Assembly (NCBI GenBank): GCA_001724265.1
Contig: MEDY01000198.1
Location: forward strand, 1 to 53,454
Direction: 5' to 3'
DNA: 53,454 nt
Origin: Rhizaria sp. SCN 62-66
Taxonomy: Eukaryota
The translations under genes and the position numbers were made by a program. The stretch's first letter is position 1. Each line of letters starts with the position of its first letter. Below the pieces are notes generated by a model. It was given only the letters and a program-made list of their open reading frames with translations, searched no databases and was not told the origin of the DNA. Positions 1 through 53,454 of this stretch are shown piece after piece.

Positions 1-186
1 AAGAACGGAGTCAAGACGCTAGTTGCTGCGGGACACCCCAAGCTGCGGTTCGATAACAAGACTGTGCTCGTGGCGGGGCTGAAGGACTGCAACGTTGAGA
101 CTGTTGGTGAGTTTTCGAAGGTCCAGATTAAGTACAAGCCGCTGATGAAGCTCAAGCAACCGCCGCCTAACGAGAAGGATAAGTAA
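1..186 (+). CDS. 3' end of an unidentified protein-coding gene (partial, begins upstream of the window)
   Basis: Frame 1 is open from base 1 (KNGVKTLVAAGHPKLRFDNKTVLVAGLKDCNVETVGEFSKVQIKYKPLMKLKQPPPNEKDK) to TAA at 184-186. Codon usage looks coding and is followed by an AT-rich spacer. Family not recognised. Confidence 0.65.
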   Translation, partial: KNGVKTLVAAGHPKLRFDNKTVLVAGLKDCNVETVGEFSKVQIKYKPLMKLKQPPPNEKDK

Positions 187-437
187 TCTTACCGGTATCA
201 CAAGAGGCACTGTTTGCACACGCAAATATCGCAAGAAGTTTACGATGTGAGGAGGTCGAGTTTTATTGAGTTTATTAGGTTTTTTATTGATCATTACGAA
301 TTATTGCAACTATTAAGACGATATTTCATTTTTAATAAACAGATTATGTATTTTCTATTTCATATCTAAGTGTTCGTAACTCATATTCTAAAATTGTTTG
401 AAAGTATGCGATTTTAAGTAAAATGCCAAAGCACTCG

Positions 438-3400
438 TCAGAAGCCAACGTCGTCGAACTTCTTCAAGATGCGGTGACCAGTCCTGTCGGCAGCCTTGCC
501 CAGCACCTGTACCGTTCCGTCGCTCATGCCTACAACAATGCCGCGCAGCGCGAGAAGACCGACGCCGGGCGCCGTGTGGGGCGTTGCACCACTGCTGTTA
601 GAGGGAAGCTGGGATGGCGCGCGCGTCGCGTTGCCGCCACTAACGCCGACAGCCACGCCTGCAGCGGAGCCAGCAGCTGCAGCAGTCGCAGCAGCAGCGG
701 GAGACGCGCCCACCGTCGCCGCATTCGCAACAGTGTTTGCCGCACTGTTGTTATCGTTCGTGCCAGCCCCAGTGTCGCCGGTCTCGCCACCTGCGCCCGC
801 GGTCACCGCAGCTGTCGCCGCCGTGGCGGCTGCGGCGGTCAGGCGCGCGAGAGTGAGCGGCGCCAGCGTCAGCGCAGTCACAAGTGGACGACCCGCAACG
901 CCAGTGCCCGTGGTGGCGGCGCCCGCAGTCGCAAGTGAGGCAGCCCCAGCGCCTGCACCAGAAGACGACAAAGCCGTTTGAAGCTGAGCAGCTGCAGTCG
1001 CAAAACGCGAGAGCAGATATGCTTCCGAGAATGCGTCAGCGTGAACAGCGTTCGCGCCAGCCATGTTGGAGTTGCCGACAGAGGCAAACTGCGCTGGTAG
1101 AAACGCGGACTGCATGGCAGCAAGCGCAACGGCATACGCCGCCTGATGCATGCGCTGTTGCAGATGCAACATCAAGTGTTGCGTCGACAGCGAACTAAGC
1201 GTTGTCTTTCCTACTACGCCAGCAGCGATATTCTTCGTGATCACCTGCGCAACGCCAGCCGCAGCTGGAGCTGCGGACGCGCCGATCCCGACTGCGCCCG
1301 CAGCAGACCCGGTGACCGCAAGCGCGGCGCGAGGGCGCAGCGGCGCGCTTGCGACTGCGCACAGCGACACGGCGTCGAAGAGCATCAAGCCCGTCCCCGC
1401 TGTAGCAGTGGCCGCGATGACAGCCGCAGTCGTCACTCCGGCGTTTCCGCCAGGCGCCACGAGCCCGGGAGCAGCGGGGCTGCGGCTCGGCACGGGCGCC
1501 AGTGCGGGGCCCGCGACGGCGCCGCCAGCGAGCACGCGCGTGTGGTCGGGCGTGAGCGACAGCGCAGAGTAAAGCCCCGAGTCGGGGTCCGCCAGCACCG
1601 CAACAACGCCGGACCGAGATGAGAGTGATGAAGGCGACATCGCCGCAGCGGGCGGCAGCGCGGTGCCCAGCGACTGCTGCGTAAGGTTGCCCGCTGTCGC
1701 ACCAGCTGACGCAGCCGTAGCGACCGCCGTGGCAGGAATGAGTCGCAACACAACGGTGCTAACAGCGGCTACAAGAGCACCCTCAGCCGCAGTCACTGCG
1801 TAGAGCGCGCGCGCTGTGCGCGAGTAGAAAATGACTGTGGGCACCGCGGCGCGCGACGCGATTCCGACCCATGACGCTGCGGCAGGGCGCGAAAAGTCGA
1901 GGCTGTGCGCGCTGGGTGGCGCCGCCAGCGCAGCGGCAACAGTCTCAGAGGTAATGACAGTGAAAGCGGCGCCTGGCGCAACCCAAGGCAGTGTAAATGC
2001 GGCTGCAGCAGTGGGTGTTGCAGTCGCGCAGTTGCCTGTCGGGAGGACAACAGGCGCAGGTGCGCGCGACGCAAGAGGCGCAAAGCGGCAACGGCCGTCT
2101 GCGTGAGCACTCACAAGCAAGTTAAGCCGCCTGGAGACAGCAAGCGCGGTAACACGCGAGCTTGACTGCTGCTGCTGCTGTTCCTGCAAAGGCTCTAGCG
2201 GAGATAGCGCAAGACGGGGCAGAGGTGACAGCAGGCCCATGGGGGTTGCGGCAACAGAAGACGCAACAGTCGTAACGACTCTGCTGTTTTCACCGCCATC
2301 GCCTTCATAATCACCGTCCTCGTGCGAGGCCGTAACACGGTGAACCATGCTCGCGTCCACTGGCGCGCTAGCCTGCGCGACACCACCGGCACCCACGCGC
2401 CACACCCACACAGAGCCGTCGGAGGTGCCGACTGCGGCGAACTCGCCGTGGCTGCTCGCGCCGCCGTTGCGCTGACTGGCCGTGAGTGCAGAGCGCACGC
2501 GGCCGACGTCAGGCAGACCGCGCACAGCCGAGGTCGTCGTGGCGATGGTGTGCATCGTGCCCAAGCGCGTGGCGGCGGCGGCAGCAGCGGCGCGAGCCTG
2601 ACGGCGCGCGGCGCGGGGAGCGTTCGCTGCAGCAACAGCAGCGGCGGCTGCGGCCGCAGCAGCGGCGTTGGTGGAGGTCAATAGGACACTGTCGCCGTCT
2701 TCGTCGTCATCGTGGTTGTTGCTGTTGGCGTTTTCAAGACCAGATGCGGCAGGTGTCGAGCTTGTGTTGGTCGGAGCAGCAGTGGTTGCAGTGGCAGCAA
2801 TGTAAGCAGCAGCCAGCGCGGGTAGCTTGCACAGTAGCTCGAGCTCGTCCTCGTCACTTTGCTCATGCTTCGAGGCACTGTTCATGGTTGCACCAGTTGT
2901 AGCAGCAGCAACAACATCGCCACCGTCTTCGCCCTCGTCTGCTTCATCTTCCTCTGCGTCACCGGCACCCGTCACGGCGACGCACGTGCTTACAGTCACT
3001 TGGCCAGTCACAGCATGCCTCGGCAGCGCAAAGCATTGTACAAGACGCACTGCCCCAACACCGCTGCTGTTCGCATTGGTCATCACAGCATTCACGTTAG
3101 CAGAACTGCCCGCAGCAGCGGTGCTCGCTGATAAGGCATTGGCTGACGGGGCATAAGGATGCGACTGCGCGTGGGCGAGACCGATTGCAAGCGTGCTGAG
3201 CCGTGCTAAGGCGTCGCGGCGACTGTGCGCAGAGCGCAAAGAGGCGAGCTGACGCAGTGCACAGCGCTGACGGCGACGGCGGTGTCGGTCAGCGGCAGCG
3301 TTGTCGTTGCGCTCGTCACTTTCAGAGCATGATGAAGACGACGACGAGAACGCAGATGAAAAGAAGTCGCTGTGAGACGCTTCAGCTGCGGCAGCGGCAG

Positions 3401-6400
3401 CCTTGTCGTTAGCAGAGGCAGCGGCAGCCAAACTAGCAGTCTTCTTGTCCGATACAGACTCGTGGTCACTGCTGCTGTTGCTGCCACTGCTAGCGTTGTC
3501 GTCCTCGTCGTCGTTCGTACTGCGTTGCCAGAACCAAAAACCGCGTTTCTTTTTCTTCTTCTCTTTCTCTTTGCCGTTCGCTGCATTGACAACAGCGTTG
3601 GTGGCAGTCGAGGTAGCGGTACTCTGCTCGCCATTCTTGTTGGTTCCAGCCGACACAGTAGTTAGCCCAGACGCAGCAGCATCCGCAGCAGAAGTTGCAG
3701 CCATCAGAGCAGGCGTCGTCATTGCGACTGCAAGTCCTGCGTCTGCTCCGTCGTTAGGAGCAACTAGAGCAACGCTTGCAGCAGTCACCGCCTTCGCGGC
3801 AGCAGAAACAACTCGCTCAGTTGCCTTGGCCAGCGCAGAGGCGGCCGCGGAGACAAGCGTGGCGCGGCCGGAAACAGGCAACAGTAGCGCAGCGCGCCGC
3901 TGTGAACGCTCGCGGCGTCGCTGCAGCCTCTGACGCCGGTCACTCGGAACGGCAGCTTCTACAGGATTCGCGGCAGCAGCCGCAGTCGACGTGAGCCGCA
4001 CAGTGCCGTCGATGTGACCGGTGGAGAGCACAAAGCGTGCGCCGCCGCGACCGCGCGTCACAGCCAGGAGAGAGCCCAGGAGTGGCACAGCAACACTGTC
4101 AACAGTGTTGTCAGCAGACGGAGCGGCAGCAGGCGGCACGGTTGATGCGGTGACGGCAAGCGCGAGCGACGCCCAGCGCTTGCTGAGTTCTGCGTTAGCG
4201 TCGCCTGTAGCACCGGAGACACTCGCGGCAGGACTAATAAAGAAACGGCGCGCGGTCGCGGCCGCAAAAGCAGCGGCTGCAGAGTACGCCATAGTCTGGT
4301 CAAGCTGCAGCGGAGGCGCGGGATACGAGCCACCAAACTGCTGCACCTGAAGCTGCTGTTGTTGTTGCTGGAAAATGCCCTGAATCGCCATCAGAAGCAT
4401 CACATTGGCGGCAGAGGCAGCTTGGGTCTGAATCTCAACGACAGCGGCCGTCCGCATCTGACGACGAACCGCGCTCTCCCCCAGACGAATGCTCGCTGAC
4501 GAGAGCATCGGCACAAGAACTGCAGGGCGAGAAGCCATGTGACTGTGAGCGGTCTTTGTCCAGAGAAGCTGGTTGAGCTGGAGATGTTGCTGTAGTGACG
4601 GCACCGAGGAAGCAGTGCGGGCGTGGGCAGGCAAAGCAAGAGACAGAGCGTGCTTCTCTTTCTTGACACTGACGGTGAACGCCTTCATTGCCGCCTCGAC
4701 GGCCAAGACCTGTTGCCACGCTGCATTGACGCGCATTGCATCGGCCGCGGCCGCCTCAGACAGCGGGAGCACGGCGGCAAGCGGAGACAAAGCGGAGCCA
4801 GCCGCAGTCGCAACATCAACGCTTGCGGTGAGAGGCGCAGCCGGATACACGGGGTCTAGAGAGGTCGTGAGCGATCCTACTAGGGCCTCAGCAGCAGACC
4901 ACACGCCGACCACATGCTCGCTCCGGCATGTTGCAGCTGCAGCGTCAGTCTTGCTACCAGCAGTCTTGTTCTTTAGCCCAGTGATGCATCCGGAGCCGCC
5001 GGAGGCCGTCAGCGCACGGGATGCCGTGCGTAAAGAGTCGAGAGCGCGCGAGGCGGCCAGCGTGCGCGCAGTGAGCCGCGCCAGTCCGCTCGCGTTGCCG
5101 CTGCCGTTGCCCGTTAAGCCGGTGACAGGCATCGGCGCGGGTGCCACAGCCGAGGACTGTGAGGCAGCGGTAAGCCGGAGCGCAGTGGACACGCCAGTGG
5201 CAGTTGCAGCGGCAACAAACGAAGCCGTAAGCGGCAGTTGCTTCGCAGCAACAACCAAGTCCCTCGCCAGCGCACTCGTGGTCACACCCGCCGCAGCAGC
5301 CGCCAGGGCCGTGTTGGCGGCGGCGGTGGTCGCCGCGGACATGGTCGCCGAGCTGCTGCCCGCGTTGGCTGTCACGGCCACGGACAGCGGCCGCAGCGCT
5401 TGCGCCTTGGCGACGGCAATGGCGAGCGACTGCGCGTGCGCCTGCGTCGGCGGGAGTAGTGACAGCAGCAGCGGCAAGTTCGCGGCCAGCGTCGTCGCCA
5501 GAGCGGGGCCCACGTGCGAGAGGGCGTCGGCAAGGGTGATGAGGCTGCTCCCGGGGTAGCCAAAGGCGAGTCCGTTGCTGGCTCCAGCGCTCGCACCGCG
5601 CTTGCCCGTGACTGCGGCAGCCACGCCGCCGGTGTTCGAAGTAGAAGCGGCAGCAGCAGCGGCAGCGCTCGCGGAGGTGACGAGTGACGCGGGCAGTGCA
5701 GCCTTACTATTGGCCGGAATGATCGCTGCCGCAGCAGACGCAGCGTACGCGGCCGCGTTCGCACTGGCGACAGCCTCGCTGCTCTCGTCGCTGCCAGCCC
5801 CCACGATTGCGGTCGTCGCGTTGACGGTTGCCGCGGCCGCAGCGGCTGCGGAGACCGTGATCGCAAGCAGCGCTCCGGCGGGCGCAACGATGGTAGCAGC
5901 GACGGCCGCAAGCGCGGCAGCCGTGGCGGCCGAGACCGTGGGCGCGGGCGTGAGGAAGAAATGCGGGTAAGAGGGAGACTCGATCCACGAGTGCACCAAC
6001 ACGTGGCCAGTGCCCATGCTCGACGTGGCCGCGGGCGGGGAGGAGCTTGGCAGACCCGCGTGGCCGCCGGCGCCTGCAGACACTGTTGGTGCGGTGACAG
6101 AGGCAGTGACCGTGGGGGCGTAAGCAAGCGGGAGCTCCGCAGTGAGCACAATGCTCTCGCTCACGCTCGCACCAGCAGCAGCAGGCGCACCGGGAGCGAC
6201 AATGGCGGCGGCGGCGGCCGGGGCAACGGTGGTGATGCTCGCGGTCACCGTGGCGGCGGGCAGCGCAAGTGCAAGCGGCAGAGGCGCGGACAGCGCTGCA
6301 AGCGTCACAGAGAGAAGGTGAGAGCGCCTCAGCACGCCCGCCCCCATCTCAGCCCCAGCTGCTGCGGCCGCTGCCGCTGCCACCGCCGTACTCGCAGGAC

Positions 6401-9400
6401 CGCCGGCAGCACCGCCGGCAGGCGTCATCGCAGCGGACACTGCGCTCGCGCCCGCGCCCGCAGTCAGCGTGTGGGCGGGCGTCGAGAGCGCAGTGCCGCG
6501 GACGCGCGCAAGCGTCTTGAAGATGCCGTGACCGACGCCTGAGCCCGTCACAACGGGGGGCACGCCCGCGCGGTACTGGTAGAAGTTGCTGTTCACGACA
6601 GTCTTGCCGACGGGCGCACCCCCAGCTGCACCGGACCCGGTTGCCGCAACAGCGGTGGAAGCCGGCGCCGGTGATGACCACTGCGAGCCTGATTGCGCGG
6701 CGCCGGAGGTGGGCGTCGACGCAGCACTATGGCCACCAGCAGCAGCAGGCGTGGGCATAGAGCCGAATGCGGGCGAATGACCATAGTTCTCAGAGTTCAA
6801 ACCACCGAGCGACAGGACGTAGCGGCGGCGACGGCGGGTGGCAGCGGCCGCGCGACGGCGGCGACGGACGACAGCGGCCGCGGCAGCAGCCTCTGAAGCA
6901 GCCTCGCGGGTGTTCGGGTGCGTGAGCGTGATGGTGAGCGGCGCCAGCGAAGACGTCGCTGCACGGCCGCTGCGCGCGTTGTTGAACGCGCCAACGGCGT
7001 TCACTGGCACAGCGGCTTCCGTGTCGCTCAGCCAGTCCTCCCCGTCGTCGCCGTCAAGAGCTGAGCCGGAGTAGCTGTCAGGCGGGTCAGCGTGACTGTG
7101 TGCAGTCACGTGCCGGCCCAGACCCTTGTAGCCGTGAGAAGCTGTGCTAAACGCGTGTCCGCTGGCGCGCTCAACGCTACCCGTGGTCGCGAGGTCCGCA
7201 GCCCAGCCATGGCGCGTCAAGACGCCGGCCAGCGGGCGCGCGTGGGTGCGCGCCGCAACCGCAGTGGCTGCGGCAGAAGCGGCGGGTGCCGAGGCAAACA
7301 CGGTGAAGCGCGAGAACGGGCTCGCAAGCGCGTCATGAAGCCAGTAAGAGGCCTTCGTGGCGCGCTCGCACTGAGCGTTTCCACTGCGACAATCATCGTC
7401 GTCACTGCTGCTCATGTCGCTGGGACTGTCGTTGTCATTGTTGCTGTCATCACTGTCAGCGTCGGATGCAGCACCAAACGCAGCAGCCATCGCAGCGGTT
7501 GCGGAAGTTGCAGCATTGCACGCAGAAAGCGTCGTCGTCTGTCGGCGCACACATGGGGCAAAGAGCAGCAACGAAACAGGATCGGTGCCCACAGTCATCT
7601 CGTTCAGCAGCACCAGTGGCGGCATCAGCGTCGGGACGCTGCTACTTGCGCCAGCAGTGCTTGGAACAGAACTAGTACCGGCCGCCGCAGAGGCAGCAGC
7701 GGCGCTCGAGCCCTTGCCCTGGCCTGCGTTGGCAGTCGTCGAGGAGGGCAGCACAGAGGGCTGCTTATGCAGAGGCGGAATCGCGCTAGTGCTGGCGGTG
7801 GGCGACATCAGCGAGCGGCTTGCGTTCCCAGCAGCCGAAGCCGAGGCAAGAGGAGAAACCGAGCTAGAGGCGTCAATCGGCGAGGCCACGCCGCCCTGCG
7901 AGGAGTGCTTACTGCGTGTGAGTGTCACGGGACGTACGGAAACCGCGGCGGGCCGAGTGTCGACGCGCTCGCTGGCGCTAACGCCGAGGCGGGGCGGGTG
8001 ACGACACACAAACAGGGGCTGCGGCGTCTGACCAAAGTGCTCAGTCTGGCTCAAAATAGCTTCGCGCTGCGTGCGGCGCTGCTGAGCGTGCGCGAGAGCG
8101 CGGACACGGACAAGGGCGGCGGCACGAGCACGCTCCTGCATCTGCTGCTGCTCGCGCGAAACGCTGTTCGAGGTGACGGCGACGATGGAAGTTGCGGTCA
8201 ACGCAGATTGAACGGCAGTGTTGGAAGGCTGAATCCTCGGTAAAACAGTAATGCGCAGAGCAACTGCAACAGTAGGAGTAATCCTGTGCACAGGCAGCAG
8301 CTTGATAGTGAGCAAAACTATGTTAGTGTCCTCGTTACTGACAGCAGCGTCAGCCTCAGAGGAGCTGGTCGCATTCGCGGTCGCGTGCAATCGATCAGAG
8401 CTTGATTCTGCGGCTGCTGCGTCACTGCCTGTGGCATTCGATGTTGTACCCGCAGTATTGGCGTTGCTCAACACCCAGTCATCGCCAACGTTCACGACCG
8501 CGCCTGCACTGGCGCGCACGCTAGCAAGTCTCTTTAGCACCGCAATGGCCGAGTCGGTCTCAGCGCTCGCAGTCGCGGCAGGAACAGAAGGCGCCGTAGC
8601 GACGGCAGCTTTGGCGGTCATGGACACAGCCTCTGCGTCAGCATCGGCCCAAGCGGCCCTCACCACGCCACTGGCCCAGCTTGTGGCAGCAAAAACGTTG
8701 CGCGCGCTAACCGCGGCAGCGCCGCGTTGCTTGCAGCCGAACACAAGGTCGATCCAGCCGGGCAGCATTGCCGCCACAGCGTCCGACTCGAGCGCAAGAC
8801 GCGAGAGCAGCAAGAAGCGGTGTGGCGAAGCGTGGGCCCAGGGAGGCAAGTGTACGTCGTCGACCATCGTGCCAGTGCTCGCGCCACTGCTGCCTGCAGT
8901 CGCACCGCTGTTATCGCGTGTGGCGCTGTTGCCAGGTTGCAGACGATTAAGCCACAGACGGTGCGAGTTGCGGAGCCACGCGGTTGAGGCAAATGCCTCA
9001 GGAACAATCTCCTTGATGTCAGCCGAGTTGGTCATGACGCCAGCCCAGGCCTGTGGCAGCGAAGACAGCAGACGGTCAGCAACGTCGAAACGGCCCTCCT
9101 GCAGTGCAGTCGCTTGCGCAGCAAGCGCGGGCAGACGCAATAGAAAGTGCAGCGCCGTACCGGGATTGCTGTAGTGCGTGCCAAACATGAAGGGTGTCTG
9201 CACAAACAGCGCGCTGTCGTCAGCGCCGGCGTCGTCGTCGTCGTCGTCTTCCTCGTCGTCGTCAGCGGCGTTGGGGCTCCGGGCCATCGCGACGGGGGAG
9301 CGTGCGGACCGCAGTCTGGCTGCGAGCGCCTTGGTGGCCACAGCCTCAGTGACGCGTTTCGCCATCGAGCGTGCGCGCGACGCGCCACCGACAGCCACAA

Positions 9401-12400
9401 CAACTGTGAACACAGCTGTCGCCGCCGCTGCAGTCGTCTTGAGCGCAGCGGCCGCGCTCGCGGGCACGTGGGCGTTCGTGGGCGGCGCAGAGGGATCATC
9501 CATCGCCATCGACACCATGGTTTCAAAGCGCGTCAGCGCTTGACGCAGACGATCGCGCGCGAGAGCACCGACGGGGCGCGAGAGATCGCGCAGACACGCC
9601 GGACCAGAAGGCGAGGCAGCAAAGGCAAACGGGGCGGGAACAGCAGCGGCCGCAGCAGCGGCAAGAACAGCAGCAGAGGACGGCGATGCAGCGGACCGCG
9701 AAGAGCTGCGCTGGCGCCTGTACATCTGCATTTGCTGCTGGTGCTGCTGTGCATTCGCGGCCGAAGGTGTGCGGCTTGTTCCAGAGCTGATGCGCCTGGT
9801 AAGCATGGCGTGGGGCGGTGAGGCCGAGGACGCATCCATGGAGTGTTGCTGCAACTGTTGCTGCGCGCCAAGAGCTTGCGCGGCGTAGGCAGCGTTTGTG
9901 AGTGCGAGGGTGTTGTCAAACTGCGGCAGCATCTGCGAAGAGAAGTCGCAAAGGACCCACGGGAACACAGGATATTGCGATAGGTCGTTGAAGCTGCGGC
10001 CAGCATAAGCGTTGAGGTGCATCAAATACGTAAACGTGCTGATACGGCGCATGCACCACGCTTCGGTCAAACCAGAGCGCGAGAGTGCAAACTGCGGCGC
10101 CAGCGCGCGCGGTAGCCACTGCTGCAGCAGGCCCCACGATGACGAGAGCGCGGGCAACGGCGCCAGGGAGAGTGTGGATGCAAGCAGAGGCGCCGGCGAC
10201 ATGCGGTGCGAGGGCAGCTGCGAGGGTGCGTTGTGGAGGAACCAGTAAGGCACAGGCAGCGGCAGCAGCGTGCGGGCAAGGAATGCGCCCTCAGCGGCGG
10301 CGGTTGCGGGGCTAAGAAGAGGTGCAACGGGGAACACCGCGGGTGCAAGCGACGATGCACCAGAAAGCAGCACGTGGCCAGTGGTGATGAGCGGCAAGGC
10401 GTTGACGCGAATGCGTGGAACTGGACTCGGCATTGCAGCAGCAACGTTAGAGTTATTACCACCCATCGCCATGAGCTGACGCGGCATGCCAGGAAAGTAG
10501 TTACAAACCCCTGCAGCTCTTACGCCGCTCACAGTGGGCAAGGTAAGCGCGGGGTTCAAGAGCAGGCTTTCGCTGACGCCGAGTTGGCGCGACCAGCACT
10601 TGACCAAGCCAGGATAAGTGGCGGCGTACGCTGAAGAGGAGATGGATAGATCCGAGTCTGCGTCTGTTGCCAAGGCAGCATTCGCATGCGAGTTCGTTGC
10701 CCCCGACGCAGCAGCTGCAATGGCAAGCGCAACGATCGTGTTGTGCTCCGCAAGAGCGCCTGTCGCAGCGTGTTGGTGTCGTGACAACCAGCGGGCGTAC
10801 GGTGCAGCAGTCGCAGACAACAAGGGTTGCGGGCCACTTGCGATGGCAGCGGCAACAGTGTCATCAGCCAGAGCAAGGGGCGAAGGCTTGAGCCGTCCCC
10901 AAACACACTGCTGCAGCAGCGACAAACGCGGAGGAAGCAGAACACGCCCGCTTGTAGAGGCCACGTTCTGCGGAAGGTGATCCCGCGCAGAGACTTGCTC
11001 GCGGTGCTGCTGGAGGGCCTTGACGATCGCAACAACGGCGTTGTCGCGCGCGAGCGAAGACGGGAACACCAGGAACAGCGACGTCCGGGCACGGACAGCG
11101 GCACCAGTCGCCGTCGTGGCAGCCGCGGCAGCAGTGACCGCAGGCGAGACGCGGGGCGCGCGCCAGACGAGCTCGCGGTCACTCGAGCACGCGTTGTCAT
11201 TGCAAACGCCCTGACTCTCACTCAGTGGTACACTCGGAACCGCAGCCGCAATTGGTGCAGGGGCAATGAATGTGAGCTCAACGGCAATCTCTTGCAGTGT
11301 GTGCCGGCGCAAGTGCAGTGACTGTACCTGCGACAGTGGCCACGAGCAGGAAAACGGCGCCGACAGCAGCTCTGCGGTGGGCACAGTCGACGCAGCCTGG
11401 GAGACAGACGGCGCGGTCGCGTTGCCCACTGCAGTCGCACCCACCTGCACGCTCTTGCACTGGGCAGCTGCATCAATAGCGGTGAGGCTCACTGTAGAGT
11501 TCGTGGCTTCTGTCGTGAAGAGCCCAGCCAGCCGTTTGTAAGCGCCCTTGCCGCCCGCAGTCTCGGATAACGCGTAGCATGTTGCCGCGGCCGCCACAGC
11601 AGCGGCGTCAGCGGCCGCAACTTTGCTCACGAGCGACATCGCGCTATCACTGCCGCCAGCCGGAGCCAGGGCGGCCGTGGTAGCCTGGGCCTTGGAGAAA
11701 GCGCGGTGAACAATGCGCGTCCACGTCGACGGCATCGCGGGCGGTGCGGGCGAAAGCAGCGCTTCGGCGTTCACAGCTGCGGCAGCGGCGGCGGCGGTCA
11801 CGATGTCCGCGTTTGAGGCACCGTTGGCGTAGAGTGCGTGTGGCGCCGCGACACCGTCAGCAGTGAGTGCGGCGGAGGACGCCGCAGCGAGCAGAGCGAG
11901 CTGCCGACTCAGCGCCTTTGCAACAACGGACACAAGTAGCGGTACATACACAGGACAAGTGACAGAGACAAACGATTCAGAGGTGTCAGATGTCGCAACA
12001 GTATGCGGATGAGAGGGCAATTCTGGCTGTTGAGCCGCATTGTTTCCGCTGTTGGAAAGACTGGCCCACGCTTCCTCAAGGAGCTTACGCACAAGCAACG
12101 ATTTGCCTGGAGCTTGGCGAGGAGACTTGTGTGCGCTAGAAGCATGCGCAGTTGAGTGACCACGAATCTGAGGACGCAGGTGAGTGCGGCCATCTTCGAG
12201 CATCCACTGCTCACAGTCGGCGCTTAAGTTAGGCTGCGGCGGGGGGACGGCCAGTGCAGCAGCGGTGAAGGTCACACCAGCGGGCGTGACAGTGACAACG
12301 CCCGGCATCGAGTCAAGGGATACACGCACACAAGGCGCCGTGAAAACAGTGGGCAGCAAAGCCTGGGAGACCAATGCTGACGAGAGGCGAAGCGAGGTCG

Positions 12401-15400
12401 CGAGGCTATTGTCACTGCGTACAGGCAATGCAACACGCAGATTCGACTCTACAGCGGTATTCAAATCAGAAGACGGCGGCGTCATGATAGAAGTAACCGT
12501 GGCTGCAAGAGCGCGAGCCGTGTGCGCGACATAGTATGCAGCACTGAGATCAGTCTCCGACAAGCCGGTGCGTGACACACTCGCAACGACGCCAAGCGCA
12601 GTTCCGTTGCGGACACATTGACCGGCCGCGGTACGCGTCAATGCACGAGTCCTGGCAAGTGCGGTTACTGCAGCTGCAGACAGATGTAACGAGCCTCGCG
12701 TCAACGCAGGAGGCAGCGATAAAGAGCGGGCAGACCCAGAGGCCGCAGTGCTGCTGCCATGTTCTGCGAGCGAAAGAGCAAGGCGTAAGGCGTGGCGCAG
12801 AGGGGCAGTATCAACACGAGATGTATCATTAGTGTTCGAACCCTTGGTCCACACAATAGGGAGCGCTTCAGAAAGCCTGTGCAGGTACCTGCGTCCGCGG
12901 CGAAGCTGCACGGTGGGCGTAGCTGCCGAAATAGCCGCAGTCGCGAAAGCCGCGTCAGAAAGTGTGTTCCAAGCAAAGATGCCACCAATCGTAGGCTTAT
13001 TGCTGCTCTTAAAGTTGTGGTATAAAGAATTATCCGATGTCAAGCGCTGAAGAAGCGAGATCTTGTTGTCGGAGGTTTCCTGAGTACCGTTTTCAGAGAG
13101 CAGCCAGTCCCAGCCCAAGCCGTTGGAGGGCGTTTCTAGCGCGTGTTCATCTCCGTCATGTGCGGCTGCAGCAGTAGCAAGAGAGAGGAACCGGCGCGAA
13201 TAGACGCCATCACTGTGATCCCATTCAAGCTTCGGTCCATCCCAGCCCTTTTCACCCTCGCATTCGTCTTCGACATCTCCACTAGAAGACTGGAGCTGAG
13301 ACTGCACAGAACCACTGACAGCTGCCATATCTTCTGGACGCAAACCACAGAGAGTGGCAGCCGCAGCCGCAACAGGGATATCACTGTGACTAGTACTCGC
13401 CCCACTCGAAGTTGAAGTGATCGCAGCAGAAGCAGCGCTGGCGAGAGGTGCCCACAGCTTGTTCATCGCTGTAGCACGCGCCAAAGCCCTCGCACGGGCC
13501 AGCACAGAAGCAGCCGCAACGTCGTCGTCGGGGTGACCTCCGGGTGTGGCGTAGGCGGCGACGGCCACAGCAGCAGCAAGGCATTCACTGCGCTGAGCCG
13601 TAACCGCGGATGAAGCCTCTGTCGCTGTGGCGCGGGCACGGGCCCAAGCAAGAAGACCAGTAATGTCTGTATCTTGCTCAGTGCTGAGCGCATCGTCGTA
13701 GCTTGCAAAAGAGATCGTGGTGAGAGAAGACATGTGGTTATGCCACTTCTTAGCGATGTTTGTCAGTGACAGAGATGTAAAGCAGTCGAACAATCTCTTG
13801 GTCGAATCCTCTTTGGCCAACGAAAAGACATCACCAAAGACACCAACAGCTGCACGACTACGACGGGTCCTACCAAGTTTTCTCGAGATGCGCGACTTGA
13901 TCTTATCGTTAAGTGCGACAAAAAATTTCAGAGCCAATACATTGCCAGTGCCTGCAGCAACGAGCGCGAGCTGCGGGAACAGTGTATGCGGCACAGGCAG
14001 CGACGGGAACGAGTTGTTTCCAGCATTATCATTGTCCGCAGCGAGGCGACGCATGCGCATGTATTGAGCAAACACACGTTCGGCCTCAGTTTCAACAGCC
14101 CCAACAGCAGAGCTCGTGACCAATGCATTCGAAGTCGCAACAGCGACAGGCGCAGTGATCGTGAAGCGGTTGGGATCAAGAGATGCAGCAGCAGCGGCGT
14201 GTGCAGGGCAGTACCAGCCCTCGCTCGCTGTGCGCCTGTCCCAGACGCGGGCAAACTGCCGCGACAGAAGCGCGACGACTGCAGCAGCAACGGCGCCGAG
14301 AGAGGCGCTATCGGTCTCGCTCAGAGTCGTGAGAGTCGAAGATGAACTTCCGCTGCTGCTGTTGTTGTTGTTCGTCGCAGCAGCGGCAGCCAGAGCAGCG
14401 GCCAAAGAGCGCGAGGCGTCCGAGGCTGTTGCAGTTGCAGAGGGGTACTGATGTCCGTCGGCGGTGGAGGCGTCGTTGCGCTGCCCTGTCGGGCATTCTG
14501 TCTCGAGACGGAGTTCGTCTATAGCGCTCTTGACAAGCGCAATGCCGGGTCCTGCAGCAGCGGCCGCGGCAGCAGCAGCATTGTGGAAAACAGCGTTGCT
14601 GTTAAGAGGCAGCGCGGCAGTTGCAGCAAGCCACTCCGTGCGCTGACTCAGTGCGACTGCAAGTGCGTCAGTTTCCACCTTGCCAGCCTTGCCAAACGCC
14701 ACAGCAGCGGCAGCCGCGGACGCAGCAGAGCCCGTGCTCGCGCTCGCGCTCGAGGTCGTCGGCGTCGAGTGGGACAGCACAAGCCGCAGCACGTGTGCGG
14801 CGGCGTGCCGTAAGTAGGCCCTGACAGCGCTCGCGGCACGGGCGTCCGAGGCGTCCTCAAAGGCAGTCAGTGCCTTGCGTAGAGAGCGCTGCGCCTTGGT
14901 GAGCGCGCGCGCATGGGTGGCTGCAGCTGCAGCCGCCGCAGCGGCGGCTGAGTGCGAAAAGAGGGATGAACGGCGCACGAACGTCGGGCTTCCATCAAGG
15001 CCGCTCGGAGCACCGGTGGCAACTGCAGCAGCCGCAGCAGCTGCGGCCCGTAGCATGCGGCGCCGACGGCGACGACGCGCGGCCTTTGCAGCGTTCGTCG
15101 CGGGGGAAGCTGTGGCAACTGTAAGCTCAGTGTCAGTTCCGGAGGAGCCCTCGCTGTAATTATCACCACCGATGTCATCGTCATCACTGCGGTCTGTGTC
15201 GCTGTCGCTGTTGCAGCCCGACGCAGCGCCGTCGTTCGCGTCGCCCTCGCTGTCGCTGTCGACGTTCATGTGTGATAGTAGGCTGCGACGAGGCAGGTCC
15301 GTGCCGCTGCTGTCACCACTAGGCGCGGCGGCAGCTGCGTCAGTTCGCGAAGTCTTCTTGGAGTTGACTCTATTGGCGTCAGCGTTGCTCAGAGGCGACG

Positions 15401-18400
15401 AAGCTGTGAGCAGCGACTGGCCCCAGGCACGAGTTGATTCAAGCCCGGCAGCAAGCTGCTGCTGCAATAGCATCACGATACCGCTCTGGTACTGACCAAG
15501 CTCAGCGGTGGAGCGCGTGTGCTCCAGCGGAGCACTCTCGCCCTCGGTTTCACTCTCGTTCTGCGAGCCAGAGTCGGCAGCGGCAGCCGCAGCCGCTGAA
15601 AGCAGCCAGGGCGGCAGAGTAACCGTGAGAGGCGGGCATGAGCACGCGATGTTCACGCCACTTGTGTTCGCTCCCGCGCCCGTGCCGGCACCCGCAGCAG
15701 CCGTTGCCGCGGCGGCCAGTGGAGGCAGCGTCAGCAGGCCGTCGCAGCAAAAGTGCAGCGTGATGCCTGTGACAGTCGCAGAGCCCATCGTCGGCGTCAC
15801 CACGGGCGCCGCGAATGATGACGAACGCGGACGCAGTCCACCAGCCCCGGATGCAAGCGCAGCCTGCGTATTGGGCGTGCGGCTAAGCGTCGTCGCTGAG
15901 GCCGTCGCGGCCGTAGCCGCAGAAACAGTGCTGGCGCCGCTTGCGGGGGCCGGCAGCGGCGGCAGCGAAGCCGAGCCTGAGCCTGAGGCTGCAGTGGCCG
16001 TTACAGCTGAGGCCGACGGCGGCGTGGGCGGAAGACCGCTGCCGCTGCCACTAGAACCGCCAGGAGCGGTCGCTGGCGCAGCACCGGAGCTGGAGCGCGG
16101 CAACGTGAGCGCGCCAGCAGGAAGCGTGCGCGGCGCAGGAAGCGCAATGACAAGCGAGTCGCCGTCATCGTCGCTCGCGCTGTCAGTCGCGGGAGCGCGG
16201 GGACGTGTGGCATAGGCGGCCACCGAGGCAGCTTCGCCGGGCTTCCGCTGCTGCGGCGTCAACACCACGGCAGTCGCGGTGTTCCCACCGGATGTGGGGG
16301 CATTGGTGGGGCTTTCGTAGTTGTGGCTGCTTGCAGGAGAGTTGCTGTTCACGTGAACGGACAACAGGCGCGCGCCCGCCGCACCGGCCGGAGCGCCAGT
16401 CGCAGCCGCCGTGGCCGCAGCAACGGAAGCAGCAGCGGCGGCAGTCAGCGTGCTCGAGGTCGGCGAGAGCGTGAACGCGGGCAGAGGCCCCGAAGGGTTC
16501 ATGGCCGGGGTCATCGGCGTCATGGTCGGTGTGCCGCGGAGCCCGGCCACGCTGGCCGTGCTCACGCCGCCAACAACCATCTGGCCCTGAGTTTGCGTCT
16601 GTACCGGTCCCTGGGCGTGCGCCTGTGCGTGGCTAAACGCGTGGCTGTGCGAGTGGTTGTGAGACAAGTGGATCTGGGGGATGATGAGGCGAGGGAGCAG
16701 CGCAGACACGCGTGCGCCACAGAAAGCGACGGACTTACCAGCGGCAGTGCTAGCGTCCGAGGTTCCGAACTCACGCTCACGCTCCTGCGCGTAGAGCCTG
16801 TTGACGAGAGTTAAACCGCTGTGGATGACGTCGTTGTGAGCGGTGGTCTCGATCTCGTTCCCACTGAGCGTCGCCGTGACAGCTGCGACGGCCGCCTCTG
16901 TGACGGCCGTGGCAGCTAAGTACACCAGCTGCGGCGCAGGCGACATCGCCGAAACAGGCAACAGTAGCGGGGCAGCAGCGCCCATGCTCGTCACAGCCGC
17001 GGCGACAGCAGCAGCTGCAACAGCGGGTGTGGCGTGCACCGGGATAAGTGCGATTGTGATCGGCGAGAGCGCAAGCATGCCGTCGCGCCACGCACGCGCA
17101 GTGAAGCGCAGGAACGGGTTGCTCCGCAGCAGCCGCAGCGCCAGGCGAGCGTACTGCTGCACATCACGCGCAGAAGCGCCGTTGTCGTCGCTATACTCGT
17201 CGTCGTTTGCTTCGCTGTCGCCGCCCTTACACTTGCTCTTGTTGTTTGCACCAGTGCAGCTGAGGATGGCAGAGGGCGGAAGAGGCGGCTTCGCGGTGAG
17301 CAGCGCCCCGCCACGGGCCAACGGGTCCTGCGACAGAAGCGTGAGCACGAGCTCCTTCGCCGCGGGGCCGCCAATGATCGCCACGTCAGCGAGCATCTCG
17401 GCCCACGGCAAACGCGGTGGCAGCGCTGCCCCACTGCCACTCGCGGTGTTACCACCACTGCTGGTAGAGCTTGCAGCGGTGGTAGTCGAGGGCGAGACGT
17501 TTGTGCTAAAGGGCGGGTACACGTGCCACGCACGGGCCCAGGCCGCAGCACCGTAGCGGCGGATCCACTGCGCGGGCCGGTCAGAGAACGCAAACAGCAG
17601 CGTGTGGCCGAGCACCCAGAGATCGGTCGCCGGCGAGGCACATACAGGGGCACAGCTGGCAATAAGCTCAGGCGGCGCAGGCAGGTGCGACGGCCAGACA
17701 GATGGCGCGGGGATAGGAAGAGCGTCGTCGTCGTCCTTGTCACACACAGTGATGTTGTCATGTGCAGACTTCTGGTCCTCAGTGGTCTCGGGCAAAACAG
17801 ACGTGACCATGCTGTTTGCAGTAGAGAGCAAAACAAGCGGCGTACCAAGGGGAACGGCGGAGTCTAGGTGAAGGTACCGCAGGTAGTAGCGACTTGTCGC
17901 GTCAGGAGATGGGTTCGATGAGAATGAGGCCGAGTCAGGCACAGCGCTGCCGGGCACTGGCGGCGAGTACTCCTGAGTCACACCAATCGCCCACGGCGAG
18001 AGGGCGGCACCGGCAGCAAAGCCTGCAGCGTGAGCGCGCAAGAGCAGACCAAAGAGCTGCGTGACGAGACCGCCGAGCGCAAAGTGCAGGCCGTCACCGC
18101 CGCAGTCGTCATAGTCGCTGTCAGCATCGGCATTGGTAGAAGAGGGCGTGGCCTCGCTGCCCGTTGAGCTGCCCGTGATCGTAACGGTGACGGATGAAGA
18201 CGATGCGCCGGCCGTCATGTTACGAGGCACATACGCGCCGTTCGAACCCTTGACCGCGGTGTGCTGAGCATAGCGAGCGCGGATGCGAGAGGCAAACGAC
18301 TCGAGGTCGCAGAGAATAGGGGACAGCACGGTGCACACCCACTTGCCCTGGGTGCACGCAGCATCGCTGGAGCCCAGAGGAACGGAACTAAGGTCAGCAA

Positions 18401-21400
18401 TGCTCGCGGGCACAGAGGAAGTGCCGTCCCGAGTGCTGCGATCACTCTTACTGCCGCTGCTGGTGCTACTGGTGGCGCAGGTGCTCTTGGTGTCGGCCAT
18501 TCTCGCAGCCGGGCTGGTGATGGAGGACACATCCGCAGAGCCAGTAGTTACGGATAAGCCTGCAGCAACAGCGGTGGCAGTCGAAACCTGGAACTGGCCG
18601 AGCAGCGTCACGGTGCACGCACTGCCGTAGGGACTCTCGTCTACACTCAGCGGCGCGTCACGTACAGCAGCCGCAGCAAGTCCCTGGTGCTGTGGCAGGT
18701 TAGAACCGTGTGGCAACGTTTGCGTGTGGTAGTTGCGGCGACGGCGCACGGGACGCGAGAGAGCAATGAGAGTACGCGTCTCCGTGCTTGCTGTTTCGTC
18801 CTCTTCCTCATCGTCGTCGCCATTGCGCGCACTTAGTTGTTGAGCGACAGCAGGGCGGTAGATCTTGAGCAGTACAGCCGTGTTGGTGACGGTATCGACA
18901 GCGCGGTAGAGTTCCCACTGGCCTACCTTAAGCGCATTGAGAGCTCCAGCAATGGCGCCCGTGACAGTCGTGTATGTAGGGCTCGCGGTGAGCCGGCCAC
19001 TAAGAACGAAGCGTGACGAGAAGCCAGTCGCATTTGCGGGCAAGCCAACCCCAGAAAATCCAGTTGCAGTTGTAGACGTCGAGGAGCTGCTACTGTTCAT
19101 GCTGCTCGAAGCAGCCGCAGGCGAAGGAGCAGCAGGCGGGGGCAGTGCAAGCGTGAGCGCGGACAGAAGAGTAGCAGCAGCAAGCGAACGCTTGTTGTTG
19201 CGAGGTGCAGAGGATCCACTCGACGCAAGCAGGGCAGCGCGAGTACCGCGAGTCTGCGCATACGCGCGTGATGCAGCAGTTAGGATTGAGACAACCGAGG
19301 CAGGGGCAAACAAATTGTCATGGCATGAATCAGTTTGCTTTTGAGGCCGCGATAGAGATGCCGCCCAAGAAGGCGGCACAACACCGAGCCTGAGGAGGTG
19401 TGACAAAGTGTGAACAGAAGCTAAGCTTCCAGATGCCGAGTTCAGGCTGTAGGCAAAGGCAGCCGTAAGCATATCTTGCTCCGTGATGGTGACAACAGCA
19501 GTCGAATCGTCGTCATCACCGCCAAAGAGTCCACCTTGACTCTGTGTGTTGCGAGGAGTAGACGACGTGAGTGCAAACATGAGAAGGGCATCTGTGTCAG
19601 CACTGTCATCAACGTTGATATCAGCCTCAACAACGCAACTCTTCGAAAGGAATAGAGTCTTCACGCTCGCCATCCACTGTGCAATGACATCAGCACCCTT
19701 GCCACTGCCAATAGCAACATCAGCGCCCAACTTAGGAAGCAAAAGCGCGGCACGAACTGCGCGGGCAGCGGCCTCGGCGCTCCATACAACAGTGTCAGGC
19801 ACGGTCGCCCGCGCAGCGGAGTCAGTGGAGACCATAGTGAGCTGCGTTGCCAAAGGCGAAAAGCTTGTTGCTTTGGCGGCGGTTGCAGCCGCAGAGACAG
19901 CAGCGGCCGTTGTCGTAGCAACAACATCGGCGTCATAGCCGGAGACTGAAGCTGCGCTGCTGCGGAACAGACGCTGGAGACCACCGGTGCTTGCACTAGA
20001 CGAAGCAACAGAGCACCAACGGCTACCCAAGGCCGCTGTCGCCGCAGCAACCGCAGCTGCCTCTGTATCAGCGGCACTGACCGCACCGGAAGTCGTGGCG
20101 GTCGCCGTAGCAGCAACTTCAGCAACCGAGAGGACAGGTGCCGTGAGCCACACAGACGGGGTCGCACAGAGGGAGGCGTGTGACCAGAATGCAGGATAGA
20201 TCGACGCATCTAAGGGGGTAATGTACGTGGACAGGTCACCAAAGCGCAGATCGTAGCGTTCACGGTCACTCAAGCGCTCGCTACAAGGAGTCGTCTCACT
20301 GTGCAGTGCGGGATGCGCATAGTAGTAGTCGAAACAGCCAGGGGTAGTATCATTACAGTCAACGTCACTGCCAGCAACAGTTGTGCTATCTTGTTCGGGG
20401 GTGAACGGCCACAGAGGACTCTTGATCTCAAGTCCAAGGTCGTGCGAGAACACGGGCATTTGAAGTGAGATAGCGTGCGCCGGTAGTCGTGACAGCTGTT
20501 GCAAGAGCTTCTGCTGCGAAGACTGAAGTTGCTGACCGTACGAGAATGACGTGCTGTGTTGTTGAACAGCAGGCATCAACTCGCGGCGGCGCTGTGTCAT
20601 GTCAGTCAACTCTACCATGAGAATACACAGTGAGTACTCACGCATTGAGCGTTCGTATTCACTGCAACTGTCAGTTGTGGTGATGCCTGACAGCTCCTGG
20701 TTCACTTCAGCAAGCAGTGCAAGAGACATATCGAGCCGAGCACTCACGGTGGCCGAACTCGCAGCAGGAACTGTGTCTTCGTCAACCTTGAGATTCATCC
20801 GCTGCCATACAGCAATAGTGTCCTTGTTGCGGTCAGCTGTGGCATGTACACCAGGACCAGTAGTAGAACCAGCATTCAACGTCGCAAGATCCAAGTGAAG
20901 CAGACGCTGACCGCGAGTCAATACGTACTGACGAACAGTGACGTCAGACGTGGCGGCAGAGGTCACAGCCAAACAGTAGCCGCAGTCGCAGCTTCCATCA
21001 ACGTCACCAGGAGAAGTCGCTGCGCACGAGTGTCCGTGCCCGAGAGAGGCAAGCACAGCCATCGCAGGAGTGTGTGTGGCGCGCAGCAAACGAGACAGCG
21101 CGGTGACACCGTCAAAACTGCCGAAGAGCACCGAGGAGAGCAGATAGCACGACAGATGCTGACTACGCCTCGCAGCACTGCTATCCTTCAGCGCATCTCT
21201 AGTGTCACTGCCCCGAAGACGCTCGATGAGAGCTAGGACAGTGTCAAGCAGGAAAGAGTCTTGCGCGGCAGTCGCACGCTCCAACACCCAGAGCCCGCCT
21301 GCAGCCACTGCAGCGGAGGCAGCAGTCGCGACCCTCTGCGCGGTTGTTACGGGAGCGAACGCAGACACAGACGCAGCCGCGCTTGCTGCAGCAGTCGTGG

Positions 21401-24400
21401 CAGTGGCAAGGAGCGTCGGTGTGACTGTGATTGGAGGCAGATAAGAGAACGGGACTGCCACAGTCTTAACAGTCGTCATACCAAAACCAGCAAGCGCAGG
21501 TGTTAGGCCGTAGCTTGCGTTGGTCGCAGATGAGTTCACACGGGATGAGTATGGCAGAGGGATGAGTGGCGCAGGTGCATCGTCGGGCCTGTCGTCATCT
21601 TCATCACTTTCAGAATTGCTCTTACTCTCCTGCATGGCGCCCACGGCGCGAACAGAGCCCGGGGTGGGGGGCGACACACGGCCCGAGGCAGCAGTTCCAC
21701 TGGCAATTTGGGCAGCAGTCGAAGCGCTGCTCACGGTTACATCAGCAGCTGAGAGCACCATCCAAGGCTGCCACGCGTGCACAAGCGCCCAGAGACGAGA
21801 GAGCACCGCGATCACGCCGCCACTGCCAGTCGCGCCAGTCGAAGCACCCGAGGTGCTCGTCGCGGCCGCAACGGGCGCAGGCGCGGGGCCAGCAACGCAG
21901 GCAAAAAGCTCCTGACGCGCGGCGCGCTTCACAGCGGCGCTCGACTTGGTGTCGGCGTCTGAAGCAGCAGCGCACGCATCAGCCGACTTGCGCATCCGCA
22001 GCAGCATGAAGCGACGGCACTGGCGCACCATCGCTGCAACGTTGGCCAAGTAAGTCCTGAGCGCGCGCGCACGGCGCATCGTCTCGGCACGCATAGGCGG
22101 CGCGCTCGCAAGCACCGGGCGCAGCGCTGTGAGCGTGCAGAGTGCCCACGCAACTGCAGGCGGCACGGGGGCTTCGACAGGCGCAGCAGCTGCGGCCGTC
22201 GCTACAGAGGTCGCGGTACGCAGCGACGGCGCGCGGGCAAACACAGGCGGCAGCGAGTGGCGCGGGCGGTTCGGTGGCGAGCTAGAGGGACCGTTCGAGC
22301 TGCTCACGCTGTTGCTATGAAGACTGGTTTGCATCGGTCCACTGAGGCCAACGGCACTGGCGCGGGGCCGCCCGGAGACTATACCGGCGGCGCTCGCGGG
22401 GAGTGCGAGCGGGATGCGGGAAGCCGGTGGGCTAAACAGTGCAAACGCAGACGTAGATGCAGTGGGCGCGCCAGCCAGAGTGGTGACGCCACCAGAGGGA
22501 CTAAGAAGACGAATCTCCGCATTGCCATGTTGACCATGTGCAGTGCCAGTTGAGTCAGATGCGGGCATCGCAGGCGGAGGCGCAGGAACAGTTGCGGCGG
22601 CAAAACCCTTCGAGAGTCCCATCGATGAAATCATGCTCGCAAGGCTTAGTGGCGGCGGCACTGGCGCTGCGTTGCCGGCCAAAACACTGGAGCTGGTAAC
22701 GTTAGGCGTGGCACCGCGCTGCGGCTGCTGCAGCATAGCAAGCCCTAGCACGCCACCAGCATGGGCAGCAAGCGGCGCGGCAGCAGGGCCCAGTGTGGGG
22801 CTGCCCGATAAGAGCGCAAAGGGCGGGACAGCGGATGACACCATGGGGCTGTGAGACGGCGTGCGGAAGTTCAGCCGCCCACTCGCGGGAACCTGCTGTT
22901 GCTGTTGTTGTAGGCTATCGGCGGCGCTCATCTGCCTGCTGTTCGCATTGTACGCGAGAGTGACGGGGAGCGAGCGGAGCGCGTCAGTCAGCGGGTGCTT
23001 GTGGGCTTGCAGGATAGCTAAAGCTTGCTCACGTAGGTCCCACTGGTAGGCCAGCAGGAACGCTTCGTGGCTGACGCCGGCGACACCACCACCAGCACTA
23101 CTGCTACTGCTGCTGCTGCTGCTGCTGCTTGTGCTCGCGCCCAGAGGCGTGCTGCCAACTCCAACTCCGGCACCGATGTTGCTGCCGGCGGCCGGACTGC
23201 CGCTGCCGACGCTCGGTGTGCTGCCGGTGGGGACAGTCGACGGTGCAGGGGCGCGCGGGGGCGGGAGCAGTGCGATGAGCTCGCGGCTGGCGACCTTCTC
23301 GACCTCACCGAGCAGCGCAGCGAGCAAAGACAGCGGGGGCAGCCATCCGGAGGAGTTGGCCGAGTCATTGGCGTCCGCACCAGGAGTGGCGGCGTAGGCG
23401 TCTAGTGCGGCAAGAAGTTCGGTCACTGCGCCGACCGTTACCGCACCGACAGTCACGGCACTCGAGCCGGCAATCTGGGGGCACGCACCGGCGATGTCCG
23501 CAGCCACGGGCAAACCCAGCGCGTGGGCTGCAGCGAGAGAGGCAGCGTCAGCAGCCGCAGCGTCGGCTGCCGCAGTGGTGTCCCCGGCCGCACTTGAAGT
23601 GACACGAGCAGCCGCCGCGGCAGCAGCGGCCGCTGCAGCAGCTGTCGTAGTTGTGGTGAGCGGCGGAAGAGGGCGCAGCGCGTGCAGAATTAGCTGCTGC
23701 AAGATACGTAGAGTGTAGAGTCCGATAGGGGATTCGGAGTTATAGGTGTACGCAGCCTCGCCGTTGCGGTTCTTTCCTTGGCATTGATCCGCGGTAAGAA
23801 GGTCCAGCAATAAGCGCGGCCAGTGCGGCAGCGACAGGAATAGTGCACGGTTTACAAAGCCCGCAGCAGGCACGGCAGCGGGCGGAGCAGCCACCATCGA
23901 CACTGGACCACCGCCGCCAAATGAAAGCGAAATGTCGTGAAGGACGGCGTTGGCCAAAGCGCGCAGCGAGCCGGCCTTGCTCGTCGCAGTGACGTTGTTT
24001 CCGCAATCGTTGGCATTTGCGGGACTCTTTAATGCGGCAGAGTTCGCTGTTGCAATCGTGTTGCGCAGCATAGAAAACAGCAAAGAAAGCGCCTGCGGAT
24101 GCGCAATAGACAAGGTGCCGTCAAATGCGCCACGCATCGCGCGCAGCGGTGGTAGAGGCGGGACGGTGGCAAGACTACGCACGTTAAGACCGGTGTTTGT
24201 GGCACCAGAGGAGACTTGTATGGGTGTGTCCATGTCGGCTGAGATCGCAACCTCAATTGGTTCGCGACCAAAGATGATGCCGAACATCAGCGCAATGTAC
24301 GTGTTCTCATCCAGAGTGGAGTCGGTAGCGTTAAAGTCGCTGTCAACCGACTGCGTCGAGAGTTGGTACAGAGGCAAGAACACAGAGTCTGCGTCCTCAG

Positions 24401-27400
24401 TCGCGAGCGCAGAGACGGCACCTGCGGCATGAGGACTGACAAGGCCAAGATCAGAGACGGACTTGTCAGCTCCCGCTGCGCGACCGCGACTCCGCCACAC
24501 AGACTGCGGGGTCTGGGCCCACTTGCGGGCTGCGGCACTGTGCGCGTGGCCGTTGGCGCGCAGGAACAAGCCGAGAAGCCGAAGAGCAAGAGTGCGGATC
24601 TCCAGAAATGTTTCAGCGTTGTCGTTACGCGCCTCACTCGGACGCCAATAACGAGCAGCCAGGGCCGAAAACTGACCAGCAAGCGACCGCTGCGGCGACC
24701 ACGACGGAGGCAGCATTTGCACGTTCGGAGAAAGATCCTTCGAGTGCTGAAAATACTTCCACAGTGCGTCTTCACTGCGAGCAAGCAGCATTGCGTGGGC
24801 TTCCTCAGCAGCAGCCACGGTTACGGTGCCCGCAGCGGTGGCAGTTGCGGAAACAAGCAGAGAAAGCGCGGTTGCCACAGCGGCCGGAGCGGAAACAGGG
24901 GCAAGAGCCAGAGCAAGCAAGCAGCGCAGCGAGCGGCGCGACAGAGGAGGCAGCGCAGACCCGACTCCGCTGTTTGCCGTAAGTGTGCGGGTCACAATGG
25001 CAACAAAACAGTTAAGCGCAGAAGCAATGACGGAGTCCTGGCGCTCAGCAAACGCAGCAGAGTTGGACTGTAAGCGCGCACGTGATAACAAAAGAACAAC
25101 GCGGGTAAGCCACTCAATACAACTACTCTCCATACTATCGTCGCTCACAACAACCTTTGCGGCGTCAACAGCAGCAGCAGTCGACGTTAGGGGATAGGTC
25201 AACGGCTGCATGAAGGATGCGCCAGCGTTCGAGCTCACAGAAACAGAGGTTCCAACTTCAGAAATAGTGGTCGTGTTGGATGATGCTGCAGCAACAGCGG
25301 CTGCAGTGGCTGAGGGCGATAAGCCAGCGGCGGCAGCGGCAGCAACAGCGGCCGCTGCGGGGGTATGAGCGGTTGTGTAACCCATCAAAGCCGCAGCACC
25401 AGCGGGCAGAGATGAAACAAATGAGCTCAACACGGTGGCGTTCAAGAGAGGAACCAGTGTGTTCGTCACCGCGGGATCAGCGCCCACAGCGCCATTATCG
25501 CTTGCACCAGTGCGTTCAACACCACTGCTCTCGCTTGTAAATGCTGCGGGGGTCAGACCGGAGCCAGCGGTAATTGCGGCGATCGCGTCAGCAGAGTCAA
25601 ACGCACTGAGCGTAACAGACGTCAGTCCGTGGCTGTTGGCAGAGCGAGCACGAGGCTTCAGCGCAGCGAAAGCAGTGTCGATGCCGTCGAGCATCAAAAC
25701 CGAGCTGGCAGCAGCTGAAGCAGGAGTCTGGGCTGCTCCATCAGCCGCAGCGGTAGCAAGTGCAGCGGCTGCAGCATCAACCCGAAGCTTCGCAGCGTCT
25801 TCCGCAGCCTTAGCACGAACTGAGAGACTCGCAGTGACAGCCATCGCGATTGCCGAGCGCTTGCGGCGCTGGTGTTGGCGCCACGTGCGGCGGCGGAACT
25901 CTGCCGAGCCTGCGCTGTTGTTGGCGTAGCAACTCCGAGCAACTGTGTCGGGAGCAGCGTTGAAGCTGTCCGTTTTGATTTCATCATCGGGCGTGTCATT
26001 CGCCGCGGCTGCTGCAGCGTCGAAGTCATCGTCATCGTCGTCGTCCGCAGCGACAGCGCCGTCATCACGGGGCAGCTCAAACACACACGCGCTCAGCGCA
26101 GTGTCGGCCTCAAGCCACGGCGCGGGGAGCGCGGTCACGGCGTTCATACTGGCGCCGAAGCTGTGTGACAGCGCGTGGCTGTGGCAGTGCGCAGGGGTGT
26201 TGGCAGTGAGCAAGAGCCTGACGAGCCAATCACCTTCACTGGCACGGGTTGCCGCGGCAGAGCCCGTGCCAGCAGCAAGCATCTGAACCAGCGAAAATGC
26301 GCTAGTGTTGCTATGGATGTCAGAGACGGGAGAGTTCTCGGAGCAAGTGGGGTATTGAACAAGCGACGCGATCACGCGTTCCGCTGCCGCAGTTGCGCGA
26401 GCAGCAGCGCGAGCTGCAGCGGCAGGGGGAATCGGCGGCAGCGTCGCGTCAGCACTGTCGTCTTCGGTCACCGCACTCGTGCTCGCAGCGGCAGCCAGCG
26501 CGATGTCTAATGCAGCATCAGCTGCGCCCACAGTCATGGCGGAAATCTCCGTAGATGCACTGCTGTCCTTGCTGTTGTAACGCGCAGCAGCGGCCGCAGC
26601 CTTGGCGCGTGCACGTGCAGCAGCAGCAGCTGCAGTCGTCGCAGTGGCGGTCGGGTGAGGGCGCTCGCGCGATGCAGCCGTTGCTGCAGCAACCATCAAC
26701 GATAGAGGAGCAAATGCCCAGGAGTCACCGCCACCAGGAGCAAGCAGAGATGATGGAGTCGTTGTCGAAGCGTTGGCAATGGCAATATCTCCATCATCGC
26801 TAACCTTGTTCCGAACGGATGCAAGAAGATTCGCCATTTGAGTTGAAGCAGCAGCTGCAGATGTTGCGGACAAGTGCTTCAGCGTGCTGTTGTCCTTGCC
26901 ATTGTTGCTGTTCTTGTGCGCCAGATTGACAAGCATGCTGTGTAAAACACGAACACGCTCACCGAAAAGATCAACAGCATTTGCACCGCCCTCAGCCTCA
27001 GCCGGGATTTCGGCAGGTAGTGGGAGCGCGGTGATCACAGCAATAGACTCGGTAAGCAGAGCACGAGAAACAGAGATACAGGACAGAGACGCAGCCACCG
27101 TCGCAAACAAATTCAGACAGCCAACCGTCTCTGAATCAACGGAAATGGCAGTGTTACACGTTGAACTGCTGGCACGTGTCTGAGAGAGCAAAAGAGACAA
27201 GAAGCGCGATTGCGAAAGCCCAGCGGACCACACGGAGGCAGCTTCGCACTTGTGAGGGCGTGCACGGAACGCGCATGTCAGCGGCGCTGTGAGAAGACGC
27301 AACACAGCCGCAGCAGTGGGAACCAGAGTCCGCGACGTCGCAGCCTCACTATGCTGGAGCCAGAGACTGGGGAAGCCAAGAGTCATCGAGGCAGTTGCGA

Positions 27401-30400
27401 GCTGCCTCAACTGCGGATGTGACAGTGACTGTGAGGCAGACAGAAGCTGCAGAGGCTGCGCAAGAGGGTCCTCATCAAGAGCAGTCAAAATATGTCCCAG
27501 AAGTTCACGCAGAGTCGATAGTGCAGCGGTGGCACGAACAAGGAACATGTTGGCGTTGATCCTGCTCTTTGTAGTTGTAGCACTTATGTTGGAGTGATCA
27601 CTGTCAGTCTCATCGCCGTCTCCGTTGTCATCCGAGTCCGACGACGATAGAGTGAACGGCGCAGGTGCGTTCGCCAGTGCAAGCGTCGTGCCAGTAACTG
27701 CGCCAGAAGTTGCTGTGCTCGGAGCAGTCCCAGCCACGCTTGTCCCGGTCGCACTCGTGGGGACTGTGAGCATCGAAAAACTGAACCGACGCTTGAGACC
27801 CGGAGCAGCAATACTTGCAGTGTCGTTGGCAGCACCGTTCGCTGCAGCGTTAGTTGTGCTCGCAGGGGCGACGCGAGTCAGGGGGCGATTCGCAAGCGGA
27901 CTGGGTGACGGTACACGAGTGAGGCCGCCGCCACGAACGGCCTGGGCAGAACCGCCAGTGACGACAATGCTCGGCACAGCGAGGGTGCCCGTGATAGCAC
28001 TCGCACTCTTGTGTAACATCGGGGCTGGAAGAGCTGACACAACAGATAGACTGCGGTTCAGACCGCTGCTGGGGCCGAGTCCCGAGGACGCGTTGACAAG
28101 CGCGGGTGACTTGCCGTTGGGCAGCATGAATGTGGGGACAGCACCTGCAGAGGGATTCTGAGCAGCAGCGCGAGAGCTCTGACTGACCGATGTGTCAAGA
28201 GTTAAACCCAACGAAAGATTGTTCGCTGTAAGACCCGTGCTGCTGTAGTAGTGTTGCGAGTGCACGGGAGCAAACGACGAAACGCGCTGGAGCTCACTGT
28301 TGCGTGTACGCGACAGAGGCCGCACGCGCACAGGGCTCTGTGCGCCAGCCGCAGGGGCACTGTGCTTGCTGCCACTCCGGCCACGACTCGGGCTCTGTGA
28401 GAAGCGCGGGGACTTCGTTCCAGCAGCGTTCGACGCGGCCCGAGTAGCGCGTGCGCTTGCGTCAACGGTCAATGCGAGGGCCGCGTCACCAGGACTGGGT
28501 GCGGAGTGCTTAGCGGATGACTGACGACTGAGCTTCTCAGTGTTCTCCGAACCAATTTGAGCCACAGCAAGAGTTGTTTCGGTCATGTTTGCAGTATCAA
28601 CGGTTTTCGCCTCAGCTTCTGCATTGGCCTCAGCTTCAAGCTCAGCAGCAGTTGCGGCAGCACTGGCTGAAAGTGCGGCTAACGTTGCCAATACCCTCGC
28701 GGCCGCACGGAGAAGCACACGGCGGCGCTGCCTGCGCGCCTGTGCCGCAAGAACGGGGAGCTGGACAGTGCGGAACCAGGAATCCGACAGCAAAGCGTGA
28801 GCAGCTGCAGCGATAGTCATATCACTCTCGTTGACATCAGGCTGGGAGAGCAAAGACAGGAGAGTGCGAGCGCGGGCGTTTGTCACCTGCGCGGGTGATT
28901 CAGGTGAAGCAATAATCAAAGGTGAGGAGAGATTGTACAGCTGCGCGCTGTCCTGCGTCAACTCCGCGTGCGACTGAGATTGCGTAGAATAAAGCAACAG
29001 CGGAGTAAGTAGAGGCAAACCACCGAGCGAGTGAAGTGCATCCAGAGGCGAAATCAACACGTTATTTGCACAATAGCTGCTCACAGTCGCAGAGATTCCA
29101 AGTGGGGAACAGTCTAGTGATAAATCTTGACCATCAGTCGTCTTTGTCTCGGCATGATCATCATTGCTATCAATTTCGCACCTGCCGATCGCATTTCCAG
29201 TCGCGGCTGTCAATGCTGGTGCAGTGAGAGCAGCCGCAACAGCGGTCGCAGCTGCAGCACCGCCCCAGACAGAGCGGTCCTTGACAGTGGCAGCGGCAAC
29301 GTGTGTGGACAGAGATGTCGTGACCCAACCGCCAAGCAGCGCCATGGTGCCGTTGCCATTATTGTTCGCATCAGCAGCCGCAGCAGCTGTTGACAAAGCA
29401 GGCGTGGTGCCAAGAGCAAGAGCGAGTGTCACAGCTAAAGGACTGCCCATGGTAAAGAGGGCGGCAAAACGACTACCGCTGCCACTGAAAGCGCGCGCTT
29501 GCAACAAAGAGCTCCCAGCAGTCAAGATGGGAGTAGTAGAGATTGACTGGGTCCAAAACAGCGACTGAGCGAAGTCTGCCAACGTAGGCGCAGGAGTCTG
29601 CGTCATAGCGACAACAAGACGACGCTGTTGCAGTTGCCTTAGGCGTTGCTCAGCCTTAGCGTCCTTCACACCGTTAACAACAGTTTCATGCGATAAGAAG
29701 CACGGAAAGACAGACGTGGCTCCAGCGCATACGGCAGCAAGAACGGATGCCAGCAGCGGTCCGCTAGCAAGCGGCAGCAGCGACGTCGGCGAGAGCTTGA
29801 CAAGGACACCAGCGACGCCAGCACCTTCTTCCTTGCTTTCGTTCTGCTGCTCATCACTGCTCTCGGTTAGTGCGGTAAAGCCGCGGCTTTGATCAAGCGC
29901 CATTTGCAGCAAAGTGCGCGCAAGTGCAGGCGGCACACGACCCAGTCCAGAGCCTGCGGCAGCAATCGCGGCGGCTGTCGTCGCAGCGTCTGACGAACAC
30001 GGCTTCGTTGCATCGACCACAGCGTCCACGTGCGCTGAGAGGGCGGAGCGCACAGCGAGGCCAAGGCCCCGAGCTCCGGCACCAGCAGCCGTCGCGTCCG
30101 CTGTGGCGGCAGCCGCCGCAGCGCGGGCGGACGCAGCGTCGGCGCGCGCCAACAGTGCAGCGGCAACAGACACCAGTGCAAACGCAGAAACAGGGCCTGT
30201 CGTTGAAGCGAGCGACACAAGGTGCGTGGCAAGAGCGGCGACGGCAGGCGACGCCGCAGTAGCGGATCGAGGTTGCGGAGTACTCTCAGCTGACTGTTGT
30301 TGGGCAAATGTTTGCGTGGGGAGAACAAAAGATGAGTCAGAAGTCTCAGAGAAGCGCAAGTACGGTGCAGGAACATCAAACAAGCACGGAGACTTGAATT

Positions 30401-33400
30401 CGCACTCAGGGACGCACTGATTAGCGTCGTCCTCAGCATCCAGAGCAGCAGTAAAAGGCGAGGCTTGAGCACTGTTCACCAGCAAAGGCTCCTCATTGTC
30501 GAACAAGAACAACACAGAGCCGAACTTGTTCTTCCGCTTGCCGCGCGCGCCACCCTGCGCTGAGTTACCACCGCGCGTCATCACGACGCCCTTGATGAGA
30601 CTCTTGCGGAACTCTTCGCTGCCGACCACGCTGTCAATCTCGTCCACGGCCCACGCGGGCTCGGTTACGGTCAGCCCGGCGCCGGCTTCCTTAGTCGCCG
30701 CACTGCGCGCAGGCGGCATGCCCGCAGTGGCAGCAGCCGCGGCCGCAGCAGCGGGGCCACTCGCCCACTCGCACTTGCCACGCGCAGCCGCGGCCGCCGT
30801 CTCCGCGTCGCCGTCAGAAACCCTGGCCGCGTGTGCCGGGGCAGAGGCTTGCGAGGAAGCGAAGCGCAGCACGGACGCATCAAGCAGGCCCGACAGCGCA
30901 GCGCCGACGTCTTCGTCAGTGGTGACTGCAGCTCTAGCACTCGCGTTGGTCGTGCTCGCAGCGCCGGAGCGGTACAGCAGCTGGATCTGCGCCCACGACA
31001 GTGGGGCCGCGAAGACGGCCGCCGCCGCAAGATGCACGTGCGCGGCCGGTGCGGGCAGCGCGACAGTAAGCGCCACGGACTGCGGCGCGTGTGCACCGAC
31101 AATCACGGGTGCAGCAGCGCCTGAGGACTGGGCAGAGGCCGAGCCGGTGGCGGAGTCGGGGGACGCGGAGGGCGGGGGCGGTGTGGGTGTGGGCGTGATG
31201 TTCGGCGTCGAGAGCGGGTTGCTAGCAGCAACCTTCTTGCCGCTGTTACTGGCGCAACTGTTCCGATGTTGGGAAGACGGTAGCAGCGCAACAGATTGGC
31301 CGTCGACCGCAGTCACAGCGCCAGAGGCGGGAACGCCCGCCGTGTTTGAACGGGAAAACGACTGTGCAAAAGGTGTTGTCAGGCCGTGCACTGGTGTGCT
31401 AACGCCAGAGACACCGGCACCGGGGGAATTCCCAGAGAAAGACGGGAACGCACTGGGAAGCGTGCTCACACTCCGGTTGACACTGCCGTTGCCACTAACA
31501 GCCACGGAGTTGACATTCGCTGCGGTCGTTGCGGTAATAGTGGGGTATGACGCGGATAAAATATGACTCTCTAAGTGAGTGTTTGCTCCGTCGTCACAAA
31601 ACTTCTGCGATTGCGTTGTGCCTGACTCTGTGCTGCTCTTCTGTGTTTGCGCAACGTTGCTGCCGCGGCGCGGGCCAGGATGAGGGTACTTGAGCGCGCC
31701 AGTCGTGTTCGCGCAGATCGTGCGGCCGTTAAGACACACGAGCAGCGAGGACGCTATAACGCAGCCGTCGTCCTCGCGCGCGTCACTGTCGTTCGCGGTC
31801 TTAGTCTCTTTGTCATTGGACTCAGTCGCAGTCATCCTAGGGGCGGAGTACGGAACAGTGAAGGCGTCCTTAGTGACGGTACGCACGTGTGACGGAGCGT
31901 GTGCAAGCGCGAGATGGTACCAGCGACCCGTGCGCAGCGGCACGGGGGCAAGCACAGAACTGCGCAGGCGTAGATCAGGAACGCCCACACTGACGTCGGC
32001 ACTCATAGTGGCAGTGGGAGTCATGGTTTGGAAGTGCAAGTAGCCCTTAGAATCAACGTAGATATCAACGACGTCGCCACTCACGCGCACACTCTTAGAC
32101 TGGGAATGCTTGGCTGGAACGCCCTTAGAGGATGCCGCGCTCTTGCCCTTGCCCGATGAAGTCTTAGCTCCATCATTATTCTGCTGCTGCTCAGTAGTAT
32201 CAGCAGGACTCTTGTTATTGACAGCGGGATTCGAGAGAGGCGGGACATCCGTGCATACACGCGCGAGATGCACCATACCACTGATGCGGACGCCCAGAAG
32301 AACACCGTCAACGTCCACAAACTCCTTCGGGTAGTTCTCGGCAGGCGAAGGCAGCGACTCAAGCTGGAACCAGAGGCTGAACGTGTAGCCATTCGAAGGG
32401 AAGCGTTTGGAACCTAGAGCTGTCACGGACGAGGAAACGCTGCGACTGCACAAAGCGTCACTCGGAGTAAACGTGGGCACCGCAGCTGTGAGTGCCGCGG
32501 CCACAGCGGCAGCAGCAGCAGTCGGGGCGGACGCAGACGCAAGAGTGAGAGCGAGGGACAACGGTTGGCAGAATCGGGACTTAAGCGCCTGAACCAGAAT
32601 GGAGCTGAAGTCACGCTGGTTGCGTCCAGTGCTCGTTGAGAGATACGAGCGCAAGTATGACGAGATGGTAGACACAACACCATTGTAGACGGGGCTGTGG
32701 CTGCTGACCGTGGGAGCAACTGTCAATAGAGAAGCGGGAGCAGAAACAGGGGACACTTCAACCCACTTTGATGCGCTGACGGTCTTGGACACAGCGGTGG
32801 TCTTGCTCGCAGTGACGGCGTTGCCATAGGTCAGCGCACCCGGGGTAAGAACGTGCGTCAAGAGGTCAACAATCATTGGGGTGAGCGGCGAAGCCACTGT
32901 GATCACTGTCGAACCAGAGTCTGTGTTGTTAAATGCGCTATGCCCGGCGTCATTGTAGAGCGGCTGCGAGGCGAAGAGCGTGAAGGGGAGCGCAGACAAG
33001 GTGGCCAGCACGTCCTCAGTGCTGAGCGAGCTGGTGGATTCAGCAATCGCACTGGGGACAGCTGACGCGTTGACGGCGGCGACGCTGACAGGAGCAGAGT
33101 CAGGGGCGGCGGTGAGCGACGAAAACTGTTTTCGCAGTGACTGCTCAAGTGAGGATATACCGCGGTTGAGCATAGCAACGACGGCAGCCGGAGTCACAAG
33201 GCTCTTGGTTGAGACACGGGCAGCACGGGGAGATTTGCTAACACTCTTACGACGAGCAGCCTTCGACCTCGCGGGAGACTGAGGCGGCTCAATCTCTGAT
33301 TCGGAATCGGAGTCAGAAAGAGGCTCAGTGATACTGGGTAGCAGCTTCCAAGCCTGTCCCTCGCCGTGTGCGGCAGCAGTGTCGTCCGCAGGAGCAAGCA

Positions 33401-36400
33401 AAGCGGTGCTCGCGGCCAGTGGGGACGCGAGGGCAACAGTGCGCGGCGTCGCAAGCGCGAGGAGGCGCTTCACGCTGCCTACTGCCACGCCGCGCGAGAG
33501 CAACAGCGCCAGCAGCTGCACGGCGCGCGCGGCCGCCGCCGTCGAGGCGGGGCGCGCGGCGGCGCAGACAGTAACAACAGAGCTGTTGCCGATGTGCGAG
33601 TGCGAGAGAGGGTGGTTGTGCAAGTAGGCCAGAACAGCGTCAAGAAGGGAGAGCGGCTGAGCTTGAGTTTCGGTGACGGAAGCGTCGGCAGTAGGAGACT
33701 GGGTGACTGTGAGAAGCAGCGAAAGTGACCGCGAGCACGCAGTAGCGACGGCCGACAGCCAGCGCGACTGCAGCAGGGCTTGAGCATGCGTCAGCGTCTC
33801 GGCACCAACAATAAGATTGTTGACGCAAGAGAATGTGACCATGAGCGTGTGCGTAAGCGCATTAATGGAGGCGATTGCGGAACCAGTGTCAGGCGCAGCA
33901 GAAAGGGCATCGTTGGCCGCAGACACTGCTCCATCAGTAGGTTTAGCAGATCCGACAACCGTTGTCGTTGTCGTGGGCGCTAAGATACAGCCCCACAGGT
34001 AGCCAGTGTAGGTGCCGACAACGACGCGCTCACCCTTCGACTCCACGCCGGGCGCAGAGATCACCAGAGCGTTGTTGTTATCGACAGTTGCGTCCGCAAT
34101 GTTCAAGTGCAAATACCTGCAGTCGCGAACGCCCACACTATCCGCGCAAGCTCCGGCCAGGTGGCTGCGCGCAGCAGATGCAGCGGTTGATAAACCACGA
34201 AGTGCAGGTGCTGCAGCCAGATCAAGCGGACTCTCAAACCATAGCCTTTGTGGGACAGGGGAAGTTGCGTCCGTTGGCTTCATGTCCGCATACTCAGCCA
34301 AGTAGCGAAGAACGAAACCACGCTTAGCTGCCGATGCACCAGCAGCCGACGTCATCACTGCAAAGTCCAGCGAAAGAGCGGCAAGATCTTCCTCAAAAGC
34401 AGCATCAGCCGCCTCAGCAGCACGAGCGGATTCCGCGACAGCCTTTGATGCGGCAGCCGCGGCAGTGGTGTCGCCGCCAGCAGCAGTCACAGCGTCCAGT
34501 AGCGCGACGGCGTCTGCAGCGGCGTCATTGACGGCGGAAACAGCGGTGACGCGTCCACGCCAGTGGGCACGGGCTGTCGCCATGGCCGTCGCGACCGCGC
34601 CAGTGGTAGATGCAACGTAGGAAGTGACAACTGCGGCAGCGGGCGCGCAACCGCGGGCGACTGCGAGCAGTGTCAGCAGTGACGACAAAGCAAGCGCCCG
34701 CGTGTCGCGGGTGCTCGCAACAGCGGGCGCAGAGCCAGGGACACAAATGGCGATGCAGGGGGATAATGCCGTCGTAGCCAAGTCGTCAGTGGAGTTCAGA
34801 GCAAAGTTCGCTGCAGCCGCGGCATCAGCGGCAATAACAGTCGTGATACAGTTCGCACAAGCCTTGGCAATGACATCAAGACCACTTACAGTCGCGTTGC
34901 CACCGGGGCTAGTGGAAGCTGGGGCAAAGAGAGAGTGCGTCAGCGGCAACAACAGCTGCAGTTGTAACCAAAGCACAGCGGCTGCCTCAGTCTCACTCTC
35001 AGAGTCGATGGAGGACGGCAGAGCGAGCGGTAATGCAAGGCAGTGGCGGAGACCTGACAGAAGTAGACGCAGCAGCGCGGGATCAGCGAAAGACGCGGAC
35101 ACCGCTGAGGAGGCGAACAATGCCAAGTAGTGATCCAACGCGGAGATGGCTGTCGTATTAGGCGCCACCGAGACTGCAGTCGCTGAGTCAGCCGCAAGAG
35201 CATCGGTGGTAGTGAGCAAAATAGACTCGGGCATCACAGAGCGATAATGCGGAGAGAGCAGCGTCGTGTACTGCTGATGTTCTTGCGACACGGAGTTCGT
35301 ATCTTGAAACACAACCTTGTACGCAAGCGACCTGACGTAGGCAGCCAGGCGAGGCAGAGGTTCCTTGTTTTCTTCATTGCCGTCAATGACCGCGGAGTCA
35401 ACAGCGATGTCATCGCTCTTCGCGCTAGCATACGCGAGCGGGGCATCAGGCGGCAGCGTGGGCAGAAAACCAGTTCCAAGGCCGACATCGTCACCGGGGA
35501 AAGGCACGATTTCAGCGAGATAGGCGAAGTCCTCTTCCTCGTCTTTAACAGCAACGTTCTCGGCGTTGGTTAGCTGCAGCCGCTGCGATGCCGACTCGTC
35601 GTCACCGCGACTATTCGCCTTCGCGCTGGCCTGGCGACCGCGGCCACGGCGGCGACTGAACATGAGCGCGTCATCGCCCTCGACACCGTCGACGCCGCTG
35701 AGAACGCCGTCGCTTGCTGCCGCGCCTTCGTGATCGTGGTCGCCGTGCAGCGAGCCCTTGCTGCCGATGCCGTCGTCGTCGTCGTCATCGTCCACGGGGT
35801 CGCGGTGCGCGCTGTTGCTGTGGCGCCGTCGCTGCCGCGCGCCGTTGGCGAGGAGCAAGTCGCGCGCCGCGGCGCCGATGGCGGGTCTGGGATGCGACAG
35901 TGGCGACAGAAACGACTGCGCCTTGAGCAGCCCCTTCTTTTCGCCGCCCTCGCAGGCAGCGCCCGCGGCAACGCCGACGCTCGCGCCACGCGCGTGGCGG
36001 TGCTGCAGCTGCTGCTGCAGCAGAAATCTCGACGACGAGGCCAGCGGCGGCGACAGCGAGCGCGCGACCGACCGCGACTTGGGCCGGCGGCGCGACAGCG
36101 GCAGCACGCCGCTGCTCTCGGCGCGCGCGCGGGCGCGGGATGGAGGCGCCGGCTTGTCGGAATGCAGGCCGCCGGTGGAGGCGTTAAGCGCGATGTCGGT
36201 CGCACTATCTTCGAGGTGCTGGCGCTCACCGGTGTTGCCGCCGTCGCCATCTCTGTGGGCATCAACATCGTCCTCGATGACGTCGCGCGTGTTGTTGGCC
36301 GCTTCGTTTTCGTCCTCGTCCTCGTCGCACAGCGCGGCCTCCTCGTCTTCGTCGCCTTCAAAGCCGTCGTCTCCCTCGTCACAGTCGTCGCACGCGTCCT

Positions 36401-39400
36401 CATCGCCGTCGACGTCGCCGTTGCTGGGGGCACCGGAACCGTTGGCAGCGCTGTTGTTGGGATCGCGCACAAGCCCCGGGACGCCGACACCGACGGCGAC
36501 GCCCATACCGGCGGGAAGGCCGCGGGCGCAGAAGCGAACCGCTGGGAGAACAGAAGAGGCGACACCAGCGACATTGGCAGTGGCTTCGGCGATCGTGCCA
36601 CCCGAGTGACCTGTCAGCGCTCGAGCGTCGACTACAGGGGCCGTCACAATGTCAGCAGCAGCAGGTGACCCAGGCGTGAGAGCGTTGATCGGCGCATCAT
36701 TGTCTAGGGCGGTGCTCACCGGCAGGCGGGCCTCGATGGGGTCAAGACACCACAGCAGACCCAGAGGCAGCGTCTTAATAGCAGCGCTGGCGCCGGTGCT
36801 GCCGGCGCCAGCAGGGGCAGTCCGCGCGCGCAGTGGAGCCCAGGGCCACACGACATATGGGGTGTTAACATCGCGGACGACACAGTTCGACTGAAGCTCA
36901 TGACTCTGTGGAGCGACTGCCACTTGAGTTGAGCCAACTGTTGCACTGCGCGTCGCCTGTAGCGCAACCAAGTGCGCCAAGAACGCGACGGCAAACGCGT
37001 GGCCCTGCGAGCACAGCCGCGCCGGCAACACGGGCTCCGCCGCAGCGGCGGACATAACCGTGAGCAGGCACGACAGAGACAGCGCCGCGGCGGGCGACGG
37101 TGCGGCGCTGCGTGCGGCGCTGTCGGGGGGGCTCAGAGTCAGAGCGAGCAGTGCGCGCATGACAGCAACGCGCGCGATGGCGAGAAGCGGCCGCATCTGC
37201 TGTGTAGGCTGCTGTTCAGGTTCTTGCTGCTCCTGTTGCTCCTGTTGTTGTGTTAGTGATGTTGCAGTGATTGTGTGGCGGCGCGCGAGCGCAAGCAAGG
37301 CCACGCCGAGTCCAGTGTCGAGGCGGTTGAGACTGCAGCCAAGAGCGCCCACGCATGTGGTGAGACGCAGAGCGCTCACAAGAGCAGAGCGCATCACAGT
37401 CTTGCTGTGGGCGATGACTGCCGCGCCAGCAACGCTCTCATCCGCAGCGACTTCGATCATATCGGCGCCGGGAGCAGTAGAAAGCGTGTGTTTAAGCGTG
37501 AGCAGTGAGAGCGCGGAGTCCGCAGCGTGCGCTGCGATGCTGTCGTGCTCCGGCAGCAGAGTGAGCAGACGCAGCGGGAGCATGCTCGCGGCGACCCAGC
37601 CGGCCTCCTCCACACCGCCGCTCTCGCCGAGACAGTCGGATGAGAACGTGTACGGAGCGAAGGGAGAGCGGAGCAAGGACGACGCCTTCGACATAATCAC
37701 AGAAAGCAAAGATGCAGTCGACTGACCACTGATTTCATTGTTATGACTGCACAAAGACAAAACTAGCGGCCAGCGCGAGCGTGCAGTCACAAGCGCGTCA
37801 ACCGCGTTCAGAGCGCAATGAATCGCGCCGCTTGCAGTCAGAACAGAGCTTGCGTCAGTAGCCGCACTGCTGCTGACAGCGGTGCCAACAACATCAACGC
37901 AGCCGCAGTCACTGCCGCAACAGCCGCTATACGCGCCCGCGCGGTAGCAGACCGAGGCCGTCCCAGCCCCAGCAGCAGCAGAGTCTGTGGTCATAGGCGC
38001 CACCGTCATTTTCGCGGCAGCGGCCGGAGAGAGCGCGGCGGCGGCAGCGACGGCGGGGAGTCCCGACTGCCACAGCAGCGCGGGGAGCACGCCCGCGCTG
38101 ACGCTCGCGTTCTCCCTCGCACCGCTGCTGACCACGTGCGCGATCGCGGAGAACATGGAGCTCTGAAGGTACTGCACGTACGCCTGAAGACCAGCGCCCG
38201 TGCTCGCATCGTCGTCATTCTGCATTGCCAGGGTGTGATGGAGCAACGTGAGCAGGTGTGCACCGGCGCCGGCACACGCGCTCTCCACAGCAACCGCCGC
38301 GGCAAAGAGAACGGTGAGAGATGACGACTTGGCGGCGCACACAGGCGGCAGTGTGGGGCAGCGGGCCGCAGCGCTGGCCGCAAAGGCCGCCGACAGCGAC
38401 CGCGCAGCCGCAGCCTCAGTGGCCGCGCTGGGCACGGCGGCGGTGCCGGTCGCGGCAGCGGCAGAGCCAGAGGCAGAGGCAGAGGCAGAGGCGGCGGCAG
38501 AGGTGGAGGCGGCGGCGGCGACTGCGAGGGCGGCAACGGGCACGGTTGCGCTGATAACGACAGGGAAGCCAGTTGCGTTTGGGCCGTCGGTGGCGACAGC
38601 GGAGGCAGGAGACAAGGCGGGGTTTGTGGCAGTGACGGTGTTGGCGGCCGCGCTCTCGTCGTCGCACCAGGCATACAACACGCCGCTGAGGAACTCATTA
38701 TTGACGCCACCGCTGGCGCTGGAGCCCTCGCGGTCGCCGTTGCCGTTGCTCGAGGTAGCCACGGCGCTTGTGTTGCTGTGGCCGCCGCGGAGGTAGTGGC
38801 CGGTGAGCGGGAGCGCAGGCATGCAGCTTACGGTCACAGCGTTGCTGCTGATGCTGTTACCGCATGCCGAAGCGTCAGCAGACTGGGCAGCGACCGCGTC
38901 TAACTGGCGGCAGTTGACGTCAGCGCTGCCGCTGTCGCGCGCCCACCAGGCGCCGCGGCTCGCGGGAGGCAGCAGCGCGGAGAGCACGGCGCTCGCGGCG
39001 TCGCTGCGGCTGCCGGTATCAGAGTTGCTGATACTATCCACGACGAGGCTAGTGCTACTGTTGTTGTTGTTGTTGGAAGAGAAAGGTGACGACAAGACGG
39101 CAGTAACTGCCGCAACCATAGCCTGCTGAAGCGCGGCCACGTCGCTTTGGTGTGGTGTACTCTCGGTCACTGCAGCTGCGGTTAAGTCGTTCTCATTGGC
39201 CGACACAGCGGCAGCCTTTGCTGTCGCAGCAGCTGTGGAGAGAACCGCGCCAGCCAGCAGCAACGCGCGCAGCAGCAAGAGTTGTTGCGCTGCTGACTGC
39301 TTCTGCCGCGGCGTGCGCTGTCGCAGCACCGAAAACAGCAGGCGTGCGACCGAGCTCTCGCTCGCACGCGCACTCACAAGCGCAGGTGCAGGCGCAGTTG

Positions 39401-39923
39401 CAGTGTCAGCATCTGCGTCCAAGGCTGCGAGTACGCTAAGTTGGTCAAGTGTCGCACTCGTCAGCAGAGAACACGCGGATATAGCACGATCAATGAGTGC
39501 ATCATCATCAGCAGATGCAGATGCGGAGACAGCGGCTGCGGCTACGGTGGCGACAGCGGTGGACGGTGCAAAGCGTGCGCAGTACGCCTCCACGCTCGCT
39601 ATCGCGTCGCTCGCAGTAGCAACAGCCGCAGAGACAGCAGAGACTACGGGCGAGACTGTGGGCAGCAGCGAATGCAGTCGACGCAGCACAGCGGCGGGCG
39701 CGGGCAGCGTGGGCGGCGGCGGGCGTAGCGGGCGCGCGCTCTCGACCACAGCGGCGGCGAGCCCGGCGTCGGGGACGCTGATGCTCGCGGGACCAAACGC
39801 GGCGGCCGTGAAGGCGGAGATAGGGCCCGGCGGCGGCGAGGCTGGGGCGGGGTCGAGCGCGAGCCGCTGCAGGGCCTGCGCGCCAGCGGAGCCCTGGGCC
39901 AGGTGGAGCGGCAGGGACGACAT
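438..39923 (-). CDS. Giant single-exon BEACH-domain protein (~13,161 aa; neurobeachin/NBEAL/ALFY-like ConA...PH-BEACH-WD40 architecture with an inserted pseudokinase)
   Basis: Uninterrupted ORF; first ATG at 39923 (the ORF-track start at 39938 is GTG); TGA at 438-440. BEACH signatures: W..[115 protein letters not shown]. NBEA-like [14 protein letters not shown] at ~28993-29040. Confidence 0.93.
   Translation of the reverse strand: [13161 protein letters not shown]
490..4040 (-). other. Dispersed C-terminal WD40 repeats of the BEACH protein
   Basis: WD-like blades [14 protein letters not shown] (~3994-4035), [16 protein letters not shown] (~2395-2442), [24 protein letters not shown] (~2083-2154), [13 protein letters not shown] (~1525-1563) and [12 protein letters not shown] (~505-540), separated by long Ala-rich inserts. 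Confidence 0.75.
7990..10075 (-). other. BEACH domain, split by low-complexity insertions
   Basis: All canonical BEACH motifs occur in order from [12 protein letters not shown] (~10070) to [9 protein letters not shown]..HPPR (~7990). Spans ~695 codons versus ~280 aa for a typical BEACH domain. Confidence 0.92.
11020..12350 (-). other. BEACH-associated PH domain
   Basis: [51 protein letters not shown] (cf. consensus W.L..I..V..RRYLL...ALEIF) and [19 protein letters not shown] lie immediately N-terminal of BEACH. Confidence 0.8.
17100..18930 (-). other. Degenerate protein-kinase (pseudokinase) fold inside the BEACH protein
   Basis: Ordered kinase-subdomain remnants: [20 protein letters not shown] (beta2-beta3 with Lys), [16 protein letters not shown] (hinge/alphaD), [17 protein letters not shown]...LSPWAIGV (alphaE/catalytic loop, no HRD), LRYLHLDSA (no DFG), APPELI (APE), [14 protein letters not shown] (alphaF), [16 protein letters not shown] (alphaH), LLRSNPFL (alphaI). 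Confidence 0.7.
30970..32405 (-). other. Concanavalin-A-like (Laminin G) domain of the BEACH protein
   Basis: [37 protein letters not shown] and [15 protein letters not shown] match the ConA-like module of neurobeachin/ALFY/LYST-family proteins. Confidence 0.75.
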
Positions 39924-40467
39924 CGGACGGGGGGCCACGGGCAGGCGCAGTTGAGAAAAAAAGCGCTTGACAAGCGAGTAGGGGACGCTCAGGAAGAATA
40001 GAAGAAGTTAAACGCGAGAACGCGGTCGCCAGAGGAAAGATACGCTCGGGACTGTAAGAGGTTCACTGAGGTGGTCGAGCAAGAGCGGCACAGAGATGGA
40101 CGTGAGCGTGGTGAGAGTGTTGATGTAATAATTGAGAATAATTCTATGTTTTCTTTTATAAATACGAAAATTGGCTCTATTAACGGATCAATGACGCCAC
40201 ACGAGGGTCTTGAAATGTTGCCCAGTGACGTCGACTGTGGGCGCGGATGAGACGTGAGGCTGGCGAGAGCGACGTAGCAGTCCGAAAACAAGTCTATCCT
40301 CACTGACAGCTTCCGTCAGTAGCGCTATCATTGCTATATGGTAATAGTTTTCTTGCTTTTCATACTGATCTTAAAATTATAATTCTTAACACTCTGTATA
40401 TCTCGCGTAACACAGACTCTCCGCGGTTGCTCTCTGGCCCCTTCTTGCGCCCTCCGCACGAGTTGTT
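39924..40467. promoter_or_regulatory. Putative bidirectional promoter (BEACH gene <- -> DPH7)
   Basis: 544-nt spacer between head-to-head ATGs. Contains AT-rich tracts, three TGACG/CGTCA sites (40192, 40226, 40314) and a 16-mer shared with the second divergent promoter. Confidence 0.7.
40262..40277 (+). promoter_or_regulatory. Shared 16-bp motif GGCGAGAGCGACGTAG, copy 1
   Basis: Its exact reverse complement occurs at 46292-46307 in the other divergent promoter. Confidence 0.6.
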
Positions 40468-42600
40468 ATGAGCACCGACGCCGCCGTCATTGCGGCACCC
40501 ATTGCGCCGCTGAGCGACACAAACGTGTCTAATCACTCCGTCCTGTACACGCGCTTCTGCGCCGACTCGGTCGAGTGCTGCCCGACGCCAGGCCACGAGG
40601 CCCTGTGCGCGGTCGGCACGTACGAGCTGCTCGGCGACCGCAGCAAGGTCGGTCAGGTCTACCTGGGTTGCGTCGCACCCGCCGCGTCCGCCGACGCCGC
40701 GCTGCCCGCCACCGCGGTGTGCCCCTACACGCAGATTACGCCCGAGACGTACGCGAACCCGGCGGAGCGCGTGGACCGCGCCGCCGAGGCCGCGGCGCCG
40801 CTGCCCGCCGCATCGCGCGCGCGGGGCCGGCCGTTCCTCACGCTCTCGGACCGCCTCACCGCGCCCGCCGTGCTCGACATCAAGTGGCAGCCGCCGTTTC
40901 TGCCGCCTGGCGACGGCGACGGCGGCGGTGACGGCGACGGTGAGGCCAGCGCCGCGCTGACCGGCCTCGCACAGGGGCCCGCGTTCGCCGTGGCCTACGA
41001 AGACGGCACCGTGCGCTGCTACAACGTCACGAGGACAGGCAAGAACGCGGCGGACGTTGGCGCCGCGGCGGGTGCCACCCCCGAGGAGGATGCCGCCGCT
41101 ACCAGCCACGCCTCTGCCTCTACTGCAGAGGATGGAGCTCATATGAGCGAGGCGTGGCGCTGCAAGGTCGGCAGCAGCGGCGCCGCACTCGCGCTCTCGC
41201 TCGACTGGGCCCTGCGGCCCGCGCGCCCCGCCGCAGAGGACGACGACTATGACGACGAAAACGATGACTATAATGACGACGACGATCATAGTGGGAGCAA
41301 GCCTCGAGCGAAGACCGTGAGTTATAACCCCGTCGTCGCGGCATCCTTCTCCAGCGGCGCTGCCGCCATCATCGACGTCGTCCGCACAGCCTCCTCTCAC
41401 ACCGCTGCTGCTGCCGCTGGCGCAACTCCTGCGGCGGGGGGCACCGAGGGCGTGCTGCGCCATTATTGGCGCGCGCACGACGCTGAGGTGTGGATCACGC
41501 ACCTGGACTCGGCCTGCACTCCGTACCCCCAGTTCCCGCTCCCCCGCGCCCGCACTCGCACCACTGCGGACAGCAGCAAGACCGACTCGACCTCGTCTGA
41601 CTCCGCCACTGCCACTGCGAGCGCGAGTGCGGGCGTAGAGTCGGCGCGCGCGTCGTGGGCGGCCGCGCACGGCCAGTTCGGCTCTTGGGTGTACACCGGC
41701 GCCGACGACGGGCTGATCAAGGTCTGGGACACGCGCTTGCTGCCGCTCATCTCGCTGCCCGGCAGCGACGCCGGCGAGGACGCCGTTGTGGCCGCCGCAG
41801 CGGCGCGGGCGCGCGCGCGGGCGGTGCGCGCGCGGTTCAGCAACCGCGAGTACACCGAGGACCGCCCCGTCTCCGGCTCTAGCGCTGAGGACGCTGACGC
41901 TGAGGCTGAGGCTGAGGCTGAGGAGGCGCCGGAGCCGTCGAGGCGCGTGCCGTGCGTGGCGACCGTGGCCGCGCACGGCGCGGGCGTGTGCGCGCTGCGC
42001 TGCCACCCGGTGAACCCGTACCTTTTTGCATCGGGCTCCTACGACGAACAGCTGATGCTGTGGGACAAGCGCAACCTCGCCGCGCCCATCTCGCAGTGGG
42101 GCAGCGGTGGCGGCGTCTGGCGCATCAAGTGGTTTCCCCCGTCATCCGCAGGGTACGGCGCGCGCGAGAGCGGCCGGATGTGCGTCGTCAACATGTACAA
42201 CGGCATGCACGTCGTCGACACGGAGAACATCTTCGTGCCCTTCGCCGCGTCTTCCCCCAGCGCGGTCGACGCCGACGAGGCCGCCTTCCTCTGCCACGTG
42301 GCCGGCGAGACCGCGCTCCGCACCCACAGTCAGAGTGGCGAGGGCGGCGTTAGTGGCTGTGCGGCGCCTGTGATGAAGCCCACGGCGAGCTACCAGCAAT
42401 GTGGCCCCAAGACGATTCTCTACGGCGGCGACTGGGTTACGGGCGACACGCGCCGGTACTTTGCCGCTGACCCGGCGGCGAACGCAGCAGCGAGCGCGAG
42501 CGCGAGCGATGGCGCGGGGCCGGGGCCGGGGCTGATTGCAGCGTGCTCGTTCTACAACAAGCGGGTCGTGCTGTGGTCGCCGGAGGACGAGGTGAAGTGA
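40468..42600 (+). CDS. DPH7: Diphthamide biosynthesis WD40 protein DPH7 (WDR85/Rrt2, methylated diphthine methylhydrolase), 710 aa
   Basis: Family motifs CADSVECCP, AVGTYEL, AVLDIKW, LALSLDW, WRAHDAEVWI, VYTGADDGLIKVWDTR, HGAGV..L..HP...LFASGSYDE.L.LWD.RN, GGGVWRIKW, MYNG, LYGGDW, CSFYNK. ATG to TGA, intronless. Confidence 0.92.
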   Translation: MSTDAAVIAAPIAPLSDTNVSNHSVLYTRFCADSVECCPTPGHEALCAVGTYELLGDRSKVGQVYLGCVAPAASADAALPATAVCPYTQITPETYANPAERVDRAAEAAAPLPAASRARGRPFLTLSDRLTAPAVLDIKWQPPFLPPGDGDGGGDGDGEASAALTGLAQGPAFAVAYEDGTVRCYNVTRTGKNAADVGAAAGATPEEDAAATSHASASTAEDGAHMSEAWRCKVGSSGAALALSLDWALRPARPAAEDDDYDDENDDYNDDDDHSGSKPRAKTVSYNPVVAASFSSGAAAIIDVVRTASSHTAAAAAGATPAAGGTEGVLRHYWRAHDAEVWITHLDSACTPYPQFPLPRARTRTTADSSKTDSTSSDSATATASASAGVESARASWAAAHGQFGSWVYTGADDGLIKVWDTRLLPLISLPGSDAGEDAVVAAAAARARARAVRARFSNREYTEDRPVSGSSAEDADAEAEAEAEEAPEPSRRVPCVATVAAHGAGVCALRCHPVNPYLFASGSYDEQLMLWDKRNLAAPISQWGSGGGVWRIKWFPPSSAGYGARESGRMCVVNMYNGMHVVDTENIFVPFAASSPSAVDADEAAFLCHVAGETALRTHSQSGEGGVSGCAAPVMKPTASYQQCGPKTILYGGDWVTGDTRRYFAADPAANAAASASASDGAGPGPGLIAACSFYNKRVVLWSPEDEVK

Positions 42601-42849
42601 AGAGAGAAGCTTCGAGGAAGCTAAAATCAATTTCATCTTTAACCTGATTAATACATCGCACTCGATGGACTGCTGTTGCATGTATCGGAGATTTATGTAT
42701 TTGACCAGTGAGACGTTAAAATTGTTAAGAAAGTCTTGTTTTTGTATCGAAAAAAATTACCAGCGGATACTGCGAGCGTTTGAAAATCTCGAACAGCATG
42801 TGATCCATGGTTTGTCAGAAGTAAGTCAGTGGAGACGCAAGGAGGAATC

Positions 42850-43061
42850 AAATAAGTCTTAAGTGAATCAAAAAGAGCTCAACAGGTGCCACAGCAGCTG
42901 GGACACAGCTCAGGTATTCTTGGCCATGTTGAAGCCCACGTCATCACCGTGGTTATTGTATTACATGCACCGGTTCCACGGTTATAAAGAGTGCGATTAA
43001 ACAAGAGCAGCCGAGTCAATTATGAGTTAATCCATGTTTTATTCAACTAAATAAGTCTTAA
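42850..43061. repeat. 13-bp direct repeat AAATAAGTCTTAA (42850-42862 and 43049-43061) flanking a 186-bp segment; possible small insertion with target-site duplication
   Basis: Exact repeat read from the sequence. The core of the internal segment is more GC-rich than the flanks, and its ends are imperfectly inverted (GTGAATCAAAA ... TTTTATTCAACT). Confidence 0.45.
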
Positions 43062-43151
43062 ATTACACAACAACGATTCGACAAGCAGTTCATTCGCTTT
43101 GATTATGCAATACAACTCCCAAACAAACTCCCATAAATGCGTTGTCTCAAT

Positions 43152-45974
43152 TTACTGAGCACCAGCGGCGGCGGCGGCAGCGGCGTTCTGCTGGTTGAAC
43201 TCGTCCTGCAGCCGCCCGACGGCGCGGTCGACGGAGCTGAGCAGGTTCTGCTCGCCGAGCGCGGCAATGATGCCTGCCGCCACGCACGTCTCGTAGAGGT
43301 TGCGGCGCAGACGCACGATGTAGACGCGCACGCCGCGCTTGTTGTAGTCCTCGATAATCTCCTTGATCACCTGAGACGCCGACGTGTCGATCGAGGTCAC
43401 AGCCGTGAGGTCAAAGACGATGCCCTTGAGCGCGAGCGGCTTGACGGGCTCGGACGGGTGCGAGACGACGTTGCCGAAGTACTCGATGCGCCGCGTGCGG
43501 TCCTTGAGCCCCTCGGCGTTGGAGAAGAAGAGCGGGCCGTCGATCTGGTAAATCAAGATGCCCTCGAGGTGCTCGGTGTGCAGGTTCACGCCCTCCTCGA
43601 CCTCGTAGTAGGGCGCGTTGGCTTCTTCGTCCTCGTCGTCGTCGCTCGCCTTGAGCTTGCCGCCCGCGGCAGTGCGCGCGCCCGCGAGGAGCTCCTCGTT
43701 GCTGCCGGCGCCGGCGTCCGCCAGCAGCGGCGCGGCGAGCCCGCTGTTCTTGCCCGCTGCGGCGGCGAACTGGACCTTGGAGAACTGGCGCGCGCGCGTG
43801 GTGGGCGTGTCACCGGCACCTGCAGCAGTCTCAGCGATCAGCGGCTGCACCTTCTTGGAGCCCTTGGCCGTCGCCGTCCCCGTCGCTGTCGCTGTCCCCG
43901 AGAGGGCTCCATAGGACGCCCCCGCGGTGCTCTCTGTGCCGCTGTTTGCCTTGCTGGCGGAGGTGCTGCTGTTCGTTCCAGTAGTGATACTTGCCTGCGT
44001 AGTAGTAGATGTCGTCACGCTGGTGGTCAAAGGCGATGACGAGGCGTCCGCAGCACCACTGGACGCACCTCCAGCCGGCCCCGTCGCGGGCGCAGTCGTC
44101 CCCGCTGCCGCGTCGTTGTGCGCGAAGGCAGAGGAAGAGGAGAGCGCGCCGGACGAGTGCTGAAGACGACCGATGAGCCGCACTGAGGGTTTTTTTTGTT
44201 GCTTGATCACCAGCATAAGGCAGATAGCAAAGGCGAAAAACAAACCAGCCTTGACGTTAAAGAAGAAAGTGACGATGATCATAGCGAGATTGAGGGTAAA
44301 GTCGCGCCACTGCTTCATCTTATAGCACAGCACGAGCTCCTTGGTCTCGATGAGGCCGACGCCGACGAAGAAGACGATGGCGCCAGGCACGGCCACGGGC
44401 ATCTGCGCGAAGGACGGCATCAGGAAGAGCATCGTGACGAGCGCCATGATGCCCGCGATGAGGATGGCAAAGGCGGACGTGGTGCCGACCGAGGCGGAGA
44501 TGCGCGAGCGCGTGATGGAGCCGTAGGCCGCGTAGCCGCCGAAGAAGGGCGTGACGAGCATCATCGACCCCAGCGCGACGAGCTCGCGGTTCGGGGACAC
44601 GATGCCGGACTCGGGCAGCGTCTTGTTGATCATGTGCGTCTGAACGAAGCCCAGGATGGTGAGGGTCACGGCCGTGGGGATGTAGTCGCTGAAGCGGCCC
44701 AGGTAGTTGAGATCGGGCAGACGCGGGGAGGGGAAGGAGCTGGCCTTGGAGCCGATGACCTTGACGCCCAGGTCCGCGAGCCCGATCCAAGCAGAGGCGC
44801 AGGTGGTGGCGACAACGAGGATGAAGATCCACGGCACGAGCGTGAGCGTTTTGTTTTGGGGCCAGATCTTCTTGAGCAAGGTTGTGCCGACCAAGAAGCC
44901 GAGGCAGCAGGCGGCGACGACGGCCGTGTGCCACTCAATCTTGGTGTGCAGTAGGGCCTCGCGGAAGATGTACCGCAGCTTGGTCGCCGTGTACTCCTCC
45001 TTGCAGTCGGTGCAGGTGGGTAGGCCGAGCATCTTGGGCGTCTGGTCCACCAGCAGCAGCATACCGACGGCGCACACGAAGCCCGAGAGTACGGGCCGCG
45101 AGAAGACCGAGTCAACAAAGCCAAGGCGCAGAAGGCCAAAGAGGAGCGTGCAGATGCCCGTCAGCAGCGTGATAGCAGCGGCGGCCTTGAGGCACATGTC
45201 TGAGATGTCGAGCCCCATCTCGCGCGCGCGCGCGATCTCAGGGATGGACATGATGGCGTTGCCGAGCATCATCGACGTCGTGGCCTCGGGGCCGACCGTG
45301 AGCACGCGCGAATTGCCCAGCACAAAGTACACCAACGTCGCGTAGACCGCGGTCGCGAGGCCCGAGATGGGCGTGACGTTGATAATCGACGTGTAAGCCA
45401 TGGACTGAGGGATCATCATGGCGCCGACCGAGAGGCCCGCGAAGACGTCGGTGAGGAAGCGGTCCTTGAACGAGTAGTCGGGCAGCCACATGGCGATGGA
45501 GATGTAGTAGCGCCAGTAGCGCAGACGCGCGGCGAGGGACGTGTCGCCCTCGAGCGGGTTGTCCTTCATCTCGACACGCTGCAGCGGGGCGTCGGGGTCC
45601 GCGCCCGCCGCGATCGAGTTACGGCGCGAAGACACGGAACCCGAAAACGGGGTGTCGCTGCCGCCGATGCCCAGAGAAAAGAGCGGGTCGTTGAGGGAAC
45701 CTTGGGAGCCGACGGAGCGCGGCAGCGCCGAGTTGGCGTCGGCGACCGCCGCTGACAGCATGGGGGACGCGATCTTGGCGGTGGCGGGGGACGCGGGGGC
45801 GATGGCGATGACCGGGGACGTGTACAGGTCGTCGCCAACGACGTAGTCGGAAGCGTTGTTGGAGAGGAGACCAATGGCCTCGTCGGGGTTGGCGAACTCG
45901 ACGAACTGCGACGAGCTTGTCGGCGCAGACGCGGGTTCCGCCCCCGCGTTGGACGAGGAAGCAGGGCGACTCAT
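43152..45974 (-). CDS. SulP/SLC26-family anion (sulfate) transporter with C-terminal STAS domain, 940 aa
   Basis: Motifs DVFAGLSVGAMMIPQSMAY, LGNSRVLTVGPEA, LRLGFVDSVFSRPVLSGF, NRELVALG, GSITRSRI; STAS motifs IYQIDGPLFFSNA and IVFDLTAVTSIDTSA. ATG 45974, TAA 43152-43154, intronless. A long Ala/Thr/Ser insert sits in the STAS variable loop. Confidence 0.95.
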   Translation of the reverse strand: MSRPASSSNAGAEPASAPTSSSQFVEFANPDEAIGLLSNNASDYVVGDDLYTSPVIAIAPASPATAKIASPMLSAAVADANSALPRSVGSQGSLNDPLFSLGIGGSDTPFSGSVSSRRNSIAAGADPDAPLQRVEMKDNPLEGDTSLAARLRYWRYYISIAMWLPDYSFKDRFLTDVFAGLSVGAMMIPQSMAYTSIINVTPISGLATAVYATLVYFVLGNSRVLTVGPEATTSMMLGNAIMSIPEIARAREMGLDISDMCLKAAAAITLLTGICTLLFGLLRLGFVDSVFSRPVLSGFVCAVGMLLLVDQTPKMLGLPTCTDCKEEYTATKLRYIFREALLHTKIEWHTAVVAACCLGFLVGTTLLKKIWPQNKTLTLVPWIFILVVATTCASAWIGLADLGVKVIGSKASSFPSPRLPDLNYLGRFSDYIPTAVTLTILGFVQTHMINKTLPESGIVSPNRELVALGSMMLVTPFFGGYAAYGSITRSRISASVGTTSAFAILIAGIMALVTMLFLMPSFAQMPVAVPGAIVFFVGVGLIETKELVLCYKMKQWRDFTLNLAMIIVTFFFNVKAGLFFAFAICLMLVIKQQKKPSVRLIGRLQHSSGALSSSSAFAHNDAAAGTTAPATGPAGGASSGAADASSSPLTTSVTTSTTTQASITTGTNSSTSASKANSGTESTAGASYGALSGTATATGTATAKGSKKVQPLIAETAAGAGDTPTTRARQFSKVQFAAAAGKNSGLAAPLLADAGAGSNEELLAGARTAAGGKLKASDDDEDEEANAPYYEVEEGVNLHTEHLEGILIYQIDGPLFFSNAEGLKDRTRRIEYFGNVVSHPSEPVKPLALKGIVFDLTAVTSIDTSASQVIKEIIEDYNKRGVRVYIVRLRRNLYETCVAAGIIAALGEQNLLSSVDRAVGRLQDEFNQQNAAAAAAAGAQ

Positions 45975-46441
45975 CGTGGTTCAAAAACACAAACGCACGC
46001 GCACACAGAAGTTACTCCTTCCTAAACACGCACACACCGGAAAGCAGCGTGTGGAGCAAGAACGAGACTGAGTGTCACGACGATGAGCTTTCGCGTGAGT
46101 CTGCGTTGCGCAGGAGGACAAAGATGACGAGTTCAGAAACAAAGTCAGCATCCAGTTCGCGGCAATAGCAATGCATTTACGAAGTATCAAAGAGAAAAAA
46201 ACATACAAATGTATACCAATCTACGATTTTAAAAGCCAGTTTAGCACAAGACGGACTCCAGCCACAGCACATATCCGAAAATAAGAACTGACTACGTCGC
46301 TCTCGCCCTCCACAATGACGGACTGCGCAGCAAAAACTGCTGGTTCTCAAAAATAGACTTGAAGCAAGGCGATGGAATCTGGGTCACCAGGATTCACCCT
46401 CGCTGTTTGCGCTGTGTTATCCGTCAACGGAGAAACCGACA
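45975..46441. promoter_or_regulatory. Putative bidirectional promoter (SulP <- -> MTHFS)
   Basis: 467-nt head-to-head spacer with TGACG/CGTCA sites at 46125, 46316 and 46422 and the shared 16-mer at 46292-46307. Confidence 0.7.
46292..46307 (-). promoter_or_regulatory. Shared 16-bp motif GGCGAGAGCGACGTAG, copy 2 (reads CTACGTCGCTCTCGCC on +)
   Basis: Exact reverse complement of 40262-40277. Confidence 0.6.
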
Positions 46442-48086
46442 ATGAGTTCACAGCTGTCAGGTGCAGCAAAGGCTGTTGCTGAAAGTATTATTCCGGCAGC
46501 CGTCGCTACGGCGGTCAGTCAGACCCGCGCTGCGACCGCGAAGGTGGCACCGACACCGCTCCAGCTTGCCAAGCGCCAGCTGCGCGCCCAGATCAAGTCT
46601 GCCCTCTCTAGCCTCGACTCCGATGTTATCTCGATTGAGAGCAACGCCATCACGCAGCACATTATCTCCCATCCCACGTACAAGAGCGCCAAGGCCATCT
46701 GCATCTTCATGTCGATGGAGAAAGAGGTCCGTCCAGTCTCTCTCTCTGCTGCGTTAGTCATATATAAATAGCAGTAATGTGATTGAAGTGATACATATAT
46801 GTAATGCCACATATTTATTTATAGCTCTTTACGACATCGTGTTGGTTGCACTTTATTATGGTTGCCAATGACTCTAGTTCTTCCGCATTTATCCTGTCGG
46901 AGTTTCGCTGCTGCCCGTCGCTCATTCTGCCGTTAGCGCTGACACCTTGCGACTGCGAACCATATTGACTGTATCACATCATTTTATTAACTTACATCAC
47001 TTTCTACTGTTGGTTGCTCACTCTTGCTTCTTGCTTCTGCTCCTGTGCTGTATACCTGTGAATTTCATCGATGCCCCATACTCGTGTTTCGCTGGTTAAC
47101 GTACACGTGCACAGGTCCAGACTGCTGCAATCTTGGCCCATGCACTGTCGGCGGGCAAGCACTGCTTTGTGCCCCGCATCCTCGACGGCCACCACATGCT
47201 CATGTTGCGCGTCACCCCTCCCTCCTCTTCTGCAGCGTCATCTGCGTCCATCACTACGGCGTTCGGTGCGGTGATCGAGGGCGAGTTCGAGTCCAACTCG
47301 TGGGGCATCCCCGAGCCGCCGCTGCCGGCGTACTGGCACCCGCTCGCTTCTGAGCTCGCCTGCGCTGACCCGTGCTTTCTGACTGCCACTGCCTCAGCGA
47401 CTGCGACCGAGACCGCGACTGCCGCGGTCGAGGCGGACTCCTCATCGCCGCAGCACACGGCGGAGAGTCTGGCGATCGCGTTGCTGGCCGCGTTTGCGGA
47501 CATGAAGCGCAACCCCGATGCTAATAAGGCCATCAGCTCCAACTCTAACACAGGCGATGGCGGCAACCAAAACGGCAATAACGCATGCTCCAACTCGAAC
47601 GCGACTGCGAGCAGCAATAAGAGCAACAAGTGGTGGCGCGCCGAGGCGCGTGACATTTCCTGCTCTGTCTTCGAGGGTGCTGCGCCTGCGCCTGCGCCTA
47701 GCTCTGAGGCTGAGGCCAAGGCTGCGACCGAAACCAATGCCGACCCCAAGACTGGGACTGAGACTGAAGCAGAAGCTGCGGAGACCGTGGAGACCGAGGC
47801 TGATGCTGTGTCTGAAGATGCTCAGCCGCCCGTGGAGCTGGTGTTGATGCCGGGTGTGGCGTTCGACGGCGCGCGCCACCGCATCGGCTACGGGCGCGGC
47901 TACTTCGACCGCTACGTCGCCTCGCTGAACGCCGTCCACGCCGCCTGCTCCGCGGGGTCCGCTGGCGTTGTCAAGCCGCCGGTGCTGTGGGGGCTGGGGC
48001 TGCGCGTGCAGGTGGTAGACAGGGTGCCTGTGGACGGCAAGGACGTGCCCCTGGACGCTGTCTGCACCCCCGATGGCTTCATGTAA
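46442..48086 (+). CDS. MTHFS: 5-formyltetrahydrofolate cyclo-ligase (methenyl-THF synthetase); exons 46442-46726 and 47115-48086, 418 aa
   Basis: Exon 1 has KRQLRAQIK...YKSAKAICIFMSMEKE. Splicing restores E|VQTAAILAHALSAGKHCFVPRI. Also WGIPEP, LVLMPGVAFD..RHRIGYGRGYFDRY and VPVDGKDVPLDAVCT; TAA stop. Confidence 0.93.
46727..47114 (+). other. Spliceosomal intron, 388 nt, phase 0 (GTCCGT...GTTAAC...CAG)
   Basis: AT/pyrimidine-rich interruption; its removal joins two MTHFS-homologous frames at the conserved E-V-x-T motif. Confidence 0.85.
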
Positions 48087-48633
48087 AGAACAACAACTGT
48101 GACAAGAACAACAACAACAACTGTGATCGCTGTTGTTACCACGCGGCATGTGCCTTAAAGCTGATGTTTTGAACAGAGGCATGGATGGTGCATGTTTTGT
48201 TTGATTGGTGGACATCGTCCGACTTACATAGCCCAACTAAAGATCCTAGATCTCGTACTGCACTTCTTCCCTTCAAAGATACCCTGAACTTGCTCTTGAA
48301 ATAAAACTGTGTTCATTAAGTAATATATCAATATTCTTATACGAAAACGCAAGGAATATATCTATTGCGCCTATTATTCAAGTTGTGCATGCAGTAATAA
48401 TGCCAAACTCCGTCGCTTGTGGAGGGTCTGCTCACGGTCACTGGGCTGCGCCCACAGTCACTTAAGCCGCTGTGGGCTCGACTGGGACTGGGCGTGGAAG
48501 GCTTTGGGCCGACCTAAACTGGCGGCTGTGGGGGTCGCAGGGGCAGCGAATGCGTTTGGGTAGATAATATCGTATTGTTCACGGGAGGTTCTTTGAGCAA
48601 AAGTTCGTTTTTGTGCAACCCACGACGTGTAAC

Positions 48634-51135
48634 ATGTTCCGCTACCTGTCCCAGTTTGCCAGCTCTCGTGCGTCCGCGATGGCCCGCACCGCCACCGCTC
48701 CTCGCCCCGTCCAGGTACGTCTTTGTTCACTTGTTTCACGCATCTATGCACTCAATTCCCTAACCTAAGCTCTTCGTCTACTCCGCCATTTAACTCGCAC
48801 TTTGTTAACATGCTATGTTCCCTTCCAAATCTTCACTTGTTTCACGTGACAACTCGTTGCTTTTCTCGTTCAGGTCCCTGGCGTTGCTCCCAGCCGCGCC
48901 TTCGGTTCCTCCCACGGCCACGGCCACGGCCACGCTGCGCCCATGACCTCCGAGGAGATCCTCGGTCTGCGCATGGTTAAGGAGACCGCCCAGCGCAACG
49001 CCGGTGACGCCACCAACGTGTGCTTGACCGCCGTCGCCTGCGCGCTTGGCGTCACGTACCTCATGTCCTCCCTCAACGACAATGCCGCCGCCGCCCGCGA
49101 GCGCGCCGCCTTCAAGAAGCAGTACGAGCTTGAACGCCTCACCAAGATCGCCGAGGTTGAGCGCCAGCGCGTCGCCGCCATCGCCGCCCTCGCTGCCGCG
49201 AAGGAGGCCGCGGCTGCGGCCGCCGCCGCCGAGGCCGCCGCCGCCGCCGAGGCCGCCGAGGCCGCCGCCAAGAAGGAGGCGCTCGCCAAGGCAATCGCCG
49301 AGGGCAACGCTCCCGCCGAGATCATCAGTGCCGCGTCCGCCGCCGTCGCCGACAGCTACCTCGCTTCGACGCTCGCCGCCACCTCGCTCAACTCCATCTC
49401 CAACATCGCTAAGGACAAGACGGAGAAGGCTGCCGCCGCCGTCGCCCCCGCCGTCGAGGCCGCCGTCGAGGCCGCTGCCGCCGCCGTCTAGGCTCCCGTC
49501 GCCGCCGCCACCGAGGCCGTCGCCGCCGCCGTCGCCCCCGTCGTTGAGGCCGTGACGCCCGTCGCCGAAGCCGTCGCCGCCGCCGTCGCCGCCGCCCCTG
49601 CCGCCGCCTCTGCGGCGGCCACCGGCTCCGTCAACGTGGTGGCGTCCGCGCTGTAGGTGCCCATTCACAGCGCCGCCGCGGACCTTACTGCGCGCCTGAC
49701 ATCGCTCGCGGCCGAGTTCGCCGCCGTGATCAATGCGCAGCACGCGCAGAAGGAGGCTGAGGCCAAGGCTGCTAAGGCTGAGGCCGCCAAGGCTGAGGCC
49801 GCCAAGGCCGCCAAGACTGACGCTGCGATGTAGATGCGAAGCAGTTCTAAGTCGAACTCTAACGGCAACGGCAACGGCCCCTCGATGTAGGCGCGCCTGC
49901 CCCACCTGCCCCCCGCCGTGGCCGCCGCCGTCGCGGCCGCGCTCAACGCCACTGTCTCGTCCCCGTCCGGCGACGACGACGACGACACGCAGACCGACTC
50001 TGACATCGCCGCCACGGCCGCCGCTGAGGCCGCCGCGCTCGAGGCCTCGGCTGACGGCGGCAGCAGCGCCGCACAGCCTGTGTTCGTGGCCCCGTCGTCG
50101 GCGGCCGAGCTGTGCATCTTTGCCGGCAACGGCAACCCGCTGCTCGCGCGCGACGTCTGCTCCGCGCTCGGCGTCCAGCTTGGCCGCGCCAACGTCTCTG
50201 CGTTTGCCGATGGCGAGATCAACGTGCGCTTCATCGACTCGGTGCGCGGCCGCGACTGCTACGTGATCCAGTCGCTCTGCGGACCCAACACGCAGGATCA
50301 GATCATGGAGCTGCTGCTCATGATCTCCTGTCTGCGCCGCTCCTCGGCCGAGCGCATCGTCGCCGTGATCCCCTACTTCGCCTACGCGCGCCAGCTCGAC
50401 CCCATCACTTACGGCCGTACTCACATCCCGGCCGCGGACCTGGCGCGCATGATGGAAGCCGCGGGCGTGGACCACGTCGTCGCCGTGGACCTGCACCGGC
50501 CCCAGGTTACGGGCTTCTTCGAGCACACGCCCGTGGACAATCTCGACACGCAGGGCTCCGTGCTGCCTTACCTGCTCAACTCGAAGCATTTCAACCGCCG
50601 GCCCGTGACCGTGGTCGCCCCGGTCGGCGGCACCGTGCGCCGCGCGCTCAAGTTCCGCAATGCTCTCAACCGCGCCGGCGTCGAGGCGGGCATGGCGTTC
50701 TCGTACATGACGTCCGAGCACGGCAAGGTGGTTTCATCGAGCGAGAAGGCACACCACGCGCAGCTGGACATCAGCGCCGAGCACGTTGAGATCGTCGGCG
50801 ACATCAAGGGCCGCGACATCATCATCGTCGACGACATGGTCGACTCGGCCTCGCGCATCTGCGCCGTGTCCTACGCGCTCAAGGCAGGCGGCGCCAAGTC
50901 TGTGTACGCCTACGCCACGCACGGGCTGCTGTCGGGCAACGCGGTCGAGATGATCGAGGCGTCGCCACTCAAGGAGGTCGTCGTGTTCGACACCGTGCCC
51001 GTGCCCATGTCCAAGCAGGTCGGCGCCGTGCGGCAGCTGTCGTCCTCCGCGCTCATTGCTGAGACAATCCGCCGCCTCCACAACAACCAGTCCACCAGCC
51101 ACCTCGCGCACGCCTACGCAGAGTACTCCGAGTGA
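48634..51135 (+). CDS. Mitochondrial-presequence + TM + Ala/Glu coiled-coil + ribose-phosphate pyrophosphokinase (PRPP synthetase)-like gene; exons 48634-48714 and 48874-51135; four in-frame TAG codons; 780 aa if read through, 232 aa if stopped at the first TAG
   Basis: ATG 48634 gives MFRYLSQFASSRASAMARTATAPRPVQ|VPGVAPSRAFGSSHGHGHGH. ORF-track entries 48943-49491 and 49918-51135 are in the same frame. PRS motifs IFAGNGNPLLA, FADGEINVRF..SVRGRD, MELLLMI, VIPYFAYARQ, VDLH..Q..GFF, VGDIKGR..IIVDDM, ATHGLLSG; TGA stop. The expressed structure is uncertain. Confidence 0.75.
48715..48873 (+). other. Spliceosomal intron, 159 nt, phase 0 (GTACGT...TTTTCTCGTTCAG)
   Basis: T/C-rich segment with canonical ends; its removal joins a presequence-like exon in frame to the downstream ORF. 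Confidence 0.85.
50107..51075 (+). other. PRPP-synthetase (class I-like) fold with substituted catalytic motifs
   Basis: Full-length two-domain PRS homology, but RQD->RQL, SPDxG->APVGG, the K-x-R loop is replaced by SYMTSE, and DDMxDTGGT->DDMVDSASR. Confidence 0.85.
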
Positions 51136-51693
51136 GGTCGTCAAGCTTTAGCTTGTTGATGTTATACGCTCAGAAGGCGTAAGCCTTTTGCAGGGGGAAG
51201 ATTTTATCTAAGTAATGACTAATGGTAGCTGTTTACTGTTCGTCTCTAGTGTTTATTTTTCATATATACTACTTACATTATACTGTTGCTTTGTTATCTC
51301 GAGCAAGCAACAAGACAAAACAAAACACAAAAGTGAAAACTCCAAGGGACGTTGTGCTTCGATTCGGAACTGTTACCGTTTGTGACTTTCGATATCAATA
51401 GCCGTCTCTATTGTTTTATGCAACTTGAATGTATTATTTCCCTATTTTATTAAGTAATGAAAGAAATACAAACTTCTGTTATTTTTAGCTCTACACACTC
51501 GACTTGCTATCGCAACGCTCTTGCTCACTCGCTCGTCCTCCTTCCTTCTTGAAAAGTACCAATGGCATCACGATGACCGTCAAGAGCTCTAACGTCACAA
51601 TGCCACATTTTAAAATGATTTGTTATATATAAGCCTTTAATTATATCTCGCCATACTCTAATTTCATTACACAATCCTTCTTAGACTTAGCCC

Positions 51694-53454
51694 ATGCAGG
51701 TGCACCGCGCGCAAGGACATGGTGGACACCAGCACTCGGCCCCGCCCGCGGGTGTGCTGAAGCAGGGTTACCTGACGCTGGAGAAGGACGACATTCCTTT
51801 TGGATCTTACTTTTGCGTTGTGCGCAACCACGTGCTGCTAGTCTACGAGACGCGCGAGGACTCGGACGACGCGTGTCCGTTTTACTTGCTCGACCTCTCT
51901 GGCGCGTTCGTCAAAATGCTGCCCTGGCTCGGCGGCGACGGCGACGACGCGCGTGCCGACCAGGCCTGCATTATTGCGCACGCCGAGTTCCCGCCGCTGA
52001 CGTGCTCCACCACCAATCTCGAGGAGATGCAGGAGTGGCTGCTCGTGCTCACGATCGCATCCACAACTCTGCAGATGTCCTCCGACAGCAACAACAGCAG
52101 CAGCGACTGTGGACAGCTCCCTCCGTGGCTCTACGCCGCCTGCGCCTTCGCGGCTAACCCCACGCTGATCCCCTTTGGCCCGCCGCCGCCGCCGCCCCCG
52201 CTTGACCTCACGCCGCTGTTCCCCGCCTCGCTCATAGTAGCGACGGACTCGTACAGCAACTACGGCAACCCCAGTAGCAGCAGCAGCAGTAGCAGCAGCA
52301 GCAGTAGCAACAGCAGCAGTAGCAGCAGCAGCAGCACAGCGTTGACTCTTCCTGGCTCCCTCAGCGGCGCCAGTGCTGCCGCGAGTGACAGCGAGCTGCA
52401 GCAGCAGCTGTTAGACCAACAACATCACCACCAACAGCAGCAACAGCAGCAGAGTGACGGCACCGACCGGTCTGCCGCGCTCGTGACTCTGGCCGCCTCC
52501 GCCGCCGCGGGCGCGCAGCAGCGCACAATACATGCACTGGCGGCGCTGTCATACAGGCTAGGTGTGTTTACGTACTGCGGCGGCGCCGATATGTTCTCAG
52601 CTGTCGCGCTGCCAAACAATGTCAACCAAAACAGCTATAGCAATCACAATAGCAACGAGAGCAGCGGGGGTCATAGTGAGGGGGCGGGGGGCGCTGCGGT
52701 GATGATGACGACGCTGATGTCGCAGCTGAGTCTTGTCAACGGCGTCGCGGTCGCCGGACAAGAGCAGACAACGAACAACAGTAACTTCTATGATTACGAC
52801 GACACCGTTGAGCCACAGGTACGTTTGTTTAAATATTCGCACACGAGGCTTGTTATAAAAAAATCGAGAGTCATCTCTGATAAATCATTTGACTAACGGA
52901 TTATTATGCTCACATTCCACACTCGACGTCGATCCTCTGCTTTACGTCCAATTCAATAGGGCCCCAACGCTGCCGCGCTAGCGCGTTGCGCAATCCCGAC
53001 TGCGCCTGCGCCTGAGCTGTCCCACTCTGGCTCCAATCTACAGCAACAGCAGTTTGCAAGCGCTGGTTTCAATGAGTCATCGTCATCCTCGTCGCCATCG
53101 TTCCCGTCCCCGTCCGAGTGCGGCTTAACTTCCGTCGCCACGGGGGCGCAGTTCCCTGCCGAGACGCGCGCCGCCGACGACCTAGAGTCGCACTTCTCAG
53201 TGCTGCACTCCTTGCTGACGCGCGTCGACCAGCTCTGCTTTGCGCTGACCTCGGCCTCGGCCTCAACGGCCTCCGCGGTCACGGCAGCGGCTTCCGCGCG
53301 CGCGTCGGCCGCCGCGGCCGCCGCCGCCACGGCCGCCGCGCTGGGCCAGGTCGCGCGCTTCCGCGCCACCACGCGCGCGCTGCTGGCGCTGGCAGCCTCG
53401 GCTCGCGCGGCCGCGGCGGCAACGGTGGGCCGCTGGGCGGCCGCTGGCGCCGCC
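51694..53454 (+). CDS. N-terminal PH-domain protein; exons 51694-52818 and 52960->53454 (runs off the window)
   Basis: PH pattern VLKQGYLTL...YFCVVRNHVLLVYE...LDLSGA...EEMQEWLLVL, followed by poly-Pro, poly-Ser and poly-Gln tracts. After the intron the frame stays open to the window end (GPNAAALARC...). The start codon is not certain. Confidence 0.75.
52273..52335 (+). repeat. Imperfect (AGC/AGT)n coding microsatellite encoding poly-Ser
   Basis: 21 codons, all Ser except one Asn. Confidence 0.9.
52819..52959 (+). other. Spliceosomal intron, 141 nt, phase 0 (GTACGT...GACTAAC...TAG)
   Basis: AT-rich with an in-frame TAA, the same donor as the 48715 intron, and Ala-rich coding sequence resumes in frame at 52960. 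Confidence 0.85.

Follow-up and report, generated by a model that had tools for sequence, protein, structure and literature searches.

The window, i.e. the whole stretch of 53,454 nucleotides analysed here, carries on its minus strand a complete coding sequence from ATG to stop (438..39923) that encodes a BEACH protein of 13,161 aa without a break in its one reading frame. The stop-free frame itself spans 438..39938 and comprises 13,166 codons when counted from the GTG at 39938; the first ATG is codon 6 (39923). All codon numbers given below were counted from 39938, and ATG-based numbers are obtained by subtracting 5. As claimed in the preliminary description, about 13,161 codons are read without a stop: the coding frame showed no internal stop, versus 291, 513, 251, 212 and 503 stops in the other five frames, where the longest open run was 392 codons. 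From base composition alone, about 333 stops are expected in 13,166 codons, which shows that the frame has remained open where hundreds of stops would otherwise be expected. The exon had also been called exceptionally long, and its 39.5 kb indeed exceed the longest exons quoted for model organisms in PMC3563967 (17 kb in human and 27.7 kb in D. melanogaster).

The window was scanned for AT-rich sequence by merging segments with a 60-bp GC content below 0.40. Only two of the 15 merged segments lay inside the ORF (12971-13030 and 13871-13930), both marginal with a GC content of 0.383; the others were intergenic or intronic, and each of the spacers flanking the neighbouring genes contained one. 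In 140-bp windows the GC content of the ORF had a minimum of 0.436 and a median of 0.629. Two introns in neighbouring genes (46728-47114 and 52819-52959) were verified by GT..AG borders and by continuity of the ORF or of homology, and these two had GC contents of 0.43 and 0.38. The claim that the ORF lacks AT-rich intron-like breaks therefore stood as far as the two marginal segments allow, but the contrast with introns is smaller than had been implied (0.43 and 0.38 versus an ORF minimum of 0.436). Likewise, only two of the three intron-bearing neighbours described earlier were verified.

The Pfam Beach profile (PF02138) matched the protein with 218.8 bits (cut-off 26.8 bits; E 1.2e-64). Domains were scanned for in 58 overlapping chunks against Pfam with E up to 1, and in 5 large pieces; in the chunk scan, BEACH pieces covered profile positions 2-58, 83-251 and 245-276. 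Alignment to PDB sequences of LRBA (1t77, E 1.5e-46) and neurobeachin (NBEA; 1mi1, E 4.6e-42) gave four colinear stretches, and relative to these structures, three inserts (about 104, 108 and 200 aa) and an insertion of about 21 aa interrupt the domain, which bears out the earlier observation that BEACH is split in at least three places. On the minus strand, part 1 (9915..10181; codons 9920-10008, equivalent to LRBA construct residues 99-184) is followed by insert 1 (9603..9914; about 104 aa, with mostly low AF2 pLDDT), part 2 (9519..9602; codons 10113-10140, LRBA 188-215) and insert 2 (9195..9518; about 108 aa, with an acidic run), the borders of both inserts being taken from the structure alignment. 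Part 3, the core with the internal insertion of about 21 aa (8670..9194; codons 10249-10423, LRBA 223-376; pLDDT 75-95), is separated by insert 3 (8070..8669; about 200 aa, with pLDDT below 50 at model residues 575-674) from part 4 (7989..8069; codons 10624-10650, LRBA 388-414). An alignment of 30 BEACH sequences, including the present one, contained 26 invariant columns and 45 columns conserved to at least 90%; the protein carries the family residue at all 26 invariant and all 45 nearly invariant columns. In an AF2 model of codons 9901-10700 the core blocks reached a pLDDT of 80-96, and the inserts were mostly below 50-70. Foldseek searches with this model retrieved LRBA (1t77_A, E 7.1e-15, TM 0.56 on the target) and NBEA (1mi1, E 1.4e-13); these two structures were the only significant PDB fold matches (three of the four listed, E 7e-15 to 5e-11). 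In this model the BEACH core thus takes on the fold of LRBA and NBEA, from which the inserts loop out with low confidence.

Among all domain matches, BEACH alone scored above the Pfam curated cut-offs; the lower scores elsewhere are attributed to the domains being so interrupted or diverged. The most N-terminal match, preceded by about 2,500 aa, was a ConA-like lectin domain (Laminin_G_3; 31881..32423, minus strand) whose two pieces (codons 2506-2532 and 2628-2686) are separated by an insert of about 95 aa (chunk scan: E 1.6e-4 and 1.8e-4, 22.3 and 22.1 bits versus a cut-off of 27.6 bits). It is followed by the possible start of a neurobeachin-type DUF4704 alpha solenoid (28914..29051, minus strand; codons 3630-3675), a weak match (E 0.21) that is colinear with the other domains. 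As a lead rather than a test, the Atlas features of codons 2480-3760 pointed to Laminin_G_3/Arm_4/DUF4704 clusters with scores of 0.90-0.95. A weak match to PH_BEACH (PF14844; 11268..11348, minus strand; codons 9531-9557) covered profile positions 49-75 only (19.6 bits versus 27.5 bits, E 1.1e-3), and weak phmmer matches were obtained to the PH-BEACH parts of five BEACH proteins. The insert-broken C-terminal region appears to be of the WD40 type (441..4100, minus strand); one repeat was recognised at codons 12593-12618 (window 2085-2162; 24.1 bits versus 27 bits, E 4.9e-5). Visual inspection revealed additional WD-like motifs, the last of which lies 27 residues before the end of the protein. 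FYVE (PF01363) was not matched in the 58 chunks at E ≤ 1 or in the 5 large pieces. phmmer searches with 300-aa chunks gave weak matches only, at the lectin start, at PH-BEACH and at codons 11699-11840. The whole protein was also compared by BLASTP with sets of 151 and then 267 proteins; outside BEACH, no HSP was obtained to 266 other BEACH proteins, and the three HSPs found were all to P0001, an orthologue fragment described below, so that the greater part of the N-terminal 9,500 aa has no assignment. Taken together, the colinear weak matches to lectin, DUF4704, PH_BEACH and WD40 suggest the canonical layout of a BEACH-domain-containing protein (BDCP), stretched about 4-fold.

A further lead came from the middle of the protein (17019..18986, minus strand; codons ~6985-7640), a possible degenerate protein-kinase-like module with inserts of its own. 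All 30 matches in an Atlas feature search with these codons were Pkinase clusters (score 0.97; 221 of 256 features in common). The Pkinase profile was not matched in the Pfam chunk scan or in five sub-segments at E ≤ 10, no kinase was found among PDB sequences at E ≤ 10, and a single-sequence AF2 model was unusable (mean pLDDT 38). The catalytic-loop Asp and Asn are, judged by eye, presumably absent, and as a lead the region is a possible dead-kinase module.

Islands of normal composition, 63 in all, account for about 3,300 aa of the protein; the remainder consists of Ala/Ser/Thr(/Gly/Pro)-rich tracts, and 41% of all residues are Ala, Ser or Thr. The tracts separate the domains or extend their surface loops, three of them inside BEACH itself, so that composition and domain alignment both agree with the earlier statement that the extra length derives from Ala/Ser/Thr tracts between and inside domains. 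About one third of the codons fell in low-complexity windows, without a stop among them. The tracts are not repeats at the DNA level: only 12 short rows of tandem repeats, none longer than 63 bp, were found in the 39.5 kb, and adjacent codons in Ala runs were identical in 59 of 201 cases (0.29 versus 0.27 expected). Codon use was alike in the low-complexity and the other parts of the gene. Five neighbouring genes that were measured contain 11-19% Ala and also have A/S/T-rich low-complexity linkers.

An orthologue fragment from another organism, P0001, was found on a metagenome contig of 11,865 bp. Its contiguous ORF (at least 8 kb; 2,682 aa) aligns colinearly with the last ~3,040 codons, with 1,067 identical among 2,479 aligned columns. 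P0001 keeps insert 3 (about 230 aa), the same C-terminal motif and the same stretched layout; its tracts are in frame though their sequence has drifted. The WD40-type region, including the motifs seen by eye, is conserved block-wise between the two proteins as far as the common C-terminal motif. P0001 starts with a Met inside BEACH, indicating that its own frame may be interrupted upstream or that the contig may end there. Two metagenome scans for orthologue DNA, based on the C-terminal alignment and on P0001, found patterns in 381 and 592 stretches, among which no relative was confirmed.

The named relatives listed are 2,068-4,316 aa long versus 13,161 aa here, and SPIRRIG has 3,571 aa according to PMC4489804, in agreement with the size range given earlier for BEACH proteins. 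When BEACH proteins of 5,500-17,500 aa were searched using words taken solely from the BEACH core, one other was found (P0151, 6,881 aa); the protein, previously placed among the largest members of the family, is the longest BEACH protein found, at 1.9 times the runner-up. A search seeded with words spread over 3,700 residues yielded 446 candidates, none of which scored, probably due to low-complexity words dominating. The protein itself was absent from both protein collections searched, and no relevant paper on giant BEACH proteins came up in a literature search.

These findings are best explained by a genuine single-exon BDCP gene with the LRBA / neurobeachin / NBEAL / LvsC / ALFY layout, in which an ordinary core is spread over 13,161 aa, and we regard this as probable. 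That the open frame implies translated inserts, as argued before, is supported, though short of proof, by the stop statistics, the non-repetitive DNA with uniform codon use, the orthologue and colinear contigs from polyA libraries. An unlikely alternative is that many of the GC-rich tracts are in-frame introns (exitrons) spliced from most of the mRNA, leaving a much shorter main protein. Introns do exist in this genome, and their GC content of 0.38-0.43 comes near that of the lowest ORF windows (0.436); introns would not stay stop-free, however, as the low-complexity third of the codons has, nor do exitrons fit tracts that equal the rest of the gene in codon use and that the orthologue keeps in frame despite sequence drift. 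A polyA metatranscriptome contig (9116-9683) was colinear over the whole of insert 2 with one mismatch and no gap, the polyA-library contigs 8536-8862 and 7834-8285 crossed both borders of insert 3 colinearly, and the polyA-library contigs contained no GT-AG joint that could be credited. A full-length transcript was not seen in these short contigs, each of which spans at most a few hundred bases at low depth and may include DNA carry-over. In run X1, two of 30 bins were without RNA depth. Nine variant sites (three synonymous, six not) were observed, each supported by one contig of low depth only, and this number is too small to reveal purifying selection. The contig joints listed had short sides (21-33 nt) that lie in repetitive sequence, none had GT..AG ends on the strand of the gene, and several carried foreign letters between the sides; they were treated as cross-matches from other sequence.

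It appears still less likely that the frame is used piecemeal, with internal promoters, internal polyadenylation sites or proteolysis yielding several products instead of one 1.3-MDa chain. In principle, the possible kinase-like module and the long unassigned N-terminus might each form a unit of their own, and short contigs cannot show transcript ends, but nothing direct speaks for such use: separate genes would not need one common stop-free frame, the domain matches follow the order expected of a single canonical BDCP, and the ORF contains no AT-rich segment of the intergenic type, unlike the spacers flanking the neighbouring genes. Finally, although in all four runs the short-read contigs are broken within low-complexity sequence and give many spurious joints, and the best DNA match may be the window's own source and so not independent, a mis-join or an expansion of low-complexity sequence during assembly is very improbable, as it would rarely keep one frame over 13,166 codons, almost no tandem repeats are present to collapse or expand, exact pieces occur in runs X2 and X3 of a second study, and P0001 is stretched in the same manner along its 2,682 aa.

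In the favoured reading of a genuine single-exon BDCP gene, the whole frame would be transcribed and translated as one polypeptide, in which the tracts may serve as disordered linkers and loops that the protein tolerates. From family membership, the protein would be a very large endomembrane scaffold regulating vesicle or lysosome-related trafficking via PH-BEACH-WD40, and its inflation may be an extreme instance of a tendency of the whole genome. We read the gene as real and translated and as an extreme case within a known family; the trend that inflated it is likewise present in the five measured neighbours. BDCPs are disease-relevant scaffolds (LYST, LRBA, NBEAL2, ALFY) whose mode of action is poorly understood. 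If the 1.3-MDa chain is fully translated, BEACH can fold around three disordered loops of 100-200 aa; the inserts in BEACH, together with the interrupted lectin, PH and WD40 domains, would mark insertion-tolerant loops and show which blocks cannot be touched. Very long genes of this kind are split or dropped by gene finders, for which an intron-free coding exon of 39.5 kb is a stress test. Composition-driven low-complexity growth is a known phenomenon, of which the giant BEACH protein is an extreme case and not a new principle. It is conceivable, though we hold it doubtful, that no longer BEACH protein is known (the runner-up being about half as long), that its coding exon ranks among the longest without interruption in any eukaryote, and that it carries a degenerate kinase-like module between solenoid and PH-BEACH, a combination not known to have been described for lectin/DUF4704-type BDCPs.

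The known proteins that it most resembles include LRBA and neurobeachin, whose PH-BEACH structures are solved (1T77, 1MI1), and the NBEAL1 and LvsC-type BDCPs. Its BEACH core is 40-50% identical to those of relatives, the best named ones being BEACH proteins of Phytophthora, a diatom and Cafeteria, insect NBEAL1 and green-algal LvsC-type proteins. The alignment to LRBA and NBEA extends over the whole BEACH domain, which is modelled as the same fold, and the weak matches to a ConA-like lectin and DUF4704 upstream, PH_BEACH just before BEACH and WD40 after it follow the domain order of this group. It differs from these proteins in the three inserts of 100-200 aa inside BEACH, in the ~2,500 aa before the lectin and in the possible mid-protein kinase-like module. 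ALFY / WDFY3-type proteins (BEACH-WD40-FYVE) are also similar: several of the closest BEACH cores (48-51% identity) belong to proteins carrying FYVE with Laminin_G_3 or DUF4704 (FYVE-bearing: P0155, P0157, P0176, P0178 and P0186), and the best Atlas cluster for codons 2480-3760 was named 'Alfy-like armadillo-like repeat'. Unlike these, the present protein has no FYVE match and ends shortly after its last WD-like motif.

The class of WDR81, Arabidopsis GFS12 and Dictyostelium LvsG comprises BDCPs annotated with an inactive kinase domain. If the kinase lead is right, a dead kinase fold, BEACH and WD40 would occur in both; the best matches of the present BEACH core, however, are not from that class, which is not known to carry PH_BEACH, lectin or DUF4704, for all of which the giant protein shows signals. 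In the accessible portions of the kinase-BEACH literature, including the GFS12 paper (PMC6905379), no description of domain layout was found. P0151, from an ENA assembly, is Ala/Ser/Gly-rich too (A 15.3%, S 11.1%), but it has half the length, its BEACH core is 36% identical, and Pfam still detects WD40 and NBCH_WD40 domains in it.

The wider literature also reports low-complexity inserts within conserved proteins of other protists, among them Plasmodium falciparum. Compositionally biased tracts within the coding sequence of conserved proteins of such protists are described in PMC11260460, and the giant BEACH protein resembles them in having biased tracts inserted into a conserved protein. In P. 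falciparum, however, the inserts are AT-driven (Asn/Lys), whereas here they are GC-driven (Ala/Ser/Thr) and reach a far larger degree, about 4-fold, adding 10 kb of coding sequence to a single exon.

A minus-strand frame in the window was found to be open from position 39938 to 438, comprising 13,166 codons counted from a GTG in the ORF listing; the second-longest ORF encodes 940 aa. The earliest ATG is codon 6, at 39923 (codon numbers are counted from 39938 throughout), giving a protein of 13,161 aa (Ala 20.8%, Ser 12.2%, Thr 8.1%), in exact agreement with the coordinates and length of the preliminary description. The coding frame contains no internal stop, against about 333 expected from base composition alone and 291, 513, 251, 212 and 503 in the other five frames of the same DNA, where the longest open run was 392 codons. 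The open frame therefore cannot be attributed to chance.

Pfam analysis of five 3,000-aa pieces of the protein yielded Beach with 218.8 bits (cut-off 26.8) and no other family. A PDB sequence search matched only LRBA (1t77, E 1.5e-46) and neurobeachin (1mi1, E 4.6e-42), and the proposed BEACH identity was thereby confirmed. Alignment to these two structures fell into four colinear stretches, i.e. the BEACH domain carries three inserts, as the earlier claim of at least three splits had it. Insert 1 (9603-9914, minus strand) comprises about 104 aa between residues 184 and 188 of the LRBA construct, insert 2 (9195-9518, minus strand) about 108 aa between residues 215 and 223, and insert 3 (8070-8669, minus strand) about 200 aa between residues 376 and 388; a further insertion of about 21 aa was seen in the core. 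In an alignment of 30 BEACH sequences including the giant protein, 26 columns were invariant and 45 were at least 90% conserved, and the giant protein has these residues. This alignment also served for an AlphaFold2 model covering codons 9901-10700, which showed pLDDT values of 80-96 in the core blocks and mostly below 50-70 in the inserts, with about 100 residues of insert 3 below 50. Only 1t77 and 1mi1 were significant among its PDB matches (three of the four listed; E 7e-15 to 5e-11), with TM scores of 0.53-0.56 on the target. Because of the confident core, the low-scoring inserts and the restriction of matches to these two structures, the inserts are read as predicted excursions out of an otherwise normal BEACH fold.

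A sensitive Pfam scan of 58 overlapping 450-aa chunks (E up to 1) added colinear matches on the minus strand, all below curated cut-offs: Laminin_G_3 at codons 2506-2532 and 2628-2686 (E 1.6e-4 and 1.8e-4), DUF4704 at codons 3630-3675 (E 0.21), PH_BEACH at codons 9531-9557 (E 1.1e-3) and WD40 at codons 12593-12618 (E 4.9e-5). FYVE was not matched in any chunk. An ESM Atlas feature search with codons 2480-3760 led to clusters with Laminin_G_3, Arm_4 and DUF4704 (score 0.90-0.95), a lead consistent with the Pfam domain order. Codons ~6985-7640 (17019-18986, minus strand) might encode a degenerate protein-kinase-like module; by eye, we take this region to resemble a protein-kinase fold that is interrupted by inserts of its own and lacks the Asp and Asn of the catalytic loop. 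All 30 Atlas clusters obtained for it were Pkinase (score 0.97, 221 of 256 features in common), while neither Pfam nor the PDB sequence search gave a kinase match over these codons, and a single-sequence fold (pLDDT 38) was unusable. The WDR81/GFS12/LvsG class among BEACH-domain-containing proteins (BDCPs) carries the annotation of an inactive kinase domain.

The preliminary description had ascribed the extra length to Ala/Ser/Thr tracts between and inside domains, and this was borne out. Windows with less than 45% A+S+T+G+P, a crude measure, formed 63 islands that add up to 3,299 aa, roughly what an ordinary BDCP measures; the remainder would reflect a roughly four-fold inflation of this core by composition-driven tracts in linkers and surface loops, including those within BEACH. 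Tandem Repeats Finder reported just 12 short rows over the 39.5 kb, each of 63 bp or less, and synonymous codon use did not differ between low-complexity parts and the rest. The 38 Ala runs of at least five residues (maximum 12) contained 59 neighbouring identical codons out of 201 (0.29), against a random expectation of 0.27. It follows that the tracts are of old origin and scrambled in their codons, that their definition lies at the level of amino acids, and that they are not products of recent slippage; stops would have had ample time to appear, were the frame not under selection.

A milder form of the same habit was seen in five neighbouring genes (Ala 11-19%), in which 9-19% of 31-aa windows were rich in A/S/T/G/P, versus 32% in the giant protein. 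Ala contents of 14-19%, with A/S/T-rich linkers or extensions, were found for the WD40 protein (40468-42600, plus strand, ATG at 40468), the sulfate permease (43152-45974, minus strand), with a long A/S/T-rich linker between its transporter and STAS domains, 5-formyltetrahydrofolate (5-FTHF) cyclo-ligase (47115-48086, plus strand) and PRPP synthetase (49918-51135, plus strand). Inflation thus appears to be a habit of this genome and not of the giant gene alone. Upstream of the PRPP synthetase domain, GC reached 0.73 at 49001-50000; the region 48850-51135 (plus strand) consists of four open pieces in one frame, with single stops between them, opposite a mirror ORF of 642 aa (48805-50733, minus strand). 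The 529-bp spacer between the giant gene and the divergent WD40 gene (39939-40467), with two AT-rich cores, has the look of a bidirectional promoter region that both genes share. At the left end, an AT-rich spacer of about 250 bp lies between the final 61 codons of a convergent gene (1-186, plus strand) and the stop of the giant gene.

Three neighbours had been described as intron-bearing, of which two could be defined by GT..AG borders and the third was not found. Both putative introns are on the plus strand: 46728-47114 (387 nt, GC 0.43) would link the two halves of the cyclo-ligase gene, and 52819-52959 (141 nt, GC 0.38, GTACGT donor) would lie in a gene without assigned function. The giant ORF has indeed no AT-rich intron-like breaks, but the contrast is smaller than it looks, since its 140-bp windows fall to GC 0.436 (median 0.629), close to the intron values. 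Only two of 15 merged segments with 60-bp GC below 0.40 lie inside it, both marginal (0.383), the other 13 being between or within neighbouring genes, and its stretches of lowest GC encode ordinary, non-repetitive protein sequence.

In a search of sequencing runs, 26% of sampled words were present in a polyA metatranscriptome, about 10% in each of two runs from another study, and 80% in a fourth run, which may be the window's own source. All four runs gave only short contigs over 438-20437, with no insertions or deletions listed. Exact or nearly exact metatranscriptome contigs covered 3629-4060, 6309-6622, 7834-8285, 8536-8862, 9116-9683, 14397-14846, 15895-16202 and 17828-18212. The piece 9116-9683 was colinear across the entire BEACH insert 2, and 8536-8862 and 7834-8285 spanned both borders of insert 3. 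On the in-frame exitrons that the preliminary description wished to exclude by RNA, these short contigs supported inserts that stay unspliced in at least a fraction of the molecules, though none spanned the full length, contigs of this kind cannot reveal transcript ends, and they may partly stem from carried-over DNA. The joints listed for the contigs were discounted because their sides were short (21-33 nt) and repetitive and GT..AG ends were absent on the gene's strand. Exact pieces of the giant gene were present in libraries that two studies had prepared from activated sludge and wastewater; the organism, or a strain nearly identical to it, therefore lives in habitats of this kind.

HMMER comparison of codons 9901-10733 with 1.84 billion representatives gave 7,227 proteins with E values of 1e-3 or lower, the longest among the 150 matches listed being 3,235 aa. 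The best match (P0001, E 3.6e-84), alone in its cluster, was a 2,682-aa ORF on a metagenome contig of 11,865 bp. It has its initial Met within BEACH insert 2, is colinear with the final ~3,040 codons of the giant protein (1,067 of 2,479 aligned columns identical) and has an insert 3 of about 230 aa; its tracts have drifted, its blocks are conserved and a C-terminal motif is common to both. A second organism thus keeps the stretched layout in one frame over at least 8 kb. In a size census of a 5.8-billion-cluster collection with search words taken from the conserved part of BEACH, which relies on shared 5-residue words and is not exhaustive, the 5,500-17,500 aa bracket gave 239 candidates, of which a single BEACH protein scored, an Ala/Ser/Gly-rich protein of 6,881 aa from an ENA assembly. 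This suggests that inflation of the same kind emerged a second time, independently, in another GC-rich eukaryote. Below 5,500 aa, 315 of 7,025 candidates scored; the 120 listed reached 4,316 aa, and the named relatives among them were mostly stramenopile (Phytophthora, diatoms, Cafeteria, Triparma), insect NBEAL1 and green-algal LvsC-type, several of the closest carrying FYVE. The giant protein, itself absent from both collections, is the longest BEACH protein found in these searches, which upholds its placement among the largest family members.

The locus is a real single-exon BDCP gene, most likely translated in full. Its interest lies mainly in mapping, as a natural example, where the BEACH scaffold tolerates inserts, and in providing a test of very long exons. 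The SACS exon measures 11.5 kb (PMC8745260), and the giant exon was rightly called exceptionally long, as it exceeds the maxima quoted in PMC3563967 for human (17 kb), mouse, zebrafish, C. elegans and D. melanogaster (27.7 kb). Inflation by low-complexity tracts is already known from protists (PMC11260460), and the giant gene is an extreme variant of this phenomenon. SPIRRIG (3,571 aa) is described as having a ConA-like lectin domain and armadillo repeats followed by a PH-BEACH-WD40 module (PMC4489804); the matches in the giant protein, sub-threshold outside BEACH, follow the same canonical order, stretched about four-fold, with some 2,500 aa preceding the putative lectin domain.
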